Of a stretch of DNA of 64,000 bases, positions 1 through 64,000 are shown piece after piece. Under the pieces are notes generated by a model. The model ran no database searches, had not been told where the DNA came from, and saw only the letters and a list, made by a program, of their open reading frames with translations. The DNA comes from a virus. Taxonomy: Duplodnaviria; Heunggongvirae; Uroviricota; Caudoviricetes. Both the position numbers and the translations under genes were made by a program. The stretch is taken from the IMG/VR virus record IMGVR_UViG_3300028888_000043, positions 9,756-73,755 of that record; one strand, given 5' to 3'. Positions within the stretch are counted from its first letter, which is position 1, and each line of letters starts with the position of its first letter.

Positions 1-599
1 TTCTGTCGGGTGCAGATTGTGTTGCTGTTGGTATTGGTCCTGGTGGTCAGTGCTTGACCAGGGAACAGACTGGTTGTGGAAGACCTCAACTCTCTGCTAT
101 CATCGAGTGTGCGGATGCAGCCCATCAGGTTGGAGGTATGGTCTGTGGAGATGGAGGTATCACTTGCCCTGGAGATTTGGGAAAGGCATTCGGTGCGGGT
201 GCAGACTTCATAATGATAGGAAGTATGTTTGCCGGTACATTGGAAGCAGATGGTGACATTATCACAAAACATATAATTACAAATGAATATGATATAATTA
301 ATGAGTGTCCTCACCTGGAACTGAAAGAATTCAAACAGTTCTATGGTATGAGTTCCACCTTGGCCCAAGAGAAGTTTGGAAATGGTAAACCCAAGTACAG
401 AGCCAGTGAAGGAAGAGTCACTATTGTTCCATATGTGGGATCCATTGATGGTGTCATTGAAGAGCTGCTTGGTGGATTGAGGTCTACTATGACTTTCCTT
501 GGTGCCTGGAAACTGAAGAACATCCCAAAGCAGTGTACATTCTACAAGGTTCACAACCAACTGAACAGAACTTATGAGAAATACACTATAGGTAAATAA
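1..599 (+). CDS. guaC: GMP reductase (GuaC/IMPDH family), 5'-truncated at window edge; about 15-aa insertion relative to E. coli GuaC
   Basis: C-terminal motifs GGMVCGDGGI, GAGADFIMIGSMFAGT, FYGMSS, YRASEG, LGGLRST match GuaC C-terminus; ORF runs to window start in frame 3. Confidence 0.75.
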   Translation, partial: LSGADCVAVGIGPGGQCLTREQTGCGRPQLSAIIECADAAHQVGGMVCGDGGITCPGDLGKAFGAGADFIMIGSMFAGTLEADGDIITKHIITNEYDIINECPHLELKEFKQFYGMSSTLAQEKFGNGKPKYRASEGRVTIVPYVGSIDGVIEELLGGLRSTMTFLGAWKLKNIPKQCTFYKVHNQLNRTYEKYTIGK

Positions 600-601
600 A
601 A

Positions 602-630
602 AGGAGAAGAATAAATCTTCTCCTTTTTTG
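602..630. terminator. Rho-independent terminator between convergent genes (bidirectional)
   Basis: hairpin AGGAGAAGA-ataaat-CTTCTCCT followed by TTTTTT. Confidence 0.7.
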
Positions 631-1560
631 TTAATCACCCCAGTAAGACCCAGGTCTTGAATGATCTATTTGTTTTGTGAACTTGTATCCACTGTTCAAT
701 TCATCATTGTTCACATAACAGGTTGCAGTCTCAACATCATATGGATCTCTTGGACCATGCTCAATGTAAACCACATATTCTGAATCCATCAGGTCATCTG
801 AATTGATGACATCAAGGATTTCCTGGGGAAGGTCTTTCTCTTCCACCTCCACATAGTTGTCAGGGTTTGCTTCCACATCTGCCTTGATTGCATCAACCCT
901 CTTCTGATAAGCGGCATCCTTTTCCTTTTTGAGTTCTTCCGCCTCTCTGTTCAGTCTGGCTTCCTCTTCCCTCTGATTCTCTTTCTCCTCATATTCGGCA
1001 TACAGTGCATCAATCTCTTCCTTGACTGCATCAACACCTGCTGTCCTTATCTTCAACCAGAGTTCAAAGAATCCGATAGCACCATTGTTATTGGCATAAT
1101 AAGAATCATCTATGTGGGCAAAATAGAAATACTTGTTCTCCTTGTTCCAGAGTACATAATAAAGTGAACCTTTCTTTGTGAAGCAAGAACTCACATTCTC
1201 AATCGCCATCGCAGCAAGATATGTAAGGAACTTCTCGGAATCCAAGACATCCTCACCATATTCCTTCTTATAGATGGACATATCAAGATGTGACTTGTCC
1301 GGTGTGAAGGTGACATAATCCTTTCCACATACCTGAAGTTTTTCAATGAATTCATCCGGCACAGTGTCCAGAACTTCCTGATATGCAAAGGCATTTACCA
1401 TCTTTACCTTCATTGTCAGTGTACCAAGAAAGTCATATCCCTTTGACAGGAATCCATTCTTCATATCACTGTAACTTAAATTTCTCTTATTACCCTTGGC
1501 GAGATCTCCCAAAGAGACGGATTCTTTGAGCAGATTATAGTAATTAAAGCTGGGAATCAT
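631..1560 (-). CDS. hypothetical protein, acidic, coiled-coil rich (309 aa)
   Basis: long minus-strand ORF convergent with guaC; E/K-rich predicted coiled coil; no recognisable motif. Confidence 0.5.
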   Translation of the reverse strand: MIPSFNYYNLLKESVSLGDLAKGNKRNLSYSDMKNGFLSKGYDFLGTLTMKVKMVNAFAYQEVLDTVPDEFIEKLQVCGKDYVTFTPDKSHLDMSIYKKEYGEDVLDSEKFLTYLAAMAIENVSSCFTKKGSLYYVLWNKENKYFYFAHIDDSYYANNNGAIGFFELWLKIRTAGVDAVKEEIDALYAEYEEKENQREEEARLNREAEELKKEKDAAYQKRVDAIKADVEANPDNYVEVEEKDLPQEILDVINSDDLMDSEYVVYIEHGPRDPYDVETATCYVNNDELNSGYKFTKQIDHSRPGSYWGD

Positions 1561-1603
1561 ATATTTTTGTTATTTTTATTATGGTTTTTAATATAAGTTA
1601 TTT

Positions 1604-2695
1604 ATGACTAATACTAATTTTCTTGAAGACTTTTTGTTGACTTACAGACCATCAGGATATGAAAAAGATGGTGCAGAACTTTTCCTGAAAGAGACACAGG
1701 AAATTCCTGGTGTGGAATATGAGTTCATGGACAATATGTGGAATGCTTGTGTCAGTGTGGGTAGTTCCCAACCTGATGCCTTGAAGGTTCTCATTTCAGG
1801 ACACTCCGACCAGAACTGTCTCATTGTCACTGAGATAACCAAGAATGGTTTTTTGAAGTATGCCACCCAGGGTGGTATATCTCCAAAGACTGTCATCGAT
1901 ACCGATATGTATGTCCTTGCCCAGGAGGATACAGGTGTAATACCTATCCCTTGTTTCTGTAGCTTCAAGGCAATACACCTTGAAAAACAGGATGATAGGA
2001 AGAAGTGTCCAGAACATAAGGATCTGGTCCTGGATCTTGGATGTACTTCCAAGGAAGAAGTTGAGAAGTTGGGAGTCAGGGTTGGAGATCTTGTTGTCTT
2101 TGACAACTCCAAACTTAATATGAATTTCGGTCCGGATGGTAAGTTCATAGTCGGGTCAGGTCTTGATGATGGTGTTGCCTGTGGTATAGTGTATGATGTC
2201 CTGTCCAAACTTGATGTAGAGAAACTCAAGGAAGACAATATCAGGGTCTATGGTGCATGCATCTCATCAGAGGAGACCGGGGCAAGAGGTGTCGGGCCGG
2301 TAGTGAGGAAAGTTCAACCTTCCATCTCCATTGACATTGATGTCTGTCACGACTCCATCAAGGAAGTTGGAGAAGATGAGACCAGACCTGCCAAGATGGG
2401 TGAAGGCGTGGTCCTGAACTATGGTCCGGACAAACACAGATTACTCAATAATGATTTGAGGAAACTTGCCAAATGGCATGACATCAAGTTCCAGGTCATT
2501 GCCGGCAAGGCTGGAGGAACAAACACCAATTCCATCCAGATGATGTCTGACAACTGTACCACGACTCTCTTGAGTATCCCTTGCAGGTATATGCACAGTT
2601 CCACACATGAGATGGTTCACAAGGATGACATCAATGGTTGTGTCGAACTGATAAGTTATTTCATTCAGGAATTAAAATCATTAGGCAATGAGTAG
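1604..2695 (+). CDS. M42-family (FrvX/YpdE-like) metallopeptidase-like protein
   Basis: metal-ligand pattern in M42 order: ISGHSDQ (H-x-D), GSGLDDGVACG, SSEETGARG (EE), SIDIDVCHD, MHSSTHE; length 363 aa. Confidence 0.6.
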   Translation: MTNTNFLEDFLLTYRPSGYEKDGAELFLKETQEIPGVEYEFMDNMWNACVSVGSSQPDALKVLISGHSDQNCLIVTEITKNGFLKYATQGGISPKTVIDTDMYVLAQEDTGVIPIPCFCSFKAIHLEKQDDRKKCPEHKDLVLDLGCTSKEEVEKLGVRVGDLVVFDNSKLNMNFGPDGKFIVGSGLDDGVACGIVYDVLSKLDVEKLKEDNIRVYGACISSEETGARGVGPVVRKVQPSISIDIDVCHDSIKEVGEDETRPAKMGEGVVLNYGPDKHRLLNNDLRKLAKWHDIKFQVIAGKAGGTNTNSIQMMSDNCTTTLLSIPCRYMHSSTHEMVHKDDINGCVELISYFIQELKSLGNE

Positions 2696-3272
2696 ACCAA
2701 ACAGATGTATCAAGGATGAGAATGGAAATGATGTCTGGGTGTCAAGAAGTACGGTAGTCATTCCCATAGTTTTCAAATTGGAAGAGAAGACAGGTGACAT
2801 CTATACACTTGTAGAGCAGAGAGGTCATGCAGTTTCGCACACCAATGAATGGTGCTGTCCCTGTGGATTCATTGATTGGGATGAAACTCTTGAAGAGGCA
2901 TGTCAAAGAGAGGTGAGGGAAGAGACCGGTCTTCTGCTTGATATGGATAAGATTTATTTTGTTACTGTAAACACAAACCCCAAAAGTACCAGTCAGACAA
3001 TAGACCATTGGTATATGTGTTGGGCGGGAGAAGATAAGGATATTGACAAGAGTGCAATAGAGACTGTAGATGAGGTGATTGATGTGAGATGGTTGAAGGT
3101 TGCCCATGTGTATAAGTCAGGATTCCTGAAAAGAAAAATCAATATGGACATATACAAGAAATCCATATATGACTGCTATGGTACCTGGGCATTCAAGACA
3201 CACAAGGACAGGATCATCGAGATGTTGAAAATGACTGTCAATGGAGGTAAGGTTAAATTATTAGATGAGTAA
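2688..3272 (+). CDS. Nudix hydrolase
   Basis: complete Nudix box G-x5-E-x7-REVREETGL (GFIDWDETLEEACQREVREETGL). Confidence 0.75.
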   Translation: MSRPNRCIKDENGNDVWVSRSTVVIPIVFKLEEKTGDIYTLVEQRGHAVSHTNEWCCPCGFIDWDETLEEACQREVREETGLLLDMDKIYFVTVNTNPKSTSQTIDHWYMCWAGEDKDIDKSAIETVDEVIDVRWLKVAHVYKSGFLKRKINMDIYKKSIYDCYGTWAFKTHKDRIIEMLKMTVNGGKVKLLDE

Positions 3273-4755
3273 GGGTAAAGGAAAATACAAGAATGTCCTG
3301 GACAATGGATATTATGTCTGGTTGGATTTTGTACTCAATGACCAGCAGAAGGAGGTCATCAAGCAGATAAATGACTTCATCACCAATCCTGATGAGTTTG
3401 CTATGACTGTCTCCGGTTGGGCTGGTACAGGTAAGACCACACTGATGGAGATTGTCAACAAGAGGTACTGGATGAGTCACACTGTCCATTTCTGTGCCAC
3501 TACACATAAGGCGGCAGGTGTGTTGAAGGAGAAGGTTGGAAAGAAAGTATCCACTGTCAACTCACTGTTCGGTATTATGATAGAGACAGACATGGAAGGT
3601 GAGAAGTATGATGTGTCCAAGAAGTCCAGGAATCTCTCTGATGACAAGGTGAAACCAAACTCCATCATCATCATTGACGAGGCATCCATGCTGTCCATCC
3701 AGAACTACATTGATGTCATCTTGAAAGCAAAGGAGAAGAAGTGCAAGATTATCTTTATTGGCGATTCTGCCCAGCTCTCACCGGTAAATGAGGATGACAT
3801 ATCCATTGTGTTCAGGAATGTGGACCACAGGATTGTTGAACTCACCAAGGTGATGAGGACGGATGACAACTCCATCCTGAATGAGTCTGCCTCCATCCGC
3901 ACAGGTGACGGGTTCACCTATGAGACACACCTGAATGAAGAAGGGGATGGTGTCAAGTACATCAAGAACACTGATATGCAGGGAATCCTTGATGTCATTG
4001 ATGAACATATAGGTGGTCTCAAGGATGACCCAAACTATTTCAGGGTACTCACCTACACCAACGCCAATGTGGAGAAACTTAATATGGTCATCAGGAAAAA
4101 ACTGGGTTATGATGGTCTGAATCCACAACCGGGAGAACCATTGATGGCATACAGTAACTGGGGTTATGAAGGAATGGGTATATCTGGCGCAGTATATAAG
4201 ATTGTGAATTCCGAGGCATACATATGTAAGGGTATCACTGATGAACACGATGACGATGTGAAGGATATGATCACCTACACAGATGAGAAGACTCTGGATG
4301 ATTACAAACTGCACATCATTGAACTGGATGTTGAAGATTCCCTGGGAAACACCATTGAAGTTCCTTTGATTGATGTGAAGAACAATCCTCACAACAGGGA
4401 GATAGTGGTTGCCCTTGCCTATGAAAAAGTACACCAGTGGAACAGATACAGGGATGCAGACAACAAGAAGGACAAACTGTTATGTCTTGACAAAATTAAT
4501 ACCATTGAAGATTTCCTTTTTGTAAATGACAATGTGTATGATAAGTATGGTACATTGATCCAGGCAAAGGTGATTGACTATGGTTATGCTCACACCATCC
4601 ACAAGAGTCAGGGAAGCACCTTCAAGCATGTACTTATCAATGATGATGACATCAGCAGATGCCTTGACAAGAAGGTCAGGAAACAGTTGAGATATGTCGC
4701 TCTCACAAGGGCACAGAAATCAGCAAATATTATTACTTCACACACAGTAAATTAA
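3265..4755 (+). CDS. SF1B helicase, Dda/RecD-like
   Basis: Walker A GWAGTGKTT, Walker B IIIDEASML, motif III GDSAQLSPV, motif V/VI HTIHKSQGSTF. Confidence 0.8.
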   Translation: MSKGKGKYKNVLDNGYYVWLDFVLNDQQKEVIKQINDFITNPDEFAMTVSGWAGTGKTTLMEIVNKRYWMSHTVHFCATTHKAAGVLKEKVGKKVSTVNSLFGIMIETDMEGEKYDVSKKSRNLSDDKVKPNSIIIIDEASMLSIQNYIDVILKAKEKKCKIIFIGDSAQLSPVNEDDISIVFRNVDHRIVELTKVMRTDDNSILNESASIRTGDGFTYETHLNEEGDGVKYIKNTDMQGILDVIDEHIGGLKDDPNYFRVLTYTNANVEKLNMVIRKKLGYDGLNPQPGEPLMAYSNWGYEGMGISGAVYKIVNSEAYICKGITDEHDDDVKDMITYTDEKTLDDYKLHIIELDVEDSLGNTIEVPLIDVKNNPHNREIVVALAYEKVHQWNRYRDADNKKDKLLCLDKINTIEDFLFVNDNVYDKYGTLIQAKVIDYGYAHTIHKSQGSTFKHVLINDDDISRCLDKKVRKQLRYVALTRAQKSANIITSHTVN

Positions 4756-4759
4756 AATT

Positions 4760-5371
4760 ATGGGATACAGAATAAGTTTATACAGATGTCCTAAAAATGA
4801 TGTTGATGACATCAGGAACATCACTGATGAAGATATTGAAAAGAGTGATTATTCTATTTTTGACATATTAGAGAAGGAAAGAATCAAGTATGACACACTT
4901 GCATATGTACTTGATACAGGAAGAGAAGTTGAAGATGGTCTTTGCAGTAGGATTTTCACAAACAGACTTTCTATGGAAGATGATATGTCATTTTATACAA
5001 TATCAAGGGAACAACTTCTCAATATCATTGAATATATTAGATCCCATAATATATTTGAGTATATGTGGTCTCATACTATTGATTATGATAATAAGATAAT
5101 CGGAAAAGGTCTTACTGGAAAATTTGGTGAACCAGCCACCTGGGATGATGCTGTTAGGAAAGTATGTATGGATTCAAGGTTTGATGCAAGATTATGGAAT
5201 GATTACTGGACAGATGATGATGGGATAAAACATTATATGAACATTGATTTGTCTGATAACAAGTGGTGGATATCTGATGGAATGTCTTATAAATATGCAA
5301 TCTTCAATTTCATTCATATCTTGAAATGCTTTGATTGGGATAATGATTATCTTGTTGCAATTGGAGGATAA
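4760..5371 (+). CDS. hypothetical protein (203 aa)
   Basis: ORF in operon-like chain; no motif recognised. Confidence 0.5.
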   Translation: MGYRISLYRCPKNDVDDIRNITDEDIEKSDYSIFDILEKERIKYDTLAYVLDTGREVEDGLCSRIFTNRLSMEDDMSFYTISREQLLNIIEYIRSHNIFEYMWSHTIDYDNKIIGKGLTGKFGEPATWDDAVRKVCMDSRFDARLWNDYWTDDDGIKHYMNIDLSDNKWWISDGMSYKYAIFNFIHILKCFDWDNDYLVAIGG

Positions 5372-5390
5372 CAATTTACATAAATAAATT

Positions 5391-5831
5391 ATGGGAAAGT
5401 ATCGAATGTACAGTTTGGTATTGAGGCAATTAAGTCCAATACAGAAAGGTGTCCAATCTTCTCACTCCATTGTTGAATACATCAAAAAGTTTTACAAATC
5501 CAGTGAGTATATTCAGTGGGTGAATGTGGACAGAACTATTATCATGCTCGATGGTGGTACCTATCAAGAGATGAAAGAATGTCGTGAAACTCTTGAAAAC
5601 CTTGGAGTTCCATATGCAGTCTTCTATGAAGAAGACCTTGGTAACATTATGACCTCAATCTCTTTCTTGGTTGAAGATAAGGTATGGGATTCTGATGCAT
5701 ATCCTGCATATGAAGAGGAACTTGATGACATTTCTTCTGATTTCGAAAATCCTGTTTGGCTTATTATGATGGGTGGTAGACGGAATCTTGATTTGAGGAA
5801 TTTCCTGAAGAGTAAAAGATTGTCTTCGTAA
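5391..5831 (+). CDS. hypothetical protein (146 aa)
   Basis: ORF followed by strong terminator. Confidence 0.5.
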   Translation: MGKYRMYSLVLRQLSPIQKGVQSSHSIVEYIKKFYKSSEYIQWVNVDRTIIMLDGGTYQEMKECRETLENLGVPYAVFYEEDLGNIMTSISFLVEDKVWDSDAYPAYEEELDDISSDFENPVWLIMMGGRRNLDLRNFLKSKRLSS

Positions 5832-5836
5832 TAAAA

Positions 5837-5863
5837 GTGGTGAAGAGGTTCACCACTTTTTTT
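5837..5863 (+). terminator. Rho-independent terminator with embedded class-B element (TTTTGTTATATTTA at about 5859-5872)
   Basis: GTGGTGAA-gagg-TTCACCAC then T7; ATG of next gene about 6 nt past the element. Confidence 0.65.
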
Positions 5864-5877
5864 GTTATATTTAGGTT

Positions 5878-6450
5878 ATGAATATACAAATTGAATTTAA
5901 CATTGACAAGGTAATATGTGACATAGATGTCAGGTATTATGTGGATTGTTCTTTCTCAAAGGACAATGGTGAAACCTGGGAGAAAGACTTTGAAGATGAT
6001 GACAAATCAGATGAATATGTGAGGTCCCAACTTCCCTGCATGAAGGAGATTTCATATACCCACCACAGCATCTGGAGCGGAAAGGTTACATCGGAGACCA
6101 GACAGGACTGGTGTCCCGTCATTGATGTGAATGAGGGAAAGGTTCTGGACTGGCCTGCTGAATTTGTATTGGTAACCGGATTCAAAGTATGCGACCAGGG
6201 AATCTATGTCTATTCCAACCAGGACGAGTCCCAGCAAATCGTTTCTACTGATTGTGATGAGTATTATGTACCTTCCTGGCTGGATGATGATGGTGACGGT
6301 TATGGAGACTACCTCCAGATCCGAATCAATGGTGATGGTACAATAGAGAACTGGGAAAAATTGAAGAAGAAACTTCTCGACTATGCCAAAAAATATCTTG
6401 ACACTGACAAGATGAAATCATATGTTAACATTTTAGATTACATCAATTGA
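5878..6450 (+). CDS. hypothetical protein (190 aa)
   Basis: ORF; acidic; no motif. Confidence 0.5.
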   Translation: MNIQIEFNIDKVICDIDVRYYVDCSFSKDNGETWEKDFEDDDKSDEYVRSQLPCMKEISYTHHSIWSGKVTSETRQDWCPVIDVNEGKVLDWPAEFVLVTGFKVCDQGIYVYSNQDESQQIVSTDCDEYYVPSWLDDDGDGYGDYLQIRINGDGTIENWEKLKKKLLDYAKKYLDTDKMKSYVNILDYIN

Positions 6451-6451
6451 T

Positions 6452-6763
6452 ATGACTGATCAAGAACTATTTCAATACAGGTGTCTATACCTGGAAGATG
6501 CACTCACATATGAAGAATCAAGAAGCATGGGGTATGAAGGATTCAAGTCATATGTGAGGATGCATGTGTTCCCAATTCCAAAAGCGGAATTGATCGCTGG
6601 TGAAACCTACCCTGGTTATTGCAGAAATGCCAGTAGAGCGACTTGGGATGGAAAGATGTTCCATTATACCCGTGAGAAGTTTGGGTCCAAATTTGAGGAG
6701 AAAATCAACCACTATGAGGATGATAATGGGATGGATGTGTTTGTTCCGATAAAAGAAATTTGA
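6452..6763 (+). CDS. hypothetical protein (103 aa)
   Basis: tightly packed ORF. Confidence 0.45.
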   Translation: MTDQELFQYRCLYLEDALTYEESRSMGYEGFKSYVRMHVFPIPKAELIAGETYPGYCRNASRATWDGKMFHYTREKFGSKFEEKINHYEDDNGMDVFVPIKEI

Positions 6764-6764
6764 T

Positions 6765-7142
6765 ATGAAAGTATATAAAAAGAAAAGTCCTTTCATTCCT
6801 GGGGTGGAAGATAATGTCTATGTCCTTGAAACTATGGAAGACTGGGATGAATATGAGAGGATTTTGAAAGATACTGATCAAGACTTCCTGAAATGGAATC
6901 CCAACTTCTATTCCTTCAAGGAGGATTTCAAAAAGTACATTGGAAAAATCTGGCAGGATAAGAATCAGTTGAGATACACATTCAATGGGAATCCTGTCTA
7001 TGTTGAGTACAAGGTAATCGCTCTGGAAGATGATAATCCCAATTTGGATTGGTATTGGGTGGTCCAGAATGTGGATGATGACAGGGACATCAAGTATGTC
7101 CTTGCAAACAGTTGGGATATGCAAAATGGAATTAAGATATGA
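6765..7142 (+). CDS. hypothetical protein (125 aa)
   Basis: ORF, stop overlaps next start (ATGA). Confidence 0.45.
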   Translation: MKVYKKKSPFIPGVEDNVYVLETMEDWDEYERILKDTDQDFLKWNPNFYSFKEDFKKYIGKIWQDKNQLRYTFNGNPVYVEYKVIALEDDNPNLDWYWVVQNVDDDRDIKYVLANSWDMQNGIKI

Positions 7143-7297
7143 AAGTTTATAAGTACAAAGAGGTTAGAACCAAGACAGATATGGGCGAGGCCAAATTGAA
7201 TGAGTTTGGTAGAAGAGGTTATGAACTTGTCTCTGTCATCACCGATGAGCATGGATTCACATACTATTTCAAGACAGAAGTGGAGAACAATGGGTAA
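7139..7297 (+). CDS. small protein (52 aa), DUF4177-like (MKVYKYKEV...)
   Basis: ATGA overlap with upstream stop; overlaps tdk start (ATGGGTAA); resembles about 50-aa DUF4177 proteins; below ORF-track size cutoff. Confidence 0.35.
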   Translation: MKVYKYKEVRTKTDMGEAKLNEFGRRGYELVSVITDEHGFTYYFKTEVENNG

Positions 7298-7859
7298 ACT
7301 CACATTCACCTATGCATGTATGGGTGCCGGAAAGACAACCCAGATGCTCACTATGTTTGACCAGTACAAAAGAAGGAAGAAGAAACCTCTCATTGTCAAA
7401 CCCTGTATGGATGTAAGGGAGGGAACATTTGCTGGTTGGGGAATCACCAAGTCAAGGATCACCAAGAATGAAGAACCCACTTACTATTACCAGGATTTGA
7501 AATCTGAATTGAACAACCTTGATTTTGGTGTATTGTTTGTGGATGAAGCTCAGTTCCTGTCAAGGGAAGATGTACTTACTCTCTGCGAAGTCTGCGATGA
7601 CAAATGTATAGATGTCTTTTGTTTTGGATTGAAGACAGATGTAACTGGAAATCTTTTTGAAGGCAGCAAGCATCTCCTGGCATTGGCAGATGTCATCAAT
7701 GAAATCCAGACACCTTGTGAGATTGAAGGTTGTAATTGTAATGCTGTCTGTCATATCAGATACATTGATGGTATCAGGGAGACAGATGGAAAATCTGTTG
7801 CTATTGAGACAGGGAATGTCACATATAAGTCTGTTTGCAGGAAACACTGGAGATTATGA
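7290..7859 (+). CDS. tdk: thymidine kinase
   Basis: P-loop CMGAGKTTQML, VDEAQF, Zn-ribbon Cys cluster near C-terminus; start chosen at MGKLTFTYA (ATG 7290), alternative upstream ATG 7200. Confidence 0.85.
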   Translation: MGKLTFTYACMGAGKTTQMLTMFDQYKRRKKKPLIVKPCMDVREGTFAGWGITKSRITKNEEPTYYYQDLKSELNNLDFGVLFVDEAQFLSREDVLTLCEVCDDKCIDVFCFGLKTDVTGNLFEGSKHLLALADVINEIQTPCEIEGCNCNAVCHIRYIDGIRETDGKSVAIETGNVTYKSVCRKHWRL

Positions 7860-8422
7860 GCAGTACAAATTCTCTCCACTATGACCTCTGTGTTGAGGGA
7901 GCAAAGTGGTTACATAGAAGGAAGCATGACTGGCAGAAATGCCAAAATAAGAATTGTCATATACCAGACTTTTGTAAAAACTGTCAGATATATGATTATG
8001 TGGTGGTTGAACTGTGTGTATATGGTGCCGAGAACACCGATGTTTGGGGTTATTGTTGTAGTGATGCAACCAGTGCAGTCATAGAAGTGAAGACATCCCA
8101 CTCTGATTTTATAGCAGACAAGAAGAAATGGTGGAGATCAAAAGAGGCTGAAGATGGAGGATTCCAGGCAGGAACCAGAAGATGGTTTCTCTGTCCAGAA
8201 GGTATCATTAAACCTGATGAACTACCAGAAGGATGGGGACTACTATACTGGGATGGAAAAAAGATAATACATGTGGTTCCACCAAAAGTTACTGACAGGA
8301 ATACATCAAGGGCTGATATGATTATGCTCACATCCATATTAAGAAGGGAAGGTTTCAAGAAGAAAATCTATAACTACAGGTATACAAATCCAAGATTCAA
8401 CCAAGATAATTTGGAATTGTGA
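7856..8422 (+). CDS. putative PD-(D/E)xK-fold nuclease with N-terminal Cys cluster
   Basis: E..D(x14)EVK pattern (VVVELCVYGAENTDVWGY...AVIEVKTS) plus CxxxxC...CxxC; start at ATGA overlap with tdk stop. Confidence 0.35.
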   Translation: MSSTNSLHYDLCVEGAKWLHRRKHDWQKCQNKNCHIPDFCKNCQIYDYVVVELCVYGAENTDVWGYCCSDATSAVIEVKTSHSDFIADKKKWWRSKEAEDGGFQAGTRRWFLCPEGIIKPDELPEGWGLLYWDGKKIIHVVPPKVTDRNTSRADMIMLTSILRREGFKKKIYNYRYTNPRFNQDNLEL

Positions 8423-8467
8423 GAAAAAAATGTTATGTTTGTAACAGAAGATATAGAATTATAAGAT

Positions 8468-8695
8468 ATGACTTACGAGAAATTTATTGCTGAACTCTGG
8501 GAAGAGGTAGCAAAAGCTCCAAAGGCATGGCGTAAAGGTCAGGCTGTGTTCAATGTGATTGACGAAAAATGGAATGTGGCCCGCAAGGTCCAGTTTGAGG
8601 ATGGTGTGGACTGCTTCTATGATGACAAACAGATTGACCTGTTCATTGACAAGGCATGGACCAGAATTTACAACAAGCAGGAGAACATCATCTGA
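8468..8695 (+). CDS. hypothetical protein (75 aa)
   Basis: preceded by -7-like TATGTTTGTAACAG at about 8437-8456. Confidence 0.4.
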   Translation: MTYEKFIAELWEEVAKAPKAWRKGQAVFNVIDEKWNVARKVQFEDGVDCFYDDKQIDLFIDKAWTRIYNKQENII

Positions 8696-8696
8696 T

Positions 8697-9152
8697 ATGG
8701 AAATACTTAAAGGTACAGACTGGATGAATCAGGATCCAGAAGTTGAGCTGGACAAGTTCCTGAAAGAGAATCCTGATATAGATGTTGACAGGGAGACAGC
8801 AGTCCTCCTTGCCAAACACTTTGTAGAATGGTATCAAAATCTTCTTATGAACAAGTACCACATCAGCGGTCCGAGAGGAAGGATGGGTGATGTACCGGAA
8901 GAAATCCGTAAGAGAGCAGATTCATTCCAGGAGACTATGAATCCTCCGTATGATGCTATGGACATCTGCACTGCCTATGAGAAAGGTGCTATGGACCAGG
9001 AGAAGGTTCTGATTGACAATGGTATCCATTGTAAGGTGGACTGGGTGGACGGACCGTTGCTAACATACACACAAGAGCAGCAGGATGATGTCCTTGAAGA
9101 AATCGGTGCGGATATTGATGATGATGTTTCTGTTATCATTAAAAAACTTTAA
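8697..9152 (+). CDS. hypothetical protein (152 aa)
   Basis: start reassigned to ATG right after upstream stop (track ORF 8559 extends into previous gene). Confidence 0.45.
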   Translation: MEILKGTDWMNQDPEVELDKFLKENPDIDVDRETAVLLAKHFVEWYQNLLMNKYHISGPRGRMGDVPEEIRKRADSFQETMNPPYDAMDICTAYEKGAMDQEKVLIDNGIHCKVDWVDGPLLTYTQEQQDDVLEEIGADIDDDVSVIIKKL

Positions 9153-9153
9153 T

Positions 9154-9417
9154 ATGGGAAAGCCAAAGACACAACCTGTGAAAGTATATGGATGCTATGT
9201 CTATAATGCACAGGTGAAAGGTGACAAGATTATCATCCACAAGTGTGAACTGGATAAGGCTATCAAAAGGGTGAAGAACTCCAGAGACCCTTATGGTGAT
9301 GAGTATGTTGCCGGAAAAGAACAAGGATATATCTGGATGATGGAAGATCTCCTTGATATGATTAAGAGGGGAAAAGAAATAGAAAAAGAAAGATACAAGA
9401 ATGAGAAATCTCTTTGA
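9154..9417 (+). CDS. hypothetical protein (87 aa)
   Basis: start at ATG 2 nt after upstream stop. Confidence 0.4.
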   Translation: MGKPKTQPVKVYGCYVYNAQVKGDKIIIHKCELDKAIKRVKNSRDPYGDEYVAGKEQGYIWMMEDLLDMIKRGKEIEKERYKNEKSL

Positions 9418-9497
9418 AAATATTATCGCCTGGCTTGCAAGGAAAAGCAGGGAGATGAATAGTTATCAATGGAGGACTGGTGATTTTTATTAAAATT

Positions 9498-10004
9498 ATG
9501 GGACTTCCACACAGACAATTATATGCCACCAATACAGGTGATGATAAAATCATCCTTACTTCCTGGATACCAGAGAAGAAGGATGATAGATATTATATGC
9601 CCGCCGGTACTCCACTTGGCGGTGACATCTGGGTGAACAACACAATAAACCTTAAAGAGGAAGAGGGAACCGTACCTGTCATGGTCGTAAGGTCAAAGAG
9701 AGTCACAGGTATCTGGATTGTATGTGAGAATGGTTACTTTGCTGCTGAACAATGGTTGTATAACTATAAACCAAGATGGGATGAAAACAAGTTCAGATTG
9801 GATTATGAATGGGCAGAAAAGCACATTGAAGGTGATGACATCTTTGGGATCCATATAATGACAGACATTGAAATGAAACATGGAGATGGTCCCTGGCCTG
9901 TCACTCTTGAAAGGGGAGAATACCCCAAGGAAGAAAAGAAAATACCATTCTGGAAGAAATTCGGTATGGTTCTTGGATTATGTAAGAAAAACAAACAGTT
10001 ATGA
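9498..10004 (+). CDS. hypothetical protein (168 aa)
   Basis: ORF; stop overlaps next start. Confidence 0.45.
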   Translation: MGLPHRQLYATNTGDDKIILTSWIPEKKDDRYYMPAGTPLGGDIWVNNTINLKEEEGTVPVMVVRSKRVTGIWIVCENGYFAAEQWLYNYKPRWDENKFRLDYEWAEKHIEGDDIFGIHIMTDIEMKHGDGPWPVTLERGEYPKEEKKIPFWKKFGMVLGLCKKNKQL

Positions 10005-10627
10005 AAAAGATTATCACTTTACTTTTAGGACTCATCCTGTTTGTATCCTGCGGTGCCACCAGGTACATCAGTCTTGACAATCAGGATGCAGCATTTGATG
10101 CTGTCGAGGTTCTCTACAACAAGTATCCTGAACTGGTAAGATACTATGAGGAAGGTGTACTCCAAATCACGTCACTGAAAGAGGTCAGGACTGAAATGGG
10201 TTATGATTACAAAATCAAGTACAGGTTCATCAAGTATTATTACAGGGATTATGCTGAAAAGATGGCATGCTTGAAGGAGAGATTCCCTGAACTCTACACA
10301 TTGTACACCAATGGTACCATCGAGGTCACATCAATCTACAAATATGTGGATGAGTATGGTGAGATTAGACATCATGCCTCATACAGAAGATTGTATGACT
10401 TCTATTATGACAATGTTCCACTGGTCTATCCTTATGGTGGGTACAGATATTACTACAGGGTGAGACCCATTCCTCCAAGGATGAGTCCACCTCCACCAAA
10501 ACCAAGACCTAATGACAGACCACAGGCAAGACCTAACAATCCACAAACCAGACTGAACAATCCTCCATCTTCAAGACCAAGCAACCCTCCAAGATCAAAT
10601 GGAGGTAATGGAGGAAGGAGAAGATAA
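10001..10627 (+). CDS. lipoprotein with Pro-rich low-complexity C-terminus
   Basis: signal peptide plus lipobox LFVSCG; C-terminal PPRMSPPPPKPRPN... tail. Confidence 0.6.
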   Translation: MKKIITLLLGLILFVSCGATRYISLDNQDAAFDAVEVLYNKYPELVRYYEEGVLQITSLKEVRTEMGYDYKIKYRFIKYYYRDYAEKMACLKERFPELYTLYTNGTIEVTSIYKYVDEYGEIRHHASYRRLYDFYYDNVPLVYPYGGYRYYYRVRPIPPRMSPPPPKPRPNDRPQARPNNPQTRLNNPPSSRPSNPPRSNGGNGGRRR

Positions 10628-10654
10628 TACCACGATGCGAAAATTCTGCGGAAA

Positions 10655-10680
10655 GAGAGTCTTTTGACTCTCTTTTTTGT
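10655..10680 (+). terminator. Rho-independent terminator plus class-B element (TTTTGTTATATTTG)
   Basis: AGAGAGTC-tttt-GACTCTCT then T6. Confidence 0.7.
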
Positions 10681-10715
10681 TATATTTGTATGTGTAAACC
10701 TATATGTAATTTATT

Positions 10716-10973
10716 ATGACAAAAGAAGAAATGATGGATGCCTACTATATCAATGATAATGATGAAAAAAATTATGAAGAGGCACAGAGAAGAATAAAGG
10801 AAGCAATGCAGAATGGAGAAAAATATGTTTATCTCCCAGGAAAGAATAATAGTAGTGGAGAATTTGCATGGGTAGCAACCAGTACCACTATTGGAAGACT
10901 CATTGCTGATGGTTTTGACATTGACAAGGTATGGAATCCTTGGGAATACTGGTCTGTTGAATGGGGATATTAA
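10716..10973 (+). CDS. hypothetical protein (85 aa)
   Basis: ORF after terminator/class-B element. Confidence 0.4.
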   Translation: MTKEEMMDAYYINDNDEKNYEEAQRRIKEAMQNGEKYVYLPGKNNSSGEFAWVATSTTIGRLIADGFDIDKVWNPWEYWSVEWGY

Positions 10974-10993
10974 AATATTAAAATATATTTATT

Positions 10994-11119
10994 ATGGAAA
11001 AAGAATGTAAAGATTGCTGGCACAATTATCATTGCCCAATGCCACAGGAAGGATATGATTATAATCCTGACACATGTCCATACAATCCTGATAACAAAAA
11101 TTTGGAAAATAAAAAATAA
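10994..11119 (+). CDS. Cys-rich mini-protein (41 aa, CxxC..C..C)
   Basis: MEKECKDCWHNYHCPMPQEGYDYNPDTCPYNP...; below ORF-track cutoff. Confidence 0.25.
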   Translation: MEKECKDCWHNYHCPMPQEGYDYNPDTCPYNPDNKNLENKK

Positions 11120-11152
11120 ATTCTTATCTTTGTAGTAGAAATACTATAAGAT

Positions 11153-11353
11153 ATGAAAAGAATCAAATTCAATTTCCAGGGTAAGCAGAGAGTCCACACC
11201 TTCTTCTTTGGTACCAATCCAGGTACAACAGGATTCAGTATCAGAGATGACAAAGGAATCCTCCATGACTGCCTGTTGACAGGTGATATGGTGAACATCT
11301 ATGGATTGGACTCTGACAAACTGGAAGAGAAAAGTAAAGTTGTTGAATTCTAA
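11153..11353 (+). CDS. hypothetical protein (66 aa)
   Basis: preceded by TATCTTTGTAGTAG -7-like motif at about 11125. Confidence 0.4.
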   Translation: MKRIKFNFQGKQRVHTFFFGTNPGTTGFSIRDDKGILHDCLLTGDMVNIYGLDSDKLEEKSKVVEF

Positions 11354-11613
11354 TGAAACTTATTAGTTACAATACCTGGAAGAAGTACAATTATGGTCAC
11401 CCTCTTGCCAATGGGTACAAATTGTGTGGTGAAGATAGAGGATGGAGTCTCTTCAAAAGTGTTTATCCCAAAGACATTGCCAGGGTTATCATCCATAAAA
11501 CATTCAGTGTTGAGGATGAAAAGAAGTATGAGTTTGTCTATTGGCCTCATCCTTATAGAGGTGTAAATTACAGGGAAGATACTATTGACATCTGGTGTAA
11601 GAAAATAAAGTAG
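11353..11613 (+). CDS. hypothetical protein (86 aa)
   Basis: TAATG overlap. Confidence 0.4.
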   Translation: MKLISYNTWKKYNYGHPLANGYKLCGEDRGWSLFKSVYPKDIARVIIHKTFSVEDEKKYEFVYWPHPYRGVNYREDTIDIWCKKIK

Positions 11614-11615
11614 AT

Positions 11616-11921
11616 ATGCTTGCAGTTATATTATTTCCAGTCAAACCGGAGAACAAGGATTATCCATTCTACAAGTCTCCGAAGAAAGTATTGGAGATTG
11701 AAGATGATGAAGCATTCTCCTATACAACTGGGACAAAGGGTGTCTATTATTGGAAACACCACATTGACAATATGGATGGGTTGAGTGACAGAGAGATTAT
11801 AGAACACTACAACTCCATATCAAGTCCAAAGGTACAAATCCTATCCAAGAAGACAGGAAAAGGATATTCAACCGAAGAGAAGAATTATTTTGTAAGGATT
11901 ATAAGATATGCTCACAATTAA
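11616..11921 (+). CDS. hypothetical protein (101 aa)
   Basis: ORF. Confidence 0.4.
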   Translation: MLAVILFPVKPENKDYPFYKSPKKVLEIEDDEAFSYTTGTKGVYYWKHHIDNMDGLSDREIIEHYNSISSPKVQILSKKTGKGYSTEEKNYFVRIIRYAHN

Positions 11922-12507
11922 AGACATCAAAAATGAAGCAGGGATTTACAACATTCCCGCTGATATTCATATCAACAAAAATATCTGTTTTGATTTCCGT
12001 CTATTTGATGCGCTTGTCAATCCTGATTATAAAAATAACCATGATTACAGGTATGATTTTGATATTTATCTTCCCAAATATGGTATCAATCTTCAGAGAC
12101 CTTATGTGTGGGAGGCATGTCAGCAGCAGGAATTTATTTTCTCTATTCTCCTTGAAAAACCGATTGATTCTGTTATCATCAATCAGCACAACAATGATGT
12201 AAACCGTAGTAACACCATCAACCGGGTTATTGATGGGAAGCAGAGGCTCTTGACTATTCGGAAATTCGCTCTCAATGAATTCCCTATCTTCATTGATGGG
12301 AAGGAATATTATTATAAGGATTTCTCAAAAGAACTCCAGCGCTTCTTCCAGTCAAGGGTGAATTATATGACAGGTACTGTCTATTATTCATATGATGACA
12401 TCCCTCTTGATGATGATATGCTCATCCGTCTTTTCAACTTCTACAATTTTGCCGGTACTCCCCAGGCAGAGGAACATAAGATTAAACTTCAAAAACTGTT
12501 AAAGTAA
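11908..12507 (+). CDS. DUF262 (GmrSD N-terminal / ParB-like nuclease superfamily) domain protein
   Basis: LQRPYVWE...IDGKQRLLTI matches the QR-x-Y-x-W and DGQQRL signature motifs. Confidence 0.5.
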   Translation: MLTIKDIKNEAGIYNIPADIHINKNICFDFRLFDALVNPDYKNNHDYRYDFDIYLPKYGINLQRPYVWEACQQQEFIFSILLEKPIDSVIINQHNNDVNRSNTINRVIDGKQRLLTIRKFALNEFPIFIDGKEYYYKDFSKELQRFFQSRVNYMTGTVYYSYDDIPLDDDMLIRLFNFYNFAGTPQAEEHKIKLQKLLK

Positions 12508-12508
12508 T

Positions 12509-12805
12509 ATGTCAAGAAGAAAAAAAATCGAATCTTTCTACAAGTTGTTCTATAATGAATATAGAATGCCTGATAAACTTTCTTATATCATGGATGTGAT
12601 GAGATCCTGTAAAAATCAGGACCAACTGGATGCGACCCTCAAGTGGGGTAAAAAAGTCCTTTGGCAATTCAATGATGTAATGTGCAAGTCTATTATAGAC
12701 CTTTCCATAGAACTCAAACTCCTAAACAGGACTGAACAACTTATAGATACATTAAAAAATTATCATGAATTCCTATCCAAAAGATTCCTCAAATGTCAAG
12801 AATAA
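12509..12805 (+). CDS. hypothetical protein (98 aa)
   Basis: ORF. Confidence 0.4.
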   Translation: MSRRKKIESFYKLFYNEYRMPDKLSYIMDVMRSCKNQDQLDATLKWGKKVLWQFNDVMCKSIIDLSIELKLLNRTEQLIDTLKNYHEFLSKRFLKCQE

Positions 12806-13068
12806 AAGTAGAATGGAATGACAAGCACTCCTGGAAGGTCACCAAGAGACTTGACAAGGATGGTAAGGTTGTCGCTATGAAATTTATGGGAGATTGGTAT
12901 TATCCCAGAAAAGATTATAGTGGTAGAGATTATATGTATGGATCCTGGTATATTGCCAGTGATGTATGTGACAATTGTGCCTTACAGAAGTTCTGTAAAG
13001 GAGACAACCCTATCTGGAATGCCTGCTCTGAAACTGATGAATTAGAAATTAATTGGTATTTATTATGA
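12793..13068 (+). CDS. hypothetical protein (91 aa)
   Basis: ORF. Confidence 0.4.
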   Translation: MSRIKVEWNDKHSWKVTKRLDKDGKVVAMKFMGDWYYPRKDYSGRDYMYGSWYIASDVCDNCALQKFCKGDNPIWNACSETDELEINWYLL

Positions 13069-13289
13069 AAAAATGGAGAATTAAAGAAGTTACGTATCGT
13101 GCTGGAACACCTAATGAAAGTAAAAAGTATCTTGTTGAAAAAAGATTCCTTGGATTTCTTTGGTGGCATGATCCGTTTGAAGATGGTATGTATAGTGATG
13201 GTGAATTCAATACATTTGATGAAACACTTAAACGTGTGCAAAATCACATCACTTACACCAAGAGTAGTAAGATTGTTTGGGAAGTATAA
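13065..13289 (+). CDS. hypothetical protein (74 aa)
   Basis: start at ATGA overlap. Confidence 0.35.
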   Translation: MKKWRIKEVTYRAGTPNESKKYLVEKRFLGFLWWHDPFEDGMYSDGEFNTFDETLKRVQNHITYTKSSKIVWEV

Positions 13290-13301
13290 TAATTATTATA
13301 T

Positions 13302-13841
13302 ATGAAAATTAAACTATCCAATGAGGATTATGAATTCTTGAAGAGTCTTCAGTATGAACTCAATGTGCAGGAGCATGATGGGAATGCAGACCCAGTGTTC
13401 TGGGGTGTAAGTGAGGTATATGAAGAATTCAGAGGTGAAAGTGGAGAATATGGTGGAAAACCATACATCACATATGATGATGGTAAGTATTCTCTTGAAG
13501 AGGCCATTGAAGAAGTTGAAGGTGCATTGAATACAGATGATGATTATGCTGATGTAAAAGAAGAGTGGAAAGAAGTTGATAAATCTGATCCATATGAGGT
13601 TCGTGATTTTATGACTGACCGTATGGGATGGGATAACATCTATGATGTCGTTTATGTAGAAAAGGTAAGGAGAGTCACTGAAAATACCGGCGCATTCCTG
13701 ACAAAAAAGGCATGTAAGGATTATATCAAAAAATACAGGTACAACCACGATGATCCGAAAACCTATGCTATGACCGCATACAGAAACTTTGAACTTGAGA
13801 GACTCCTCAACATCTTAAAGAATCTTAAATTCGAGGAATAA
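13302..13841 (+). CDS. hypothetical acidic protein (179 aa)
   Basis: ORF. Confidence 0.45.
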   Translation: MKIKLSNEDYEFLKSLQYELNVQEHDGNADPVFWGVSEVYEEFRGESGEYGGKPYITYDDGKYSLEEAIEEVEGALNTDDDYADVKEEWKEVDKSDPYEVRDFMTDRMGWDNIYDVVYVEKVRRVTENTGAFLTKKACKDYIKKYRYNHDDPKTYAMTAYRNFELERLLNILKNLKFEE

Positions 13842-13858
13842 GCCTAAAAATAAAGGAT

Positions 13859-14299
13859 ATGATGACATTAAATGAAGCGATAGAACATTGTAGAGAAAAA
13901 GCATGTGGAAATTCAGAGTGCGCTCTTGAACATCAACAACTTGCAGATTGGTTGGAAGAACTTCAAACACTTAAATCGCTACATTGGATTAAGATGAGTG
14001 ATGTTCCTCTTCTTGAAGGTATTGAAGTCATTGGTTATAATAAGGAGTGGGTTGATGAAGACTTTAACCCAACCGGTACCAGGATTGGATTTATTAACAG
14101 TGAAGGTTGGTTTACATCTGCAAAGTGGGTAAATGATCTTGATTGTTATGCGACCTGTTGTGAGGAAGGTGATGATTTTGAAACAACCCAGACTGTAGAT
14201 GGTAAGGAAATCCGTCGTTATTGGAAGAATGGAGAACCAATAGAAGGACATCTTCCAAATATGCCAACACATTATATGATTATACCTAAAGTAGAATAG
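13859..14299 (+). CDS. hypothetical protein, DUF551-like C-terminus (PTHYMIIPK)
   Basis: weak resemblance to the phage DUF551 C-terminal THWMPLP motif. Confidence 0.4.
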   Translation: MMTLNEAIEHCREKACGNSECALEHQQLADWLEELQTLKSLHWIKMSDVPLLEGIEVIGYNKEWVDEDFNPTGTRIGFINSEGWFTSAKWVNDLDCYATCCEEGDDFETTQTVDGKEIRRYWKNGEPIEGHLPNMPTHYMIIPKVE

Positions 14300-14301
14300 T
14301 T

Positions 14302-14574
14302 ATGTATAAAGCTGGAGATTTTCTCTATGAACTTGGAGATAAAGGTATTAAGAAGGACTCACAAAGAGTTTTCATTTATACTGGTCATACAACCGGGGAT
14401 GGATATGGTATCCTCATTGGATTTGATTCTGATGGTAAGCTCAGGAAGTCAACCGGTCCTGGAAATTATCAGTATGGTAATGATGTGAGACTTGCGACAG
14501 AGGAAGAAATCAAGTCCTTCATAAATGATGTATTTAACTATCAGGATCCTATAAGAGAATATGGGAGACCTTGA
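14302..14574 (+). CDS. hypothetical protein (90 aa)
   Basis: ORF. Confidence 0.4.
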   Translation: MYKAGDFLYELGDKGIKKDSQRVFIYTGHTTGDGYGILIGFDSDGKLRKSTGPGNYQYGNDVRLATEEEIKSFINDVFNYQDPIREYGRP

Positions 14575-14667
14575 ATAAGCAATGTATAATGATAAGAATC
14601 TATCATAATTTTGGTGTTGTGGTAGACAATCACAAAATCACAAAAAAGTTGTTTAGGAGTATTAATT

Positions 14668-15402
14668 ATGAAATTTCTGATTCAGACAATCAATAAGCAG
14701 ATTGTCCATGATTTCTCCTGGGAACTCTCCAGATGTGAAGAGTATCACAAGTGGATTGAGGATCCTATCACTCTCCGTTATCATGAGGGAATGGACTTTG
14801 AGCAAATCAAACACCCTGATACATATGTACCCGTCGGGTCTGTGGAGTTTGTGTCAGCATACCTGAACAGGTTTTATCCGGAAGCAAAGGAGGCATTGAA
14901 ACCTCTCAATGTCCCTAAATGTCTGTATCCTTATACCGGCAGAACTATCTCCAATGTGAGAACACCAGAAGATTTCATCCCCTTCTGTAACTATTCGCTT
15001 GTGTTTGCAAAGGATATGAACAAGATTAAAAGTGAAAGAAGCGGGTTCATTGGTCTTCCAACATTTGAACGAGTGAAGGACTGTCAGGTATCATCTGTCG
15101 TTGACTTCCAGTCTGAATGGAGAGTATTTGTATTCCAGGATGGTTTATTGGACTGTCGGTGTTACAGTGGAGACTGTTTTGTCATTCCAAGTAAAGACAA
15201 AATCAAAGAGATGATGAACACATTCAGGACAGAAGGAACTCCTGTTGCATACACACTGGATGTAGGAGTCACCACCAATGGTGAGACTGTAGTTATCGAG
15301 TGTCACCGTTTCTATTCTTGTGGCCTCTATGGATTCAGTCAGCAGAATATTTATCCTGCGATGCTTTCGCAGACCTGGTACCAAATGAGAAATATGAAAT
15401 GA
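14668..15402 (+). CDS. ATP-grasp-like protein (tentative)
   Basis: SEWRVFVFQDGLL and TLDVGV..GETVVIECH resemble the RimK-type ATP-grasp E-RVFV and LEVN regions. Confidence 0.3.
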   Translation: MKFLIQTINKQIVHDFSWELSRCEEYHKWIEDPITLRYHEGMDFEQIKHPDTYVPVGSVEFVSAYLNRFYPEAKEALKPLNVPKCLYPYTGRTISNVRTPEDFIPFCNYSLVFAKDMNKIKSERSGFIGLPTFERVKDCQVSSVVDFQSEWRVFVFQDGLLDCRCYSGDCFVIPSKDKIKEMMNTFRTEGTPVAYTLDVGVTTNGETVVIECHRFYSCGLYGFSQQNIYPAMLSQTWYQMRNMK

Positions 15403-15403
15403 T

Positions 15404-16084
15404 ATGAAGCACTATGATTCCATACCAAGGATCCAGGATGATGGGACACTGAAAGGGGATTATGTCTGGGGGTTCAATAAACTTGATGGACAGAACTTCT
15501 GTGTAACATACAACTGCCGGAAGAAGACCTGGGGTCCATATGGTTCAAGGACTGTCACTGTTGATGAGAACAGCGAGCAGTTTGGTGACACTGTAAAGTG
15601 GTTCAATTGCTCCCACTATCCAGATGTCCTGGAAAAGATTGTCAGGGAACACTCCAGTAAGAAAGAGGTTTTCAATGGTGTAGATGAGGTAACCTTCTTC
15701 TTTGAATGGTATGGTGCAAACTCTTTTGCAGGGAAACATCAGGAAGGTGATGAAATGCATCTGGCACTCATTGATGTGTTCTTGAAAAAGAAAGGTTATA
15801 TGGAGCCTGCTGACTATTACTCCCTATTCTGCCTGAATGATGACATTGAGACACCTGACTTGATTTGCAGGGGGGACTTGGATTCTGAAATTATATCCAT
15901 CATCCAGGAGAATGACTGGACACAACCAGATGCTGAACTTCCAAATGTCAAGGAAGGTGTAGTCTTCAAGAGGAGTACACTTATGAAAGGACAGAGAAGA
16001 CCTTCTGTCAAGGTGAAGACCAAGTGGTGGTTGGACAAACTCCACTCTATGTATAGTGAAGAAGAATGTAAAAAGTTGGAGTAA
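15404..16084 (+). CDS. Rnl2-family RNA ligase nucleotidyltransferase domain (226 aa)
   Basis: motif I FNKLDGQN (KxDG), motif IV EGVVFK, motif V KVKTK about 20 aa later; spacing matches T4 Rnl2. Confidence 0.6.
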   Translation: MKHYDSIPRIQDDGTLKGDYVWGFNKLDGQNFCVTYNCRKKTWGPYGSRTVTVDENSEQFGDTVKWFNCSHYPDVLEKIVREHSSKKEVFNGVDEVTFFFEWYGANSFAGKHQEGDEMHLALIDVFLKKKGYMEPADYYSLFCLNDDIETPDLICRGDLDSEIISIIQENDWTQPDAELPNVKEGVVFKRSTLMKGQRRPSVKVKTKWWLDKLHSMYSEEECKKLE

Positions 16085-16086
16085 TA

Positions 16087-16313
16087 TGGATACAAAATTT
16101 ATTGATGATACTCTTGCTGAATCACAAAATAGACAAAAAAATTATCTTATAAAGATTAGCAAAATCAAAGATGCAATAAAGACACTTGAAGAAGAAGGTA
16201 TTGCTCTACCTGAATCTGTATATGGAACACTTGCATACTATCAGTCAGAGTATGACAATGAATATAGACAATATAGTATTTTACTTAAATTGAATAAATA
16301 TGAAGACTGTTGA
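16087..16313 (+). CDS. hypothetical protein (75 aa)
   Basis: ATG right after upstream stop. Confidence 0.4.
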
Positions 16314-16437
16314 ACTTAAAGTAATCATCAATGTACCTGATGATTATGATTGTGCATATCCATTTGATACATTGGTGGATTCTAATTACAGGGATGATAT
16401 GGAAGTCATTGATGTTGAACTAATTGATGAATATTGA
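16299..16437 (+). CDS. acidic mini-protein (45 aa)
   Basis: MKTVELKVIINVPDDYDCAYPFD...; below cutoff. Confidence 0.25.
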
Positions 16438-16438
16438 T

Positions 16439-16678
16439 ATGGATTACTATATGGCAACTGGTAAATATGAGACACTAACCCGTGTCGTGATTGAACACTA
16501 TGACAAGAGATATATTTTAGAAACTCCTTATAGTGATTCCAATTTACTGGAAGATTTGTTATCTTTAACTTACAATGCGCTTCTTGCCGCTGGTTACCAT
16601 CAAGATACAATCAATCAAGCTCTTGTGGAGATGGCAGAAGAAAAGGGATATAAGGAAGATGAAGAAGAAGAATCCTGA
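16439..16678 (+). CDS. hypothetical protein (79 aa)
   Basis: start trimmed to ATG after upstream stop. Confidence 0.4.
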   Translation: MDYYMATGKYETLTRVVIEHYDKRYILETPYSDSNLLEDLLSLTYNALLAAGYHQDTINQALVEMAEEKGYKEDEEEES

Positions 16679-16922
16679 ATACACTGACATCTGTGACTGT
16701 AATGGTGAACTCATTCCATATGGTGCCCTGCTGGATTTTATCTGGTGGGCATACAATGGTAGTGAGGTGGAACTCCATTATGTGGCCAAGATAAGGAAGA
16801 GAAAATCCGGTGACATCTTTGAATTCATCAAGGATGACAGGGGAAGAGACTGTCACTTCACACATAGATTGACATCCCTGAACTGGTGTAGTGATGACCT
16901 TGAACTGATAAAGGAGAATTGA
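16659..16922 (+). CDS. hypothetical protein (87 aa, CxC motif)
   Basis: start trimmed to MKKKNPEYTDICDC. Confidence 0.4.
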   Translation: MKKKNPEYTDICDCNGELIPYGALLDFIWWAYNGSEVELHYVAKIRKRKSGDIFEFIKDDRGRDCHFTHRLTSLNWCSDDLELIKEN

Positions 16923-16923
16923 T

Positions 16924-17076
16924 ATGGACAAGATTCTTGAAGAACTACATAAGAAATATTGCTGTGAATGCGGATCGCAGAGATGTACAGGTGAGGATGA
17001 ATGGTTGAATGGGTGTCCACATTACAGAGAATTGAAAGAAAGATATGGGAAACTGGAGAAAAATAATCTTCCTTGA
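16924..17076 (+). CDS. Cys-rich mini-protein (50 aa; CCECGSQRC...C)
   Basis: below cutoff; overlaps start of next gene. Confidence 0.25.
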   Translation: MDKILEELHKKYCCECGSQRCTGEDEWLNGCPHYRELKERYGKLEKNNLP

Positions 17077-17569
17077 CATTGACGGGGTGATGGCATCCAT
17101 ACCTTACCTGTGTAAAGGGAAAGGATATATAGACCCGAAGAAATGTAAACTCCTCAACACCCTTGAAGACATAGGTGTTGAGATTGTTATATCATCTTCC
17201 TGGGGATACGACAATGGCCGCACGGAGAAATCCCTGCGAGACTGCGGTCTCACCATACCTATCATTGGTTACACACAACATCTCCATTTCAACTGGGAAT
17301 GGGCATGCCGAGGTAATGAGATTGAAAAATGGATTCAGGACAACTTCAAGGGGATGGGAACTAAGTGGGGTTATGATGATGAAGGAGTATCATATCACAG
17401 ACACCATCCTCATAATACCGACATTGATTATGAGTATGTCATCTTTGATGATGGGGAAGATATGCTTCTTGGTCAGAAGGATAACTTCATTAAGATACAT
17501 GATTATCAAGGTATAACAAAAAGAGATATTAACAAAGCAAGAAAAATATTGACAAGGGATGAAAAGTAG
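17045..17569 (+). CDS. HAD-superfamily phosphatase (polynucleotide 3'-phosphatase-like)
   Basis: N-terminal FLDIDGV (DxDG nucleophile motif), ISSSWG, FDDGEDM. Confidence 0.55.
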   Translation: MGNWRKIIFLDIDGVMASIPYLCKGKGYIDPKKCKLLNTLEDIGVEIVISSSWGYDNGRTEKSLRDCGLTIPIIGYTQHLHFNWEWACRGNEIEKWIQDNFKGMGTKWGYDDEGVSYHRHHPHNTDIDYEYVIFDDGEDMLLGQKDNFIKIHDYQGITKRDINKARKILTRDEK

Positions 17570-17834
17570 AAGTGAAAATGAGATTAAAATATGGCTCATC
17601 ACAAGGTCTTGGTACAAGAAATATATGTACAACCTGATGAAAGAAAACCCTGATGAGGCAGATAACTACCTTGATGGGAAGATGGGTCCATACACTCTGT
17701 CCAGTGCCTTTACATACAGGAACACACCTGAGGGTGTTGAGTACTGGGGGAAGAAAGAAGAAAAGTTCCTTATCTGGTATTATCACCAGAAGAAAGAGGT
17801 ATTCCGTTGCAGATGGTTCACAATTCAAATCTAA
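17559..17834 (+). CDS. hypothetical protein (91 aa)
   Basis: ORF. Confidence 0.4.
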   Translation: MKSRSENEIKIWLITRSWYKKYMYNLMKENPDEADNYLDGKMGPYTLSSAFTYRNTPEGVEYWGKKEEKFLIWYYHQKKEVFRCRWFTIQI

Positions 17835-17839
17835 ATATT

Positions 17840-18232
17840 ATGGCACACAAGAAATTTATGAAGCACCTTGGTGATAGGTATGAAGTCCTCACTGGCTGGC
17901 AGACAGCCAATCTGATTATTAAAACTATGAAGGACAGAGCTCCATTGACATCTAATCAGGAAAGAGTCTTGAAAGAAGAATTTGGTGATTCTGGTATTAA
18001 AGGAAACCTGGATATGCCATTCCTTGCCTATTCCTGGAAAGAGGAAAAGAAAGCAGGTAAATTCATATGGAGACTCACCACCCCCATATTCTTCCTGTAT
18101 GTTTTCATTGTTATGATTACTGTATTACCTCTCAAATGGATTTTAACAGGTTACTATGGATTGTCCAGGGACAGTAAGTTTGGACAGTTCAATGTCAACT
18201 GGTATCAGAAAATATACAATGAACGCTGGTAA
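17840..18232 (+). CDS. membrane protein (1 TM)
   Basis: hydrophobic helix PIFFLYVFIVMITVLPLKWIL. Confidence 0.45.
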   Translation: MAHKKFMKHLGDRYEVLTGWQTANLIIKTMKDRAPLTSNQERVLKEEFGDSGIKGNLDMPFLAYSWKEEKKAGKFIWRLTTPIFFLYVFIVMITVLPLKWILTGYYGLSRDSKFGQFNVNWYQKIYNERW

Positions 18233-18286
18233 TTTTTGGAAATGTGAAAATAATATATTATATTTGTATTGAAAATGTGATTGTAT

Positions 18287-19084
18287 ATGGAAACTGAAAA
18301 GAAAGAAGAAAAGCAGGTAATCACCCCGAGTCAGTATTTTGAACATCTGAAAGGTGCAAAGAATGAGATTACCTCGGAAGACCTGAAGGAGTCCATCAAT
18401 GCCTTTGTCATCCTGGCAGACAAATATGAAAAGACCGGTCAGACTCTGGCCACGGATAAGCTGATCTACCTGTCAGAGGTTATGAAGAAGGAAGAGCAGC
18501 TCATCAGTATGGGTATCAACACCTTCATCTATAAGGATGTTATCGAGGACTACATCACCAAGGTGGCGGACAAGACTGTCAAGATCGTTGAACTGTCTCG
18601 TTATATGAGAGAGTTGCCGGATGAGATTGTGGAGACCGTCGCCAAGGTCAAGGGTATCTTCGATGAACTCTATGTGGTTTTTACCGACTACACCGGTAAG
18701 GAAGAAAGAAAGGTGGAGAAGGAGAGACGGGACAAGGACCCCATCCTCTTTGGCGTGTTCAAGAACAATGCTGTGGTTGCTGACCGCTTCTATTTCCTTG
18801 GTGACTGGGTTGATGAGTACTGCGACCTCACCTTGGACAAACTCATTGACCAATATAAGGACAAGGAAGGATTCTCTCCGCTTATCACTACCAGCATCCC
18901 AAAGAATGTAGATGAACTGGTTGAACTGATGAAGACCTACAAGGTGGATGAGAAGAAACAGAAGGTTGTGTTAAGTGGTGACAATTTTATCTCATCTACA
19001 GAAATCCATGCCTTCAATGTGGATCCTCAAGTGAAACCGAAGAAGAGTTTCTTTGACAAGATTCGCAGTATCCTCAAGAAGTAA
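18287..19084 (+). CDS. hypothetical protein (266 aa)
   Basis: ATG start (track start 18281 is TTG); -7-like TATATTTGTATTG upstream. Confidence 0.5.
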   Translation: METEKKEEKQVITPSQYFEHLKGAKNEITSEDLKESINAFVILADKYEKTGQTLATDKLIYLSEVMKKEEQLISMGINTFIYKDVIEDYITKVADKTVKIVELSRYMRELPDEIVETVAKVKGIFDELYVVFTDYTGKEERKVEKERRDKDPILFGVFKNNAVVADRFYFLGDWVDEYCDLTLDKLIDQYKDKEGFSPLITTSIPKNVDELVELMKTYKVDEKKQKVVLSGDNFISSTEIHAFNVDPQVKPKKSFFDKIRSILKK

Positions 19085-19500
19085 TGTTACCTCCTAACAT
19101 AGACCTGACTGAAAACAGGGACTTCAATGAAGGAAATCTCTGGTTTGACATCAATTTTGGTGATGAACTGGAGGCCTTATTTGTAGATGAATATATGACA
19201 TCTGACCAGTATGAAACTCTCAAGAGATATGAGAGCATCTTTGGAAAAAGGAGGCACAAGAATCAGGCGAGAGAACTACTTGGAGATTTGTATGATATGC
19301 CTTTTTCTGTTCCGGTAAACTGGAACAGAACCTGTGTCAGATGTGGGAAACCTTTACTTCCCTGGAACAATCTCGGTGGAATATGCCGAGAATGTGATGG
19401 AGAACTGAACCAGTCATATGGATATGGAGGTTTCCCTTGGGCAGTTTACAATACTCCAAATGACCCCAGGTCGGCTATGGACATTTTCACATTAAGATAA
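19084..19500 (+). CDS. hypothetical protein with C-terminal CxxC..CxxC
   Basis: TAATG overlap; CVRCGKP...CRECDG. Confidence 0.45.
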   Translation: MLPPNIDLTENRDFNEGNLWFDINFGDELEALFVDEYMTSDQYETLKRYESIFGKRRHKNQARELLGDLYDMPFSVPVNWNRTCVRCGKPLLPWNNLGGICRECDGELNQSYGYGGFPWAVYNTPNDPRSAMDIFTLR

Positions 19501-19501
19501 T

Positions 19502-19699
19502 ATGAGTATCTGGGCAGACATGCACCGTAGAAGTAACGGTGTACAGGAAAGAAAGGAGAACAAGATAAAGGAATGGGATGATGAAATCACTTGGCCTCAT
19601 GTACTGAAAGTATATAGCAAAACCATTTCCGGTAATATTGTATCAGTACAACCAATGTCCCCACCAATAGGTAAGTTATTTTATACAGATTTCAAATGA
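19502..19699 (+). CDS. MSIW-leader family member 1 (65 aa)
   Basis: N-terminus MSIWADMHRRSNGVQERKE. Confidence 0.6.
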   Translation: MSIWADMHRRSNGVQERKENKIKEWDDEITWPHVLKVYSKTISGNIVSVQPMSPPIGKLFYTDFK

Positions 19700-19863
19700 G
19701 TATCTGGGCAGACATACACAGAAGAAGTAATGGTCTTCAGGAAAGGAGAGAAGATATCCTTGCGAGAATAAAGTATCAGGAATATCTTTCATACTTGAAA
19801 AGTCCACAAAAATTTATGGATGAATATGTAGTTATTTTTCCTCCACATTCTAACAAAGAATAA
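19696..19863 (+). CDS. MSIW-leader family member 2 (55 aa)
   Basis: MSIWADIHRRSNGLQERRED...; ATGA overlap; below ORF-track cutoff. Confidence 0.45.
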   Translation: MSIWADIHRRSNGLQERREDILARIKYQEYLSYLKSPQKFMDEYVVIFPPHSNKE

Positions 19864-19864
19864 T

Positions 19865-20257
19865 ATGAGTATCTGGAGAGACATACATAAAAGGAGTAAT
19901 GGTCTAACACAAAGAAAGGAAGACCAGATTGATAAGAGTCCTTATGCAACAAGGGCAGATGTTGAATCCATCATACAACCAATCACATATGCTGGAATTG
20001 TAAACTCACAAAGTCAATTACCACAGTCGGCAGCAGTAGGGGCAATCTTCTATGCCCAGGGTACTGGTGAATTTTATATCTACACCAATAATGGTTTTGA
20101 GTTAATCTCATCTGTAACTACTTGCGACAATAATTTGGATTATATTGATGACTCCATTGGTCAACCTATTAAACCATTTGAACCCACTATCGTATCTGTT
20201 GAAACAAAAAATGGAATTTATTATGAAACTATCTTTAGAGAACATAACTATCAATGA
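19865..20257 (+). CDS. MSIW-leader family member 3 (130 aa)
   Basis: MSIWRDIHKRSNGLTQRKED. Confidence 0.6.
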   Translation: MSIWRDIHKRSNGLTQRKEDQIDKSPYATRADVESIIQPITYAGIVNSQSQLPQSAAVGAIFYAQGTGEFYIYTNNGFELISSVTTCDNNLDYIDDSIGQPIKPFEPTIVSVETKNGIYYETIFREHNYQ

Positions 20258-21503
20258 CCACAAGATATTTGACCAGGAGGGAAAGTATAGGGGTGAAATC
20301 CTGTATGAGTACATCCGCGGATCCCATCTCTATGGTACCAATGTTGCCACTTCCGATGAGGATAGGGGAGGTATATACATTATGCCCAATGACAATCTCC
20401 TCGGTCTTGGTTTTGATTATCAGAACGAAATCAAGGATGCCAGTAATGACAAGTGCATCTGGGAACTTGGTCGGTTCCTGGAACTGGCGCTCTCTTCCAA
20501 CCCTACGGTCCTGGAAGCCCTATTTGTTCCTGATGACAAGGTTATCTATGAGCACCCTGTCATCAAGGATATCCGTTCGTACCGTGACGAGTTTGTGACC
20601 AAGAAGTGCTTCGCTCCATTCGGAGGATATGCAGAACAACAGATCAAAAAAGCCCAGGGTCAGAACAAGAAGATTCACTGGGATATGGAAGATGTTCAGA
20701 GAAAGAACCCTCTTGACTTCTGCTACACCTTCAAGAATCAAGGAAGTCAGAACATCCAGGACTTCCTGAAGGAGAACAAACTCGATCAGAGATACTGTGG
20801 TCTCGTGAACATCCCCAAGATGAAGGATGTCTATGGTGTGTACTATGACTTCGCTGCTTACTTCCACTTCGAGAACATTGACTGGTATGATGTGAGCTTC
20901 CAATCTGGTGGTGTCAAAGCACCATATAACAAATTCATCAAAGATGGTCAGTGGAGTGATGAGATTTCACTCCGTATCAGTCAGCATGCCTTCTATGGTT
21001 ATGCGGGCATCGTCAACCCGGAGGATCCCACCAAGTCCAATGAGGTAAGACTCTCTTCCATCCCAAAGGGTGAACACCCCATCTGCTTTATGGCCTACAA
21101 CTCCGATGGTTATGCTCATCACTGCAAGAAGTACAAGGAGTATGATGAGTGGAGACAGAAGAGGAACAAGGCCAGATATGAGTCCAATATGGATGGTGAG
21201 AAGTCTGGTGACCCTGATATGAAGTATGACTGCAAGAATATGATGCACTGCTTCCGTCTGATGTCGATGGCGAAGGAGATTGCTGAAGGTAAGGGTATCC
21301 TTCTTGACAGGACAAACATAGACAGGGAATTCCTCCTGGATGTAAGAAACAGGAAGTTTGGTTATTCAACCCTCAGCGAACTGATGCTCAACCTGAAAGA
21401 CAAGATGGACGAGGCAATCAAGAACTCCACCATCAAGGAGGAGATTGACCGGAAGATGGTCAATGAGATTCTGTTGAATGCAAGAAAACAATTTAATCAA
21501 TAA
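20223..21503 (+). CDS. predicted nucleotidyltransferase (COG3541 / RNA-repair-associated Pol-beta-like family)
   Basis: RGSHLYGTNVATSDEDRGGIYI is the minimal NTase signature GS...D.D; start uncertain (ATG 20211 or 20223; track start 20145 is TTG). Confidence 0.5.
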   Translation: MKLSLENITINDHKIFDQEGKYRGEILYEYIRGSHLYGTNVATSDEDRGGIYIMPNDNLLGLGFDYQNEIKDASNDKCIWELGRFLELALSSNPTVLEALFVPDDKVIYEHPVIKDIRSYRDEFVTKKCFAPFGGYAEQQIKKAQGQNKKIHWDMEDVQRKNPLDFCYTFKNQGSQNIQDFLKENKLDQRYCGLVNIPKMKDVYGVYYDFAAYFHFENIDWYDVSFQSGGVKAPYNKFIKDGQWSDEISLRISQHAFYGYAGIVNPEDPTKSNEVRLSSIPKGEHPICFMAYNSDGYAHHCKKYKEYDEWRQKRNKARYESNMDGEKSGDPDMKYDCKNMMHCFRLMSMAKEIAEGKGILLDRTNIDREFLLDVRNRKFGYSTLSELMLNLKDKMDEAIKNSTIKEEIDRKMVNEILLNARKQFNQ

Positions 21504-21508
21504 AAACT

Positions 21509-21784
21509 ATGTCAGCATTAACTATCATTTGTATTATTCTCAGTTCTCTTTTCATTATCATTGATCTCATCAAGGGTGAAATTGGATGGGTGTTAATATG
21601 GATTATCATCCTTGGTCTTAACATCTTCACAGGTATCAATGAGATTAAAAAAAAAGAAAAGAAACTCAATGGAGATGTAGAAACCTATGTCATCCATGAT
21701 GTAAAGGGGTTCAAGGCAGACACCACGACCATCATTAATGGTACTGATACCACTAAGACTTATATACTAACATATTGGAAATAA
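21509..21784 (+). CDS. small membrane protein (2 TM)
   Basis: hydrophobic N-terminus LTIICIILSSLFIIIDL..WVLIWIIILGLNIF. Confidence 0.45.
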   Translation: MSALTIICIILSSLFIIIDLIKGEIGWVLIWIIILGLNIFTGINEIKKKEKKLNGDVETYVIHDVKGFKADTTTIINGTDTTKTYILTYWK

Positions 21785-21796
21785 TTTTTTAAAGAT

Positions 21797-22255
21797 ATGA
21801 CAGAAGATAACAAAATCAAATTGCTTAAGAGTGTAAAACTTCTTAAATCCCTTCATTTCAAACCAGAAAATATTATGGTCACAGGTAGTGTTGCCCTGGA
21901 TGCACATGGTATCCTCCCTTCCAATAGAAAATCACATGATGTGGACTTCATCATCAAGATGAACAATGACACCTGGGGTTGTCTCAAACTGATTGAAGCA
22001 ATGGTGAGACCTGATGATGAACCATTACAGGAATATGAATCCAAAATCAGGAAAGAGATAGTCTTTTTGACAATGAATGATGGTACAACCATCAACATCT
22101 GGAGATACAATGCCAGTTATGATTGGTCAGACATTAAGGATGCGGACACCGGTGTCTTTGTGGCGACTGTGGATCACATCATCAAAGCCAAGAAGAAATA
22201 TGGTCGGGCAAAAGACCTGAAAGACATCAATGACATTGTGAAAGGATTGTTATGA
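21797..22255 (+). CDS. minimal nucleotidyltransferase (Lnu/KNTase-like fold)
   Basis: TGSVALDAHGI...SHDVDFII is the GS-x9-13-D-x-D NTase motif; C-terminal pattern like lincosamide NTases. Confidence 0.45.
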   Translation: MTEDNKIKLLKSVKLLKSLHFKPENIMVTGSVALDAHGILPSNRKSHDVDFIIKMNNDTWGCLKLIEAMVRPDDEPLQEYESKIRKEIVFLTMNDGTTINIWRYNASYDWSDIKDADTGVFVATVDHIIKAKKKYGRAKDLKDINDIVKGLL

Positions 22256-22482
22256 AATTCAAATTCAATGGCGGAAATGGTGCAATCCTCTGTGGAAGAT
22301 GTGGAGTCATCCTCAAATCAGGAAGACAAATCCCGGAGTATGTGTGGGAGGCGGTCAGGAATGGTACTGTTGATAAACTACCGGATATGTACTGTGAAGA
22401 CAACTGTGAGAGAAGCATGAAAGTACTTGCAGAGTGTGACAGGATTATGAACAAGATAAAAGAAGAAAACAAAAATAAATGA
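22252..22482 (+). CDS. small Cys-containing protein (76 aa)
   Basis: CGRCG...CEDNCER. Confidence 0.35.
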   Translation: MKFKFNGGNGAILCGRCGVILKSGRQIPEYVWEAVRNGTVDKLPDMYCEDNCERSMKVLAECDRIMNKIKEENKNK

Positions 22483-23048
22483 AGCATTTAATAAGTGAAT
22501 CCTTATTCGCCGGTATCCTAATTGGAGTTGGTGCATTTGGATACCTTTCCCTTGGTGGGATTCAGGGTGCAATCATCTTTACATTCGGTCTGGTTGGTGT
22601 TGTACTCACCAGGACTCTCCTCTACACTGGTCAGGCAGGTATCCTCAATAATATTTGGGATGTGACCAAAATCTGGTTCTTCAACATTCTCGCCTGTGTT
22701 GTGATTGGATTGATGGCATTGTATCTTGGTGGAGAACCGGTTGAGAGGGCAAGAACTGTTGTAGAAGGAAGACTTGCCGTTGAACCAATCAAAGTGTTCC
22801 TCAAAGCTCTCGGATGTGGACTCATCATAGACATTGCCTGTTTCACTTATAGGGAATCAGGAAGTATCATTCCTGTACTGTTTGGTGTCCCTCTCTTCAT
22901 CCTATGTGGGTTTTATCACTCCATTGCCGATGTGGTTTATATAGTGGCGGCAGGAAACTGGGATAAAGGATTACTCTGGTATTATCCTCTGATTGTCTTG
23001 GGAAACTATGCTGGTTGTAATGTAAGAAGAATTGTATTAAAAAGATAA
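22479..23048 (+). CDS. polytopic membrane protein (about 6 TM), possible small-solute transporter
   Basis: hydrophobic throughout; no family assignable by eye. Confidence 0.5.
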   Translation: MKHLISESLFAGILIGVGAFGYLSLGGIQGAIIFTFGLVGVVLTRTLLYTGQAGILNNIWDVTKIWFFNILACVVIGLMALYLGGEPVERARTVVEGRLAVEPIKVFLKALGCGLIIDIACFTYRESGSIIPVLFGVPLFILCGFYHSIADVVYIVAAGNWDKGLLWYYPLIVLGNYAGCNVRRIVLKR

Positions 23049-23052
23049 AGTT

Positions 23053-23865
23053 ATGTATTTCAAAACATTAAAGGATAAATGTGAATTTTATCGTTCGCTC
23101 ACAGACTACAAGCTGATGCCGAACAGTTATGTCCTTGCTATGGTGGATGGTCACTGTTTCAGCAGGATGATCAAGAACAAGTTTGACAAGCCATTTGATG
23201 ATATGTTCATCAATATGATGAATGAGACTGCCAAGTATCTATGTGAAAACATACAGGGTGCCAAGTTTGCTTATACACAGTCTGATGAGATCAGTATCCT
23301 CATCACGGACTTTGACACACCAATGACTGATTCATTCTTCAGTTTCAGACTCTGCAAGATGCAGTCTCTCATTGCTGCGATGGCGACTGCGAAATTCAAC
23401 CAGATGTATGCAAAATTGGCAGATGACTATAAGGGTTTCGGTCTCAAGAAGTTTGATATGAAAGAATACCCGACTTGTACCTTTGACTGCAAGGTCTGGA
23501 CTGTTCCCAATGCCAATGATGCCTATGCCTGGTTCCTGTACAGACAGACCGACTGCATCAAGAACTCCAAGGCCCAGACTGCACAGACATATATCCCTCA
23601 CAAAGACCTGATTGGACTCACTGCTGATGAGATGATAGTCAAGTTGAAGGATGAGAATGGCATTGACTGGAATACATTTGAGAATGGAAAGAAATATGGT
23701 CGTGTCATCATGAAGGTTGAGACCAATATGGAGAAAGACCTTCCGAATGGACAGCACATTGAGTTTGTCAGGAATGTGTGGACTCCTGTGGATGCAGTGG
23801 ATCTGAAAGATGACAATGAATGGTTGAGACAATTAATCCCAGGATATAATGAACAAACAAGTTGA
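23053..23865 (+). CDS. Thg1-like protein (tRNA-His guanylyltransferase / 3'-5' polymerase family)
   Basis: YVLAMVDGHCFSRMIKN..FDKPFDDMFINMMNETA...AYTQSDEISILI parallels Thg1 VVRIDGRNFH..FEKPND..AYGQSDEYSFV. Confidence 0.5.
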   Translation: MYFKTLKDKCEFYRSLTDYKLMPNSYVLAMVDGHCFSRMIKNKFDKPFDDMFINMMNETAKYLCENIQGAKFAYTQSDEISILITDFDTPMTDSFFSFRLCKMQSLIAAMATAKFNQMYAKLADDYKGFGLKKFDMKEYPTCTFDCKVWTVPNANDAYAWFLYRQTDCIKNSKAQTAQTYIPHKDLIGLTADEMIVKLKDENGIDWNTFENGKKYGRVIMKVETNMEKDLPNGQHIEFVRNVWTPVDAVDLKDDNEWLRQLIPGYNEQTS

Positions 23866-24037
23866 TCTGGAACCTCCAATAAGAGAAGCAGTCTTACAAT
23901 TATTGAAGGATAAACTTTCAATCAGTACTGATATTGATTGGGAATATGATACAAAAATACTGACCACAAGACTTTTTTTTGATGGGAAGGAAATAAGCAG
24001 AGACCAGGTTATACTTTGTCATGATGATGATTTTTAA
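23849..24037 (+). CDS. hypothetical protein (62 aa)
   Basis: ORF. Confidence 0.3.
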   Translation: MNKQVDLEPPIREAVLQLLKDKLSISTDIDWEYDTKILTTRLFFDGKEISRDQVILCHDDDF

Positions 24038-24040
24038 GAT

Positions 24041-24445
24041 ATGATTATAGCTATAGATTTTGACGGGACTTGCGTGAAGCATGCCTATCCCAAGATTGGT
24101 GAGGACATTGGAGCCATACCGGTACTTAAAAAAATGGTTAAGGATGGTCACCAGTTGGTATTGAACACAATGAGATCGGGTGATCTCCTTGATGAAGCAG
24201 TCAAATGGTTTGAGGATAACAGTATAAAACTATCAGGTGTGAACCACACACCAGGTCAATCCACCTGGACTACATCACCAAAGATTTATGCACAAGTGTA
24301 CATTGATGATGCCGCCCTTGGTTGCCCAACAGTTATGGATGAACAGGGTAGAATCTTTGTGGATTGGAGGATTGTTGCCAAGGTATTCGGATATGATTAT
24401 GATAAACTAATCAATGATGGAATCAGACCTGTTGAAAAGCAGTAA
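24041..24445 (+). CDS. HAD-like phosphatase (small)
   Basis: IAIDFDGT nucleophile motif, C-terminal YIDD. Confidence 0.5.
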   Translation: MIIAIDFDGTCVKHAYPKIGEDIGAIPVLKKMVKDGHQLVLNTMRSGDLLDEAVKWFEDNSIKLSGVNHTPGQSTWTTSPKIYAQVYIDDAALGCPTVMDEQGRIFVDWRIVAKVFGYDYDKLINDGIRPVEKQ

Positions 24446-24565
24446 TAAAAGAACTGCACAGATATTGATGTCTCAAATTAATGGTGAGATTGAATACATT
24501 GAAGAGTATCTTTCAAAATTAAAAATGAAAGTATCTGAATTAGAAACAATTATAAATGAGTTATA

Positions 24566-24742
24566 ATGGATCCAAAAGACATTGTAATTGGTAAAAAGGT
24601 TTATTATCACCCCATCATTGGCGGTCCTGAAAAGAAAGAAGTGACCATCACAAGTGAGGTTTTTGAAATCTGTGGCACATCTTGTTGTATGGTGGATTCT
24701 GTTTCAGGATGTGTTGCTATTGAAGCATTAACGGAAATTTAA
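24566..24742 (+). CDS. small Cys-containing protein (58 aa)
   Basis: MDPKDIVIGKKVYYHPIIGG...; preceded by a 32-aa ORF at 24468-24566. Confidence 0.25.
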   Translation: MDPKDIVIGKKVYYHPIIGGPEKKEVTITSEVFEICGTSCCMVDSVSGCVAIEALTEI

Positions 24743-24743
24743 G

Positions 24744-25400
24744 ATGGAAATAAAAACTAATATTATGGAACTTGGAACAAACAAACAATGTGATTCAATA
24801 TGGAACGAGATTGATCCTTTAAATAACACTGACATCAGGTTATTTGGTATCTGTCTCCTTCCCCATGTCCCGGAATATTTCTTTCATATTCCTGCCAGTT
24901 CATCTGGTAAGTATCACCCGGTTGGTGATCTTGGAGAGGGTGGTCTGGTCAGGCATTCCATCGCTGTCAAAAGGATGCTCACACATATCCTGGAACTGAA
25001 CGGGTACTATGAATTCACAGACAGACAGAAGGAACTCCTTCAATTGGCGGCACTGTTCCATGATTGTATGAAGTCCGGCACCCAGGAGGACTATGAAAAG
25101 AATCCACACACAAAATTCCTCCATCCTATCCTGGCAGCCAACTTCATCATGTACTATGCCTGTATGTATGAGTTTCCATATGAAGATGCTGTGTTTATGG
25201 CATCTGCCATCGCCTCCCATATGGGACAATGGAACACAAGTAAGCATGAAAGCGGATTGCTTCCTTTGCCCAAAGAACCTCACCAGAAGGTTCTCCATCT
25301 GGCAGACTATCTTGCTTCAAGGCAGGACATCAATATTGTCATTGAGGAGGAACAGGAAATCAAAGATGAAACAGATAAGGTAGAAATTGTAAAAGAATAA
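24744..25400 (+). CDS. HD-domain phosphohydrolase
   Basis: SGKYHP...GGLVRHS...AALFHDCMKS...LAD (H, HD, D motifs). Confidence 0.6.
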   Translation: MEIKTNIMELGTNKQCDSIWNEIDPLNNTDIRLFGICLLPHVPEYFFHIPASSSGKYHPVGDLGEGGLVRHSIAVKRMLTHILELNGYYEFTDRQKELLQLAALFHDCMKSGTQEDYEKNPHTKFLHPILAANFIMYYACMYEFPYEDAVFMASAIASHMGQWNTSKHESGLLPLPKEPHQKVLHLADYLASRQDINIVIEEEQEIKDETDKVEIVKE

Positions 25401-25913
25401 ATGATGAAAACTATGTTCAAAGCAATCAGAAAACACATTTACCAGTATTTCCTAAACCAGAAGCTCAGGAATCTGGATGCCAGAAAACTCTTCCGTATTA
25501 TGGAGGAGTATGATAAACTGTATGAACGACCTGTTGATACCAACATCAAAACAGATGAACTCATTGGGTTCAACATCGGTGACAACTATGACATCTTCTA
25601 TAAGAATGTCCATCTTCACTATATGGAGACACCGGAACATATGATCACCCGTGTGTCAATCAAACAGAATGATGATACCTGGAAGATTGGTAATACTTTC
25701 TCGGAGGATAATGATGTGATGGAGGTCTATCTCACCTATGACATTGAAGTCCTTGGTGGATTGAGATGTACCAATACCATCCTGAAGAACGGGACCTGGA
25801 ATGAATATGTCTTCAAGACTCTGGATGAGATTGAGCAGATTGTGTTCAGTTATACCAGGGAGGCAAAGTTCAACAGGGCATATGATTATGTTCCAAGTAC
25901 CAGTACCAATTAA
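25401..25913 (+). CDS. hypothetical protein (170 aa)
   Basis: ORF. Confidence 0.45.
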   Translation: MMKTMFKAIRKHIYQYFLNQKLRNLDARKLFRIMEEYDKLYERPVDTNIKTDELIGFNIGDNYDIFYKNVHLHYMETPEHMITRVSIKQNDDTWKIGNTFSEDNDVMEVYLTYDIEVLGGLRCTNTILKNGTWNEYVFKTLDEIEQIVFSYTREAKFNRAYDYVPSTSTN

Positions 25914-25935
25914 ACCTTGCGATTGCGAACCACGA

Positions 25936-25969
25936 AAAAGGAGAATGATTTGCTTCATTCTCCTTTTTT
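25936..25969. terminator. bidirectional terminator preceded by TTGCGATTGCGAA element
   Basis: AAGGAGAATGA-tttgct-TCATTCTCCTT then T6; convergent genes on both sides. Confidence 0.7.
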
Positions 25970-25972
25970 ATA

Positions 25973-26263
25973 TTAAATGCTATGTGTTTCTTCATATTCT
26001 TCTTCAGACTCACCATAATCATTCCCCTGTATCGGTGTACTGTATCTTTTCTCAAACACTCCTATGCCAAGAAGTGCAAATGCTCCAATCATCATTGTGA
26101 GTATCGCTTCTCCAAGCCAGGTACCTTCATATCCAGTAAACACACAAATAACTATGACAGTAAGAAGTACAAGAAGAATAAAAACACCAAGGACTCTCTT
26201 TGAAGAGATTCTTCCATTGGCTCCGGTGAACATTGTTCCCCAAAATCTACTTTTCTTTCCCAT
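25973..26263 (-). CDS. small 2-TM membrane protein with acidic C-terminus (holin-like topology)
   Basis: two hydrophobic helices, C-terminal ESEEEYEE. Confidence 0.45.
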   Translation of the reverse strand: MGKKSRFWGTMFTGANGRISSKRVLGVFILLVLLTVIVICVFTGYEGTWLGEAILTMMIGAFALLGIGVFEKRYSTPIQGNDYGESEEEYEETHSI

Positions 26264-26293
26264 GCTGTTATGTCCTTTTTAATATTTATGAAC

Positions 26294-26336
26294 AAATATT
26301 TGGATATATCAGAAAAAATATGTATCTTTGTAATAG
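26294..26336 (+). promoter_or_regulatory. class-A consensus promoter (AAATATTTGG, about 20 nt, TATCTTTGTAATAG)
   Basis: Bacteroidetes -33 TTTG / -7 TAnnTTTG grammar; one of 13 near-identical copies. Confidence 0.6.
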
Positions 26337-26354
26337 GTAAACAAGACAGAAGTT

Positions 26355-26672
26355 ATGAATCTCAAATTTAAAATTGGTCAATTTATTGTTATTAAATGGA
26401 GACCTGTTGAAAATGTGTATCCTACTCCTCTCGGATTGATGTATTCTGAAAAGAATGAATCCAAATATGGTGTTTGGAGGATTGATCCTTACAAACCCGA
26501 TTATTTCAACAGTATTGACTATAAGATGCATCTGGTCCCGGTTGGTGAGTCTGCCAATATTTTCCTTCCTATGGACAGATACACTATTGATTACAATGAT
26601 TTGAAAGATGAATTCATCTTTGATGACCAGCATCTTGCTGAAAAGTTTGTAAAAGAATTTTTAACTGATTAA
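26355..26672 (+). CDS. hypothetical protein (105 aa)
   Basis: first ORF after class-A promoter. Confidence 0.5.
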   Translation: MNLKFKIGQFIVIKWRPVENVYPTPLGLMYSEKNESKYGVWRIDPYKPDYFNSIDYKMHLVPVGESANIFLPMDRYTIDYNDLKDEFIFDDQHLAEKFVKEFLTD

Positions 26673-26682
26673 ACTCTATACT

Positions 26683-26847
26683 ATGGTGTACATTTATGAA
26701 AAAAATCTCAACACTAACCAGTCCCGCTTCTATATGTCAGTTGAGAATGAGAACCAGGCAAAGAAAATGGTCCGGGAAATGAACCTTGACTCCCTCTATG
26801 ATGACAAATTCTACTTTATTGGAGAAAATCCAAAAGAAAAAGAGTAA
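26683..26847 (+). CDS. small ORF (54 aa)
   Basis: MVYIYEKNLNT...; below cutoff. Confidence 0.2.
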   Translation: MVYIYEKNLNTNQSRFYMSVENENQAKKMVREMNLDSLYDDKFYFIGENPKEKE

Positions 26848-26890
26848 AAAATTTGGAATTGTCAAAAAAATGTATTATCTTTGTAACAAG
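26846..26890 (+). promoter_or_regulatory. class-A consensus promoter
   Basis: AAAAATTTGG...TATTATCTTTGTAACAAG. Confidence 0.55.
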
Positions 26891-26910
26891 AAATAAAAAC
26901 TCATACAATT

Positions 26911-27096
26911 ATGAATGACAAGGAACTTTTTATCGAGGTATTTAACCGCTTCCAGGCCCGCCACAAGGGTCTCACCCTCTCCGGTACTCTGGTTTACTAC
27001 AACCATGACTGCAAGTTCAACATCGATGGATTCAACCTGGAGTACAATCTCCTCCGTCTCACCAGACTTCTGGATGAAGAGGGAGAGCTCCGCTAA
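26911..27096 (+). CDS. hypothetical protein (61 aa)
   Basis: ORF after promoter. Confidence 0.4.
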   Translation: MNDKELFIEVFNRFQARHKGLTLSGTLVYYNHDCKFNIDGFNLEYNLLRLTRLLDEEGELR

Positions 27097-27108
27097 TCAA
27101 TAAAGAAT

Positions 27109-27330
27109 ATGAAAACCATAAAGGTAAAAGACTCCAATGGAGTAACCCACAACTACAACCCCAAGTACATCAAAGATATACAGGAGGTTGAAAACCATCA
27201 TAACAATGAATGGTGTATCAACATCATTCTTGATGGTGAAGGAGAGCACATCAATTCCATTCTCTGTAAATCCAAAGAAGAGATGGAGACATTACGGGAT
27301 GCACTTATCTTCTGTATGGAATCTGTCTAA
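27109..27330 (+). CDS. hypothetical protein (73 aa)
   Basis: ORF. Confidence 0.4.
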   Translation: MKTIKVKDSNGVTHNYNPKYIKDIQEVENHHNNEWCINIILDGEGEHINSILCKSKEEMETLRDALIFCMESV

Positions 27331-27348
27331 CCCATAACAATCAAGACA

Positions 27349-27894
27349 ATGGGAAAGTTCTTCAAAAAACTTTTTAGAGAATACTATATTTTCACAGTCC
27401 TTGCCATTGCATTTGCAATTGCCATTGCAATTGTAGTATGGGGCATCACAATGAAACCTTATCAGCAGAAGGAAATGGAGAAACTGATTGTCTCCAATGT
27501 GGATGCCCGGGGTTTCTCTGACTTCAAGAAATATGATGTCACCTTCATCAAGGATGATGTCAAAGACAGTATCCTCTATTACAGAATGAAAACCAGCTGG
27601 GATGAGACCTTCCTGGATCTCTACCAGAATGTCTATGATGAACCTGCCAAACGGGAATACTACCAGAAGGAAGTCATCGAGGACAAGGAGAGACATGACT
27701 ACTTCAATGATATGGAAACCAACCATCCAGATTTATGGAATGAGATTGCCATCACCACTTACCGTATCAACTACCTATACACTGATGAGACTGGTAATGA
27801 CAAGATTGAAATCTGTGATGCCAAATTCAATAACAAGAATGAGATGCTGGAATACCGTATCACATCTCAATCTGACTGGGTGAAAATAAAATAA
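27349..27894 (+). CDS. membrane-anchored protein (N-terminal TM)
   Basis: IFTVLAIAFAIAIAIVVWGI helix. Confidence 0.45.
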   Translation: MGKFFKKLFREYYIFTVLAIAFAIAIAIVVWGITMKPYQQKEMEKLIVSNVDARGFSDFKKYDVTFIKDDVKDSILYYRMKTSWDETFLDLYQNVYDEPAKREYYQKEVIEDKERHDYFNDMETNHPDLWNEIAITTYRINYLYTDETGNDKIEICDAKFNNKNEMLEYRITSQSDWVKIK

Positions 27895-27901
27895 CAAGTA
27901 T

Positions 27902-28624
27902 ATGAAACTCAAACATATCACATTCACAGGTATTGATGCCAAGACTGATCTCAATGCTCTGAAAGAAATCCAGAAGAAGTATCGCTTTGCAGAATTTGGT
28001 GTCCTCACCAGTTATCACTGGTATGAGAATGGAAACCGCTACCTGGATCCACAGATTATCGACAACCTCCGGTCATATGACCTCAAGCTTGCCCTCCATG
28101 TCTGTGGAAAGGCAGCCAGTGATGCTGCCATCGGGCACTGGCACAGAATCAACAAGTTGGTCTGGACCAACCTTGACATCTTCAAGCGCATCCAGCTCAA
28201 TGTCTCCGGCAGGAAGGACTGCACCAATGTCTGTCATGCCCCTATGTACAACAATCAGGAGGTCATTATCCAGGAAAAAGATGTGGAGAATGTCAAACGC
28301 TACACTGACACCATCAACTACTATGAACACTCCTTCATACAGGATGAGTTCTCAATGCTCCTGGACGGATCCGGTGGTCGAGGTGTGGACACAGGTCTGA
28401 CCATCTATCCTTCTGACAGGAAAATCGGTTATGCCGGCGGGTTCAACCCTGACAATGTAGGTGGTAAACTGTCATACCTCCTGGAGAATGTCAAGACTGG
28501 TACCTTCTGGATAGATATGGAGTCTGGAGTAAGAACAGATGACTGGTTTGACCTTGACAAGGTGACCAAGGTCCTGGAAACCTGTGAACTTGTCATAAAA
28601 GACTATTACAATACTACTTCATAA
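27902..28624 (+). CDS. TrpF-like (phosphoribosylanthranilate isomerase family) TIM-barrel protein
   Basis: LLDGSGGRG...GYAGGFNPDNV...FWIDMESGVRT.DDWFDLDKV parallels TrpF LLDS.GGSG..AGGL.P.NV...GLD.NSAVE..G.KD. Confidence 0.45.
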   Translation: MKLKHITFTGIDAKTDLNALKEIQKKYRFAEFGVLTSYHWYENGNRYLDPQIIDNLRSYDLKLALHVCGKAASDAAIGHWHRINKLVWTNLDIFKRIQLNVSGRKDCTNVCHAPMYNNQEVIIQEKDVENVKRYTDTINYYEHSFIQDEFSMLLDGSGGRGVDTGLTIYPSDRKIGYAGGFNPDNVGGKLSYLLENVKTGTFWIDMESGVRTDDWFDLDKVTKVLETCELVIKDYYNTTS

Positions 28625-28634
28625 ATTATTTTTC

Positions 28635-28666
28635 AAGGGATTCGCTGGGAAGTGCATCCCTTTTTG
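28635..28666 (+). terminator. terminator hairpin plus class-B element
   Basis: AAGGGAT-loop-ATCCCTT then T5 then GTTATATTTAATG. Confidence 0.5.
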
Positions 28667-28679
28667 TTATATTTAATGT

Positions 28680-29543
28680 ATGATTATTCCTCCCATCAAA
28701 ATACAGGGAAAGAAAACCAAACTTGTTCCCAAGATAATGGAGATTGCCAACAATCTCCTGGACAATCATAAGGATATTGACACCTGGGTTGAACCATTCC
28801 TGGGTTCTGGAGTTGTTGCCTTCAACTGTCCGACCAGGATAAAGAAAGTGATAGTGAATGACATCAATCCTCACATCATCAAGTTCTACAAGAGCATAGC
28901 AGATGGTGAGATAACATCACAGAAAATCCATGATGTCTTTGAGGAACACAACAGGAGACTCATCAATGATGGTGGTCTGTACTACACGGAAATAAAAGAC
29001 AGGTTCAACCAGACTTTTGACACAATGGACTTCCTCTTCCTCACCAGAACTGGATTCAATGGGGTGATGAGGTTCAATGGTTCCGGAAAATGGAATGTCC
29101 CTTTCTGCAAGCTCAATGACAGACTCTCCAAAACGGTCATAGATGACCTAAAGAAGACCGTAGATGAGCTTTCACAACTCTTCCTGACCAAGGAGTTCAC
29201 TTTCTACAACAAGTCATTTGAGGAGGTTTTAGAGGCATCTCCTGCCAATTCTATTTTCTACTGTGATCCTCCTTATTATGGACTCCAAGTCCAGTACTTC
29301 AAGGGATGGGGAAAGGAAGATGAGATAAAACTAAATCAGATGCTGAAAGACAAGGTGTTCATCTACTCCACCTGGCTCAATGACAGTCACAGGGATAACC
29401 CTATGATAAATGAATACTGGGGAGACTATATGATAGAGTCAAAGCAGCACAAATATAATGTAGCGGAAAAGTCAAGTGAACGGGCACAAGTCCAGGAAGG
29501 TCTCATCTATCCTGGTGTTCCAAATGAATATGCTCTGTTTTAA
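28680..29543 (+). CDS. dam: Dam-family N6-adenine DNA methyltransferase
   Basis: IQGKK...EPFLGSGVV (motif I), FYCDPPY (motif IV DPPY). Confidence 0.8.
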   Translation: MIIPPIKIQGKKTKLVPKIMEIANNLLDNHKDIDTWVEPFLGSGVVAFNCPTRIKKVIVNDINPHIIKFYKSIADGEITSQKIHDVFEEHNRRLINDGGLYYTEIKDRFNQTFDTMDFLFLTRTGFNGVMRFNGSGKWNVPFCKLNDRLSKTVIDDLKKTVDELSQLFLTKEFTFYNKSFEEVLEASPANSIFYCDPPYYGLQVQYFKGWGKEDEIKLNQMLKDKVFIYSTWLNDSHRDNPMINEYWGDYMIESKQHKYNVAEKSSERAQVQEGLIYPGVPNEYALF

Positions 29544-29544
29544 T

Positions 29545-29596
29545 CTGCGATTGCGATCTGCGAAGGTGGAGATTGAAGAAATCTTCACCTTTTTTC
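29545..29596 (+). terminator. TGCGA tandem repeat (CTGCGATTGCGATCTGCGAA) plus terminator hairpin
   Basis: GGTGGAGATT-gaaga-AATCTTCACC (one G-U pair) then T6. Confidence 0.7.
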
Positions 29597-29597
29597 A

Positions 29598-29642
29598 TTT
29601 TTATTTGGATATGTCATTTTTTTGTTGTATCTTTGTATCAGA
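29598..29642 (+). promoter_or_regulatory. class-A consensus promoter
   Basis: TTATTTGG...TTGTATCTTTGTATCAG. Confidence 0.55.
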
Positions 29643-29655
29643 AATAAATGAGATT

Positions 29656-29973
29656 ATGAACTACAAGATTTATCAACTTGACATCGACAATATCAATGTT
29701 CTTAGTGACCACAGACTCTTTGAGTCCTGGGATATGCTAAACAGAACATGTGGGTTCAGCAAGCACTGCTACAAGAAAGTCTATGAAGGTGAAGTCACTG
29801 CAAACACAATCGTCGGAGCGCTTGATTCCCTTTTCTGGAAATTCAATCTCAATCACCCTGAAGACTTCCATGGTCACTCCCTGTCTGTATCTGATGTGGT
29901 TGAATTGGATGGAGTCTGGTATTATTGTGACTCCATTGGCTGGGTGAACATCAAAACAGAAGAAAAACTATAA
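29656..29973 (+). CDS. hypothetical protein (105 aa)
   Basis: start trimmed to first ATG after promoter (track ORF extends back over dam). Confidence 0.45.
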   Translation: MNYKIYQLDIDNINVLSDHRLFESWDMLNRTCGFSKHCYKKVYEGEVTANTIVGALDSLFWKFNLNHPEDFHGHSLSVSDVVELDGVWYYCDSIGWVNIKTEEKL

Positions 29974-30016
29974 AAATATTTGGATATACCAATTATTTGT
30001 ATTATCTTTGTAACAG
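29973..30016 (+). promoter_or_regulatory. class-A consensus promoter
   Basis: AAAATATTTGG...TATTATCTTTGTAACAG. Confidence 0.55.
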
Positions 30017-30031
30017 AATCAGAAACAGTAT

Positions 30032-30415
30032 ATGAAAACTAACGAACAGTTACTCAATGAGATTTATTCTCATTTCCCCGAGTCTGAAGACAAGAATGAG
30101 ACTCTTTGCAGTCTTATCACTGACTCCCTGGCCGCCATCGGTTATTGGAACACCAAGGATCCTGAACCGGAAGATCAGACCAAGTACTACTGGGAGGACC
30201 GCATCTGGGAAGATGTGAAGGCAGGTAAGTCTCTTACCTTCGGTGATGAGGACAATCATGGTGAACTCAACCTGGCGAACATCGCCAAGGCACTCAACAT
30301 CATCAAGAAACATGACCCTGACACCTATGAAGACATCCAGAATGAAGACTGGGATGCAGATTCCTGCGATGTCTTCTTCCAGATTGCTGTCTTCGGGGAA
30401 GTGGTATTCGGTTAA
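30032..30415 (+). CDS. hypothetical acidic protein (127 aa)
   Basis: ORF after promoter. Confidence 0.45.
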   Translation: MKTNEQLLNEIYSHFPESEDKNETLCSLITDSLAAIGYWNTKDPEPEDQTKYYWEDRIWEDVKAGKSLTFGDEDNHGELNLANIAKALNIIKKHDPDTYEDIQNEDWDADSCDVFFQIAVFGEVVFG

Positions 30416-30433
30416 ACTCAAAACAACAAGACA

Positions 30434-30928
30434 ATGAAACCAATCAAGTTATCAATCAAGTCAGTAGTACTTATCATCTCTCTGACAATCAACATCTTCA
30501 GTGCATTCTATCTCAGGAATGCCAAGTCACCGGAGACCATCCAAGCAGAAGCGGAACTTCTTGCCCAGGCAGACACCCTTTCTGAGTGGGACATCTTCAC
30601 CCTTGCCCTGATGAAGGTGGAGTCAGAATATGACAACAGTGCAGTCTCATCTGTTGGTGCAAGAGGATACTTCCAGATGACTCCCATCTATGTCAAGGAG
30701 GTAAACCGAGTCCACAATACCAACTACACCTTTGACCAGGTGACTGACTTTGACACTGCCTATGAGATTTTCGACCTTATGCAGCAGGCCCACAATCCCA
30801 ATTACAATCTGGACAAGGCACTGGAACTCCATAATGGGAAGCATGCCTGGTACAACCGCCGGGTATATAAGGAGATGAAGAATATCCAGCAGTATGAAGA
30901 AATGAGAAACAAAGTTAAGAATATTTGA
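30434..30928 (+). CDS. lytic transglycosylase (SLT domain) with N-terminal signal/anchor; endolysin candidate
   Basis: ALMKVESEYDNSAVSSVGARGYFQMTP matches the SLT catalytic motif ES...S.AGA.GLMQ. Confidence 0.7.
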   Translation: MKPIKLSIKSVVLIISLTINIFSAFYLRNAKSPETIQAEAELLAQADTLSEWDIFTLALMKVESEYDNSAVSSVGARGYFQMTPIYVKEVNRVHNTNYTFDQVTDFDTAYEIFDLMQQAHNPNYNLDKALELHNGKHAWYNRRVYKEMKNIQQYEEMRNKVKNI

Positions 30929-30930
30929 TT

Positions 30931-31176
30931 ATGAAAAAGTTCATTATTCTCCTCGCCCTCTCCATCATACTCTCAAGTTGCGGAGTCACCTATTACACCT
31001 ACTATGAGGTGGATGATGTGGACAAGGCCAACACAATCTCCAAGCAGGATGCCGAGTGGTCTCAAAGACATATCTCACCGTCACGAGTGATCGCAGCATA
31101 CACAGACTCCACCGGACATATGGTCTATCTCATTGAGACCAAGATCTATGACACCGGTAAAATTGATTATGAATAA
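30931..31176 (+). CDS. small lipoprotein (o-spanin-like position)
   Basis: signal peptide plus lipobox ILSSCG immediately downstream of the lysin gene; ATG start (track start 30925 is TTG). Confidence 0.5.
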   Translation: MKKFIILLALSIILSSCGVTYYTYYEVDDVDKANTISKQDAEWSQRHISPSRVIAAYTDSTGHMVYLIETKIYDTGKIDYE

Positions 31177-31191
31177 AAATCCAATACAGTC

Positions 31192-31377
31192 ATGATTTAC
31201 AAATTAGTTATCGGCGCCATTCTGTTGGCCACCATCCTTTACTATTTCTTCTGCTTTATGGAGATTTTTGGTGCAATCAAGTTCACGGACAAGAACACCA
31301 CCATCAAGATTCCACAGATGTTCATCCCCTTCTACTACCTTATCCACAGTGATAAGCCCAAGTCCAATGAAAAGTAA
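31192..31377 (+). CDS. small membrane protein (holin / i-spanin candidate)
   Basis: 61 aa, N-terminal TM helix, charged C-terminus. Confidence 0.45.
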   Translation: MIYKLVIGAILLATILYYFFCFMEIFGAIKFTDKNTTIKIPQMFIPFYYLIHSDKPKSNEK

Positions 31378-31415
31378 AACCAATCAATAATTTTTTAATT
31401 TAACCCTTTTTAATT

Positions 31416-32600
31416 ATGTTTGAATTAAGCAAAGGCAAAGTCATTGCCATTATCACCGGCATTTTCGTCATCATCGTCCTCGCCCTTATGGGAAGTGCAG
31501 CGGAGGATGTGAAGAACGAGCAGATTGTCATCAACCAGTACCCTTTCTCCGGAAAGATGGCATACTGGACCGAGCCAGGCATGCACTGGCAGGGATTCGG
31601 TCGCAAGACTGAGTACTACAAGACCCAGCAGTTCTGGTTTGGAGGTAAGGATGTGGACGGTGAGTCCCATGGTAACCCCATCAAGGTCATTTTCAATGAT
31701 GCTTCCGTCGGTTACATCTATGGATCCCTCCGAGTCATCCTCCCTACCGATACCGAGCACCTGAAACTCATCCAGACAGCATACACGGGTATGGACCGTC
31801 TTATGAATGACCTGGTTGCCCAGAATGTTGTGAAAGTCATCTATGCTTCCGGACCTCTGATGTCGGCATTTGAGTCCTATGCAGAGAAGAAGAATGATAT
31901 GGTGTTCTATATTACCGACCAGTTGACCTATGGTGTGTACAAGACCACAGTCCGTGAGGAGGATACTGTCGATTCCTTCACTGGTGAAGTCAAGAAGGTC
32001 AAGGTTGCGTCCCTGGTACAGAATGAAGATGCTCCTAATGGTTATGTGCGTTCAGAGAAGTCTCCTTTCTCCTCCTATGGTGTGATTATCGACCAGGTGT
32101 CCATCACTGAAATCACTTATGATGAGAAGGTAACCCAGCAGATCCAGACACAGCAGCAGGCCAATATGTCTATCCAGACCAAGAAGGCAGAGGCCCTTGC
32201 CGCCCAGCAGGATGCCATCAAGGCAGAGGCAGAAGGTAAGGCTGCTGCCGCCAAGGCCAAGTGGGAACAGGAGAAGGTGAAGGCAACCGAGGTGACCAAG
32301 GCTGAACAGGAACGGGAAGTTGCCCGCCTGGCAGCAGAGAAGGCAGAGTTTGACAAGAAGAAGATTATTGCCGAGGGTGAAGCGGAGGCGGCTGCCAACC
32401 GTGCGAAGGTCTCCGCTGGTCTGACTCCTCAGGAACGTGCAGAGTGGGAATACAAGACCAAGGTTGGTGTCGCTGACGCTCTTGCCAAGACCAACTGGCC
32501 GAAGATTGTGATGAGTGGAGGTAATGGAGGTGCATCCGGCGCACTGGATGTCATCACCCTGGAGAGGATGAATGCACTTGTCAAGAGTATGTCTGACTAA
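31416..32600 (+). CDS. SPFH/band-7 (HflK/C-, prohibitin-like) membrane protein
   Basis: N-terminal TM, central SPFH-like region, A/E/K-rich coiled coil at C-terminus; C-biased codon usage. Confidence 0.55.
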   Translation: MFELSKGKVIAIITGIFVIIVLALMGSAAEDVKNEQIVINQYPFSGKMAYWTEPGMHWQGFGRKTEYYKTQQFWFGGKDVDGESHGNPIKVIFNDASVGYIYGSLRVILPTDTEHLKLIQTAYTGMDRLMNDLVAQNVVKVIYASGPLMSAFESYAEKKNDMVFYITDQLTYGVYKTTVREEDTVDSFTGEVKKVKVASLVQNEDAPNGYVRSEKSPFSSYGVIIDQVSITEITYDEKVTQQIQTQQQANMSIQTKKAEALAAQQDAIKAEAEGKAAAAKAKWEQEKVKATEVTKAEQEREVARLAAEKAEFDKKKIIAEGEAEAAANRAKVSAGLTPQERAEWEYKTKVGVADALAKTNWPKIVMSGGNGGASGALDVITLERMNALVKSMSD

Positions 32601-32617
32601 ACACTATGAAAAGAAAA

Positions 32618-32654
32618 ATGTGGCATGCAGGTTACTGTGTGCCACATTTTTTTA
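32618..32654 (+). terminator. Rho-independent terminator
   Basis: ATGTGGCA-loop-TGCCACAT then T7. Confidence 0.65.
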
Positions 32655-32690
32655 TGTATTGCCATAAATATTTTTATATAATTATAAGTT

Positions 32691-35072
32691 ATGGCAGATA
32701 CAATATCATATATAAAAATTGGAAATCAAACACATCCAATAGATGCAGTGACAGTCAATGGTATAACCATCTCACAACAAGAAAAGAACACATGGAATTC
32801 AAAACAAAATGCATTATCCTTTGACTCAATCCCTACAGAGAACTCTAACAACCTGGTGAAGTCAGGTGACCTCTACACTGTCATAGTTGACAATGAGGAG
32901 GTGACAGCAGCTGCTCTCAATGACCTCAATGACAGGATGATAAATGTGGAGAATGGTATGGTAACTGAAGAATATGACCCTGTATTCTCCTCATCTGCTG
33001 CTGCATCAATCACATCAGCCAACATCTCCAACTGGAACAGTAAGACCAGTAACACTGGTACCCTCACTGGTATCTCTATGAATGGGGTGAGTAAAGGTAC
33101 AAGCGGTAACATCAATCTTGGTACTGTCGTCACAGGTATAACTTTCAATGGTTCAAATGTATCTGTAAGTAAAGGTGTAGCAGCAATTAGTGTTTCTATC
33201 CCTGCCGCAGTGACATCAAATACAGTAGCAGGTTGGGGATTTACCAAAAATTCTGCACCTGGAACACTGACAACAACTGCAACTACATCTTTGTCAACTG
33301 CAACCAATGAGGCATTATCTGGGAACATCAGTCTCCACAAGATTGCCAAGACTGGTACTTATTCGGACCTGGTTGGAAAACCAGACCTACCAATGGCTGC
33401 TTACTTCAATCCTGCCAATGAGACTATGTATTTCTTCAAGTCAACAGCAGACAGGGATTCATTTGTGGCAAATAGAACACAAACAAGTCTGGTAATGTTT
33501 TCAACACAGATGTCACCATATATCAAGTTTAAAGACCCGAATGTTTTATCAGTCTTACTTACAAAAAACATAGGTGATGGTGTCGGAATAACTGAAACAC
33601 AGGCAGCCGCCGTTACAAGTATGAATAATGTTTTTGACGGCAATACAGGCATCAGTACCTTTGATGAGGGAGAGTATTTCACGGGATCTGACAGTTGGGC
33701 CAGTGCTTTCCGCAACTCAACTGTCACAAGGGTAAAACTTCCGATGGGTCTCCGCACAACCAATGCCTCTGGAGCATGGTCATATATGTTCTATGGATGT
33801 ACATCGTTGCAGGAGATTAATTTTGCTGATATGCAAAGAGGTACAGAGGCAGCACAGGCTGCACAATTCCAATGGTTTACTGGTTGCTCCACTCTTACAA
33901 CAATCAGTTTTGACAATATTGAGCAGATTTGTAAGTTTGTACCTACACGTTATCTTTTGTCAGATGTTCCATTTGGCTATAATACTAACACTCACCTTGT
34001 CAACTTGAATGGTCACGAACTCATAAATGTGGTTATTCCTTCAACCATTACTTCGATACGACCTTGCACCTTCTATCGTTTTAATAGGATTGTTTCTGTA
34101 ACAAACATAGCATCTGTGACAACAATAGGTCAATATGCATTCTACCAATGTACATCACTTACAACTGTTACAGAACCCACATCTTTAACAACAATAGAAC
34201 CATATACATTCAGTCAATGTACCAGTCTAAAATCAATATCCTTACCAGTGGCAACAACTATTGGTAACTGTGCATTCAATCAATGTACCAGTCTTTCTTG
34301 TGATTTGCCATTACCAGTGGCAACAACTATTGGAAAATATGCATTTTATCAGTGTCCTATTACAAATCTATCATTACCTGTTATTGAGACAATAGGTGAA
34401 TATGCATTTAGTGATTGTACTGAAATCACTTCCCTCACATTACCTTCAACAATAACAACAATAGGTAATGGTGCATTCAAGGGGTGTTCAAAATTAGTTA
34501 ATGTAACAATAAACAACAGTGTAAATTGTGGAAGAGATTGTTTTGTATCATCAGGAACAGGAGAAGGTACATTTACAATAAATGGTAATTATACAGAAAC
34601 TGTAGGAAGTTCATATAACAGACTTGGTTATTACAAACATTACAATATCACTGGGGATTTAAGTTCATGGACTACATATTGGACATTTGATTCAAAGTTT
34701 GAAACAATCAGAATAGGTGGTAATATAATTGGACAAAATACAACTGCATGTGTATTCAGAGATAGTAGTTATAGTCAAAAATTAAAATTTTTTGAATTGA
34801 TGGGAACATCCAACATCAATTTATGTTCTGCATTTCCACAATCAATTGAAAGTGGATTCATAGCTCACTTTGGATATAGTGATATTGCTATGACAGCAGC
34901 ACAAGCACATATATCTGATTCAAAGTTCTCAAAACTATATGTTGGTGATGGAACATCTGCTGCTGCCGATCAAGCAGTATTGAATAAATATCTTGCTGAT
35001 TCCACTTGGTCTCCATACTCATCAAAATTAGATCTCTGGTATAATTACACAGGTACATACAAAACCAGTTAA
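32691..35072 (+). CDS. tail fibre / receptor-binding protein with C-terminal BspA-type leucine-rich repeats
   Basis: N-terminal module shared with next gene; repeated xTxIGxxAFxxCxSLxxI(S/T)LP units near C-terminus. Confidence 0.6.
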   Translation: MADTISYIKIGNQTHPIDAVTVNGITISQQEKNTWNSKQNALSFDSIPTENSNNLVKSGDLYTVIVDNEEVTAAALNDLNDRMINVENGMVTEEYDPVFSSSAAASITSANISNWNSKTSNTGTLTGISMNGVSKGTSGNINLGTVVTGITFNGSNVSVSKGVAAISVSIPAAVTSNTVAGWGFTKNSAPGTLTTTATTSLSTATNEALSGNISLHKIAKTGTYSDLVGKPDLPMAAYFNPANETMYFFKSTADRDSFVANRTQTSLVMFSTQMSPYIKFKDPNVLSVLLTKNIGDGVGITETQAAAVTSMNNVFDGNTGISTFDEGEYFTGSDSWASAFRNSTVTRVKLPMGLRTTNASGAWSYMFYGCTSLQEINFADMQRGTEAAQAAQFQWFTGCSTLTTISFDNIEQICKFVPTRYLLSDVPFGYNTNTHLVNLNGHELINVVIPSTITSIRPCTFYRFNRIVSVTNIASVTTIGQYAFYQCTSLTTVTEPTSLTTIEPYTFSQCTSLKSISLPVATTIGNCAFNQCTSLSCDLPLPVATTIGKYAFYQCPITNLSLPVIETIGEYAFSDCTEITSLTLPSTITTIGNGAFKGCSKLVNVTINNSVNCGRDCFVSSGTGEGTFTINGNYTETVGSSYNRLGYYKHYNITGDLSSWTTYWTFDSKFETIRIGGNIIGQNTTACVFRDSSYSQKLKFFELMGTSNINLCSAFPQSIESGFIAHFGYSDIAMTAAQAHISDSKFSKLYVGDGTSAAADQAVLNKYLADSTWSPYSSKLDLWYNYTGTYKTS

Positions 35073-35077
35073 CTGAA

Positions 35078-35112
35078 AAAGACTCACCAACAAGTGAGTC
35101 TTTCTTTTATTT
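35078..35112 (+). terminator. Rho-independent terminator
   Basis: AAAGACTCAC-caacaa-GTGAGTCTTT then CTTTTATTT. Confidence 0.6.
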
Positions 35113-35163
35113 GTCATTCCCCATAAATACCTATATAGTATCAGAAAACTAATTCTAAACAAT

Positions 35164-37656
35164 ATGGCTGAATCAATTTCTTATATCAAAGTAGGTAACC
35201 AGGACCATCCAATTGATGCTGTAACCGTCAATGGTTTGACCCTTACATCACAAGAAAAAAGTTCTTGGAATGAAAAACAAGATGCTCTGACATTTGATTC
35301 AATACCAACAGAAAATTCAGATAACCCTGTCAAGTCTGGTGGAGTCTATGAGATGATAGTAGACAATGAGTATGTAATCTCTACTGCACTCAATGACCTC
35401 AATGACCGTCTGTTGGATGTTGAAGGTAATTCTCTCACAAGTGAAAGTGACCCGGTGTTTATGTCATCACCTGCATCAAGTATCACTGTTGCCAACATTT
35501 CTGCATGGAATGCCAAGCAGGATGCTCTCACTTTTGACTCACTTCCAACAGAGAACTCTGACAATATGGTGAAATCAGGTGCACTTTACACAGTCCTCAC
35601 AAATACTGAACTTGTTGTGGCAACTGCACTCAATGACCTCAACCAGAGGGTGAGTAGCAATCAAAGTTCCATTTCCAATTTATATGAGGAAATTGACAGG
35701 GCATTGACAGCAGTCCTTACTTACAAGGGTACAGTTGGTTCAAATGGTGATTACACATCTCTTCCTTCATCACATGAGGTTGGTGATGTCTATGTTGTTT
35801 CATCTGCCGGTACTTTTGCAGGTCAGTCTTGCGAGGTTGGTGATTACATCATCTGTAAGACCTCCCGTTCAACTGCATCTGACAATGACTGGAATGTTGT
35901 CAATGGTGAGAACCAGGTGTCCAACAGTGCTGCCACCTTGGCAGCAGCAGGTTCAAATGTGACCATAGCAACAGTGGATGGTACCAACATCACTATCTCC
36001 ACTCCTGCATCCTGGACTGGTGTGAGTAAGAATGGTACACTCACTGGTGTGACATTCAATGGTGTTTCTGCATCTGTAAGTAATGGTGTGGTATCAATCA
36101 GTCTCACCTATGACTCCATCCCTACTGAGAATTCAGACAATCTTGTCAAATCAGGTGACCTCTACACTGTCATAGTTGACAATGAGGAGGTGACAGCAGC
36201 CGCACTCAATGACCTCAATGACAGGATGATAAATGTGGAGAATGGTATGGTGAACTTCTCTGAACAAGACCCTATCTTCTCAAATTCAGCAGCAGCATCA
36301 ATCACCAATTCCAACATCTCATCCTGGAATGCCAAACAGGATGCACTCTCATTTGACTCTATTCCTACTGAAAACTCAACCAACCTTGTGAAGTCAGGTG
36401 ACCTCTATACTGTCATCACACAGAACGAATTCGTCGCGGCCGCAGCACTCAATGACCTGAATGACAGGGTGGAAGTACTTGAAGAAAACCAGTATAGTTT
36501 TGATTCACTCCCTACTGAAAATTCAGAGAACCTGGTGAACTCTGGTGCTCTTTATGGTGTCATAGTAAGTAATGAAAGGGTGGTTGCTACAGCACTCAAT
36601 GATGTCAATGACAGACTGATGGTATTGGAAAATAATATGAGTGATTCCTTTGAAGATGTCAACAGTGATGTGGCATCATTGGCAAGTACACTCCAAACAT
36701 CAGAAGAAGTGACAGCAGCAGCACTTAATGACCTGAACAGTAGAGTTACCACTCTTGAAAGTGGTTCAGGTAGTGGAACTGGTGGTGGTATCACAGGTGT
36801 CACCTTCAATGGTACAGCAGCATCCATCAGTAATGGTATTGCAAGTATAAGTGTAAGTATCCCAGCGGCTGTAACAGAAGCAACTGTATCAGGATGGGGA
36901 TTCACCAAGAATACAGGTACTCTCACTACACATGCCTCACATAAACTTACAGCAACAAACAGTACTGCAACCTCAATCAGCCAAGGTACAGAAATCACAT
37001 TCATAGAGTCTCTCACCGGTACTACAACAGCAACATCAGGAGACCTCACAGTGACTGCAACCAGAAAGAAAGTGACCATCCCTACCGCTGTCACAGAAGC
37101 AACTGTGTCTGGCTGGGGATTCACCAAGAATGCCGGTACACTCACAACACATGCATCACATAAACTTACAGCAACAAACAGTACAGCAACTTCTGTCAAC
37201 CAGGGAACTGAAATCACATTCATAGAGTCTCTTACTGGTACAACCACAGCAACATCAGGAAACCTTACAGTAACTGCAACCAGAAAGAAAGTTACAATTC
37301 CTACTGCTGTCACAGAAGCAACTGTCTCCGGTTGGGGATTCACCAAGAATACTGGTACATTGACAGGTATCTCTATGAATGGTGCCGCAGTTTCTGTATC
37401 CAATGGTGTTGCCAATCTTGGAACAGTCCTGACATCTCATCAGAGTATCAAGACCATCAACAGTCAGACAATGACAGGTTCAGGTAATGTTACAATCAGG
37501 GAGATTCCTGCCTGTACCAGTTCAGACAATGGAAAGATTCTCCAAGTGGTGAACGGATCCTGGACTCTTGTTACACCTGTTAGTATCTATAGTGGTAACG
37601 GTTCACCAAATAATAGTCAGGGAACTAATGGTGATTTATATATACAAACAAGTTAA
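35164..37656 (+). CDS. tail fibre-like protein with reiterated DS(I/L)PTENS..LNDLNDR units and a 219-nt tandem repeat
   Basis: N-terminus MAESISYIKVGNQDHPIDAVTVNG paralogous to upstream gene; at least 5 copies of an about 80-aa unit; 2.3 tandem copies of a 73-aa unit. Confidence 0.6.
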   Translation: MAESISYIKVGNQDHPIDAVTVNGLTLTSQEKSSWNEKQDALTFDSIPTENSDNPVKSGGVYEMIVDNEYVISTALNDLNDRLLDVEGNSLTSESDPVFMSSPASSITVANISAWNAKQDALTFDSLPTENSDNMVKSGALYTVLTNTELVVATALNDLNQRVSSNQSSISNLYEEIDRALTAVLTYKGTVGSNGDYTSLPSSHEVGDVYVVSSAGTFAGQSCEVGDYIICKTSRSTASDNDWNVVNGENQVSNSAATLAAAGSNVTIATVDGTNITISTPASWTGVSKNGTLTGVTFNGVSASVSNGVVSISLTYDSIPTENSDNLVKSGDLYTVIVDNEEVTAAALNDLNDRMINVENGMVNFSEQDPIFSNSAAASITNSNISSWNAKQDALSFDSIPTENSTNLVKSGDLYTVITQNEFVAAAALNDLNDRVEVLEENQYSFDSLPTENSENLVNSGALYGVIVSNERVVATALNDVNDRLMVLENNMSDSFEDVNSDVASLASTLQTSEEVTAAALNDLNSRVTTLESGSGSGTGGGITGVTFNGTAASISNGIASISVSIPAAVTEATVSGWGFTKNTGTLTTHASHKLTATNSTATSISQGTEITFIESLTGTTTATSGDLTVTATRKKVTIPTAVTEATVSGWGFTKNAGTLTTHASHKLTATNSTATSVNQGTEITFIESLTGTTTATSGNLTVTATRKKVTIPTAVTEATVSGWGFTKNTGTLTGISMNGAAVSVSNGVANLGTVLTSHQSIKTINSQTMTGSGNVTIREIPACTSSDNGKILQVVNGSWTLVTPVSIYSGNGSPNNSQGTNGDLYIQTS
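36868..37380 (+). repeat. 219-nt tandem repeat (about 2.3 copies, near-identical) inside fibre gene
   Basis: copies begin near 36868, 37087, 37306 (GCTGT[A/C]ACAGAAGCAACTGT...GGGGATTCACCAAGAAT). Confidence 0.75.
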
Positions 37657-37658
37657 TA

Positions 37659-38441
37659 ATGTCATCCATACTTTGTAAAGTAAATGATAGTTGGGTGCCT
37701 ACATCAAAATATTATAAAAAACAAAATGGAGAATGGGTGGAGATAAGTTATCAAGTATTTGAAAATTATGTTGAGACTTTATCTCCATTCATTTATCAAG
37801 GTCATACCCAATCCGAAACAGGTCCTGTAGTAGTCGATGAAACATATGACCCATCTAATCCTCCGGCACCAAATTCAGATGTCATCTATACCAACACTCC
37901 AGGTAGTCCAGAAGTGAAGACCAGTTCATCTGGAGAAGTCATTGAATACACATTCACAGATACATCCGGAAATACTACAAGTGATGTTGATACAGGCATA
38001 ATTGCCTTTGATAGCAACAACCCTGGCTGGACTCTTCATCTGGTCGTGGAAATGACACCAAATACAAACAACAACAAGAACATAATTGAAGCATATAACA
38101 CCACAAATAGGAGAGGACTGTATATATACACATCAGACAACTACCTGTACAAGAAAATACAGACAGCAAACTACAGCACCAACTCTTCATATGTAGCCTG
38201 GTCAAGGTTAAGTCCAACCGGTAAAGACTCAAATTACTATAAGACTTTGAACACCATCACATTTGATATAACATATACAAATGATAAGAAATTATCACTA
38301 TATGTAAACAATGTGGCACACTTTGAAAACTTCGATGTAGATGACACTACATTCCAAAATCTTACCATCAAAGTGGGTGTTGGAATGAGTGGATTTAATA
38401 TAAAAGAATTCACTGTTGTAAGAACAAATGTGAACACATAA
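37659..38441 (+). CDS. fibre-associated structural protein (260 aa)
   Basis: N-terminus KVNDSWVPTSKYYKKQNGEWVEI shares a motif with the C-termini of the next two genes. Confidence 0.5.
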   Translation: MSSILCKVNDSWVPTSKYYKKQNGEWVEISYQVFENYVETLSPFIYQGHTQSETGPVVVDETYDPSNPPAPNSDVIYTNTPGSPEVKTSSSGEVIEYTFTDTSGNTTSDVDTGIIAFDSNNPGWTLHLVVEMTPNTNNNKNIIEAYNTTNRRGLYIYTSDNYLYKKIQTANYSTNSSYVAWSRLSPTGKDSNYYKTLNTITFDITYTNDKKLSLYVNNVAHFENFDVDDTTFQNLTIKVGVGMSGFNIKEFTVVRTNVNT

Positions 38442-38467
38442 ATAATTATATTATAAGTGATTAACCA

Positions 38468-40852
38468 ATGAGCAGACCTGTAAACATATCAGATACTCTG
38501 ACATTCAATCCTACCGGTTATACTGGTGCATACAATATGTCATTGTCCAATCCGACCAATGGATATCATGGTTCAGATTGGACATCAAATTATGCAACAA
38601 TAACTTTAAGTAGTACAACATCTGGATATGTATATTTCACATTTACAATTTCTGATATACCTTCAAATGCAACAATTACAAGTGTAACTTGTTCTGTAAG
38701 AGAACGTGCAAATCAGAGTAACCGTGTATCCAATGCATCAATACAATTATATAGCAATACAACTGCAAAGGGTAGTGCTACAACAACATCATTATCCACA
38801 AATGCCACAGTTTATAATATCACAAATGCAGGAACATGGACAGTATCAGAATTAAGTAACATAAGGTTAAGGATTAATGGTCGAAAAGCAAATACCCAAA
38901 ATTCAGGAAATATTCGTTTCTATGGTGCAACTCTCTCAATAACCTATTCCATCCAGGGGACTGAATATGAAATCATCTCCACACTCAGTACTGATGATGT
39001 GGACTCCATTGATCCTGCCGGACTCACATATGTAATGGGTGGTGATGGTTATGAACTGAATATTTATACAGACAGCCTGGATGATATAAATGTATTGGAC
39101 AATGATGTGGATGTGACAAGTCAACTTGTACTTACTCATTCAACAGGAGAGTCATCCACAGACACTTTCATCCCAACATCATATGATTCCAACAACTCAT
39201 CATATGACAGTATCTATGAAGGTTCACCCACAAATGGTCTTACTGCTCACACAGATTCAAACAGAATATGTGCTTATGTCACACAGACCGCCTATGCAGA
39301 GGCAAGACTCACTTACAATTTTGACTGTTCTTCAATCCCACAAAATGCAATAATCAGTAGTGTGACCTGTATTGCTAATGCCGCTTGTTTCAGTAATGGA
39401 CAATATTTTGACACCAAGACACTACAACTATATTCAGGAAGTACTGCAAAGGGTTCAGCAGTAACAATAACTGGAACAGGAAATACAAGTACAAGTCATA
39501 ACATTAATGGAGGGTCCTGGACCAGGGCTGAACTTGACAATGCCAAAATTGTTGTTTATATACAAAGAGGAAACGACACAACACAGGCATCCTTCTCATT
39601 CTGGGGAGCAACATTGTCCGTTACTTACAGTCTACCTGCTGATGACTATTATGTCTACACTCTTTCCAATGTCAGTGCAGACCATACCATCATCATAGCA
39701 AATGCCATCATAGAAATCCCAGAGGAGGATCCCCAGTATGACTACTACCCGATAACCATATCCAGTATCAATGCTTCCACCACGCCTGGTCGTGGTACGG
39801 TTCGCATCGTAGAAGGAACAAACCAAACAATCACCATCTACCCGGATGACCCGCAACTCACACTGGCGACAGACAATGGAACAGACATCTCCAACCAGTT
39901 GGTCCAGCATGGTGGCACAATACCTGACCCGACAGTTGCGACTGCGACCGGCGCATCATATGGATTCACACTGAACAGTTCAACAGGATATTATACATCT
40001 ACAAACAATGGTGTGAATTCATCAGCTGCTGTCTGCCATGTGACTTTCAATTTACCAGTGAGATGCCTTGTCACCATCAATTACATCAACTATGCAGAGG
40101 CAACTTATGATTTTGGTGTATTTGGAAACATTGATACTGCATTGAATACAAACAACTATGCTGCCGGTTCAAATGGTGCGACCATAACAGATACAAATTA
40201 CAAACTTGCTTGTAACACGTCTTCATACAATACAGCATCAGTACAAACCATTACATATGAGATTCCTTCTGGACAACATTACATAGACATCAAGTATTCA
40301 AAAGATGATGCAACTGCTTCAAACAATGACTCCCTCCAGTGGAAGATCGCATCCATAGAACCCCTGGAGAACAACAACTATTACACATACACACTGTCAA
40401 ACATTCAGGAATCACATTCCCTGATATTTGTCTTTGGTAATATCTCCTACTACTTTGTGAACTCTTCCAGTTCAGGTGCCAAGCTCTATCCGAATGGATC
40501 AATGGTCCATCTCCAGGGTGACTCCTACCGCCTGACAATAGTGCCTGATGACTACACATACAATGTCAGTGTGACAGACAACAATGTCAATGTCTCCTCC
40601 CAGGTGCAGAGAAAGGAAGAGCAGGTGACAAAGGAAGGGAACACCTACACTGTGGTGAACTTCATATACACTCTAAACAACATCCAGGCAACCCACAACA
40701 TAGTGGTCATCTGCACCGCAAGTGAGTCACTTCACCTGAAAGTGAACAACAGTTGGGTGAGGGTGTCAAAAATCTACAAGAAAATCAACAATGTCTGGAC
40801 AGAGGTCACCCTGGATTCACTCACAGAACCAAGCATTTACATAAAAAAATAG
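38468..40852 (+). CDS. large fibre/structural protein (794 aa), S/T/N-rich
   Basis: paralogous segments with 40902 gene; C-terminal KVNNSWVRVSKIYKKINNVWTEV. Confidence 0.55.
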   Translation: MSRPVNISDTLTFNPTGYTGAYNMSLSNPTNGYHGSDWTSNYATITLSSTTSGYVYFTFTISDIPSNATITSVTCSVRERANQSNRVSNASIQLYSNTTAKGSATTTSLSTNATVYNITNAGTWTVSELSNIRLRINGRKANTQNSGNIRFYGATLSITYSIQGTEYEIISTLSTDDVDSIDPAGLTYVMGGDGYELNIYTDSLDDINVLDNDVDVTSQLVLTHSTGESSTDTFIPTSYDSNNSSYDSIYEGSPTNGLTAHTDSNRICAYVTQTAYAEARLTYNFDCSSIPQNAIISSVTCIANAACFSNGQYFDTKTLQLYSGSTAKGSAVTITGTGNTSTSHNINGGSWTRAELDNAKIVVYIQRGNDTTQASFSFWGATLSVTYSLPADDYYVYTLSNVSADHTIIIANAIIEIPEEDPQYDYYPITISSINASTTPGRGTVRIVEGTNQTITIYPDDPQLTLATDNGTDISNQLVQHGGTIPDPTVATATGASYGFTLNSSTGYYTSTNNGVNSSAAVCHVTFNLPVRCLVTINYINYAEATYDFGVFGNIDTALNTNNYAAGSNGATITDTNYKLACNTSSYNTASVQTITYEIPSGQHYIDIKYSKDDATASNNDSLQWKIASIEPLENNNYYTYTLSNIQESHSLIFVFGNISYYFVNSSSSGAKLYPNGSMVHLQGDSYRLTIVPDDYTYNVSVTDNNVNVSSQVQRKEEQVTKEGNTYTVVNFIYTLNNIQATHNIVVICTASESLHLKVNNSWVRVSKIYKKINNVWTEVTLDSLTEPSIYIKK

Positions 40853-40880
40853 AGAGCCTTTTAACTCTCTATTTTTTTTT
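40850..40880 (+). terminator. Rho-independent terminator
   Basis: TAGAGAG-ccttttaa-CTCTCTA then T9. Confidence 0.7.
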
Positions 40881-40901
40881 GAAATTATCCATAAATAATT
40901 T

Positions 40902-42788
40902 ATGAGTCAAAGAGTAATAGATACAACACAAACAGTAACATTCGTACCGGTATCCAGGGACAGAGAAAATAGTAATTTCTATTCCTGGACTATCGGTGGT
41001 GGATCTGGACCATTCCGCGCGGCCGATGCAAGTTCTACTACCAATTATGACACTCTACAATATGTGAGGACAACCGGCGCAGATTCTTATTTTTATTATG
41101 ACTTCAATGTCACCGGAATTCCATCATCGAATGTACTTATAAATTACATAGGCGGTAGGGTACAAATCCGTGTCGCCAATACATCATCATCATACTTTCA
41201 GGTAAAAGAAGTATATTTCACCAACCAGCTACAGAAGCTGACAAGTTCCGGTAACATAAATTCAGCATTGGCACAGAACATAGTCACCATCCCGTCTTAT
41301 GATGATTCCGGCTTGGAGGATTTGGATTTGAATGACATCAAACTGTGTGTCCATCTCGTAAAAGGAACTTCAAACAACAACTCATCAGCATATATCTATG
41401 GCGCAAACCTGGACATCAATTACTCCACATATCATTATGAGTATGACATCACTGTTCTGAACAATACTGACAAAGTGTCAGTGACAGGTGACTCATATAC
41501 TTTATCAGAAGGACAGTCGCAGACAATCTCGTTCGTAATCGCCAATCTCAATGCCATCGCTATCGAGGACAATTTCCAGGACATCAAATCACAACTGGTC
41601 AACACAACCGGGAACACATATACTTATACCATCTCGAATATAGATGATGATCACATCATCACCTGTGAAGACCGGGCGATAGACATCAGTGATGAGGATC
41701 CCAATTATGATTACCACACATTGTCCATTTCAGGAATAAACATCAGTACCGTGCCGGCATTCGGGTCACACAGATATGTGGATGGCAGTAATGTGGTCAT
41801 CAATCTCAATCCTGATGAACCAAATTTGAAACTGGCATTGGACAATGGTGTAGACATCTCAAACGATTTGGTCATCACATCATCATACACCTACACATAT
41901 ACAACATCCAATGTCTCTGGTACTACTTCCTGGACAAACAACAATGGTGTATATTCAAATGGAAATGCTGGAAACAACAGTACAAGATCAACAATACAGT
42001 TCAACTTCAATACGAGCATTCCCTGTCTGGTGACTTTCTATTACTGGGGCGCACTGACCGGAAACGATGCCATCTGCTTTGGAAATCTCAATCAGACCCT
42101 GACAACGGATGGCACACAGGATTCAGCATCAATAAGAAAACATTGGAAGGGCGGCACATTCACATATGCTGAAGCGGATGCATTTGCAGTAAGTTACGAG
42201 AATGTTGAAGGATCCAATTTCGTCCAGGTGAAGGTGAGAAGAAACAACAACACAAGCGGAGCAAGTTACCACACTGCATATGTGAGAGTGGAAATCACCC
42301 CGATGGTACCCGAGACATATCAGTATACTATCTCAAATATGGACACCGATCATTCGCTGGTGTTCGTCTTCGGTGATGTGGTTTATTACACTGTCCAGGA
42401 AACGACATCCCTCACCGGATTAACCGTCTTCCCGACAGGATCCTGGGTGGTACTTCCTGATGATTCATACAAACTGACAGTGATACCGGACAATTCCCTC
42501 ATCCAGTTGGAAGTGGAGGACAACGGAACCACACAGCAGATGGAAAGAGTCGAGTATGTGAATGATAATGATGATGTTATCATCAATTATGTGTATAAAT
42601 TGTTTAACATAAATGAGAATCACATCATCAATATCGTGGAGAAAACACCGGATGTGAAATTATATATGAAGATAAATGGTATATTCACAGAGGTATCGCA
42701 AGTATATAAGAAGATAAATGGAGAATGGATGCCACAGGAAGATATCCTGAATCTGTTCGGGTCAAATGTTGTTTATATAAGCAAGTAA
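40902..42788 (+). CDS. large fibre/structural protein (628 aa), paralog of 38468
   Basis: shared blocks (YTYTLSNI..H.L.FVFG..YY.V......L...P.GS.V.L..DSY.LT..PD); C-terminal KINGIFTEVSQVYKKINGEWMP. Confidence 0.55.
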   Translation: MSQRVIDTTQTVTFVPVSRDRENSNFYSWTIGGGSGPFRAADASSTTNYDTLQYVRTTGADSYFYYDFNVTGIPSSNVLINYIGGRVQIRVANTSSSYFQVKEVYFTNQLQKLTSSGNINSALAQNIVTIPSYDDSGLEDLDLNDIKLCVHLVKGTSNNNSSAYIYGANLDINYSTYHYEYDITVLNNTDKVSVTGDSYTLSEGQSQTISFVIANLNAIAIEDNFQDIKSQLVNTTGNTYTYTISNIDDDHIITCEDRAIDISDEDPNYDYHTLSISGINISTVPAFGSHRYVDGSNVVINLNPDEPNLKLALDNGVDISNDLVITSSYTYTYTTSNVSGTTSWTNNNGVYSNGNAGNNSTRSTIQFNFNTSIPCLVTFYYWGALTGNDAICFGNLNQTLTTDGTQDSASIRKHWKGGTFTYAEADAFAVSYENVEGSNFVQVKVRRNNNTSGASYHTAYVRVEITPMVPETYQYTISNMDTDHSLVFVFGDVVYYTVQETTSLTGLTVFPTGSWVVLPDDSYKLTVIPDNSLIQLEVEDNGTTQQMERVEYVNDNDDVIINYVYKLFNINENHIINIVEKTPDVKLYMKINGIFTEVSQVYKKINGEWMPQEDILNLFGSNVVYISK

Positions 42789-42793
42789 AACCA

Positions 42794-42848
42794 CTGCGAT
42801 TGCGATATGCGAATTGGTCCGTCCATCTGGGCGGATCAATTTTTTTTG
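42794..42848 (+). terminator. TGCGA repeat (CTGCGATTGCGATATGCGAA) plus terminator hairpin plus T8
   Basis: TTGGTCCGTCC-atct-GGGCGGATCAA (2 G-U pairs) then T8 then GTAAAAAAGTG. Confidence 0.7.
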
Positions 42849-42859
42849 TAAAAAAGTGT

Positions 42860-42906
42860 AAAAAAAATTTGGTAGTCTCGTTTTTTTGTTGTATCTTCGT
42901 ATCAGG
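42860..42906 (+). promoter_or_regulatory. class-A consensus promoter (variant -7 TATCTTCG)
   Basis: AAAAAAATTTGG...TTGTATCTTCGTATCAG. Confidence 0.5.
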
Positions 42907-42926
42907 AAATAAAAAGAACAGATATT

Positions 42927-43691
42927 ATGAAAAAGTCCGACATCATCGACGCCCACAATGCCCTCCTCAACAAGCTCAAGACCGTCCTTGCAGAGTACAA
43001 GGCACTCACAGGTCTGGACTATCCCAAGGCAGACTACCTCATCTCCCAGCTTGGTCCCTACACGATGAACTGGGGCAAGGAATCCCTCCAGAATCGCCTC
43101 AATGAGCGTCAGAATGCCATCATCACCATCCCCCAGGAGGCTGACATCTATGTCAAGACCGAAGAGATGAAGTCCTCCGAGGAAGGTCAAGCTTTCATCG
43201 CCTCCCTGGAGAAGTGCCAGACTGACATCTTGGCAGAGATTCACAATCTCTCCAAGGATTTTGTCGCCAAGTTCAATGAGATGCTTGCCATCTGTGGTCT
43301 CAAGGACTGGGAGATTGTCACCTATAAGAACCTCGAGAAGAACGCCCTCCCCCATATCCTTCCTTCTTTCGGCAAAGAGTTCTTTGACATCGTGAAGAAG
43401 GACATGATGTATGCCAGAGTCCATATCCACATCGGTTGTGACCATGGTGAATGGAAGATGAGTGTGGCTGCCGGTATCAACGGAGGAACTGTCCTCGGCG
43501 AGAATGGCGAAGAGTATCAGCAGTTCAAGGCATACATCACCATCTGCGACCATGCCAAGGCCTTCCAGATTTGGATGAACAACACCTATAATAAGATGGC
43601 CGAACAGATGAAGTCCCTCCTGGCTGCCCTTGACAAGGCTGACGAGGCAGTCCGTGACCCATACGCTGCCTGGATTGCATCAAAGAACTAA
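42927..43691 (+). CDS. hypothetical protein (254 aa), C-biased codon usage
   Basis: ORF after promoter; antisense ORF 42762-43553 rejected. Confidence 0.5.
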   Translation: MKKSDIIDAHNALLNKLKTVLAEYKALTGLDYPKADYLISQLGPYTMNWGKESLQNRLNERQNAIITIPQEADIYVKTEEMKSSEEGQAFIASLEKCQTDILAEIHNLSKDFVAKFNEMLAICGLKDWEIVTYKNLEKNALPHILPSFGKEFFDIVKKDMMYARVHIHIGCDHGEWKMSVAAGINGGTVLGENGEEYQQFKAYITICDHAKAFQIWMNNTYNKMAEQMKSLLAALDKADEAVRDPYAAWIASKN

Positions 43692-43763
43692 AAAAGTCAA
43701 GATTCTTTGAAACTTTTTCCAGGATTACAGGTATTATATAGTGAACCTTTAGAAGACACAGAC

Positions 43764-44588
43764 ATGATTAACTACACCAACATCACAGAGAACATCAACA
43801 TCTATTTCCGTGAAATCCGCAAGTTCCAGAACATGACCAAGGAAGATGAGGATATCCTTTTCTTCCGGGTGTCTCAGGGAGACAACTCTGCCGTCACTGA
43901 AATCTTCAACAAGATGGCGAAGCTCGCAGTCGCAACTGCAAAGACCTATACATCCGACCCAGACCTCCTTCAGGATCTCATCCAGGAGGCAAACTGCGGA
44001 ATCCTGGAGGCCATCCGGAAGTTCAACCCTTCAATGGGCTTCCGCTTCTCCTCCTATGCCCGCTGGTGGATGAAGGCGAACATCTCCAAGTTCCTTAATG
44101 AGAGCATGACTGTCCATCCTTCCAATGGGAGACTGATAATCATCGCCAAGAGAATCCGCCAGGAGTTCTTCAAGGAGAACCAGAGGGAAATCACCGAGTG
44201 TGAACTGATGGATCTCCTGGAAGAGAGAGGAGAGGTAGTCACTGACATCACCGCCATTTTGTCAGTCACTGTCGACAGTATTGACAAAGTGTCAGGTGAC
44301 GATGACAGCACCTTTGAGCAGTCCAAACTGTTCAACTCCAGGTCCGCCATCGACAATGACTATCTGTGTGTGGAGGAGAATGAGAGTCTCTCCGATGACA
44401 TTGATGGTCTGCTGAACAGACTCACCATCCGTGAAAGGACTATGGTGAAGATGAAGTTCGGTATCGGCTTTTCCGAGATGGAATATCCCGACATCGCCAA
44501 GAAGTGGGCAAGGATGACCGGTGAGAAGGTGATGAGTGCGGAGAGAGTCCGTCAGATCGTGGTAGGCGCTCTCAAAAAAATGAAGTAA
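43764..44588 (+). CDS. sigma-70 family RNA polymerase sigma factor (regions 2-4)
   Basis: DLIQEANCGILEAIRKFNPSMGFRFSSYARWWMKANI (region 2.1-2.4); LTIRERTMVKMKFGIG...SAERVRQIVVGALKKM (region 4.2); ATG start (track start 43707 is TTG). Confidence 0.75.
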   Translation: MINYTNITENINIYFREIRKFQNMTKEDEDILFFRVSQGDNSAVTEIFNKMAKLAVATAKTYTSDPDLLQDLIQEANCGILEAIRKFNPSMGFRFSSYARWWMKANISKFLNESMTVHPSNGRLIIIAKRIRQEFFKENQREITECELMDLLEERGEVVTDITAILSVTVDSIDKVSGDDDSTFEQSKLFNSRSAIDNDYLCVEENESLSDDIDGLLNRLTIRERTMVKMKFGIGFSEMEYPDIAKKWARMTGEKVMSAERVRQIVVGALKKMK

Positions 44589-44607
44589 CCCATAAAACAG
44601 AAAAGAT

Positions 44608-45213
44608 ATGAAAAGCAACTCTGACATCATCTACGTCATCAGCGCCCTGGTCGTGGTCGTCATCTTCCTGGGAGGTCTTAAACTTTTCATCGACCAGGAC
44701 AACAAGGATAAGGTGACCGAGACCATCATCGAACCCTCCCAGCAGGAACAGGTTGTTGACTTCAGTCATAATCCCGACCTCTACTACCAGTCTCTCCTCT
44801 ACAAGAGTGACAAGGGATTCAAGGAGATTGGTCTCTACACCATCCTCGGTCCCGACTATGACAAGTTCAACTATGTGGTGGATGCCGATCCTGAAATCCA
44901 GGAATATATGGACAAGACCCTCAAGGGATACTGCCACCAGACTCTCAACCTGTTCAATATGGCCTGGAATGATATGAAAGAGAATGACCTCTATGACGGT
45001 CATATGATCAATGTCCTGGAATCCATCATCCGGCAACAGAAAATGTTCCTGAATAAGTATGGATCTGCCAATGTGAAGGAATATGCCAAGACCAATATCT
45101 TCCGGGATGAGAATATCAACCTCGCTGCAGCCTATGAGACAGCTGCAAAGATGAAGAAGGTTGAAATGCTCGACCACTTCACTACAGAATATGAATTAAA
45201 AAACACCAAATAA
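44608..45213 (+). CDS. membrane-anchored protein (201 aa)
   Basis: N-terminal TM IIYVISALVVVVIFLGGL. Confidence 0.45.
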   Translation: MKSNSDIIYVISALVVVVIFLGGLKLFIDQDNKDKVTETIIEPSQQEQVVDFSHNPDLYYQSLLYKSDKGFKEIGLYTILGPDYDKFNYVVDADPEIQEYMDKTLKGYCHQTLNLFNMAWNDMKENDLYDGHMINVLESIIRQQKMFLNKYGSANVKEYAKTNIFRDENINLAAAYETAAKMKKVEMLDHFTTEYELKNTK

Positions 45214-45218
45214 AGACT

Positions 45219-45437
45219 ATGTTCAAGAATTACATCAGCGTGTCCTTCCAGGTTGTAGGAGGTAACTTCGGATGTGTGTACACGGCCATCAGAGGAAAGT
45301 TCACCTTTGATGAACTCAAACAGAAGATCTCCAAATTCGCCAATGACAAGTATGGTTACAATGTCGATCCGAAAGACATCACCATCACCGGCATCAGTGA
45401 AATCTCCCGGAGACTGTACAAACGATTAACCAAGTAA
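45219..45437 (+). CDS. hypothetical protein (72 aa)
   Basis: ORF. Confidence 0.4.
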   Translation: MFKNYISVSFQVVGGNFGCVYTAIRGKFTFDELKQKISKFANDKYGYNVDPKDITITGISEISRRLYKRLTK

Positions 45438-45442
45438 GACCT

Positions 45443-45823
45443 ATGATCAGGAAGACCGGAGAATACTCCAAGATGAAGAAAATGGATCTATCCAAGTGGG
45501 TGGTGACCAAGTTCTACCACTACACATCCTGTGCAAGGGATGTCTTTGCCGAGTATGATCCATTCTGGCATGAACCTGCCTGGGGTGACCCCTATGTGAA
45601 AGAGGTGTATGACCATTTCCTGAAATGTGCCGATGCCTACCTCAACTATCCAAAGATAGATTTTGCATCCCTGGGCAACCAGAACAAGACAACCATAGAG
45701 ATTTTCAACATCAAGACCGGAGAGAAACTATACCTCACCCAGTATGACGGCCGCTACTCCATCGGCAGGGATGTGTGGAGTGAGTTCGGTTATGTAACAG
45801 AATTTGGAATCATCAAGAAATGA
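45443..45823 (+). CDS. hypothetical protein (126 aa)
   Basis: ORF; ATGA overlap with next. Confidence 0.45.
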   Translation: MIRKTGEYSKMKKMDLSKWVVTKFYHYTSCARDVFAEYDPFWHEPAWGDPYVKEVYDHFLKCADAYLNYPKIDFASLGNQNKTTIEIFNIKTGEKLYLTQYDGRYSIGRDVWSEFGYVTEFGIIKK

Positions 45824-46191
45824 GTGTCTGGGCAGACATACACAAGAGGAGTAACGGCACCACTGTCCGGAAAGAAGATCTTCCCCAGGGGTATGATCCA
45901 ATCCTGGAAGAGAGGATGAAGAAGTATGAAGAGGAGAGGAAAATAGAGGTGGCAAAAGCAGAGAAAGAACAAAGGTTCCTGGACATCTGGGACAGTATCT
46001 GTCTTGCTATGGTCATCATCATGATTTTCTCTTCTGTAGTGACTGTAACCTGTGTCTTGATGTATGGTAATTATTTACCCATCTGGCTGATGGTGATCTT
46101 TTGTTCGTCCGCATTCGCCAGTATGGTAATGTCCATTGGTGGAATGTATTTCAATGATATGAGAAGTCATATACGAAAATATCTGGAATGA
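45820..46191 (+). CDS. MSIW-leader family member 4 (123 aa; C-terminal 2 TM)
   Basis: MSVWADIHKRSNGTTVRKED; hydrophobic C-terminal half. Confidence 0.6.
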   Translation: MSVWADIHKRSNGTTVRKEDLPQGYDPILEERMKKYEEERKIEVAKAEKEQRFLDIWDSICLAMVIIMIFSSVVTVTCVLMYGNYLPIWLMVIFCSSAFASMVMSIGGMYFNDMRSHIRKYLE

Positions 46192-46445
46192 GTATCTGGT
46201 CTGACATACACAGAAGATCCAATGGTCTTGCCATCAGGAAAGAGGATGACATCCAGCAGGAACCGCCGATAATAGACCTGGACTTTTCATCCTTATATCC
46301 AAGGACCATAATCTTTGATCATCCGGAATCACTGTCTGATGGTTCAGGTCAGAATCATACACAGGCAGACTTTGATGAGTTGTTGAAAAAATATTTAAAA
46401 GAATTAAGAGATGAGCGTCTGGGCAGATATACACAAGAGGAGTAA
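46188..46445 (+). CDS. MSIW-leader family member 5 (85 aa)
   Basis: MSIWSDIHRRSNGLAIRKED. Confidence 0.55.
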   Translation: MSIWSDIHRRSNGLAIRKEDDIQQEPPIIDLDFSSLYPRTIIFDHPESLSDGSGQNHTQADFDELLKKYLKELRDERLGRYTQEE

Positions 46446-46932
46446 CGGTGTCTCCTTGAAAAAAGAGAAGGTCGTCTTCAAGGAGATGGTCTATTCTTCT
46501 TACAGGGAAATTGAAATCATTGCCCGCAATGTCTACAAGGGAGTCGAGTACTTTGTTGTGAACATCGGAATCCATCCCTGTGCATATGTGGTCTGTGAGA
46601 AGGAATTCCTTGACAAGCATAGAGATGAATGGGGTGACATCGATGGCATCAGTGTCCATGGAGGAGTGACCTATACTGGAAAACTCTCTGCTCTATCTGC
46701 TTTCGATGATGACCTGGAGCTGGAAGATGTATATTGCTTCGGTTGGGACTATGGCCATTGCGGCGACTGGTCAGGATACCTGACTGACTTCCAGAATGGT
46801 GAAAACAGGAAGTATGATACTTGGATGGTGGTTGATGATTGCAAGTCTGCCATCGACCAGTACCTGGAAAAGAAGAAACAGGATGACTCACTGGCAACCC
46901 TGACCTACACCGGATCATACTGGGTGGCATAA
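46411..46932 (+). CDS. MSIW-leader family member 6 (173 aa); C-terminal domain paralogous to stand-alone gene 46998-47684
   Basis: MSVWADIHKRSNGVSLKKE; shared GIHPCAYVVC..VHGGVTYTG..CFGWDY..DW domain. Confidence 0.6.
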   Translation: MSVWADIHKRSNGVSLKKEKVVFKEMVYSSYREIEIIARNVYKGVEYFVVNIGIHPCAYVVCEKEFLDKHRDEWGDIDGISVHGGVTYTGKLSALSAFDDDLELEDVYCFGWDYGHCGDWSGYLTDFQNGENRKYDTWMVVDDCKSAIDQYLEKKKQDDSLATLTYTGSYWVA

Positions 46933-46939
46933 ATATCAG

Positions 46940-46974
46940 AGGCGATGTCAAGGCATCGCTTTTGTTATATTTAA
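46940..46974 (+). terminator. terminator hairpin plus class-B element TTTTGTTATATTTAA
   Basis: GGCGATG-tcaagg-CATCGCT then TTTTG. Confidence 0.55.
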
Positions 46975-46997
46975 ATGATATAAAAGTGTTTCAGGTT

Positions 46998-47684
46998 ATG
47001 AAGGAAATCATCTACAACCATCAGCCCAATTTCTTCGAGATAGTTGATGAGGGTGAATACAAGGGTGTGAATTACATCTGTATCAACAGGGGAATCCATC
47101 CGGCAGCATGTGTCATCTGTGATGAGAGGTTTCTCAAGAAGCACACCAGTAAGGGAGGTATCATAGAGTGCATCACTGTCCATGGAGGGATGACCTATTG
47201 TGGTGACATCAGTAAGGTGAAGCAACTTGAGGGTCACACTGGTCATTGCTTTGGCTGGGAGTACAACAGGAACAATGACTGGGCCGGATTCTGGACAGAT
47301 GAGGAGAACATCAAGGCGGGCAACCACAAATGGACAACCAAGGAACTGGTATATGACTGTCACCGGGCTATCGACCGCTACCTGGAGATTATGGAGAAGG
47401 ATAATATCCTCGACCCGGTGACCAGTCCGCTCATCACCAAGGATGATCTCAAGAACCTGGGATTCCACTCCATCTATGAGATGATGAAGAATGATGAGGA
47501 GAGTGCCTTCCAGTTAAATGGAGTCAATGATGGGAACAAGTGGTCCATCTATGTGGATCTCCAGACTCCCAGTCTGTCCTATGCCAGGAATCAGAGTCCG
47601 AGAAGGAAGTATGAAGGAAGTATCCTGACTATGGAGGAACTCCGGATGGTGGTGGATCTCTGTGACATCCCTATAGATATTTGA
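46998..47684 (+). CDS. hypothetical protein; paralog of the C-terminal domain of MSIW member 6, lacking the leader
   Basis: GIHPAACVICDERFL..VHGGMTYCG..CFGWEY..DWAGFW; ATG start (track start 46962 is TTG inside the class-B element). Confidence 0.5.
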   Translation: MKEIIYNHQPNFFEIVDEGEYKGVNYICINRGIHPAACVICDERFLKKHTSKGGIIECITVHGGMTYCGDISKVKQLEGHTGHCFGWEYNRNNDWAGFWTDEENIKAGNHKWTTKELVYDCHRAIDRYLEIMEKDNILDPVTSPLITKDDLKNLGFHSIYEMMKNDEESAFQLNGVNDGNKWSIYVDLQTPSLSYARNQSPRRKYEGSILTMEELRMVVDLCDIPIDI

Positions 47685-47691
47685 CGAATCT

Positions 47692-47718
47692 GCGATTATG
47701 CGATTGCGGCCAGAATTT
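47692..47718 (+). repeat. TGCGA tandem-repeat element (CTGCGATTATGCGATTGCGG)
   Basis: same element family as 29545, 42794, 49152, 61516, 63034. Confidence 0.6.
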
Positions 47719-49195
47719 CATCTGTAATTGCATAAATCTTTTTCTTATATGAACTCCAACCAGCAGCGGCCTTATAAGCATCCACAGATTCTGCTGGAAC
47801 ATAGTAGCCACTCACCATATACCATTGAGAACCATTTCCAGTCGCTTCCCTTGTAGGAGGAGTAGTTGCAAGACATACCACCTTGAGACCATTTGCAGCA
47901 TACTGACCTGATCTATCACCGATATATGTCAAAGTAGAAGGGAAGACAATGTACTGACAGACCTCATTGTTCTTGTCATACCAGGGACAGACCTGTGTGT
48001 ATGCACCATTGTCCATCTTTGCCATAAAATCCCTGAACGATCCGGCCATCAGTTTGGTGACACCTTCCGCTATCTTGACTACATTCTGCTTTGACAGACC
48101 ATAATCAGCACCGCCATAACAGATAGTTCCATCCTTGGAGTAGACAATGTTGTTGACTGCTTTGAAGTTTGGATTGTTTTCATCTATGGTGATGGTCTCA
48201 AGCATATCCCAGAAGACGTCATTGTATTGACCGGTATAATCTGCGCCATTACCCAGTGTCTGAAGTCTTTCACCAATGTGTATCTCTCTCGGTGAAAATT
48301 GATTTGAAAACACTTCTTCACCAAACAACATCAATCTTGGAAGGTTCAATATCTCCTGGAATTTACCTGGATATGTATCATAGATATTGGAAAATGCGCC
48401 GTGACCTATATATGTAAGAGTATCCGGGAGTAATTGAGTACCTCCTGGAATACCTGATGTCTGGGCATATCCTATACTTGAACCAGCAAAAGCATAATTC
48501 TGGATAACATTCAATCCCTGGTTCATATTCACATGGGACAATTCACCACAGAAGGCGAACGCCTGTACGCTCACCTGCTTCAGTGTGGACGGGAAGGTAA
48601 TCTCCTTCAGTTTGCTGTTCCTGAAACAGTAGTTTCCGATTATCATCATACTTGGAGGAAGAGTTATACTCTCAAGGTCATATGCACCGAAGAATCCACC
48701 CTGCTTGGCTGCCTGTTCTTCATATGTGGTGTCTGTGAAAGTGGTCTTCGTGACATTCACAAAGAACTGGAACTCATCAAAATGCTTCAGGTTGGCAAAA
48801 GTGAGAGACCTGTAACCTCCAGGTGTGGATGAATCCGACACAAGTATGTTGGCTGCATTGAATGAATCATTTGTAACAGCAATCGCCTGGTCAATGGTCA
48901 TGAATGTGTCTGTCTGTCCCACCCAACCGGCATTCCTGGCGATTTCCATCGCTTCCGGGTTGGACTGGTTGGTCATTATCTTCCTGTAGAAGATTTTCTT
49001 CTTCCATTTTTCTGTGTCTGTCGTCTTCAATGTACACAAAGTAGGATAGTTCACCGGGTTTTCCGAGACATCTTGGATGTATTCATCCACTGTATTGTAT
49101 TCTTTTAAATACTTCATAACATAATAGTCCTTTATATTATTTATGACCTTTCTGCGAATCTGCGACTGCGATATGCGATAGACTGAAATCCACAT
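47696..49195 (-). CDS. BspA-type leucine-rich-repeat protein (499 aa), minus strand
   Basis: repeated I(G/Q)NYAF..C..L..I.(L/F)P units (ITLPPSMMIIGNYCFRNSKLKEITFPSTLKQV...); both ORF ends lie inside TGCGA-repeat elements. Confidence 0.55.
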   Translation of the reverse strand: MWISVYRISQSQIRRKVINNIKDYYVMKYLKEYNTVDEYIQDVSENPVNYPTLCTLKTTDTEKWKKKIFYRKIMTNQSNPEAMEIARNAGWVGQTDTFMTIDQAIAVTNDSFNAANILVSDSSTPGGYRSLTFANLKHFDEFQFFVNVTKTTFTDTTYEEQAAKQGGFFGAYDLESITLPPSMMIIGNYCFRNSKLKEITFPSTLKQVSVQAFAFCGELSHVNMNQGLNVIQNYAFAGSSIGYAQTSGIPGGTQLLPDTLTYIGHGAFSNIYDTYPGKFQEILNLPRLMLFGEEVFSNQFSPREIHIGERLQTLGNGADYTGQYNDVFWDMLETITIDENNPNFKAVNNIVYSKDGTICYGGADYGLSKQNVVKIAEGVTKLMAGSFRDFMAKMDNGAYTQVCPWYDKNNEVCQYIVFPSTLTYIGDRSGQYAANGLKVVCLATTPPTREATGNGSQWYMVSGYYVPAESVDAYKAAAGWSSYKKKIYAITDEILAAIA

Positions 49196-49228
49196 AATCT
49201 GATGGTGGATTTTTTTTGTAAAAAAGTG
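49152..49228 (+). terminator. TGCGA repeat x4 plus GACTGAAATCC plus hairpin plus T7 plus GTAAAAAAGTG
   Basis: AATCCAC-ataatctgatg-GTGGATT then T7. Confidence 0.6.
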
Positions 49229-49274
49229 AAGAAATATTTGGCGGTCTCGTTTTTTCTTTGTATCTTTGTAACAG
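49229..49274 (+). promoter_or_regulatory. class-A consensus promoter
   Basis: GAAATATTTGG...TTGTATCTTTGTAACAG. Confidence 0.55.
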
Positions 49275-49293
49275 AAACAAGAGAGATACTGAA

Positions 49294-49446
49294 ATGAACA
49301 AGGTTTACATCTACAAGAAGAACTGCAACACCGGTGATACTAAACCTTATACCTATGTCAACTCCGAGGAAGATGCAAAAAGTACAGTCAGTGAACTGAA
49401 CCGCTGGGCACCTTATCCCTACACTTATTTCTATCTTCCTAACTAA
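49294..49446 (+). CDS. hypothetical mini-protein (50 aa)
   Basis: first ATG after promoter (MNKVYIYKK...). Confidence 0.35.
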   Translation: MNKVYIYKKNCNTGDTKPYTYVNSEEDAKSTVSELNRWAPYPYTYFYLPN

Positions 49447-49457
49447 AAAAAAGGCAA

Positions 49458-49501
49458 GAAATATTTGGATATTACAGAAAAAAGTATTATCTTTGTAATA
49501 G
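49458..49501 (+). promoter_or_regulatory. class-A consensus promoter
   Basis: GAAATATTTGGATAT...TATTATCTTTGTAATAG. Confidence 0.55.
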
Positions 49502-49517
49502 AAAAAGAGACATAACC

Positions 49518-49739
49518 ATGAGAGTTGAAATCATCACCAAGAAAGACAAGAAAGGTTGCACTACCGAGTCCTATCAGTTCAGGGTCGACCAGGACATCAA
49601 AGCTGCCAATGGCATCCAGGTGGAGAAATCTGTCTATGGGAAGAACTTTGAAATCGACTACTCCAAGGACAAGGCAACCTGGTGGTGGAATGCCCTGCCT
49701 AACATGAGGACCGAGACCGACATTATCTATAAAGACTAA
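49518..49739 (+). CDS. hypothetical protein (73 aa)
   Basis: ORF after promoter. Confidence 0.45.
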   Translation: MRVEIITKKDKKGCTTESYQFRVDQDIKAANGIQVEKSVYGKNFEIDYSKDKATWWWNALPNMRTETDIIYKD

Positions 49740-49752
49740 AAATACAGATACC

Positions 49753-50331
49753 ATGAATTACAATTACCTTTCCGATTCAGAGAAAATCCTCATTGTCCTT
49801 GACAAGATGGGAGCAGTATCCCCCGAGACCGCAATCACCACAGAAGAGATGGTGGGAAAGGGTATCGAACTGGGAATGACAAAAGAAGTTCTCACTGACA
49901 ACTGGCATGGTCACAAGGAAGGTGATCATCCCTGGTGGCTTCTCCTGGCGGCCATGTCCGGCACAGGTTCCGAAGAGGAAGTGGCCAAGCACAATGTCCC
50001 CTACCTCCACCGCCAGAAAGTCCAGAGGATGAAGAATGGCCGCAAGACCAAGGTGATGGTGTACTGGTATGATGAGTCCTACACTCATGAAATAACCTAC
50101 ACCGGAAAGGAATACAAGCAGAAACTGATCCGCCAGCAGGAAATTAAGGACATCCTGGAAAAAACCAAAGGACTTCCCAAGTCCAAGGAGGAGAGGATGG
50201 AGCAGATGAGGAGAGATCCCAACTATGTGGAGATTGACGGAAAGTTCTACACTGCGAAGTTCGTCATCGCACATCCGGAGAAGTTCAACCCGGTGATGGT
50301 GATGATGGTGCAAGAGAACATCAACAGATAA
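49753..50331 (+). CDS. hypothetical protein (192 aa)
   Basis: ORF. Confidence 0.45.
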   Translation: MNYNYLSDSEKILIVLDKMGAVSPETAITTEEMVGKGIELGMTKEVLTDNWHGHKEGDHPWWLLLAAMSGTGSEEEVAKHNVPYLHRQKVQRMKNGRKTKVMVYWYDESYTHEITYTGKEYKQKLIRQQEIKDILEKTKGLPKSKEERMEQMRRDPNYVEIDGKFYTAKFVIAHPEKFNPVMVMMVQENINR

Positions 50332-50336
50332 GAGAT

Positions 50337-50675
50337 ATGGATTACAATGAAATCAAGAAGAGATTGGGGATGAACTCCAGAACAGAGACTGTCAAGTGCA
50401 GTTGCTGCGGCAAGGAGCTCACTGTCCCCAATATGTACAAGAGACAGGACCTGGACATCCTAAAACCCTACTGTGGTGCAGCAACCGTGCTCACTATCCA
50501 GTGGATGATTCATCACGGGTGGCACATCACCGCCCTGGATGATGAACACAAGAGTCGTTTCTACTGCCCAGACTGTTTCCTGGAAGGAACACCGGAGTAC
50601 CAGGAAGCACCTTATGCAAAAGACTGGTGTGAGCAGGCCGGAGAGTGGATGAAGGAGAATGATGGCAAGCAATGA
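50337..50675 (+). CDS. Cys-rich Zn-finger-like protein (112 aa)
   Basis: CSCCGKE...YCG...YCPDCF. Confidence 0.4.
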   Translation: MDYNEIKKRLGMNSRTETVKCSCCGKELTVPNMYKRQDLDILKPYCGAATVLTIQWMIHHGWHITALDDEHKSRFYCPDCFLEGTPEYQEAPYAKDWCEQAGEWMKENDGKQ

Positions 50676-50908
50676 GCATCTGGGCTGACATGCACAGGAG
50701 ATCCAACGGTACTTCCATCAGGAAGGAAGATAAGGTGATTCCTGAAAAACCACAGGAGAACTGTATGCATGGTAGACCGTTGAGTTATGATTACGGGAGT
50801 AAAATCTACAAGACATACACCTGTGATTTTGGGAGTAAAATCTACAAGACCTCAGATCTTGATGACATGTTGGACAATTTAAAGAAGGATTATTATTTCT
50901 TTTACTAA
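50672..50908 (+). CDS. MSIW-leader family member 7 (78 aa)
   Basis: MSIWADMHRRSNGTSIRKED; C-terminus contains duplicated SKIYKT motif. Confidence 0.55.
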   Translation: MSIWADMHRRSNGTSIRKEDKVIPEKPQENCMHGRPLSYDYGSKIYKTYTCDFGSKIYKTSDLDDMLDNLKKDYYFFY

Positions 50909-50934
50909 TTAGTTTAACCCCTAAAATATTTAAT

Positions 50935-51540
50935 ATGCTTCAGAAAGTAAGCAAGGCCAATATCAAGGCCATCAACAACATTCTTCAGCAGCAGGCGCAA
51001 CTCGGAATCATCCTCGGGGTGACCAACATCCAGCAGAACCGCTATATGCGTGACTGTTCCACTGGCGAGATGGTGGGTGTCGACAAGATGAACACCGACC
51101 TCCATGGCTGGGATGGCATCTTCAAGAATGGAAAGTACTTTGAGAACAAGAACGTGAAGGTAAATGCCAAGGCAGGTACTTCCTACTCCCTCACTTTCCG
51201 TGACACCTCCGCTGGAAAGCTCATTGAGATGACCGATGGTGTCATCGCTGTCCAGTCCTTCTGGGGAGATGACGGCAAGCGTGCCTTCTCTATGGTTGGT
51301 AACACCAACTATGTCGGTGATTACCTGGAGGAAGCCTGGAATCCTGACTCCAGGTACACCACATCTGTCAGCATGTCCCGCTGCCTCAAGCGTGGATTCA
51401 AGCTGGTCGCCGGCACTTACACCAAGCAGCAGGTCATCGACACCATCAAGGAGAAATTCCCCCGGCTCGGCAGTACCCTGACACCTGCTGACATCTACAC
51501 CGAGAAGCAGGCCAAGAAACTGGTTGCATCAATGATGTAA
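50935..51540 (+). CDS. hypothetical protein (201 aa), C-biased codon usage
   Basis: ORF. Confidence 0.5.
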   Translation: MLQKVSKANIKAINNILQQQAQLGIILGVTNIQQNRYMRDCSTGEMVGVDKMNTDLHGWDGIFKNGKYFENKNVKVNAKAGTSYSLTFRDTSAGKLIEMTDGVIAVQSFWGDDGKRAFSMVGNTNYVGDYLEEAWNPDSRYTTSVSMSRCLKRGFKLVAGTYTKQQVIDTIKEKFPRLGSTLTPADIYTEKQAKKLVASMM

Positions 51541-51542
51541 TC

Positions 51543-51603
51543 TTCTGCGGTCACGAACTGCGAATACCAGGGGACTGAAAAAAAGTGGAAAAAAGTCCCC
51601 TGG
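51543..51603 (+). terminator. degenerate TGCGA element plus long-loop hairpin overlapping the -33 region
   Basis: CCAGGGGACT-16 nt-AGTCCCCTGG; no T-run. Confidence 0.4.
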
Positions 51604-51645
51604 AAATTTGGAAAATCCGGAAAAAAGCATTATCTTTGTAACAGA
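51601..51645 (+). promoter_or_regulatory. class-A consensus promoter
   Basis: GGAAATTTGG...GCATTATCTTTGTAACAG. Confidence 0.5.
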
Positions 51646-51760
51646 AAGGAAGACATAAAGGTTCATACCGCAACAATCGCCAAAAGATGTTAAAGTAAAC
51701 AAGAAACCCTTTGGAACCTTGTTAACTATCTTCCTAATGAACCAAAAAAGAGTAACAGTC

Positions 51761-52009
51761 ATGAAAAAAGTCACTGCCGAAGAACTGCACAAGATGCTCT
51801 GCCAGGGAACTGTCAAGTTCCAGTACACCAAGAATGACGGTTCGGTCCGCACCGCAGTCGGAACCCTCAAGTCCTCCCTCATCACACGGAAGCCCGGCGG
51901 CGGAGAGAACAAGGTCAAGGGTGCAGGGTACACCACATATTTCGATCTGGAGAAAGATGCATTCCGCTGCTTTGCAGAGTCCAAACTCCTGGGTGTGATT
52001 GAGAAGTAA
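51761..52009 (+). CDS. hypothetical protein (82 aa); stand-alone paralog of the C-terminal domain of MSIW member 8
   Basis: VKFQYTKNDGSVRTAVGT...GYTTYFDLEKDAFRCF..LLGV; start uncertain (ATG 51719, 51737 or 51761). Confidence 0.4.
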   Translation: MKKVTAEELHKMLCQGTVKFQYTKNDGSVRTAVGTLKSSLITRKPGGGENKVKGAGYTTYFDLEKDAFRCFAESKLLGVIEK

Positions 52010-52029
52010 ATCATCAAAAGGAGAAAGAT

Positions 52030-52572
52030 ATGAATCTCGTCACAGTCACACTCGACATCAGTTGGGATGAATCTCCCAAGTATGTCATCCCTACATCCAA
52101 CTTCCACAATGCCTACATCATCGGTGTCCCCTGCAAAATCCTGGCCTCCCCGTATGTCGGGAAATGGACCAACTATGTCCGCACCAGGATGACAAAGCTC
52201 ATCGATATCCAGTCCTGTGTGACAGGTATCAAGTACACCATCCCATATGAGTGGGTAAGGTCTTTCAAGTCACTGGTGGACGCCAATGACCAGGCCGAGA
52301 TTATCGGGCATCACTTCCCGGAGGTGACAGACCTCATCGGAAAACCCTACTGGCCCAGGGATGACTCCTATATCTCCGACCTTGACGGCAATTCCTCTGG
52401 AAGACTTTTTCATCAGCGGTGCGAAATCGTCTCCGTCCCGTTTGATGACACTATCAAGGATATGGTGGGTAAGGACATCACATATAAGTTCATCCTGGTG
52501 AGATATGAGGGAAAAATCTACAGAACTCTCTTTCAGGAATATGCACTCTATGAACCGGAGAGTCGATGGTGA
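52030..52572 (+). CDS. hypothetical protein (180 aa)
   Basis: ORF. Confidence 0.45.
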   Translation: MNLVTVTLDISWDESPKYVIPTSNFHNAYIIGVPCKILASPYVGKWTNYVRTRMTKLIDIQSCVTGIKYTIPYEWVRSFKSLVDANDQAEIIGHHFPEVTDLIGKPYWPRDDSYISDLDGNSSGRLFHQRCEIVSVPFDDTIKDMVGKDITYKFILVRYEGKIYRTLFQEYALYEPESRW

Positions 52573-52633
52573 ATTTATGATTTATGAATTGCAAATCGCT
52601 ATAAATACTGTATACAATCAAATCCAGTAAACT

Positions 52634-53017
52634 ATGAGCATTTGGTCTGACATGCACAAGAAGAGCAATGGTGAATTCCGTAGGGAAGATGCTTTCATCT
52701 TCCAGGAGATCACTCCGGAAGAACTTGCCAAGATGTTCACCAAGGGTATCGTGCATTTCAAATACAGGAAGAAGGCGAAGAAAGGTCAGCCCTGGGACAG
52801 CGGAGTCGAGAGAGAGGCCTGGGGGACCAAGAATATGAGTGTGGTCTCCAAGATTCCTCACGGAGGTTACTGTCCTCCAAAGCAGGCTGGTTACACTATC
52901 TACTTCGATGTGGAGAAGGCAGACTGGAGAGCATTTTCCGATTACCTGCTGCTTGGTGTCTGTTCACATATCTTCACAGAAGAAGAGTACACTAAATTCA
53001 TCAATAATGAAATGTAA
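52634..53017 (+). CDS. MSIW-leader family member 8 (127 aa)
   Basis: MSIWSDMHKKSNGEFRRED; C-terminal IVHFKYRKK...GYTIYFDVEKADWRAF..LLGV domain. Confidence 0.6.
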   Translation: MSIWSDMHKKSNGEFRREDAFIFQEITPEELAKMFTKGIVHFKYRKKAKKGQPWDSGVEREAWGTKNMSVVSKIPHGGYCPPKQAGYTIYFDVEKADWRAFSDYLLLGVCSHIFTEEEYTKFINNEM

Positions 53018-53052
53018 TAACAATTGTTGTTAACCTTTAAAATCTTTAAAAC

Positions 53053-53298
53053 ATGCGCAAGTACAAGTCTATCCGCACCATCCTGCTGGACTTCGTGGCG
53101 AACAATGGTCCGCAGACCTGGAATGAACTCCACAAGGTTGTCCTCACTGTCGCCGGTCAGCCTCTGACCCGCAACGAGTATGGCAGCTCCTACCTTGACC
53201 AGGTATCCGAGGGCACTTCCGTCTGCTTCCCGACCCGCACCGAGCGCCGCTACCTCTACAAGCGAGAGGACGGTCTCTATGACATCGCCAGTCTGTAA
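53053..53298 (+). CDS. hypothetical protein (81 aa) with markedly GC-rich codon usage
   Basis: about 57 percent GC versus about 40 percent surroundings; strong terminator downstream. Confidence 0.5.
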   Translation: MRKYKSIRTILLDFVANNGPQTWNELHKVVLTVAGQPLTRNEYGSSYLDQVSEGTSVCFPTRTERRYLYKREDGLYDIASL

Positions 53299-53327
53299 AA
53301 CCCAGACAAACAGGTGCAAAAAAATCG

Positions 53328-53366
53328 TCACCAGGATGTAAATCCTGGTGATTTTTGTTATATTTA
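53328..53366 (+). terminator. Rho-independent terminator plus class-B element
   Basis: TCACCAGGAT-gtaa-ATCCTGGTGA then T5 then GTTATATTTAATG. Confidence 0.75.
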
Positions 53367-53398
53367 ATGTGTAAGTAATTCTAATAGAAAGTAAAAGT

Positions 53399-54010
53399 AT
53401 GGATAAACTCAATTATGCCCTTGGTCTTTATGTGGGGACATATATGGTAAGAGGAGGAATCGAGAAGGTTGATTCCGTTGATGATTTTATGGCAGGTATC
53501 AACACTGTCCTCAACGATACGGATCTCGCAATCCCGCAGGAGGAGGTGAATGAGACTCTCAAGTCCTTCTTTGGTGAGGTTCTCAGGAAGAGGGAAGAGC
53601 AGGAAAAGAAGGAAGCCGCGGAGAATCTCAAGAGAGGTGAGGAGTATCTCAAAGAGAACCTCACCAAAGAAGGCGTGAAGAAGACCGACTCCGGACTCCA
53701 GTACAAGATCCTCCGGGAAGGAACTCTGATGAAATGGCCTAACGCCCACAGCAGAGTGAGAGTCCACTATGAGGGCAAGTTCATTGACGGTACAGTGTTC
53801 GACTCCTCCTACCAGCGTGGAGAACCAGTCGAATTCGGACTGGACCAGGTGATCCCTGGGTGGTCAGAGGGTGTATGCCTGATGAAACCTGGAGCGAAGT
53901 ATGAACTCACATTGCCGGCACATCTGGCATATGGTGAAGTGGGTGTCCCCGACAGGATTCCTGGGAACAGTGTCCTGATTTTCACTGTTGAACTCCTTGA
54001 CATCCTGTAA
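53399..54010 (+). CDS. FKBP-type peptidyl-prolyl cis-trans isomerase (FkpA/Mip-like)
   Basis: GLQYKILREG..P.....V.VHYEGKFIDGTVFDSSYQRGEPVEFGLDQVIPGWSEG...PGAKYELTLPAHLAYG. Confidence 0.85.
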   Translation: MDKLNYALGLYVGTYMVRGGIEKVDSVDDFMAGINTVLNDTDLAIPQEEVNETLKSFFGEVLRKREEQEKKEAAENLKRGEEYLKENLTKEGVKKTDSGLQYKILREGTLMKWPNAHSRVRVHYEGKFIDGTVFDSSYQRGEPVEFGLDQVIPGWSEGVCLMKPGAKYELTLPAHLAYGEVGVPDRIPGNSVLIFTVELLDIL

Positions 54011-54012
54011 CT

Positions 54013-54441
54013 ATGGAAATCAAGATCAATATTGATGAGTCCAAGTTCCAGGAAGTCCTGGAAAAGGAACTCGGAGCATTCACCCAGGATGAACTCCATA
54101 AAATCCTTGTTGAGGCAATGAAGGAGTACCTCAACAAAGAGGATGTCATCAAGGCATACCTGGAAAAGAATGAGGTGGATAGATGGGGATCACCGGTAAG
54201 AGGATCCAGTACTATGGATAAACTCATCCAGAATGTAGATCTGAATGATGTCCTGGCAGAACCAAAGGAGAAAATCAAGAAGATTATCTCTGAAAATAGT
54301 ACTTTGAAGAATGTGGCCATAGAACTCCTGGCAAATATGTTCAAAAGTAATTTCAGGAATGCCTTCATCCAGGATTACCAGTTTATGGAAGAACTTGCGG
54401 GAAGAGTAGCATACTCGCTTGAACAGATGAAGCAGAGATGA
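54013..54441 (+). CDS. hypothetical protein (142 aa)
   Basis: ORF. Confidence 0.45.
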   Translation: MEIKINIDESKFQEVLEKELGAFTQDELHKILVEAMKEYLNKEDVIKAYLEKNEVDRWGSPVRGSSTMDKLIQNVDLNDVLAEPKEKIKKIISENSTLKNVAIELLANMFKSNFRNAFIQDYQFMEELAGRVAYSLEQMKQR

Positions 54442-54454
54442 GTCTGATGTAATG

Positions 54455-54545
54455 TCCTGAAACCGTAGACGACGTAGACACCGTATACGGTATACGTGTA
54501 TACGTGTATACTGAAGTAGACTGAAGTCCAGAGACCTGGACAGAA
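54455..54545. repeat. array of short palindromic/direct repeats (CGTAGACGA CGTAGACAC CCGTATACGG TATACGTG TATACGTG; TGAAGTAGAC TGAAGTCCAG; GTCCAG-agac-CTGGAC)
   Basis: read directly; replaces the usual hairpin in the inter-unit cassette. Confidence 0.6.
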
Positions 54546-54626
54546 TGTCAGGATATGAAATCCACTGACGACCATCTGCCATCTGCGACGACGAACTGCG
54601 AAAGAAAGATTTTTGAAAAAATGTGA

Positions 54627-54670
54627 GAAATATTTGGATATGTCGTTTTTTTGTAGTATCTTTGTAATAG
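54627..54670 (+). promoter_or_regulatory. class-A consensus promoter
   Basis: GAGAAATATTTGGATAT...GTAGTATCTTTGTAATAG. Confidence 0.55.
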
Positions 54671-54698
54671 AAAAAGAAACCAACAGAAAAACAAAGAC

Positions 54699-54953
54699 AT
54701 GAAACTCATTGCTGACATTTTCAACTACATCCTCCTTACCGGAGCGTTCCTTTTTGCAGTGGCGCTTTTCATCCAGACGAACAGAGAACTCTGGGAGAAC
54801 TTCAAGGAAGACTATGGTGACTGGTTCAAGAGCACCAGAATCGGGATGTGGTTCAACAACAGGAAGAATGGAGTAACCATCCTCACAGACGATGAATATG
54901 AGAATCTCCAAATGACTGGAAAGATTATTCCCATTGAAGTTGTGGAGGATTAA
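54699..54953 (+). CDS. small membrane protein (84 aa)
   Basis: TM helix LLTGAFLFAVALFI. Confidence 0.45.
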   Translation: MKLIADIFNYILLTGAFLFAVALFIQTNRELWENFKEDYGDWFKSTRIGMWFNNRKNGVTILTDDEYENLQMTGKIIPIEVVED

Positions 54954-54956
54954 GTT

Positions 54957-55127
54957 ATGGCAAGAGAGAAGAAAATCTTTGACATCTATGTCGACTATGA
55001 GTATGGTTGTGATGAGACCTACACCGTTGAGGCATACACCCTGGCAGAGGCCAAGAAGAAGGCAAAGAACCGCTTTATGAGGGAATACTTCAAGAAGTCC
55101 TATGTAAAGGCTTTAAAAGCATACTGA
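54957..55127 (+). CDS. basic mini-protein (56 aa)
   Basis: MAREKKIFDIYVDYEYGCDETY...; below cutoff. Confidence 0.3.
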   Translation: MAREKKIFDIYVDYEYGCDETYTVEAYTLAEAKKKAKNRFMREYFKKSYVKALKAY

Positions 55128-55139
55128 TACAAGTTCCGA

Positions 55140-55270
55140 AGCGGTCTGGAATAAACCGTTCGGTTCCATAAGATTGCAGAGGAACTTTTATATGTTGTTT
55201 TCATGTTGTTATGTGTTTTTGGGGTGTCAGTATGTTGGGAAATATACTGACACCATTTTTTTAAGAAATT
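55140..55270 (+). terminator. intergenic double hairpin (CCGAAGCGG..CCGTTCGG; GGTGTCAGTAT-gttgggaaa-TATACTGACACC then T7)
   Basis: second hairpin is a 11-12 bp stem followed by a T-run. Confidence 0.55.
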
Positions 55271-55278
55271 TTATTATT

Positions 55279-55770
55279 ATGAAACATATCGCAAACCGCA
55301 TCGCAGATGACTTCCTGAATGACAAGGAATTCCAGAGTAAGATTGACACTGTGGTTCTCGGCATCAGACAGAACTCCAGTATCATCGCCAAGAAATATGG
55401 TGAACTGTTCACCGATGCCAAAAAGGAGTTTCTTCTGGTTGAAAGGTCTTTAATCGCCAAGATTGTCACCAGCGTTTATAATGAGACCAAGGAAATCCGG
55501 AAGAGAATCAAGAAGAAAGAAACCGGTTTGAATGATGTTCCGATCCGCATCGACATCAACATCGAGCGGTGGAAGGAATTGAAGGTCTATGGAAGAATGC
55601 TCGACCTGAACAAATATGGAATATCCCTTGCCGGCAAGCTCAATGAATCACTGAAGAAGTATCACCTGGATGGAATAGTCAAGGCGTATTATGATGTCCC
55701 ATATTTCTCCGGAAATGGACAGATGTTTATAACCTTTCAGGTGACAGATCCTCAAGAATTTACTGAATGA
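55279..55770 (+). CDS. hypothetical protein (163 aa)
   Basis: start trimmed to ATG downstream of hairpins (track ORF 55174 spans the terminator). Confidence 0.45.
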   Translation: MKHIANRIADDFLNDKEFQSKIDTVVLGIRQNSSIIAKKYGELFTDAKKEFLLVERSLIAKIVTSVYNETKEIRKRIKKKETGLNDVPIRIDINIERWKELKVYGRMLDLNKYGISLAGKLNESLKKYHLDGIVKAYYDVPYFSGNGQMFITFQVTDPQEFTE

Positions 55771-55790
55771 GATTATAAGAAACTGTAATT

Positions 55791-56141
55791 ATGAAATGGA
55801 CTGACATTTGGAGACCTCCCTTCCGGAATGACCACTATGGTTATATCTGGGACAGAGACAATGTGATGACATTCAGTGTAGATGATCTCACAGAGGAGAA
55901 TGACCGGCAGATGCAGGACTTCTGTGACAACCTGGTCAAGGCGCTGAATGGTGAGGAGTGCATGAAATATCCTGATCTCCAGGTGAAGGATGGATGTGAC
56001 CTGTACAGAGGAGAGGAACTCCTGGGATCCTTCAGAGGATGGGGACATCTCACCGGTGGGTTGAAGATGAAACCGGAAGAAGCGGCCGCTGTCCAGGATC
56101 AGCTGATTAGTTTTGCATTGGACAAGATTGCAGAGAGATGA
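55791..56141 (+). CDS. hypothetical protein (116 aa)
   Basis: ORF. Confidence 0.45.
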   Translation: MKWTDIWRPPFRNDHYGYIWDRDNVMTFSVDDLTEENDRQMQDFCDNLVKALNGEECMKYPDLQVKDGCDLYRGEELLGSFRGWGHLTGGLKMKPEEAAAVQDQLISFALDKIAER

Positions 56142-56377
56142 GTATCTGGGCGGACATACACAAGAGAAGTAACGGGTTCAAGCTGAAAGCAGAGGACAGG
56201 GTATCTGTGAAAGCAGAGACATTTGACGATTTCGTGAAGATTCTTGAAGATGCATATACAGCAGGAGATGAAAGCCGTGTTCAGATGATTTTTATCGCTA
56301 ATCCCAAGTATAGCAGAATATATGACATTGATGCCCTGATGAAAAATCTCAAATATAAAAAGTCATTAAATTTATGA
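56138..56377 (+). CDS. MSIW-leader family member 9 (79 aa)
   Basis: MSIWADIHKRSNGFKLKAED. Confidence 0.55.
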   Translation: MSIWADIHKRSNGFKLKAEDRVSVKAETFDDFVKILEDAYTAGDESRVQMIFIANPKYSRIYDIDALMKNLKYKKSLNL

Positions 56378-56628
56378 GTGTTTGGGTTGACATGCACAAG
56401 AGAAGCAATGGAGCGGCAGTCCGGAGAGAAGACTCAGACTGGTGGATAGGAATTCCTGGAATCAGAGTCATTGATCATGGAGAATGGGCAGATTTAGAGT
56501 TGTCATATCAAGGAAAGACACTGAACTTCTATGAGGTGATTGAGATTGCTGAAAGATGGTACAAGGAGACATATAATGTAGAAACAGTTCCTTTGTCCAG
56601 TTTAGTGAAATTCATCAGGCTGGAGTAG
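56374..56628 (+). CDS. MSIW-leader family member 10 (84 aa)
   Basis: MSVWVDMHKRSNGAAVRRED. Confidence 0.55.
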   Translation: MSVWVDMHKRSNGAAVRREDSDWWIGIPGIRVIDHGEWADLELSYQGKTLNFYEVIEIAERWYKETYNVETVPLSSLVKFIRLE

Positions 56629-56653
56629 AAAAGAATAAAAGCATTATTTAGAG

Positions 56654-57001
56654 ATGGAAAATTATATTGAACAATTGAAGGATATCATCCTGGAGAACAA
56701 CTACTTTGATACCCTTGCCGGTGAACGGTTCAGGGAGTGGAATGGTATCCGCAACATCAAGGCCGTCATCGCATTCGCCGGCAGATCCAAGAAGCAGCAG
56801 AGTTACCGGTTGACATCCGGGTCAGAGAGCGATACCATCTATGTGACTCATCTGTACATTGATATGTTTGGTGAGGTGAAGGCCCAACTCGGGTCAGAGG
56901 ACAATGATGACTTCACATCCATCCTCCATCCCAGTGATGAACCTGTTGATGCATATGGTGAGGAGATACTCCAAGAGTGGGTTGACCTGTTGACATATTA
57001 A
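56654..57001 (+). CDS. hypothetical protein (115 aa)
   Basis: ORF. Confidence 0.45.
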   Translation: MENYIEQLKDIILENNYFDTLAGERFREWNGIRNIKAVIAFAGRSKKQQSYRLTSGSESDTIYVTHLYIDMFGEVKAQLGSEDNDDFTSILHPSDEPVDAYGEEILQEWVDLLTY

Positions 57002-57013
57002 TCTGACATTGCA

Positions 57014-57190
57014 ATGAGTATCTGGAGAGACATTCACCGGCGGAGCAACGGTCTCCAGGTGAGGCAGGAAGACACTGTTCAGGATGACTTGGATTATATC
57101 CAGGAGAAGTTTGTGAAGATCCTCAAGATACCAAGAGGATGGATGAATCCTTTATCTAATATTGACATTCAAAAAGATCTCAAGATATGA
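57014..57190 (+). CDS. MSIW-leader family member 11 (58 aa)
   Basis: MSIWRDIHRRSNGLQVRQED; below ORF-track cutoff. Confidence 0.45.
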   Translation: MSIWRDIHRRSNGLQVRQEDTVQDDLDYIQEKFVKILKIPRGWMNPLSNIDIQKDLKI

Positions 57191-57396
57191 GTGTTTGGAG
57201 AAAGATGCATGAACATTCCCTTGGTGAACCGAGGAAAGAGGATACCATACAACCAGTAACCTGGAAAGCATATATACAGATGGCCGGGCAAATGAAAGAA
57301 CTCAAAATGAGAATCCAAGTCTTGGATAAGGAAATGAAGAAACTTGCGAAATTAAATAATAAATTGTATCATGAGTGTTTGGACAGATCTACATAA
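57187..57396 (+). CDS. MSIW-leader family member 12 (69 aa, degenerate leader)
   Basis: MSVWRKMHEHSLGEPRKED. Confidence 0.45.
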   Translation: MSVWRKMHEHSLGEPRKEDTIQPVTWKAYIQMAGQMKELKMRIQVLDKEMKKLAKLNNKLYHECLDRST

Positions 57397-57832
57397 AAAG
57401 AGTAATGGGATTACAGTGTCCCAGGAAGACTTCCATCTTATATACGGTGAAAGGGATGATGTAGACACCCTCTGTGAAGAGAATTACAAGGATGGGACAT
57501 ACGAGGTGAAGACCAATGGGATGTACCCCTTCCTGGAGATCATCTTCAACAGGGGACTCTCCATCTTCTCCGGAAAGGATGTGGTCAGACTGAAGTCTGA
57601 CTCCGGAGAGTATTATGACCTGGGAAGATATTACGGTGATGGACATACTGTCTTCAACTATTGGTTCAACAAGCCGGAGGATTATATTGGGACAGGATCT
57701 GACCCGGAAACGATGATTGTGAAACCTCACCCTGGTCACAAGTATACACTGGATGAACTGAAGCAGATTGCCGAGATGTTCATTGACCTGATTCACCAAT
57801 GTGAGAGTGAACTGACCAATCATATGGAGTAG
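57371..57832 (+). CDS. MSIW-leader family member 13 (153 aa)
   Basis: MSVWTDLHKKSNGITVSQED. Confidence 0.55.
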   Translation: MSVWTDLHKKSNGITVSQEDFHLIYGERDDVDTLCEENYKDGTYEVKTNGMYPFLEIIFNRGLSIFSGKDVVRLKSDSGEYYDLGRYYGDGHTVFNYWFNKPEDYIGTGSDPETMIVKPHPGHKYTLDELKQIAEMFIDLIHQCESELTNHME

Positions 57833-57840
57833 TGAATTCC

Positions 57841-57900
57841 TGCGACGGCGACCTGCGATTGACTGAAATCCGGGCGAACTGCAATTTTTTTTGAAAAAAA
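57841..57900 (+). terminator. TGCGA element plus GACTGAAATCC plus T8 (hairpin degenerate)
   Basis: CTGCGACGGCGACCTGCGATTGACTGAAATCC...AATTTTTTTTG. Confidence 0.35.
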
Positions 57901-57904
57901 TTCA

Positions 57905-57948
57905 AAAAAATTTGGTAAATCAAAAAAATTGTTGTACCTTTGTAGTGG
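57905..57948 (+). promoter_or_regulatory. class-A consensus promoter (variant -7 TACCTTTG)
   Basis: AAAAAAATTTGG...TTGTACCTTTGTAGTGG. Confidence 0.5.
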
Positions 57949-58001
57949 GGAAAGGAAAGAATCCCAAACAGAAAGTTTAACAACAGAAAACACAGAATAC
58001 C

Positions 58002-58568
58002 ATGAAAGCAGTCAAACTCAGCAAGATTAATTGGAATCTTGATAGCGTTAAGAAAGAAGACAGAGAGAAAGTCCTTGCCACCCTCCCCAAGTTCAAGGGA
58101 TTTATGGCAGCAGATGACTTCAATGTGATAGAGAAAGTTCCGGCTCTCCTTGAAAAGAAATACGGATACAGTGTCTTCACCTATTCCTATGTGGAACTCC
58201 GGGTAGTCGACAATGTTGAGGATCTTCTCCTCCTCTGCAACCCCAAGGGTGAGAAACCCAAGAAACTCTTCCTCAAGAATGGAGAACTCTCCGCCTATGG
58301 TGAAGAGATGGTGAAATCCCTTGAATCCAACATCAAGCAGAGACTCCGCCTTGAATTCAGAGGAACTCCTGTGGAGAGCATGCCCACCCTCCTGGATGAG
58401 ATCCAGATTGGTGTAGAGAAGATCACAGGTATGAACTGGGAGAAGCACACCGTTGAGGAGTTGATGTCCCCCATTATGAACAAGATTCGCTTTGCCAAGG
58501 CCGCCAACCTGGTTGACAAGTATGGTGAAGACATCTCCGATGAGGAGGAGTATGGGGACGAGGACTAA
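58002..58568 (+). CDS. hypothetical protein with acidic C-terminal tail (DEEEYGDED), C-biased codons
   Basis: ORF after promoter; antisense ORF 57780-58670 rejected. Confidence 0.5.
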   Translation: MKAVKLSKINWNLDSVKKEDREKVLATLPKFKGFMAADDFNVIEKVPALLEKKYGYSVFTYSYVELRVVDNVEDLLLLCNPKGEKPKKLFLKNGELSAYGEEMVKSLESNIKQRLRLEFRGTPVESMPTLLDEIQIGVEKITGMNWEKHTVEELMSPIMNKIRFAKAANLVDKYGEDISDEEEYGDED

Positions 58569-58604
58569 ATCGCAAACCGCAACCGCAAAAAAAAAATCTG
58601 AAAT

Positions 58605-59225
58605 ATGCCGACTGGTTACACAAGTTTTATTGAAGACGGAAAGGTGAAAGATGCAAAGCAGTTCCTTCACCTCTGTCTGAGAGCATTCGGAATCCTTGCC
58701 TTTATGAGGGATTCAAGTCTGGAAATCAAGGATGATTATACAGATGACATCATCAAGGACTATGAGAATGAAAAGCAGTATCATCAGAAGAGTCTGAAAC
58801 AGGCACTGACAGATCTTTCCAAGGTGCATAACCTGACAGATGATGAACTCTATGAGATGTTCATCAAGGAGGAGAATTATGATGCAGACTACTATGCAAA
58901 CCAATTACAGCATAATGAACTCTATGACAAGATCGCCGGTGAAATCCGCAACTGGGACTGTGACTCTGAACTGGAAGGTCTGAAGAACTTTGCCCTGGAG
59001 CAGATAGAAATCTCCAGGTATAAACCCGACACATCAGGACAACTCCACACATCCAAGAAGGAATTCCTGAAAAAGAAGAAGGATGAGTACAGAAAGCGGG
59101 TCATCGAACATGCACAGTGGGAGGTGGATTATCACACCGAGGAGTTGGAGAAGGTGGAGAACCGCTATGCGGATCGCATCGCCTACTATAACAAGGTAAA
59201 AGAAGAACTTAAAAAACTGGATTAA
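58605..59225 (+). CDS. hypothetical protein (206 aa)
   Basis: ORF. Confidence 0.45.
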   Translation: MPTGYTSFIEDGKVKDAKQFLHLCLRAFGILAFMRDSSLEIKDDYTDDIIKDYENEKQYHQKSLKQALTDLSKVHNLTDDELYEMFIKEENYDADYYANQLQHNELYDKIAGEIRNWDCDSELEGLKNFALEQIEISRYKPDTSGQLHTSKKEFLKKKKDEYRKRVIEHAQWEVDYHTEELEKVENRYADRIAYYNKVKEELKKLD

Positions 59226-59226
59226 T

Positions 59227-59727
59227 ATGAAAGAGTACAATGAGGTATACGGTTATCTGCCGGAATCGGTGATCAATCATCTATCAGAGGATGACAAGCG
59301 TCTGGCATTCCTGTCCTGGCTTACCAAGAAACCGTCAGCTGCCGGAATGTTCATCGCCCAGGTCACCATCAAGGCGCTCGGCCCGGAGTTCATCGAATTC
59401 CTGACACTCCAGGTGGCGCAGGCCAATGAGGACAATGATGTCCCCCTCACCAGGGAACTGCTGATCAGCGAGGTCAAATGTCTGCTGGAAGAGTTCGCCA
59501 CTGACTCCAACATCCTGTGCAGTTATGTCGCTGACTTCCTGGAAGAGCATGAGTCTGATCAGGCAACCATCTCCCGTGTGAAGGAGGAGATGTCTCTCCG
59601 GAACTGGAAGCAGAACCCAGGAATCATGGAACAGTTCAAGAAGACACTGGTCAATGAGAAGACATCTGTACAGAACAAACCTATCAGAGATCCAAAGACC
59701 GGTCGGTTCATCAAAAAGAACAAGTGA
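59227..59727 (+). CDS. hypothetical protein (166 aa)
   Basis: ORF. Confidence 0.45.
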   Translation: MKEYNEVYGYLPESVINHLSEDDKRLAFLSWLTKKPSAAGMFIAQVTIKALGPEFIEFLTLQVAQANEDNDVPLTRELLISEVKCLLEEFATDSNILCSYVADFLEEHESDQATISRVKEEMSLRNWKQNPGIMEQFKKTLVNEKTSVQNKPIRDPKTGRFIKKNK

Positions 59728-59753
59728 TGACCTGAAATCTGCTGACAATGAAT

Positions 59754-59794
59754 GAATTCCCTGGAGAAACCCAGGGAATTTTGTTATATTTAAA
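59754..59794 (+). terminator. Rho-independent terminator plus class-B element
   Basis: AATTCCCTGG-agaaa-CCAGGGAATT then TTTGTTATATTTAAA. Confidence 0.7.
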
Positions 59795-59879
59795 TAGAAG
59801 GCGATTATGGTCATACCCATAAATAATATATAGGCAAATCTGCATTTGCCTGAAATATAATGAAACACACATAACGACT

Positions 59880-60677
59880 ATGATGACGCTGGAACAAGCT
59901 ATTAACAGGTTGGAAGACATGGTTTCAGGATGCTATCAGCAGCAGTTCCCGAAATCAGAGTTGAGATCCAACACCAAGGAGGCTGTTGACTTGATAAGGT
60001 TCAACTTCAACACCATCCTTAAGATACGAAACGAAGATGTCCGTGCCGCGGCATTCGACACCATCCTCCACACTGTCCTGGATGATACTCCTCTACCAAA
60101 ATCCTGGCAGAAGAAGGGAATGAAGACTTATCTGGATTTGTGTAAGATGAAGGCGAGGGATCAGAGAATCATGCAATTCCCTGATGTTGCAGAGGAGTGC
60201 CTCGATACATGCAATGTCATTCTCCAGAGACTGGGAGAAGACGGGTCAGATGTGGACATAGAGGATCAAGCATTGCGTGAACTCAACAGGAGATACCATC
60301 ATAAGTATTTCTACTTCAGGAACAATGACATCGGATCGCAGTTCGTGTGGATAAAGGCCATCAAGAAAGATGAAATGTCCCACTTCATTGTTGATGGAAC
60401 AGTCATCTTCACCAATGGCGTGAACAACACTATCGGTCTGTATGAAGTGAAGGATTACCCAATAGAGAACTTCTACAACTTCGGTGACCAGGAAAACAGA
60501 TTCACCGAGTGTGAAGACCTTGAAAAGGCATTGATGCAACCGATGGATACCAGACTCAAGAGTCATGTGGTGAACAGCAGGGAGGTGGCGGAAGACATCC
60601 TGTTCACCTTCACCTGGTTCTATGAGATTCACATCCCAGACCTGGCAAAGATTCTCAAAACCCTGAAATTTGATTAA
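59880..60677 (+). CDS. hypothetical protein (265 aa)
   Basis: ORF. Confidence 0.5.
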   Translation: MMTLEQAINRLEDMVSGCYQQQFPKSELRSNTKEAVDLIRFNFNTILKIRNEDVRAAAFDTILHTVLDDTPLPKSWQKKGMKTYLDLCKMKARDQRIMQFPDVAEECLDTCNVILQRLGEDGSDVDIEDQALRELNRRYHHKYFYFRNNDIGSQFVWIKAIKKDEMSHFIVDGTVIFTNGVNNTIGLYEVKDYPIENFYNFGDQENRFTECEDLEKALMQPMDTRLKSHVVNSREVAEDILFTFTWFYEIHIPDLAKILKTLKFD

Positions 60678-60691
60678 CACTTTAAATTTAA

Positions 60692-61504
60692 ATGATCACA
60701 GACATCAAATACCTGATAATCCCGGATGTGCATGGCCGGGATTTTTGGATGAACCCAGTGGAGGAGACTCTCCTGCGGACGACAGCAAAGATCATCTTCT
60801 TGGGAGACTTCCTCGACCCCTATCCAACCGAGTGGGAATCTGATACTGTATCCAGAAGAGATGCTCTTCAACTGTGCAGATCTGTAGCCCTGGAGCGGTT
60901 CAAGCAGATCCTTGAGCTCAAGAAGCAGTATCCTGGAAGAGTGACTCTCCTCCTGGGAAACCATGACTGTGGATATGCCATCGGATCTGACATCTGTGAT
61001 TGCAGAACCGACCATAAGAACTACAATGAGATAGAGTCACTCTTCCAGGATAACAGGGAACTGTTCCAGATTGCAGAGGAGTGCCATCTGGGTGGCAGAC
61101 ATTTCATCTTCAGTCATGCAGGAATCCTGAAAGGCTGGGTGGATCAGATCTATGACATCAGGGACATACAAAGCAACCCGATGAAGTACAACCCGGTGAA
61201 CTACCTCAACAATGCATGGCTGACAGAAGACTTCAGAGTCCTGAACTTCCTTGGTGATTATGACAGATACCGCGGCTACCTCGGATACAAGTACGGGTCA
61301 CCAGTGTGGTCTGACCTCATGTCCTGGCAGAGTGTGACAGAGGAGGAGACATTCAGCTTCAACATCTGTGGCCACACCCAGGTGAAGCAACCAGTGGTCC
61401 TGGACCAGATCTGCTGTCTGGACTGTAGGAAAGCTTTCTACCTTGACAAGGATGGAATCATCCGGTACTATGACTCCGGTGATGAGGTGAAGAATCCTCA
61501 ATGA
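60692..61504 (+). CDS. calcineurin-like metallophosphoesterase (lambda-PPase / Pnkp-phosphatase-like)
   Basis: IPDVHG, LGDFLDP, LLGNHD, FSHAG, CGHT motifs in canonical order. Confidence 0.7.
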   Translation: MITDIKYLIIPDVHGRDFWMNPVEETLLRTTAKIIFLGDFLDPYPTEWESDTVSRRDALQLCRSVALERFKQILELKKQYPGRVTLLLGNHDCGYAIGSDICDCRTDHKNYNEIESLFQDNRELFQIAEECHLGGRHFIFSHAGILKGWVDQIYDIRDIQSNPMKYNPVNYLNNAWLTEDFRVLNFLGDYDRYRGYLGYKYGSPVWSDLMSWQSVTEEETFSFNICGHTQVKQPVVLDQICCLDCRKAFYLDKDGIIRYYDSGDEVKNPQ

Positions 61505-61515
61505 CCTACAATTTT

Positions 61516-61568
61516 CTGCGATTGCGACTTGCGAATGATGGATTATCGTCCATCATTTTTTTTGTAAA
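61516..61568 (+). terminator. TGCGA repeat (CTGCGATTGCGACTTGCGAA) plus hairpin plus T8 plus GTAAAAAGGTG
   Basis: AATGATGGA-ttatcg-TCCATCATT then T8. Confidence 0.7.
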
Positions 61569-61576
61569 AAGGTGTA

Positions 61577-61620
61577 GAAATATTTGGTGGATTCAAAAAA
61601 AAGTTGTATCTTTGTAATAG
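61577..61620 (+). promoter_or_regulatory. class-A consensus promoter
   Basis: GAAATATTTGG...TTGTATCTTTGTAATAG. Confidence 0.55.
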
Positions 61621-61662
61621 GAAAAGAGAACAACGGATTTTTAACGATAAACTATAACAGCA

Positions 61663-61863
61663 ATGAAAAAGAAAGAACTTGACAGCTGGTTCAACAGTCT
61701 GGACACCTTTGAGCTGGGACTGATGTTTCCCGGTGAATATGAGGAAACCCTGGAATCCGCCGAACCCGGAGTAAACATCAACACCTTTGTCAGGGAAGTG
61801 AAGGCGATGTGGAAGAATCTCTCCCTGGAAGAGAAAGTGGAACTCTATGAGCAGTACAAGTAA
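61663..61863 (+). CDS. hypothetical protein (66 aa), MKKKELDSWFN family, copy 1
   Basis: first 33 nt identical to next gene. Confidence 0.45.
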   Translation: MKKKELDSWFNSLDTFELGLMFPGEYEETLESAEPGVNINTFVREVKAMWKNLSLEEKVELYEQYK

Positions 61864-61864
61864 T

Positions 61865-62050
61865 ATGAAAAAGAAAGAACTTGACAGCTGGTTCAATCTG
61901 GACCCAGATGGCAAGTACATCCACTATCAGACCTGGAATCAGGAGCACCCTGTGGCGCTCCGTTTCGGGTTTACTGAAATCGCTATGACCAAGGAGAACC
62001 TTGAAGAACTCAAGAAAGAAATCAATGAAGCACTTAAACACATCAAGTAA
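61865..62050 (+). CDS. hypothetical protein (61 aa), MKKKELDSWFN family, copy 2
   Basis: tandem paralog; start trimmed to ATG after upstream stop. Confidence 0.45.
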   Translation: MKKKELDSWFNLDPDGKYIHYQTWNQEHPVALRFGFTEIAMTKENLEELKKEINEALKHIK

Positions 62051-62051
62051 T

Positions 62052-62504
62052 ATGAAAAGACTCACCATCATTGCGGTCATCGTCATCGCAGTAATGTCCA
62101 TCCCCTATTGGGTGATGAGACCGACCATCAAGAGAATCAACATCCACCAGCAGACCAAGACAGAGTGCATGAAGTATCAGATGCAATACTCTGCGCTGTC
62201 CCCGACCAAGGCATATGATCAGGAGAACTATCTCCAGCAGTCATATGAAATCTACTGCGGGCTGTGTGACATCCTGATGAGAATCAAGTCAGATGATGAA
62301 TCTGTCTATCTCAAGGAATCCATCAGGTATTCCCTGGATGAGATCTTCCAGGACCAGGTGGCATCCATCAAATCATTAGATGACATCCTGTTGCAATCCA
62401 AGTACATCAGAGATATCCTGTCCAAGGAGATGGAACTCCTCCATCAGGTTGGTGACCAGTATGAGGAGATGGCGATGGATGAATTGAGGAGGATGAACAT
62501 ATGA
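62052..62504 (+). CDS. membrane-anchored protein (150 aa)
   Basis: N-terminal TM LTIIAVIVIAVMSIPYWV. Confidence 0.45.
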   Translation: MKRLTIIAVIVIAVMSIPYWVMRPTIKRINIHQQTKTECMKYQMQYSALSPTKAYDQENYLQQSYEIYCGLCDILMRIKSDDESVYLKESIRYSLDEIFQDQVASIKSLDDILLQSKYIRDILSKEMELLHQVGDQYEEMAMDELRRMNI

Positions 62505-63010
62505 ACCAGCAGAATCAGTTAAAGGAACACAACCGGTGGTGGGACTTCTCCACTCCAGTGTGGGTGGGAATCGCCTTCATCATTTTCTGCATTGAGATGG
62601 CGATAGTCGCAATGACTACTGTGGCAAGAAACCAGGAATCCCGTATAGAACTCCGGACATCATCCCAGTTGTCATATGACCCGAATGACTACTTCCAACC
62701 GGATGGTGGAACAAAGATGGTCTACTGGAGAGTGAAGCAGTCTGAAGTCCCCAGATGGAAGAGACCGACCAACAGGTGGCACAAGCTCAAGTATGCCTAC
62801 CCCTTCAAGAGATGGAACAGACAGGATGCAATTATGAGGGATGACTACACTGTCGAGGAATACCTGGAACTCAAGAAGAATCTCCTGACAGTGGGTGATG
62901 TCAGGAGATATCAGAAGAGGCAGGAAAAGATCTACCGGAAGAACAACCAGAAGGAAATAGAGAAGGCAAAGATAAAGCATGCCAAGAAGATGTGGGATGA
63001 TGTGGGATAA
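62501..63010 (+). CDS. membrane protein (169 aa)
   Basis: TM helix VWVGIAFIIFCIEMAIVAM; basic C-terminus. Confidence 0.45.
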   Translation: MNQQNQLKEHNRWWDFSTPVWVGIAFIIFCIEMAIVAMTTVARNQESRIELRTSSQLSYDPNDYFQPDGGTKMVYWRVKQSEVPRWKRPTNRWHKLKYAYPFKRWNRQDAIMRDDYTVEEYLELKKNLLTVGDVRRYQKRQEKIYRKNNQKEIEKAKIKHAKKMWDDVG

Positions 63011-63033
63011 TGTGGAATGACATTGTGCGATTG

Positions 63034-63057
63034 CGATTTGCGAATATGAAATCCGCT
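63034..63057 (+). repeat. TGCGA tandem-repeat element (GTGCGATTGCGATTTGCGAA) plus GAAATCC
   Basis: no clear hairpin here. Confidence 0.5.
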
Positions 63058-63069
63058 GAAAAAACCTAA

Positions 63070-63113
63070 AATAAATTTGGTGGAATCAAATCTTTTTTGT
63101 ATCTTTGTAATAG
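63070..63113 (+). promoter_or_regulatory. class-A consensus promoter
   Basis: AAATTTGG...TTGTATCTTTGTAATAG. Confidence 0.55.
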
Positions 63114-63140
63114 AAAAGGAAACCAATAAAACACAGAGAT

Positions 63141-63686
63141 ATGAAAACCCAGGTCCGCAACAGTTTCATCAAGTCCCTTGCAGATGTCATTGACAAGTAT
63201 GTTTACACTTGTGACCTTTTCAATGGAGGGTGCTGCTACTCCGCCTATGTACTGGCCAAGGTTCTGAAGCAGGCCGGAATCAAATACAAGGTGAAGATGT
63301 TTCAGTACAAGGATGTCCTGAAAGTCAATGAGTTCAATACCGCCATCAACGGTAATGGTGTAGCTCATGTCGCCATCGCAGTCAGACAGGACAAGGAATG
63401 GAAAGTGTTCGGTTCCTGTGATGGTATCTACAATCACTTCGCTTTCACCGGTGAGGCATTCAAAATCAGGACATACAGCAACATCACTCCGGAGCAGCTG
63501 CTTGAAGGATATGAGAACAATGATTGGAACAGTATGTATGACACCGAGAACAACAAGAGTCTGGTAAAGGAAATCAACAAGGTGGCGTCCAAGTACATCA
63601 GCGTTGACAAGAAAGCGGTCAAGGTGGTCATCAAGCACAATGAGTTAGACATCTTCAAGCAGATTGTTAATCTCATCTTTGGATAA
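63141..63686 (+). CDS. hypothetical protein (181 aa)
   Basis: ORF after promoter. Confidence 0.5.
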   Translation: MKTQVRNSFIKSLADVIDKYVYTCDLFNGGCCYSAYVLAKVLKQAGIKYKVKMFQYKDVLKVNEFNTAINGNGVAHVAIAVRQDKEWKVFGSCDGIYNHFAFTGEAFKIRTYSNITPEQLLEGYENNDWNSMYDTENNKSLVKEINKVASKYISVDKKAVKVVIKHNELDIFKQIVNLIFG

Positions 63687-63730
63687 AAAATATTTGGATA
63701 TTCCAGAAAAAAACATTATAATTGTAATAG
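63687..63730 (+). promoter_or_regulatory. class-A consensus promoter (variant -7 TATAATTG)
   Basis: AAATATTTGGATAT...CATTATAATTGTAATAG. Confidence 0.45.
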
Positions 63731-63759
63731 AAGAAATCTGACGAAATCCGCAGTCGCAT

Positions 63760-64000
63760 ATGAAAAAGGAATTCTACATCATCCATTCAGAATATGTTCA
63801 GCATGGACTCACCTTTAACAGTGAGAACCGATATGCCGAGAACCAGGAGAAAGCAGATGAAGTTTTCGATGAGGTGCTCAACAGTATGAAGCTGGATAAC
63901 AAGGACATGCTGGAGGACAAGGAGTACTACAAGGTGACCAAAAGCAACAGGAAGGGGAAGAAGTACTTCAGTTGCTATTACAAATATCAGCCGGGTATAT
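63760..64000 (+). CDS. hypothetical protein, 3'-truncated at window edge
   Basis: MKKEFYIIHSEYVQ...; preceded by GAAATCCGCAGTCGCA element. Confidence 0.4.
   Translation, partial: MKKEFYIIHSEYVQHGLTFNSENRYAENQEKADEVFDEVLNSMKLDNKDMLEDKEYYKVTKSNRKGKKYFSCYYKYQPGI

Follow-up and report, generated by a model that had tools for sequence, protein, structure and literature searches.

Gene content of the locus

The region lies in a 64-kb window of phage DNA (the whole stretch of 64,000 nucleotides that was analysed), itself a section of a metagenomic contig (410,934 bp) whose phage has the Prevotella Lak megaphages as its nearest published relatives. A first-pass annotation, made from the sequence alone, had described positions 14668–25400 as a dense cluster of RNA-end healing and sealing enzymes. 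The enzymes it named exist: all lie on the + strand with catalytic motifs intact, their start positions proved right, and the Nudix hydrolase and calcineurin-type phosphoesterase that it placed outside the cluster are present. The features considered here are as follows.

2688–3272, +, Nudix hydrolase, outside the cluster (PF00293, 8.3e-17)
5391–5831, +, possible PTH2-like peptidyl-tRNA hydrolase, 146 aa, outside the cluster (weak assignment)
14668–15402, +, R2K.2-clade ATP-grasp protein, 244 aa (Pfam R2K_2, 7.5e-22; R2K_3, 9.3e-15)
15404–16084, +, ATP-dependent RNA ligase, 226 aa (PF09414 RNA_ligase, 5.2e-9)
17045–17569, +, HAD_SAK_2 phosphatase, 174 aa (Pfam HAD_SAK_2, 5.8e-18; 66 bits, cutoff 27.5)
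18281–19084, +, conserved gene (phrog_10081, 6.2e-72; no Pfam match)
19084–19500, +, conserved Cys-rich gene (no Pfam match)
20223–21503, +, RlaP, RNA-ligase-associated Pol-beta nucleotidyltransferase, 426 aa (PF10127, 2.4e-20; 73.7 bits, cutoff 23)
21797–22255, +, RlaP-associated mini-nucleotidyltransferase, 152 aa
22252–22482, +, conserved 76-aa Cys-rich protein, between the mini-nucleotidyltransferase and the Thg1-like protein
22479–23048, +, formate/nitrite-transporter (FNT)-like membrane protein, 189 aa (PF01226, 8.2e-15)
23053–23865, +, Thg1-like protein of the bacterial TLP type, 270 aa (Pfam Thg1, 9.5e-26)
24041–24445, +, cap-less BT0820-like HAD phosphatase, 134 aa (PDB 2obb, 4.9e-16)
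24744–25400, +, stand-alone HD-domain phosphohydrolase, 218 aa (PF01966, 3.2e-10)
60692–61504, +, calcineurin-like (Metallophos) phosphoesterase, outside the cluster (PF00149, 2.4e-8)

The cluster is embedded in 27 co-directional open reading frames with intergenic gaps of at most 54 nt. The region is 92% coding and uses the standard code, with all three stop codons in use. Thymidine kinase, Nudix and further nucleotide-metabolism genes share the array with the cluster. No 5′-polynucleotide kinase, CCA-adding enzyme, KptA or tRNA gene was found in the 64-kb window. The possible peptidyl-tRNA hydrolase scored 1.5e-4 against Pfam PTH2 (22.4 bits, under the cutoff of 23) and matched phrog_3668 ('hydrolase', 1.3e-23), and a PDB sequence search gave no match.

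Enzymes of the cluster

The ligase (phrog_548 'RNA ligase', 3e-17, profile positions 3–241 of 341) contains a single domain, the Rnl2-like nucleotidyltransferase domain, and has no C-terminal or OB domain. Its motifs K26LDG, FEW100, E184GVVFK and K203VK are invariant across 23 homologs; 498 homologs were found, with lengths of 224–227 aa among the 120 matches listed. In a Foldseek search with an AF2 model (pLDDT 86), the best match was T4 Rnl2 (2hvr, 7.8e-7), and the model aligned with the Rnl2 N-terminal domain (1s68) at TM scores of 0.59/0.58. Ranks 1–20 were all T4 Rnl2, T4 Rnl1, TbREL1 or NgrRnl, with DNA ligases appearing from rank 21. As modelled, the protein therefore groups with RNA ligases ahead of DNA ligases; the Rnl2-type assignment made at first pass is upheld, and the placement among DNA ligases that had been named beforehand as evidence against it was not seen. 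T4 Rnl2 needs its C-terminal domain for the RNA-adenylylation step, and since the window's ligase has no such domain, its competence to seal ends by itself is uncertain.

The ATP-grasp gene, with its stop codon 1 nt ahead of the ligase start codon, had also been counted as an RNA enzyme, a reading that we do not retain. Adjacency to the ligase is its sole tie to RNA repair and, across 41 ligase loci of related phages, recurs only in L016 (53% identity). The protein belongs to the R2K.2 clade, for which protein modification has been predicted (PMC4431377), and is itself predicted to be a peptide/protein ligase; a jumbo-phage review likewise sees R2K as modifying host proteins and does not count it as a repair component (Viruses 13:63).

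The COG3541-type nucleotidyltransferase is RlaP (phrog_388, 4.7e-47), which confirms its earlier assignment to an RNA-repair family, and its catalytic motifs GS33 and DED45 are intact. RlaP proteins put 1–2 NMPs onto damaged RNA 3′-OH ends and return aminoacylation to over-trimmed tRNA in vitro (PMC12776372), making the phage protein a candidate restorer of 3′-end nucleotides. The mini-nucleotidyltransferase carries N-terminal GS30 and DVD48 motifs and a conserved C-terminal K / R.KD; its nearest fold is MenT1, followed by LnuA and ANT(2''). We regard it as a partner of RlaP, because the two genes adjoin in three phages and form a single fused protein in P0380 and P0385.

The Thg1-like protein (phrog_4717, 4e-56) belongs, as first proposed, to the Thg1-like 3′-5′ polymerases: its best PDB match is the Bacillus thuringiensis TLP (4kgk, 6.6e-33, versus 5e-6 for eukaryotic Thg1), motifs DG32 and SDE77 are intact, and the CHINNLYN of Candida Thg1 is replaced by CIKNSKAQ. 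It is a candidate template-dependent 3′-5′ polymerase that would rebuild tRNA 5′ ends.

The two HAD phosphatases, both previously placed in the repair set, fared differently. The first, with a DIDG motif at residue 11, belongs to HAD_SAK_2, a family defined by and named for RNA-repair proteins, and is a candidate 3′-phosphate or end-healing enzyme; its gene is syntenic in L011, L012 and L016 (67–71% identity). The second (phrog_1238; DFDG6 motif) matches the NCBIfam BT0820 family at 2.2e-25 but with 89.6 bits, below the cutoff of 165, and follows the TLP gene in L011 and L012 only. The HD protein (phrog_5889, 3.9e-48; HD106 motif kept) has 942 homologs, which among the 120 matches listed are mostly of ~200–220 aa, several on contigs longer than 140 kb; its family profile gave only non-significant matches in the PDB (YhaM, 0.031; PDE10A, 0.04). 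Searches with the BT0820-like HAD, the HD protein and the R2K ATP-grasp gave no RNA-specific signal, so that an RNA role is not supported for these three of the eight activities first grouped as an RNA-repair set.

Gene order in related phages

The ligase, HAD_SAK_2, RlaP and Thg1 genes span 8.5 kb of a 411-kb genome, for which random placement gives ~3.5e-5; the clustering of these four RNA-repair-defined families exceeds chance. Two further megaphage contigs keep the block HAD_SAK–RlaP–mini-nucleotidyltransferase–TLP–HAD–HD in synteny, at 54–86% identity. The genes at 18281–19084 and 19084–19500, which lie inside the block, keep their order in L011, L012 and L016, and the 76-aa Cys-rich protein, which has no Pfam or PHROG match, has counterparts 68–77% identical at the equal position in L011 and L012. 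The FNT-like gene, missing from the first-pass list, was not found in the L011 and L012 syntenic blocks; it represents an insertion specific to the lineage and probably lies outside the repair set.

RlaP, ligase and TLP genes occur together within 4.1 kb in L013, with RlaP ~0.5 kb upstream of the ligase, and TLP lies less than 10 kb from the ligase in L013, L018, L025, L045 and L048. RlaP or TLP is found within 10 kb of the ligase at 6–7 of 41 loci versus ~2 expected, a modest enrichment counted over related, non-independent loci. Physical linkage of the core genes is not required, since ligase, RlaP and TLP are 45–55 kb from one another in Lak-A1 and the ligase is 51 kb away from the block in one close relative; where it occurs, common ancestry may be part of the reason. 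The ligase's neighbours vary freely from relative to relative and include KptA/Tpt1, HD-Pnk, a CCA-adding enzyme, TROVE, SmpB, NADAR and Metallophos. Metallophos families recur among these neighbours; the protein encoded at 60692 is 56–57% identical to one lying 4.9 kb upstream of the L007 ligase. Some relatives have sets as rich or richer, including two ligases, and such sets have already been described in jumbo phages, so the combination is not unusually rich as had been claimed.

A candidate tRNA-end repair set

We consider it reasonably probable that the region holds the genes by which a Lak-related megaphage of ~411 kb repairs RNA ends; they are probably expressed together with the rest of the one long co-directional array. 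Four families score above curated cut-offs with all catalytic motifs intact; the ligase model lies nearer RNA than DNA ligases, and BtTLP, a tRNA 5′-end-repair enzyme, is the TLP's closest match. The clustering, the block synteny, the L013 grouping, the RlaP/mini-nucleotidyltransferase fusions and the RNA-repair genes beside relatives' ligases all point the same way. Of the earlier interpretation, the gene set stands, with the ligase, RlaP, the TLP and one HAD; the richness and three of the activities do not.

Taking every step from family biochemistry, a host nuclease or toxin would cut or trim tRNA in infection. Cleaning of the 3′ end would fall to phosphoesterases, among which the HAD_SAK_2 phosphatase is the best-supported candidate and the HD protein, the BT0820-like HAD and the distant Metallophos are possible contributors. 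RlaP and its partner would replace nucleotides lost from the 3′-OH end, the TLP would restore lost 5′-end nucleotides with the opposite strand as template, and the domain-minimal ligase would seal 3′-OH/5′-phosphate nicks. The gene for a 5′-kinase may lie in another part of the genome, as with HD-Pnk in relatives; alternatively, the damage being countered may already bear 5′-phosphate ends. We place the small open reading frames, the R2K ATP-grasp and the FNT-like protein among the neighbours of this pathway's genes.

A phage toolkit for mending cut tRNAs is real but of a kind already described: publications on jumbo phages, Lak phages and Thg1 neighbourhoods set out equivalent logic. The jumbo-phage sets (Iyer, Anantharaman, Krishnan, Burroughs & Aravind 2021, Viruses 13:63, building on Burroughs & Aravind 2016) share its component families and proposed logic, with Rnl-type ligases mirrored by RlaP, Thg1 in sporadic occurrence, and PTH2, Nudix and phosphoesterases. 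The window differs in its physical clustering, its 226-aa ligase and its dedicated mini-nucleotidyltransferase, and in having no kinase or CCA-adding enzyme nearby. Identity to Lak proteins is 58% for the ligase, 53% for the TLP and 44% for RlaP (Devoto et al. 2019), and the Lak authors had already pointed to a T4-like RNA ligase as a tRNA-repair enzyme, alongside a G-adding enzyme for tRNA-His, CCA addition and the release of peptidyl-tRNA (bioRxiv 10.1101/356790). The three genes dispersed in Lak-A1 are clustered here, on a contig of ~411 kb. Lak phages recode a stop codon, whereas the genes of this region follow the standard code.

T4, which answers PrrC with Pnkp, Rnl1/Rnl2 and NrdC.11, has a ligase, a HAD-type phosphatase and an RlaP homolog in common with the window (NrdC.11 is RlaP; PMC12776372), and T4 Rnl2 is the closest fold to the window's ligase. 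The window adds a TLP and a second nucleotidyltransferase but has neither a 5′-kinase domain nor the Rnl2 C-terminal domain; without a 5′-polynucleotide kinase, the T4-type healing pathway invoked at first pass is incomplete there. A counter-defence role is inferred by analogy with the T4 paradigm. Bacterial RtcB/RtcA-RlaP and Thg1-Pnk-ligase neighbourhoods likewise place RlaP or Thg1-family genes beside an RNA ligase (PMC12776372; PMC2904730), though the window's ligase is ATP-dependent and Rnl2-like, not RtcB, and polynucleotide kinase, the most persistent companion of bacterial Thg1, is not in the window.

Routine maturation or quality control of the phage's own tRNAs (5′-end fidelity, 3′-end completion), or general RNA upkeep in a very long infection, with no response to host nucleases, is an unlikely explanation. 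Lak-type megaphages encode many tRNAs, Lak-like relatives carry the ligase 1–2 kb from tRNA genes and 7–9 kb from tRNA arrays, and Anantharaman et al. did not decide between tRNA-His maturation and repair as the role of viral Thg1. The window, however, holds no tRNA gene, RlaP prefers damaged RNA, and bacterial tRNA maturation needs no ligase. Nor is this type of TLP known to be specific for tRNA-His.

Somewhat less likely again, the RNA-acting core may be small (ligase, RlaP with the mini-nucleotidyltransferase, TLP), the rest being unrelated early auxiliary genes that are co-linear by chance; the HAD, HD and Nudix proteins would then act on nucleotide pools as phosphohydrolases and R2K would modify host proteins, and there would be no coherent multi-step module. 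Four repair-defined families within 8.5 kb, HAD_SAK_2 among them, are very unlikely by chance and argue against this, even though the BT0820-like HAD and the HD protein have no RNA-linked family assignment and adjoin the TLP only in close relatives, R2K.2 proteins are predicted to join peptides to proteins, nucleotide-metabolism genes populate the array, and ligase surroundings change freely.

Very improbably, the mini-nucleotidyltransferase, possibly with RlaP, is offensive, adding nucleotides to host tRNA 3′-CCA ends and shutting off translation as MenT/AbiEii (DUF1814) toxins do: MenT1 is its best structural match and it has the N-terminal GS...DxD and C-terminal K / R.KD arrangement, but LnuA, TM1012 and ANT(2'') score nearly equally, the AbiEii Pfam model has no significant match to it and touches 5 of 141 relatives weakly, no antitoxin-like partner was found, and the protein is smaller than those toxins, its adjacency or fusion to a repair enzyme arguing instead for cooperation on damaged ends.

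A co-directional gene run in a megaphage genome

Between positions 14668 and 25913 lie 27 ORFs, all on the + strand and separated by intergenic gaps of ≤54 nt. The genes of interest, with one weak match from elsewhere in the window, are as follows.

5391, +: PTH2-like gene (weak), outside the cluster
14668, +: R2K_2 ATP-grasp protein (7.5e-22)
15404, +: RNA ligase, PF09414 (5.2e-9; phrog_548, 3e-17)
17045, +: HAD_SAK_2 protein (5.8e-18)
20223, +: RlaP, an RNA-ligase-associated Pol-beta nucleotidyltransferase (2.4e-20; phrog_388, 4.7e-47)
21797-22255, +: mini-nucleotidyltransferase, 152 aa (no significant Pfam match; AF2 fold of Pol-beta type)
22479-23048, +: formate/nitrite-transporter-like (FNT-like) membrane protein, 189 aa (PF01226, 8.2e-15)
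23053, +: Thg1 family, Thg1-like protein (TLP) (9.5e-26; phrog_4717, 4e-56)
24041, +: BT0820-like HAD protein (PDB 2obb, 4.9e-16)
24744-25400, +: HD hydrolase (3.2e-10)

All eight activities that the first-pass annotation had assigned to this region were recovered in profile searches, complemented by an AF2 model for the 152-aa protein, and catalytic motifs are intact in every named protein. The Nudix (2688) and Metallophos (60692) proteins likewise lie where they had been placed. The FNT-like gene, located between the mini-nucleotidyltransferase and TLP genes, is absent from that earlier list, and it is missing from the syntenic blocks of two related loci, L011 and L012. The names RlaP and SAK reportedly go back to Burroughs and Aravind in 2016.

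The ligase protein, flanked by identical neighbours, occurs on JGI contig Ga0310697_10000001 (410,934 bp), of which the window covers approximately 9-73 kb. Protein identity to the Prevotella Lak megaphages, the closest published genomes, is 58% for the ligase, 53% for the TLP and 44% for RlaP; at the DNA level the cluster as a whole has no megablast match in 50,697 phage records. Under code 11, the standard code, coding density in the window is 92% and all three stop codons are used, which rules out an alternative-code artefact. A scan of 13.5-26.5 kb for sigma-70 promoters and terminators performed no better than on shuffled sequence.

A ligase family reduced to its nucleotidyltransferase domain

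The ligase scores 36.9 bits against PF09414 (cutoff 27), and its motifs K26LDG (motif I, with the adenylylated lysine), FEW100, E184GVVFK and K203VK (III, IV and V) are invariant across 23 homologs. When its AF2 model (pLDDT 86) was compared with the PDB using Foldseek, ranks 1-20 were all RNA ligases, including T4 Rnl2 (7.8e-7), T4 Rnl1, TbREL1 and NgrRnl; DNA ligases appeared first at rank 21 and capping enzymes were absent from the top 50, so the protein does not fall into the mRNA-capping or DNA-ligase clades and the earlier assignment to RNA ligases holds. Its predicted activity, judged from family biochemistry, is the sealing of 3'-OH/5'-phosphate RNA nicks. Searches of PDB sequences with the single ligase sequence and with a profile found no match.

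The Rnl2-specific C-terminal helical domain is absent, and the protein stops at residue 226. The phrog_548 alignment covers profile positions 3-241 of 341, and the model superimposes on the isolated Rnl2 N-domain (1s68) with TM scores of 0.59/0.58, against only 0.43 of target for full-length 2hvr. The ligase is thus an Rnl2-like nucleotidyltransferase domain only. Truncation as an artefact was ruled out, since the 120 homologs listed among 498 are likewise all 224-227 aa; contigs of 100-416 kb carry many of them. T4 Rnl2 requires its C-domain for the RNA-adenylylation step, and for this reason the domain-minimal family may depend on a partner protein to be fully active. No such partner was identified. 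The idea that a 75-aa ORF following the ligase gene could be the split-off C-domain of Rnl2 was rejected: the ORF matches no family and, in the relatives that have it, does not lie beside the ligase.

The commonest neighbour of the ligase in relatives, found directly downstream in 13 of 43 loci (including locus L028, 10776-12575), is a protein of ~525 aa with a PHA02142-type OB-fold domain at its N-terminus, followed by a middle part resembling a coiled coil. This neighbour might provide the nucleic-acid-binding domain missing from the minimal ligase; the window contains no homolog of it.

Enzymes predicted to clean and rebuild RNA ends

The TLP scores 90.7 bits against PF04446 (cutoff 29.2), which identifies a Thg1 palm domain, and its DG32 and SDE77 motifs, with the catalytic carboxylates, lie within conserved blocks of the alignment to the Bacillus thuringiensis TLP (BtTLP, 4kgk). 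The match to BtTLP (6.6e-33) is far stronger than those to eukaryotic Thg1 (5e-6 to 1e-5). At the place of Candida Thg1 RQVDCHINNLYN the phage protein has RQTDCIKNSKAQ, in which the tRNA-His recognition motif HINNLYN is replaced by IKNSKAQ. By sequence, then, it is to be classed as a bacterial-type TLP. In established TLP biochemistry, truncated 5' ends of tRNA are repaired in the 3'-5' direction on a template; together with the proximity to BtTLP and the lack of HINNLYN, this points to a predicted role in such repair rather than in tRNA-His-specific G-1 addition.

The assignment of RlaP is secure (PF10127, 73.7 bits, cutoff 23; Pol-beta GS33 and DED45 present), and a sequence search of the PDB gave no match. 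RlaPs from Pseudomonas add 1-2 NMPs to damaged RNA 3'-OH ends, through which over-trimmed tRNA regains aminoacylation, and T4 NrdC.11 has been identified as an RlaP (December 2025 preprint, PMC12776372). By analogy with the Pseudomonas enzymes, the only RlaPs for which the activity is known, the phage protein would add 1-2 NMPs to RNA 3'-OH ends. Just upstream of its gene, three tandem small ORFs (19502-19699, 19696-19863 and 19865-20257) share near-identical N-termini (MSIWAD/RD-xH-R/K-RSNG...RKE) and then diverge, and look like a local paralog expansion.

The mini-nucleotidyltransferase is the least certain member of the set. Its AF2 model (pLDDT 88.7) has the fold of a Pol-beta-type nucleotidyltransferase, with MenT1, LnuA and ANT(2'') as nearest folds, and as modelled this fold would fit acceptors of either kind, RNA or small molecule. 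An exhaustive profile search delimited a family of ~150-aa proteins comprising 238 clusters at 50% identity and no more, which match DUF6036, DUF7277 and AbiEii weakly; the profile matched no PDB sequence. Context is more telling than fold. Both here and in two related contigs the gene comes after RlaP, and the two domains are fused in two other proteins, P0380 (a single intact 647-aa ORF, at locus L136) and P0385. On the strength of this adjacency and fusion we call the protein RlaP-associated, and it probably shares its RNA-end substrates with RlaP. Between the RlaP and mini-nucleotidyltransferase genes lies a 91-aa ORF (21509-21784) with a hydrophobic N-terminal half, apparently comprising two transmembrane helices, which at the threshold used is seen in this phage only. 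At the matching place P0380 has a ~40-aa linker between its fused domains.

Candidates for a 3'-phosphatase or 2',3'-cyclic phosphodiesterase are the HAD_SAK_2, HD, BT0820-like HAD and Metallophos proteins. HAD_SAK_2 (PF18143, 66 bits, cutoff 27.5) carries the DxDG nucleophile motif as DIDG at residue 11. The BT0820-like HAD, at 89.6 bits against NF046079 (cutoff 165), is best described from its sequence as a homolog of 2obb and not an equivalog. Sequence searches of the PDB with the HAD_SAK_2, HD and PTH2-like proteins found no match, and the HD family profile gave non-significant matches only (YhaM, 0.031; PDE10A, 0.04). Near the N-terminus, the HD family alignment shows a motif that is invariant or nearly so, PASSSGKYHP...GEGGLVRH, resembling PAASSHHH...GLSYH of the 3'-5' exoribonuclease YhaM in that non-significant alignment. 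The YhaM-like PASSS..H motif is a possible hint of a role in RNA 3'-end trimming, a lead and not a result.

The R2K.2 ATP-grasp protein (PF18299, 78.2 bits, cutoff 26.2) belongs to a family predicted to join peptides to proteins (PMC4431377). Its gene stops 1 nt before the ligase start, a near-abutting junction found again in one other lineage only.

Gene neighbourhoods and the role of the region

The comparison took in 43 loci surrounding ligase homologs, together with 2 surrounding homologs of Thg1. The order HAD_SAK, two unknowns, RlaP, mini-nucleotidyltransferase, a 76-aa protein, TLP, HAD and HD is syntenic in two other megaphage contigs, at 54-86% identity and without the FNT-like gene; one of these has the ligase and R2K 12.7 kb upstream, much as here, and the other has the ligase 51 kb away. 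The BT0820-like HAD and HD genes lie beside the TLP in close relatives only. RlaP follows the ligase at a distance of 4.1 kb in this phage and lies ~0.5 kb upstream of it in L013, a related locus in which RlaP, ligase and TLP all fall inside 4.1 kb; the RlaP-ligase distance is also below 10 kb in L016, L017, L024 and L033. In Lak-A1 the ligase, RlaP and TLP are 45-55 kb apart. Other relatives flank the ligase with KptA/Tpt1, SmpB, TROVE, a second ligase, HD-Pnk (HD plus P-loop kinase), a CCA-adding enzyme, NADAR or Metallophos. The Thg1 neighbourhood in Bacillus phage TsarBomba and the RlaP neighbourhood in Tenacibaculum phage PTm1 were uninformative. The four families defined by RNA repair (ligase, HAD_SAK_2, RlaP and Thg1) fall within 8.5 kb of the 411-kb genome, with a chance probability of ~3.5e-5, and RlaP or TLP lies <10 kb from the ligase in 6-7 of 41 loci as against ~2 expected, a modest enrichment among non-independent loci. 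The picture is of a megaphage lineage whose RNA-repair genes form a large, shuffled pool and are often found near one another, and not of a fixed operon.

On balance we favour the view that the region encodes a toolkit for healing, rebuilding and sealing RNA ends. Cleaning of the ends would fall to HAD_SAK_2, and possibly also to the HD, BT0820-like HAD and Metallophos proteins; RlaP and its partner mini-nucleotidyltransferase would restore 3' nucleotides and the TLP 5' nucleotides; and the ligase would perform the final sealing. Use of this toolkit against host tRNA-targeting defences is something we infer from the T4 paradigm. The T4-type healing-and-sealing system pairs Pnkp with Rnl, whereas the window showed no counterpart of the 5'-OH polynucleotide kinase of T4: a scan of ~60 of its proteins turned up no P-loop polynucleotide kinase. 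Homologs of the relatives' HD-Pnk (HD-AAA_33), KptA, TROVE, SmpB and second ligase were also searched for in the window, and none was found. A CCA-adding enzyme (class II, PF01743, with PolyA_pol head and RNA-binding domain), present in relatives L007 and L009, is lacking from the window.

Among the alternatives, housekeeping of the phage's own tRNA pool would call on the same end-repair enzymes, and a search of the window for tRNA genes and Rfam families found none; we regard this reading as unlikely. Quite unlikely, in our judgement, is a small RNA core embedded among unrelated auxiliary genes. We hold equally doubtful a narrower form of the toolkit, in which RlaP, the MenT1-like mini-nucleotidyltransferase and the TLP would together rebuild both strands of the tRNA acceptor stem as a counter-defence. 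Working in two steps, like split CC- and A-adding enzymes, the two nucleotidyltransferases would re-add 3' nucleotides. Refilling of the 5' strand would be the task of the TLP, and removal of blocking phosphates that of the HAD/HD phosphoesterases. The targets would then be toxins directed not at the anticodon loop but at the 3' acceptor end of the tRNA, such as those acting by HEPN/HepT-type clipping, MenT-type extension or toxSAS pyrophosphorylation. An offensive, MenT-like role for the mini-nucleotidyltransferase is very improbable, and general family annotation recognised no antitoxin-like family among its neighbours.

The concept and almost all components of the toolkit are already published. 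Thg1-Pnk-ligase neighbourhoods and viral Thg1 have been described (PMC2904730), as have jumbo-phage RNA repair sets including RlaP, Thg1 and PTH2 (Iyer et al. 2021, Viruses 13:63), and a G-adding enzyme, CCA addition, peptidyl-tRNA release and RNA ligase were noted in Lak phages (bioRxiv 10.1101/356790). Set against these publications, only the pairing of RlaP with the mini-nucleotidyltransferase and the domain-minimal ligase family might be new. The main contribution is one more well-documented case, drawn from a Lak-like megaphage lineage that is uncultivated. Specialists may value the conserved family of ligases that consist of the Rnl2-like nucleotidyltransferase domain only. The ~150-aa nucleotidyltransferases beside or fused with RlaP point to two-enzyme 3'-end rebuilding, which lies beyond the scope of the first RlaP biochemistry, and the repeated co-location of a bacterial-type TLP with ligase and RlaP bears on the physiological role of TLPs.

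Accessory genes and tRNA genes of relatives

Elsewhere in the window, a 199-aa protein (11908-12507) matches only the N-terminal (DUF262) domain of restriction enzymes of the GmrSD type (1.7e-13), without the nuclease half. Two large proteins have BspA-type leucine-rich repeats, which are compatible with a Bacteroidota-associated phage. These and the auxiliary genes are listed here.

1604-2695: M42 aminopeptidase
7200-7859: thymidine kinase
28680-29543: Dam-type methyltransferase
29524-29973: YodL-like protein
32691-35072, +: BspA-type leucine-rich-repeat protein (PF13306, 5e-44)
43764-44588: sigma-70-like factor
47696-49195, -: BspA-type leucine-rich-repeat protein (PF13306, 2.5e-22)
53399-54010: FKBP-type peptidyl-prolyl isomerase

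Several Lak-like relatives carry a tRNA-Cys(GCA) gene ~1.0-2.9 kb downstream of the ligase (L034, 12899-12982; L036, 11394-11490; and L039, L040, L041, L049 and L052). These genes are 73-97 nt long, and at least 83 nt in all except L049. In the Rfam alignment the L036 tRNA has a ~24-nt insertion, with the stem gaacgg/ccguc, at the variable-arm position; the insertion forms a long variable arm like that of class II, unusual for tRNA-Cys, and is not an anticodon-loop intron. L035, L037, L042, L043 and L044 have a tRNA-Gln(CTG) gene 1.6 kb upstream of the ligase, and arrays of 5-6 tRNA genes are found 7-9 kb upstream of it in L037 and L042-L044.

Follow-up and report, generated by a model that had tools for sequence, protein, structure and literature searches.

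The internal proteins of phage T4 are unrelated, hyperplastic small proteins that share a short conserved N-terminal peptide and are encoded outside the structural module. This targeting peptide of 10 to 19 residues is cut off after the Glu of an [L/I]-x-Glu site. The proteins are made during prohead assembly, either late or both early and late, and they enter the virion and are injected. Both the T4 capsid-targeting sequence (CTS) and Glu-specific prohead proteases are documented (PMC8442874, PMC5694885). In the giant phages phiKZ, 201phi2-1 and SPN3US, ejection or inner-body proteins are processed at (S/A/G)-x-Glu. The paralogues gp53 and gp54 of SPN3US have identical N-termini (PMC5694885). 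Polyvalent proteins and polyproteins of phages and conjugative elements have multiple domains, are delivered with the DNA and are cut into effectors. RiPP precursors, e.g., the prochlorosins, are short, with a core peptide of a few dozen residues behind the leader, and are encoded beside modifying and export enzymes; their paralogous genes are numerous and keep the N-terminal leader conserved while the remainder diverges.

We compared these systems with a gene family in the window, i.e., the whole 64-kb stretch analyzed here. The window belongs to a metagenomic contig of 410,934 bp, which derives from a huge uncultivated rumen phage (~411 kb) that uses Bacteroidota-type promoters. A preliminary description had reported thirteen small genes sharing an N-terminal leader (the tag) and had proposed, by analogy with T4 internal proteins, that the leader addresses cargo for packaging or injection. 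All thirteen genes were found where it had placed them, and its overall idea was partly supported. As in T4, the payloads behind the conserved N-terminus are hypervariable and their genes lie outside the head module; the 13 C-terminal parts in the window are unrelated, and BLAST places the units of the whole family in 57 clusters. However, the tag shows no sequence similarity to the T4 CTS, and a removable targeting peptide of the T4 type is absent from the window genes, which open with the tag. That feature was present upstream of the tag in the class B homologues described below.

The tag family in the window

The tag genes and the two leaderless paralogues are the following.

19502-19699, + strand: tag gene 1, 65 aa; tag, spacer and a fragment of a T4-type major capsid protein
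19696-19863, + strand: tag gene 2, 55 aa; overlaps gene 1 by ATGA
19865-20257, + strand: tag gene 3, 130 aa; weak PHROG hits only
45820-46191, + strand: tag gene 4, 123 aa; hydrophobic (membrane-type) C-terminal segment
46188-46445, + strand: tag gene 5, 85 aa; leader profile hit
46411-46932, + strand: tag gene 6, 173 aa; phrog_2164 domain (4e-10)
46998-47684, + strand: paralogue of gene 6 without the leader; preceded by a terminator and a T2-type promoter
50672-50908, + strand: tag gene 7, 78 aa; leader profile hit
51761-52009, + strand: WYL_2 paralogue of gene 8 without the leader, 82 aa; its operon has a host-type promoter
52634-53017, + strand: tag gene 8, 127 aa; WYL_2 PF10902 (4e-11)
56138-56377, + strand: tag gene 9, 79 aa; leader profile hit
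56374-56628, + strand: tag gene 10, 84 aa; leader profile hit
57014-57190, + strand: tag gene 11, 58 aa; leader match
57187-57396, + strand: tag gene 12, 69 aa; divergent tag MSVWRKMHEHSLGEPRKED, profile E 2.6e-15
57371-57832, + strand: tag gene 13, 153 aa; leader match

All thirteen start with the consensus MS[IV]WxD[IM]H[KR][KR]SNGxxx[RK]xE[DN]. A degenerate DNA pattern of the leader gave 12 matches in the window versus 0 in 100 shuffles, and the leader profile gave exactly 13 hits in the six frames (E 1e-18 to 7e-15), with the next best hit at only E 0.11. As corrections to the preliminary description, the leader of gene 12 is divergent, and genes 8 and 12 have one residue fewer ahead of RKED. 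Glu-19, the sole conserved Glu of the tag, is invariant, and P3 relative to it is R, K, S or Q in the window genes. No Pfam or PHROG profile covers residues 1 to 20 of any window member or class B protein, searches of IMG/VR and of 50,697 deposited phage genomes gave no match, and the literature searched did not contain the motif string. The tag is thus undescribed, as had been suggested, and the phage accessory proteins that carry it form a new, exchangeable family. Secretion signal peptides (Sec, Tat or lipoprotein) have a basic N-terminal region and a hydrophobic core, followed by a cleavage site or lipobox. Read from the sequence, MSIWADIHKRSNGxxxRKED has neither a hydrophobic core nor a Cys lipobox, and a secretion signal peptide was rejected on these grounds.

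The C-terminal parts proved mutually unrelated, as reported: none of the 13 grouped with another in BLAST clustering, and only those of gene 8 (PF10902) and gene 6 (phrog_2164) matched a known family. Both also occur without the leader. Gene 6 and 46998-47684 share 42% identity (E 2e-35) in a match that begins at residue 22, and PF10902 was found in both gene 8 and 51761-52009. These results agree with the proposal of a portable peptide module on hypervariable accessory proteins. The C-terminal 35 residues of gene 1 match major capsid proteins from Flavobacterium phage immuto (E 2e-4), from RM378 and from huge uncultured phages; the fragment aligns with residues 99 to 125 of T4 gp23, derives from the most conserved region of the T4-type protein and gave a weak Pfam Gp23 hit. 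The C-terminal part of gene 4 is common to several relatives (P0136 and P0189-P0193), and the domains of genes 11 and 12 are fused into one gene in two others (P0071 and L017).

In the AlphaFold2 model of gene 13, residues 1 to 28 had pLDDT below 50 as opposed to about 83 for the domain, which had no fold match in the PDB. In both models obtained, representing two different domain types, the tag was of low confidence and detached from the well-folded domain, suggesting that it is flexible. The clustering of the tag genes might suggest a recent segmental duplication, which the preliminary description had already dismissed, or the tag might simply open a single globular domain. This explanation is refuted and has next to no probability: the downstream sequences are unrelated, the flanks show background identity (0.26 to 0.31), the modeled tag stands apart from the fold, and the leaderless paralogues fold without it. 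Tag genes resemble RiPP precursor genes in their number and layout. However, the tag is basic and hydrophilic without a double-Gly type site, the remainders are folded domains of 35 to 150 residues (WYL_2, phrog_2164, a membrane segment), and no RiPP modifying enzymes or exporter were found near the window tag genes, so this identity was rejected.

The tag is conserved at the peptide level. Over codons 2 to 13, pairwise identity was 0.83, 0.87 and 0.56 at codon positions 1, 2 and 3, respectively; Ser11 is encoded by AGT, AGC or TCC and Arg9/10 by both CGN and AGR. The claim that the conserved unit is the peptide and not the DNA holds in this respect, but not for Ser2, whose codon is AGY in all 13 window genes and in another 23 leader genes found on other contigs (36/36 class A genes), although the pattern used to find the latter permitted TCN. 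The first four to five bases are therefore under nucleotide-level constraint, with a built-in TGA. ATGA overlap with an upstream stop, described as frequent among members, occurs in 7 of the 13.

The conserved unit could then be mainly a nucleic-acid device, an ATGAGY cassette for stop-start coupling and a recombination hotspot, with the peptide secondary. The fixed AGY, the seven overlaps and the signs of cassette shuffling (fusion of genes 11 and 12 in relatives, adjacent leaderless paralogues) fit this idea. We nevertheless consider it very improbable: the residues are fixed across the 20 codons but their third positions vary freely, the upstream DNA shows no conservation, and class B proteins keep the peptide internally, where there is no initiation, with a TCN codon for its serine (Ser-1 of the predicted mature unit) in 21 of 23 copies.

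Class A and class B proteins

An exhaustive profile search with the leader, as recommended in the preliminary description, defined a family of 246 protein clusters with diverse fused units, all of them metagenomic. In class A, the form in the window, the tag directly follows the start Met; in class B, from AT-rich sister phages, each protein has one to six copies. Among the proteins retrieved, 108 copies of the tag start at residue 2, right behind the Met, and 143 lie elsewhere, and the two forms were never combined in one of these proteins. Glu precedes 139 of the 143, and P3 is I, V, L, M or T in 139 of the 143, giving the class B junction rule [ILVMT]-x-Glu. The N-terminal prepeptides of class B (n = 61) are 6 to 16 residues long (6 to 13 in 60 of 61) and all end in Glu. 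Some, such as MVKSFKEFIGE and ..KTFNEFINE, come close to K[ST][FY]x[EK]FIxE and resemble T4 IpII/IpIII (MKTYQEFIAE) and IpI (MKTFKEF..), whereas many are unlike the T4 sequence (e.g., MKKLSE and MKKLSKIDE).

Gene ends in one genome coincide with tag junctions in another, indicating gene fusion and fission. For example, residues 2 to 254 of a two-unit protein of locus L026 match a 263-aa gene of L025 (52% identity, E 3e-94), and residues 254 to 417 match a 174-aa gene of the same locus (70% identity, E 3e-86) that bears the prepeptide MIPDFKTYLKE. Because of this coincidence, class B resembles precursors of T4-style internal proteins cut after Glu, and the multi-unit precursors look built for cutting by a capsid protease; the [ILV]-x-Glu ends of the prepeptides would likewise suit a Glu-specific prohead protease. 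To this extent the T4 analogy of the preliminary description was borne out by the sister phages, but a CTS role for the tag itself was not supported. Unlike in T4 internal proteins, which share nothing at that position, the 20-residue tag follows the predicted cut and would be kept, and multi-unit polyproteins are unknown for the T4 proteins. No head module (gp21-type protease, scaffold core, gp23-type capsid protein) was found in the 64-kb window or the other loci examined. The T4-like UvsX, SbcD and GroES types in class B gene content and the gp23-type fragment in gene 1 are indirect evidence for a putative T4-type prohead protease in the tag phages.

The giant-phage ejection proteins offer a second parallel: they too belong to huge phages, have many paralogues and lie inside the head, where cleavage follows Glu, both of which are predictions for the tag proteins. 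However, the propeptides removed from them usually exceed 100 residues, their P3 residue is small instead of hydrophobic as in class B, and their packaging has been shown by proteomics, whereas that of the tag proteins is putative. Class B proteins also recall polyvalent proteins in chaining two to six unrelated effector-like units with regular junctions. They differ in that the junction is one conserved 20-residue motif without embedded peptidase domains, and the window phage keeps its units as separate genes.

Promoters and operons

The window contains 15 TTTGG-N19-TAnnTTYGTA sites (host-type, Bacteroidota -33/-7), and 12 of the 13 tag genes lie in operons headed by such promoters, which suggests early expression.

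18235-18268, + strand: host-type promoter heading the operon of tag genes 1-3
42868-42901, + strand: host-type promoter heading operon 42927-46932
49464-49497, + strand: host-type promoter heading the operon of tag gene 7
54633-54666, + strand: host-type promoter upstream of tract 54699-57832 (tag genes 9-13)

Operon 42927-46932 encodes a sigma factor and tag genes 4 to 6 and ends at a hairpin (46937-46964); this hairpin and TTGTTATATTTA at 46962 precede the leaderless gene 46998-47684. The operon of the leaderless WYL_2 gene has a T1 promoter at 51607-51640. A further hairpin (55223-55254) lies between the promoter at 54633-54666 and tag genes 9 to 13. Gene 8 is the sole tag gene with its own CTATAAATA (T3) promoter (52599-52607), which is found at equal distance in its orthologues (L012, L014 and L019). 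An M42 aminopeptidase is encoded near the window tag genes.

The class B phages have the same three promoter types, and their tag genes follow (T/C)CATAAATA. This promoter, which also precedes RimK-like and homing-endonuclease-like genes there, may be termed late by its likeness to T4 TATAAATA.

The early-type genes, the requirement, shared by the two forms, that the tag be exposed at the extreme N-terminus, its flexibility in the models and the nearby aminopeptidase could all point to a timing signal, i.e., an N-terminal element by which a putative host or phage protease or unfoldase clears the early proteins jointly. This seems unlikely to us. To our knowledge, N-terminal Ser is not among the bacterial N-degron residues, and a degradation signal on injected class B proteins would be left without explanation.

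Function of the tag

Our preferred reading, tentatively held at a probability of about 45%, treats the tag as a portable docking handle on early accessory proteins and not as a removable leader, with two routes by which the cell comes to contain the same mature proteins. In the mature protein, the tag would have to form the very N-terminus, with Ser-1 exposed after removal of the start Met, and it would be kept on small, fast-turning-over accessory proteins that act early in a Bacteroidota host. By the class B route, T4-late-like promoters would give single- or multi-unit precursors with a prepeptide resembling the T4 CTS. Given this prepeptide and the [ILVMT]-x-Glu junction, a site type of T4-family prohead proteases, the precursors would probably be loaded into the prohead, cut into units starting with Ser-[Ile/Val]-Trp and injected. 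By the class A route, each unit has its own gene, whose ATG-AGY start falls exactly at the class B junction. Since these genes are mostly on host-type early promoters, their proteins would be made inside the cell instead of being delivered. In either case, the tag may dock unrelated domains onto one common putative partner, for which we favor a host-cell factor.

The reading closest to the original proposal takes the tag as a capsid-targeting leader, with the 13 proteins loaded into the prohead, perhaps cut after Glu-19, and injected as cargo. It gains from the T4-like combination of a conserved N-terminus and hypervariable payloads, from the homologous tag on class B proteins with CTS-like prepeptides and late-like promoters, and from the capsid-protein fragment in gene 1. 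Furthermore, the invariant Glu-19 lies as many residues in as the T4 IpI targeting peptide is long, and gene 8 has the conserved CATAAATA promoter. Early operons would be compatible with virion loading, because proteins made early can still be packaged. However, the predicted cut in class B falls before the tag, which would stay with the C-terminal product, and the tag's only conserved Glu, E19, in RKE breaks the P3 rule of the junctions, which argues that the tag is retained. With no CTS-like prepeptide anywhere in the window, host-type operons for 12 of the 13 genes and the Bacteroidales contexts described next, packaging of the window proteins is possible but not the best-supported reading, and a capsid-targeting role of the tag itself is doubtful.

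The tag also heads single genes in Bacteroidales-type chromosomal or island contexts, one of them in a rumen Bacteroidales MAG, with no capsid genes in the available stretch around them, which argues against a capsid address. These contexts may represent mobile elements that have gone unrecognised and are related to the tag phages. The neighbours include AbiEi/AbiEii-like ORFs, recognised by eye from their translations, and DUF2779 and BspA-LRR genes, identified by Pfam in two loci (L008 and L013) and by resemblance in a third (L027).

The tag family and its members in the window

The window contains exactly 13 genes, all on the plus strand and named here by their start coordinates, whose products begin with MS[IV]WxD[IM]H[KR][KR]SNG, followed by 2 to 3 variable residues and [RK]xE[DN]. 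These are the 13 tag (or leader) genes of the preliminary description, each found at its reported position. A leader profile run against the six reading frames of the window gave 13 matches (E of 1e-18 to 7e-15; next best E of 0.11), and the leader written as a degenerate DNA pattern gave 12 matches compared to 0 in 100 shuffles. The stretch over which 13 copies were counted is the window plus 8.4 kb before and 3.8 kb after it. The C-terminal parts, claimed to be mutually unrelated, were indeed so, with no two of the 13 clustering together, and known families were matched in only two: WYL_2 in gene 52634 (PF10902, 4e-11) and phrog_2164 in gene 46411. Both have the leaderless paralogue nearby that had been reported for them. 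The gene at 46998-47684 is 42% identical to 46411 (E of 2e-35) in an alignment that starts at residue 22, and the gene at 51761-52009 belongs to PF10902 like 52634. A shared start produced as a duplication or domain artefact was ruled out.

Within the leader (codons 2 to 13), the pairwise identity was 0.83, 0.87 and 0.56 at codon positions 1, 2 and 3, respectively, and the flanking DNA was at background (0.26-0.31). Ser11 is encoded by AGY or TCC, and the Arg residues by CGN or AGR. The free third positions, the codon switches and the background flanks indicate that the peptide is the conserved unit, as had been proposed, and they speak against the rival explanation that the tag is a nucleic-acid cassette. 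One exception at the nucleotide level stands on the side of that rival: Ser2 is AGT or AGC in all 13 window genes and in 23 leader genes of other contigs, even with a search pattern that admitted TCN, so that the gene start reads ATGA. The TGA of this start serves as the stop codon of the upstream gene in 7 of the 13, to which the overlap described as frequent is confined.

Genes 57014 and 57187 (window 57014-57396) correspond to a single fused gene in relatives (tag protein P0071 from the profile search; a minus-strand gene at 1431 in the metagenomic locus L017). A second, degenerate tag, MSVWRKMHEHSLG, lies at the split in the window, which suggests that a gene can be split when a tag is inserted or duplicated.

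The leader had no match in Pfam or PHROGs, a tblastn search of GenBank phages with the peptide gave a chance match only, and the motif string was absent from the literature searched. Patterns for the two tag classes distinguished below found nothing usable in IMG/VR. A word-index search returned only 29 short orthologues, a JGI metagenome scan returned 17 further leader loci, and a scan of 185,579 species genomes returned one, in a rumen Bacteroidales MAG. When 1.84 billion representative proteins were searched exhaustively with the profile (E up to 0.001), 246 matched, all of them unnamed metagenomic proteins; since the representatives stand for clusters at 50% identity, this amounts to at least 246 clusters. 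The profile defines a family with varied fused units: 249 units, taken from the 150 listed proteins and from further tag proteins that were fetched, were clustered by BLAST with the 13 window genes and gave 57 clusters. The observation is real, and the new family extends far beyond what the window alone would indicate.

Two classes of tag were never mixed within one fetched protein. Class A, the window type, comprised 108 tag copies among the fetched proteins, in proteins of up to 213 residues with the tag directly after the start Met. Class B, from AT-rich sister phages, comprised 143 copies in 71 proteins, with 1 to 6 copies per protein at a spacing of ~150 residues. Glu immediately preceded the tag in 139 of the 143 class B copies, and three of the four exceptions were class A genes with over-extended starts. 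The P3 position, two before the junction Glu, was I, V, L, M or T in 139/143.

Class B polyproteins and the predicted fate of the tag

The 61 N-terminal class B copies are preceded by a prepeptide of 6 to 16 residues (6 to 13 in 60 of them), which ends in Glu in 61/61.

Prepeptide types of N-terminal class B tag copies
M[IV]PDF[KR]T[FY][ILV]xE: n = 32
M[KR][KR][LF]S..E: n = 19, one with a longer called start, MYDYFYKMKKLSKIDE
MS[KR][FY]YEHIxE: n = 5
..K[ST]F[KN][EK]FIxE: n = 5

The last type is near to the targeting peptides of the T4 internal proteins, which read MKTYQEFIAE in IpII/IpIII and MKTFKEF... in IpI in the T4 genome. An apparent two-residue 'ME' prepeptide in the class B locus L026 was discarded because the start had been called wrongly; from the correct start the prepeptide reads MKKLSQLME.

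Two class B contigs were read (118 kb, GC 32%; 106 kb, GC 35%), and the multi-unit gene had a fixed place in both. The gene order by PHROG matches was SbcD-like, GroES-like, exonuclease, polyprotein, RimK-type ATP-grasp, RimB-like, UvsX-like and DnaB. Five to eight more tag genes were clustered beside the polyprotein gene, with Lcl_C-like domains among their payloads, and in one class B case an M15 peptidase lay upstream of an internal tag. Sequence comparison indicates that gene boundaries and tag junctions are interchangeable in class B. Residues 2-254 of a two-unit L026 protein match the first gene of L025, the other class B locus (52% identity, E of 3e-94), and residues 254-417 match the second (70% identity, E of 3e-86), which has its own prepeptide, MIPDFKTYLKE. 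For the Ser that opens the tag, class A genes used AGY without exception (36/36), and 21 of 23 class B copies used TCN. These codon sets are not joined by single synonymous steps, so selection has kept the Ser across a deep split.

Two genes of DUF7487, probably homing-endonuclease-like, lie on either side of the L025 polyprotein gene (8924-9973 and 12267-13370) and are absent there in L026. All class B polyproteins (P0032-P0034, P0038 and others) end in a conserved domain of ~110 residues, ..NECEGVPGG..PGSGDLPSPTG.VY..poly-Lys..FRKEDEPC..YVDRTYNN.DRK, with a second RKED inside. It had no match in phage databases, and the idea that this domain (..GDLPSPTGIVY..) is capsid-like was dropped, as no capsid matched.

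In T4, the targeting peptide is removed after Glu by the prohead protease, and its fusion to foreign proteins leads to their encapsidation (PMC8442874; PMC9958956). The prohead proteases of T4, phiKZ, 201phi2-1 and SPN3US all cleave after Glu (PMC5694885). By sequence, the class B proteins fit T4-style precursors, with a late-like promoter, a prepeptide resembling a targeting sequence and Glu sites that recur regularly with a hydrophobic residue at P3, and we infer that they would be cleaved by a T4-type prohead protease. In each case the predicted cut falls before the tag, on its N-terminal side, and the tag would thus be retained. Furthermore, E19 within the tag has Arg or Lys at P3, against the rule kept by 97% of the junctions. 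The predicted retention and the P3 violation together argue that the tag is not the counterpart of the T4 targeting sequence. The preliminary description had seen in the tag a T4-like capsid-targeting leader on packaged or injected cargo; the analogy holds for the class B prepeptides and Glu sites but not for the tag itself, and we consider that model unlikely. The T4 internal-protein system is the closest known system, of which the present one is a variant rather than a member, differing in the retained tag and in the existence of polyprotein forms.

A start Met is normally removed before Ser. Nothing lies between Met and Ser in class A, and every class B extension ends in Glu. Met removal in class A and a cut after Glu in class B would therefore leave the same mature N-terminus, Ser-[Ile/Val]-Trp, which suggests that the tag has to be exposed at the very N-terminal end of the mature protein in order to function. 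AlphaFold2 models agree with a tag that is an appendage apart from the folded domain: residues 1-30 of a class B single-unit protein scored 56-61 compared to ~90 for its domain, and residues 1-28 of gene 57371 scored below 50 compared to ~83. The commonest class B payload, the type-1 domain (90 units; model of P0128), was predicted as a confident fold (pLDDT ~90) with a weak likeness to the YbjN/type III secretion chaperone fold (Foldseek E of 6e-3, TM 0.40-0.46), and a fold search with the 57371 model gave no match.

Promoter-like motifs, genomic contexts and the proposed role

Three promoter-like motif types of the window phage were recognised by reading intergenic regions; a sigma-70 promoter scan of the window stayed at chance level.

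Promoter-like motifs of the window phage
T1, TTTGG-N19-TAnnTTYGTA: 15 sites, plus strand, e.g. 26299-26332, 42868-42901, 54633-54666
T2, TTGTTATATTTA: 6 sites, e.g. 10677, 28664, 46962, 53355, 59781, directly after terminator hairpins
T3, (C/T)CATAAATA: 9 sites, 8 close before a start codon (10-60 nt), e.g. 32662-32670, 35121-35129, 40889-40897, 52599-52607, 59817-59825

T1 has the known -33/-7 housekeeping promoter form of Bacteroidota, which implies the host polymerase and presumably early genes. T3 resembles the T4 late promoter, TATAAATA, and by this analogy would be a late-type promoter; it precedes, among others, large proteins of 793, 830 and 628 aa. Twelve of the 13 tag genes lie in operons headed by T1 (18235-18268, 42868-42901, 49464-49497 and 54633-54666), presumably early ones by the same kind of comparison, and the operon at 42868-42901 combines a sigma factor with tag genes. 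A T3 site of its own was found for 52634 alone among the 13, at an equal distance in three orthologous loci. The class B phages L025 and L026 have T1, T2 and T3 motifs as in the window phage, indicating that the two groups are related and share a host phylum. There, T3 precedes the polyprotein gene and the first gene of the tag cluster, and T2 precedes UvsX and SbcD.

Single tag genes also occur on contigs of GC 46-50%, beside AbiEi/AbiEii-like ORFs (recognised by eye) and DUF2779 and BspA-LRR genes (Pfam matches in the metagenomic loci L008 and L013); on one such contig the neighbours are of lipoprotein type and clearly bacterial. In these contexts the tag is joined to an HExxH domain (~230 residues) or to a helical domain (~150 residues).

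The best reading of these sequences, to which we give a probability of about 0.45, is that the tag is a retained docking handle on accessory proteins acting at the onset of infection. Class B phages would deliver the tag proteins ready-made into the host, and the window phage would make them on the spot from early-type operons. The handle would dock onto a partner, and a host factor is favoured because of the tag copies in bacterial contexts. A rival explanation sees in the tag a timing or degradation signal. If the docking reading is true, a 20-residue peptide marks a large set of accessory proteins, otherwise missed by annotation, in uncultivated huge phages of the gut and rumen, and it offers a direct experimental handle for finding the docking partner and whether the proteins are injected. 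In that case, the regular Glu-Ser junctions would also extend T4-type prohead protease processing to true polyproteins, and the class A/B pair would show a single effector repertoire that has switched in nature between capsid delivery and early expression.

A broader version, which we regard as doubtful, makes the tag a universal plug by which one lineage of huge Bacteroidota phages can couple any domain to a single host or phage machine as infection begins, with gene 19502 as an early capsid-peptide decoy. The same mature proteins would arrive by two interchangeable routes: by injection, after the prohead protease has released them as units from polyproteins, or by immediate early expression from genes that start exactly at the former cleavage junction.

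Gene 19502 and the genome of the window phage

The tag gene that bears on the decoy idea is the following.

19502-19699, plus strand: gene 19502, 65 aa, tag + 25-residue spacer + peptide ..ISGNIVSVQPMSPPIGKLFY..., in an early-type operon

The 35 residues at its C-terminus correspond to part of the region that is best conserved in T4-type major capsid proteins. Database-wide, the peptide matched major capsid proteins of T4-like Bacteroidota/huge phages (Flavobacterium phage immuto, E of 2e-4; RM378; LR756508; LR756511), and it aligns to residues 99-125 of T4 gp23. A review places the strongest conservation of gp23 in the Gol region, through which EF-Tu is bound and the Lit protease triggered (PMC3014915). 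We infer that the match coincides residue for residue with Gol. Judged from this likeness, 19502 could be a decoy for a capsid-sensing defence or a regulator, and the mini-gene is a concrete lead on a phage answer to such defences. With 19502 as query for the capsid protein of the window phage, five matches were obtained, none a capsid protein; with the closest deposited capsid protein as query, close relatives dominated the matches listed, among which the phage's own capsid protein was not found. T4 gp20, gp21, gp22, gp23, gp67 and gp68 had no match in the window and the loci reached.

The window genes are found verbatim on the JGI contig Ga0310697_10000001 (410,934 bp), where the window lies at ~9,072-73,071. 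None of 50,697 deposited phage genomes proved to be a close relative in a megablast search with 13 kb of the window. The phage encodes a Dda-like helicase, an RNA ligase, Thg1, an RlaP nucleotidyltransferase, a sigma-70-like factor and two BspA-type LRR proteins. A tRNA array lies just upstream; such arrays with interspersed small ORFs are typical of huge phages.

Other features of the window phage and related loci
149-6477 of metagenomic locus L030 (contig ~820-7150), just upstream of the window: 16-tRNA array with small ORFs in between
1604-2695: M42 glutamyl aminopeptidase
11908-12507: GmrSD_N-like protein
14668-15402: R2K-type ATP-grasp enzyme
32691-35072, and 47696-49195 (minus strand): BspA-type LRR proteins without obvious signal peptide
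35164-42788: four large genes in a row (830, 260, 794, 628 aa), with the CATAAATA motif directly upstream of the 830-aa and 628-aa genes
42927-43691: gene preceding the sigma-70-like factor, weak match to the DNA mimic protein Arn (E of 1.3e-3)
43707-44588: sigma-70-like factor (regions 2 and 4), in the early-type operon of tag genes 4-6
L008 4998-6614, L013 4333-6996 and L027 6017-7060 (metagenomic loci): BspA-type LRR proteins beside tag genes in Bacteroidales-type islands

The four large genes had no Pfam or PHROG match, and the 628-, 794- and 830-aa proteins had none among PDB sequences; they could be virion proteins. It is conceivable that the M42 aminopeptidase and R2K ATP-grasp enzyme of the window phage, and the RimK-type ATP-grasp and RimB-like protease of class B, are tied to N- or C-terminal Glu processing. 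Adjacent to tag genes, BspA-type LRR proteins lacking an obvious signal peptide are a recurrent feature of the phage and of the Bacteroidales-type islands alike. The T3 motif at 49146-49138 falls within the called start of the minus-strand BspA gene, and the true start of this gene (47696-49195) is therefore probably the ATG near 49120.

Follow-up and report, generated by a model that had tools for sequence, protein, structure and literature searches.

The window analysed here, i.e., the whole 64,000-nt stretch of a large uncultured phage, carries sixteen copies of a 45-base motif family, class A, which is an ordinary, already known kind of element: a normal Bacteroidales promoter, in near-perfect copies. 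The class A sites are likely to be promoters for the host primary sigma factor (sigma-ABfr type), most likely forming an early, host-dependent tier of transcription. The Bacteroidota sigma-A of the host would read all sixteen, each being an 'über' host promoter with the Bacteroidales-preferred base at nearly all positions beyond the classical core. Because these non-core bases match host preference, strong competition for host RNA polymerase would be expected without a phage factor.

Detection and anatomy of the class A promoters

In the window, the core TTTG-N17-23-TAnnTTTG was matched 17 times against 1.96 expected, a count reached by 0 of 100 shuffles, and TATCTTTGTAATAGAAA with up to three mismatches was matched 16 times against 0.28 expected. 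A 55-nt position weight matrix (PWM) derived from the sites themselves was run on both strands of the window and on shuffled sequence. It returned 16 sites at 39.6–65.7 bits, on the plus strand only; no further position on either strand exceeded 8 bits, and shuffled sequence always scored 0 or less. The first-pass annotation had reported thirteen plus-strand copies in 26294–63730, and exactly 13 of the 16 PWM sites were recovered there (-33 TTTG starting at 26299, 26852, 29604, 29979, 42868, 49237, 49464, 51607, 54633, 57911, 61583, 63076, and 63693), the first and last being the two ends of that interval. Three more divergent, weaker copies lie outside it (TTTG at 8410, 11101, and 18235). The uniform orientation is borne out by the scan, and is a consequence of nearly all genes being on the plus strand. 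Conservation does extend beyond the core, as had been claimed, with approximately 33.6 bits outside versus 17.6 bits within the 10 core positions.

The Bacteroidota consensus consists of a -33 TTTG and a -7 TAnnTTTG separated by an AT-rich spacer (PMC7366714), and the -7 box occupies positions -12 to -5 (PMC9723704); the sites were numbered from the predicted start site by means of this placement. TTTG is present in 16/16 copies, TAnnTTTG is exact in 14/16 and has one mismatch in 2/16, and the elements are 20 nt apart in all sixteen. The -33 element is TTTGG at -36 to -32, with an A-rich segment at -41 to -37 and a second A-rich stretch at about -51 to -48. The spacer of 19 nt (20 nt from TTTG to TA) has TC at -25/-24 and, after it, a tract of A or T; it is variable in sequence among the sites, with A-tract and T-tract types. 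The -7 element is TATCTTTG at -12 to -5, after which come TAAY at -4 to -1, A at +1 and then GAAA; the predicted +1 is a purine in 16/16 (A in 14, G in 2), with a pyrimidine just before. Every site is located in an intergenic gap in the same direction as the genes, and the predicted 5'UTR is 16–31 nt in 12/16. These leaders are short, purine-rich and devoid of a Shine-Dalgarno sequence; of 106 genes, just 13 carry an SD-like tetramer, and positions -14/-13 are enriched in A. The Bacteroidota primary-sigma core that had been proposed (-33 TTTG, 20-nt spacing, -7 TAnnTTTG) is thus upheld, being intergenic, co-oriented with the genes and near the ATG. From these sequence features we infer the exact start sites, the high strength, the early timing and the initiation by host sigma-A.

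Transcription units, cassettes and conservation

Every promoter would head one co-oriented transcription unit, several of which are a single small gene of no known function. All sites are on the plus strand, and bracketed values give the PWM score in bits and the predicted start site. The weaker copy at 8405–8450 (43.3; 8446), with the -7 box TATGTTTG, precedes an ORF of 75 aa (8468–8695; 5'UTR 22 nt), the copy at 11096–11141 (49.8; 11137) one of 66 aa (11153–11353; 5'UTR 16 nt), and the weakest copy, TATATTTG at 18230–18275 (39.6; 18271), one of 265 aa (18287–19084) assigned to PHROG 10081 'transposase'. The copies at 26294–26339 (56.5; 26335) and 26847–26892 (54.7; 26888) are followed by ORFs of 105 aa (26355–26672) and about 61 aa (26911/26915–27103), respectively. 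The promoter at 29599–29644 (55.7; 29640) has a T-tract spacer and precedes a YodL-like ORF of 105 aa (29656–29973), and that at 29974–30019 (58.3; 30015) heads a 13-kb unit (30032–42788) including SLT, SPFH, BspA-LRR and large unknown genes. Behind the copy at 42863–42908 (48.4; 42904), with the -7 box TATCTTCG, are an ORF at 42927–43691 and then the sigma factor gene. ORFs of 50 aa (49294–49446) and 73 aa (49518–49739) follow the copies at 49232–49277 (52.6; 49273) and 49459–49504 (65.7; 49500), the latter being the top match to the family consensus. A long leader of 94 nt separates the start site of 51602–51647 (48.1; 51643) from a WYL_2 gene (51737–52009). The promoters at 54628–54673 (63.8; 54669), 57906–57951 (TACCTTTG; 50.9; 57947), 61578–61623 (63.5; 61619) and 63071–63116 (55.0; 63112) precede ORFs of 84 aa (54699–54953), 188 aa (58002–58568), 66 aa (61663–61863) and 181 aa (63141–63686), respectively, and that at 63688–63733 (44.6; 63729), with the -7 box TATAATTG, precedes an ORF running from 63760 past the window end.

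Most units end in an intrinsic terminator just upstream of the next promoter, terminator and promoter forming a cassette of approximately 100–130 nt. A clade-specific element, RCGR-N2-RCGR-N3-RCGR (10 copies versus 0.01 expected in the window), is located upstream of nine class A copies. On the plus strand, the triple at 25919–25935 lies between the stop codon of 25401–25913 and the terminator 25940–25963. The triple at 29547–29563, 2 nt past the stop codon at 29543, abuts the terminator 29563–29591 upstream of promoter 29604 (promoters being named here by their TTTG). That at 42796–42812 is followed by the terminator 42814–42839, with a T8 run, and promoter 42868; that at 49162–49178, with a fourth unit from 49154, by the terminator 49186–49212 and promoter 49237; and GCGGTCACGAACTGCGA at 51547–51563 by a hairpin without a U-run (51567–51603) and promoter 51607. 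The triple at 54585–54601 is upstream of promoter 54633 without a strong hairpin, and that at 57842–57858 is upstream of promoter 57911. The triple at 61518–61534 is followed by the terminator 61534–61557, with a T8 run, and promoter 61583, and the one at 63027–63043, in the hairpin-less cassette form GAAATCCGCTGAAAAAA, is upstream of promoter 63076.

Relatives contain 269 sites in 553 kb, and 106 of 108 loci are co-oriented. Cassettes and the genes between them have been gained or lost among these relatives; in close relatives, only some indel breakpoints coincide with cassette edges, both of those in L263 and one of three in L317. This turnover, together with the larger cassette that nine copies have in common (RCGR triple, hairpin, GTAAAAAAGTG and promoter), would fit a reading in which the similarity stems mainly from the recent copying of a repeat around the genome, as a cassette that moves or recombines, with no selection on the single copies as promoters. 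We consider that very improbable: conservation is position-specific and tracks host preferences with spacers varying between A-tract and T-tract, seven copies lack a triple immediately upstream, and all copies are correctly spaced and oriented before an ATG. Furthermore, the promoter of the 63141 orthologue is kept, nearly invariant, in 10 of the 13 relatives with the orthologous gene, whose proteins are only about 50% identical. Cassette spread and promoter function can coexist.

Host promoter preferences and assignment of the host

Host preferences were taken from 105 Bacteroidales sites picked by the core alone, at loci chosen for containing one extended match and of which the other sites were used, such that taxon sampling was non-random. 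These host sites have an A-rich -5 to -1, G after TTTG (0.60), T-T-C at spacer positions 8–11, an A then T tract, TC within the -7 box (TATC) and YA after the G. Scored on the host matrix outside the core, the phage sites reach +22.1 bits and the host sites +17.5, against -22 for random window DNA and -9.7 when the bases are kept but their positions shuffled. The extra conservation appears to be mostly host-wide and not phage-specific. Class A resembles sigma-ABfr promoters in having both elements 20 nt apart, an AT-rich spacer and the -7 box at -12 to -5, and resembles Bacteroidales promoters in finer points, namely the upstream A-rich stretch, TTTGG, the spacer TC, TATC and YA after the G. 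It differs from the average host promoter in being nearer the optimum, with TA always and CA never following the -7 box, and in the family-specific AYAGAAA at the start site. TAAY|AGAAA around the start is the sole part of the family without a counterpart in host preferences, and may serve a further function in promoter escape, as a translation leader or as a regulator site. As for the added determinants envisaged by the first-pass annotation, the UP-like A-rich tract is present but host-wide, and an activator is unnecessary since host promoters have the same extra preferences and the phage sites score above them.

The extended pattern was found at no fewer than 120 genome loci; 66 of the 80 titled matches are Bacteroidota, with Prevotella/Prevotellaceae as the largest group. 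Together with the lack of Shine-Dalgarno sequences in the genes, this bears out the host phylum assigned earlier: the host is supported as a member of the Bacteroidota and is probably of the Bacteroidales. Similar dense promoter families are present in unrelated Bacteroidota phages. The extended promoter also precedes abundant host RNAs, i.e., Bacteroidales-1 (6S-like) RNA in two genomes, and tRNAs.

The phage sigma factor, timing and known analogues

The second gene after promoter 42868 encodes a sigma-70-family factor (43764–44588, plus strand) of 274 aa from ATG, or 293 aa from a TTG at 43707. It matches Pfam Sigma70_r2 (2e-13; r4 weak) and PHROG 351 'RNA polymerase sigma factor' (4e-36) and aligns full-length with RpoS/SigA structures. 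The corresponding proteins of L353 and L354 are 96% and 52% identical to it. Two other conserved intergenic motifs were found, TTGTTATATTTA, which is extended -10-like (TGnTATAAT kind) and is shared with a distant relative, where its position is orthologous, and CCATAAATA. The factor is RpoS/RpoD-like, and its promoter specificity could in principle overlap class A.

The window encodes a full-length sigma factor with regions 2–4, from a family conserved in metagenomic sequences (1670 homologues), and short at about 275 aa; the Bacteroidota primary sigma is likewise unusually short. Such a protein might mimic or replace host sigma-A, making class A a middle or late regulon of the phage factor, which we judge improbable. 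At practically all informative positions the sites agree with what the host prefers, so the host holoenzyme should bind them in any case. A class A promoter also precedes the sigma gene itself in three divergent relatives (the window, L353 and L354); the factor would then be needed for its own expression, a bootstrap problem that only injection of the protein along with the DNA would avoid. The orthologously conserved TTGTTATATTTA would be a better candidate target, and the best NCBIfam matches, RpoS, RpoD and RpoH, are all far below the family cut-offs. Under the preferred reading, with host sigma-A at class A, one unit encodes the phage sigma factor, so class A would most likely open a transcription cascade as its early tier, dependent on the host; the tiers that follow would rely on different signals, for which the two intergenic motifs are candidates.

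The 'immediate-early' timing proposed earlier is plausible; points for it are the position of the sigma gene in the three relatives and the two other motif classes. Host-type promoters could also be general-purpose, active all through infection with no temporally defined early regulon, a possibility that we consider less likely. In the B. fragilis phage Bf12P1, -7/-33 promoters are predicted for early, middle and late modules (PMC13139388), so a host-type promoter alone does not imply 'early'. Beyond tiny unknown genes, class A promoters also head long operons with DNA and nucleotide-metabolism genes, which hold Dam methylase, transglycosylase, thymidine kinase, RNA-repair genes and large LRR proteins. 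Virion genes were not recognised in the window, and hence there is no late block visibly free of class A to compare. Against general-purpose use, the presence of two additional motif classes and a phage sigma factor suggests that transcription follows more than one programme, and the architecture, in which numerous very strong promoters occur with terminators and lone small genes of no known function, is close to that of T4 early regions.

The closest analogues would be the 'über' early promoters of T4 and its promoter-terminator cassettes. T4 early promoters (UP/-35/TGn/-10) fit all host recognition elements and have extra consensus (PMC2988021). Shared features are a large phage, many near-consensus host promoters with extra conserved positions and A-rich DNA upstream, short small-gene units and, in T4, later tiers directed by phage-encoded factors. 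Unlike in T4, the host consensus is that of Bacteroidota and not sigma-70, the timing and strength of class A are deduced from sequence, and a full-length phage sigma factor may direct a later tier. The promoter-early stem-loops (PeSL) of T4-like phages are composites of a terminator and an early promoter (PMC2839356, PMC4122927), likewise repeated in plastic parts of the genome, among small variable genes, with genes between cassettes inserted, deleted or swapped among relatives. They differ in having no sequence kinship with the cassettes here, which contain the extra RCGR triple and only in part show indel breakpoints at their edges. A further likeness, by description, is to P_BfP1E6 (Whitaker et al. 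2017, via PMC7591464), which derives from a small B. fragilis phage outside the present clade; it too is a phage promoter for Bacteroides RNA polymerase that outperforms strong host promoters, the phage-derived B. fragilis promoter being reported in that source to exceed the 16S rRNA promoter approximately 70-fold.

Class A promoters and the preferences of the host RNA polymerase

The pattern TTTG-N17-23-TAnnTTTG occurs 17 times in the window, where 1.96 matches are expected, and a count of 17 was reached in none of 100 shuffles. A search with the downstream 17-mer, allowing up to three mismatches, gave 16 matches in the window against 0.28 expected. The same number of sites was recovered with a 55-nt weight matrix, on which they score 39.6-65.7 bits, while every other position of the window, on either strand, remains at or below 8 bits and shuffled sequence scores below 0. 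All 16 sites are on the plus strand, are intergenic, and lie on the strand of the next gene. The first-pass annotation had listed thirteen copies between 26294 and 63730. This count and the coordinates were borne out, the ends of the interval being the first and last site of that set; the list was nevertheless incomplete, since three weaker copies at 8410, 11101 and 18235 had been overlooked.

The -33 TTTG is present in all 16 promoters, which are named here by its first position, and is followed by the TA of the -7 box after 20 nt in every case. The -7 box TAnnTTTG is exact in 14 copies and carries a single mismatch in two, the plus-strand promoters 42868 (TATCTTCG) and 63693 (TATAATTG). The upstream part of the consensus consists of an A-rich stretch (-41 to -37), TTTGG (-36 to -32), wwwwkTC, an A- or T-tract within the AT-rich spacer, and G/T, while the downstream part consists of TATCTTTG (-12 to -5), TAAY, and AGAAA at +1. 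The -7 box of Bacteroidota sigma-A promoters has been placed at -12 to -5 (PMC9723704). The predicted +1 is therefore position 36 of the site, which is a purine in all copies (A in 14, G in 2) and is directly preceded by a pyrimidine. Bacteroidota sigma-A promoters have been described by a -33 TTTG, a -7 TAnnTTTG and an AT-rich spacer of about 19-21 nt (PMC7366714), and class A agrees with them in every sequence-level feature, namely both boxes, their spacing and the position relative to genes. The ten classical core positions hold about 17.6 bits of information and the positions outside them about 33.6 bits; the earlier claim that conservation extends well beyond the minimum is therefore correct.

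The pattern ATTTGG-N19-TATCTTTGTA has matches in at least 120 viral contigs. In several unrelated contigs among these there are dense, co-oriented families of their own, with an upstream AAATAAA, TTTGG, a spacer TC and TATCTTTGTA. A narrower extended pattern was found at no fewer than 120 bacterial genome loci and, by manual count over 80 record titles, 66 of these 80 titled matches belong to Bacteroidota, mostly Bacteroidales, with Prevotella/Prevotellaceae as the largest group. This supports the proposed assignment to a host phylum. Thus, sequence alone places the host of the phage, an uncultured one with contigs of 233-380 kb among its relatives, in the Bacteroidota and probably in the Bacteroidales. 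A search of the Bacteroidales-rich genome loci for the core pattern gave 229 occurrences, as against 4 in shuffled sequence. Within these host genomes the extended promoter is found 6-25 nt before the 5' ends of tRNAs and, in two of them, 14 nt upstream of the gene for the 6S-like Bacteroidales-1 RNA (RF01693), at positions 1357-1587 of a Parabacteroides locus (L139) and 7599-7820 of a Phocaeicola locus (L170). These distances lend indirect support to the prediction that host sigma-A holoenzyme starts transcription about 5 nt past the -7 box.

The extra conservation had been taken to suggest added recognition determinants such as an activator. However, the same preferences are seen in a host sample of 105 other sites that match the bare core alone, drawn from 860 kb of loci retrieved by the extended pattern: A-rich positions -5 to -1, a G after TTTG (frequency 0.60), T-T-C at spacer positions 8-11, an A tract followed by a T tract, TC within the -7 box, and C/T-A after the G. 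On a matrix derived from this sample, the non-core positions of class A score +22.1 bits on average, compared with +17.5 for the host sites themselves, -22 for random window DNA and -9.7 for class A bases with their positions shuffled. By this score, class A is a closer match to the host recognition elements than the typical host promoter is. The extended conservation of class A is essentially the host optimum, and therefore no activator has to be invoked. The early promoters of phage T4 are likewise excellent matches to all host elements and carry an additional consensus (PMC2988021), and may be regarded as a functional parallel, class A also exceeding the typical host match. The part of class A left over by the host preferences is AYAGA(AA) around +1, which we interpret, without proof, as discriminator, start-site and leader sequence.

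Promoters of a phage-encoded sigma factor would be expected to differ in consensus from those of the host primary sigma factor, but class A is indistinguishable from the host optimum. A scan of the window for -35/-10 promoters of the E. coli type gave 32 sites where 33 are expected, and there is therefore no sigma-70-type signal of this form.

In toto, the class A motif family is real, and both its core reading and the host assignment are supported. The finding of these promoters is in itself ordinary and of an already known kind. It does indicate that the familiar short -33/-7 consensus understates the apparent preferences of Bacteroidales RNA polymerase, for which the class A copies and the host sample together give an optimum of roughly 45 nt. 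This could serve as a search matrix or as a strong-promoter design for the engineering of Bacteroides or Prevotella; strong phage-derived Bacteroides promoters already serve as tools (PMC7591464).

RCGR triples and terminator-promoter cassettes

Nine class A promoters are preceded by the strictly spaced repeat RCGR-N2-RCGR-N3-RCGR, with units of the form YKRCGR (for example GCGATTGCGATCTGCGA). Ten copies of this triple are present in the window, against 0.01 expected, nine on the plus strand (25919, 29547, 42796, 49162, 51547, 54585, 57842, 61518 and 63027) and one on the minus strand (58586). The triple begins 2-17 nt past the preceding stop codon, on the 5' side of the terminator hairpins, and 35-108 nt separate it from the -33 box. 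Five of the nine plus-strand copies have a strong intrinsic terminator after them. Promoters 29604, 42868, 49237 and 61583 each have a strong hairpin with a U-run on their upstream side, and there is another terminator at 25940. The order within a cassette is accordingly the RCGR triple, the terminator where present, an A-rich sequence resembling GTAAAAAAGTG, and the class A promoter, and the units between cassettes contain mostly small genes of no known function. Searches of the window with Rfam at gathering thresholds and for tRNAs gave nothing, and known RNA families therefore do not account for the conserved leaders and cassettes. The region of promoter 51607 (51567-51647) is unusual: its GC-rich hairpin of 10 bp, CCAGGGGACT...AGTCCCCTGG, lacks a U-run and reaches down to -41, overlapping the upstream A-rich position, and the leader to the WYL_2 gene that follows measures 94 nt.

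The phage has no close relative among isolates: megablast of the 30-50 kb stretch against isolated phages gave no match, and the best protein relative of the helicase, from a crAss-like phage, is only 33.5% identical. The relatives in IMG/VR are the contigs of 233-380 kb, among which IMGVR_UViG_3300021387_000661 (344,746 bp) is syntenic with window 53.9-63.8 kb at 65-75% nucleotide identity. A metagenome scan returned 105 fragments, of which 38 could be aligned to the window, at 65-93% identity. With the class A matrix, 269 sites were located across 553 kb of the relatives, and in 106 of 108 loci the sites are co-oriented. Of 240 promoters in these relatives, 110 have an RCGR triple in the 110 nt before them, compared with 2.25% of background 110-nt windows. 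Among 117 cases, the units of the triple show a spacing of 6 followed by 7 nt in 110, and 139 triples are on the promoter strand versus 23 on the opposite one. Host loci have 0.23 triples per 100 kb and other Bacteroidota phage loci 1.0, compared with about 16 for the window and about 33 for the relatives. On these densities, a host origin of the triple and its being general to Bacteroidota phages were both rejected. A role as an upstream activator site is less likely, because the distance to the -33 box varies and the triple is located 5' of the hairpin.

The promoter before the orthologue of gene 63141 is near-invariant in 10 of 13 relatives, while the proteins are only about 50% identical; in the remaining three, there is no cassette before the orthologue, which directly succeeds another gene. 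Close relatives differ from the window by small genes that are inserted, deleted or swapped. The indels at cassette edges include both insertions in one relative fragment (L263; 93% identical) and one of three in another (L317; 92-95% identical), and the gene at 26355-26672 is placed elsewhere in a third (L304). In T4, PeSL cassettes mediate modular shuffling (PMC2839356, PMC4122927). They combine a stem-loop terminator with an early-type promoter directly downstream of it and recur among variable small genes, an arrangement also seen here.

Taking these observations jointly, we tentatively propose, as a possible though doubtful reading, that the RCGR cassette is a clade-specific regulatory unit, module boundary and protein-binding site in uncultured Bacteroidales phages. 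By analogy with PeSL, the cassettes would bound exchangeable gene modules in a phage family found partly on contigs above 200 kb. The triple would be a candidate binding site for a phage-encoded multimeric protein, at a guess one of the two Sm-like WYL_2 proteins, which would tune termination versus read-through or shut off early units. If this were true, the cassette, the phage sigma factor and TTGTTATATTTA, the second conserved intergenic motif class of the window, would outline a complete and previously undescribed temporal programme.

In L263, an extra minus-strand BspA-type LRR gene (positions 5525-6955) is inserted exactly between the stop at 63010 and the cassette at 63027, as compared over window 63005-63022 and 47696-49195. 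It mirrors the minus-strand LRR gene of the window beside cassette 49162, and this common arrangement suggests that LRR gene and cassette move as a unit. A 360,293-bp contig labelled as a Bacilli MAG (JBGVNW010000068.1) also has two high-scoring promoters that resemble class A, at 44 and 50 bits and separated by about 940 nt; this contig may be a mis-binned large Bacteroidota phage or another foreign contig.

A phage sigma factor and two further motif classes

A full-length sigma-70-family factor with regions 2-4 is encoded at 43764-44588 (+), as the second gene behind promoter 42868. The protein is RpoS/RpoD-like, yet falls far below all family cut-offs, and its family comprises 1670 metagenomic homologues of about 270-296 aa. 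The neighbourhood is syntenic in relatives, with genes for a Dam methylase, SLT and SPFH, then sigma, two WYL_2 genes and FKBP. The sigma gene also stands behind a class A promoter in two relatives, L353 (sigma protein 96% identical to that of the window) and L354 (52%). Class A is unlikely to be the promoter class of this phage sigma factor, given that the sigma gene itself sits behind a class A promoter.

The TTGTTATATTTA motif directly follows terminator hairpins and is present in the window in five exact copies (5862, 28664, 46962, 53355 and 59781), all on the plus strand, versus 0.015 expected; copies with one mismatch are at 1567, 10677 and 16556. It also occurs in five retrieved loci (L004, L021, L002, L353 and L354), and in the distant relative L354 it is kept before the FKBP gene beside an unrelated hairpin. 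The motif resembles an extended -10 element (TGnTATATT) and is a candidate for the promoter read by the phage sigma factor. At 5862 and 28664 an ATG lies 7-8 nt past the hexamer, and these copies could yield leaderless mRNAs. Statistical support is weaker for the third class, CCATAAATA, an intergenic plus-strand motif with four exact copies (32662, 35121, 40889 and 59817) against 0.59 expected, and one-mismatch copies at 52599, 5378 and 38436. The distance from the motif to the ATG is 4-54 nt, the genes concerned being the large ones (793, 830 and 628 aa) and the gene at 59880. It resembles the T4 late promoter TATAAATA.

Since a phage sigma factor and two further motif classes exist beside class A, the data fit a cascade with class A as the host-dependent first tier, which we infer from the arrangement of genes and motifs. 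In a B. fragilis phage, -7/-33 promoters have been predicted for all three temporal modules (PMC13139388). The functions recognised in the window include a helicase, thymidine kinase, Dam-type methylase, RNA-repair proteins, NUDIX, FKBP and BspA-type LRR proteins, with no virion genes among them. The features that merit further attention are the phage sigma factor, the two additional motif classes, and the RCGR triple with its restriction to the clade, which together make the temporal programme of these phages testable.

Leaders and genes of the class A units

The class A sites delimit sixteen transcription units. Their predicted 5'UTRs measure 16-31 nt at 12 of the sites and 44-94 nt at the other four, and the leaders are purine-rich and have no Shine-Dalgarno sequence. 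Genome-wide, an SD-like tetramer precedes only 13 of 106 genes, and A is enriched at -14/-13, as is reportedly the case for Bacteroidota genes. The first genes of the units are mostly small (50-105 aa in 10 of 16) and of no known function.

Thirteen genes, located at 19502, 19696, 19865, 45820, 46188, 46411, 50672, 52634, 56138, 56374, 57014, 57187 and 57371, share an N-terminus of about 20 residues, MS(I/V)WxD(I/M)H(K/R)RSNG..(R/K)(K/R)ED, followed by unrelated C-terminal parts of 55-173 aa. These genes lie 1-3.5 kb downstream of class A promoters, none of them directly behind one, and the shared N-terminus could act as a tag for targeting or interaction. The auxiliary genes at 1-26000 and 49000-54500 are unusual for a phage. 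They include genes for an IMPDH/GMP-reductase fragment, an M42 aminopeptidase, thymidine kinase, a Thg1-like tRNA-His guanylyltransferase, RlaP, HAD_SAK_2, R2K ATP-grasp proteins, an RNA ligase, NUDIX, an HD domain, GmrSD_N, FKBP, a formate/nitrite transporter and a phosphoheptose isomerase.
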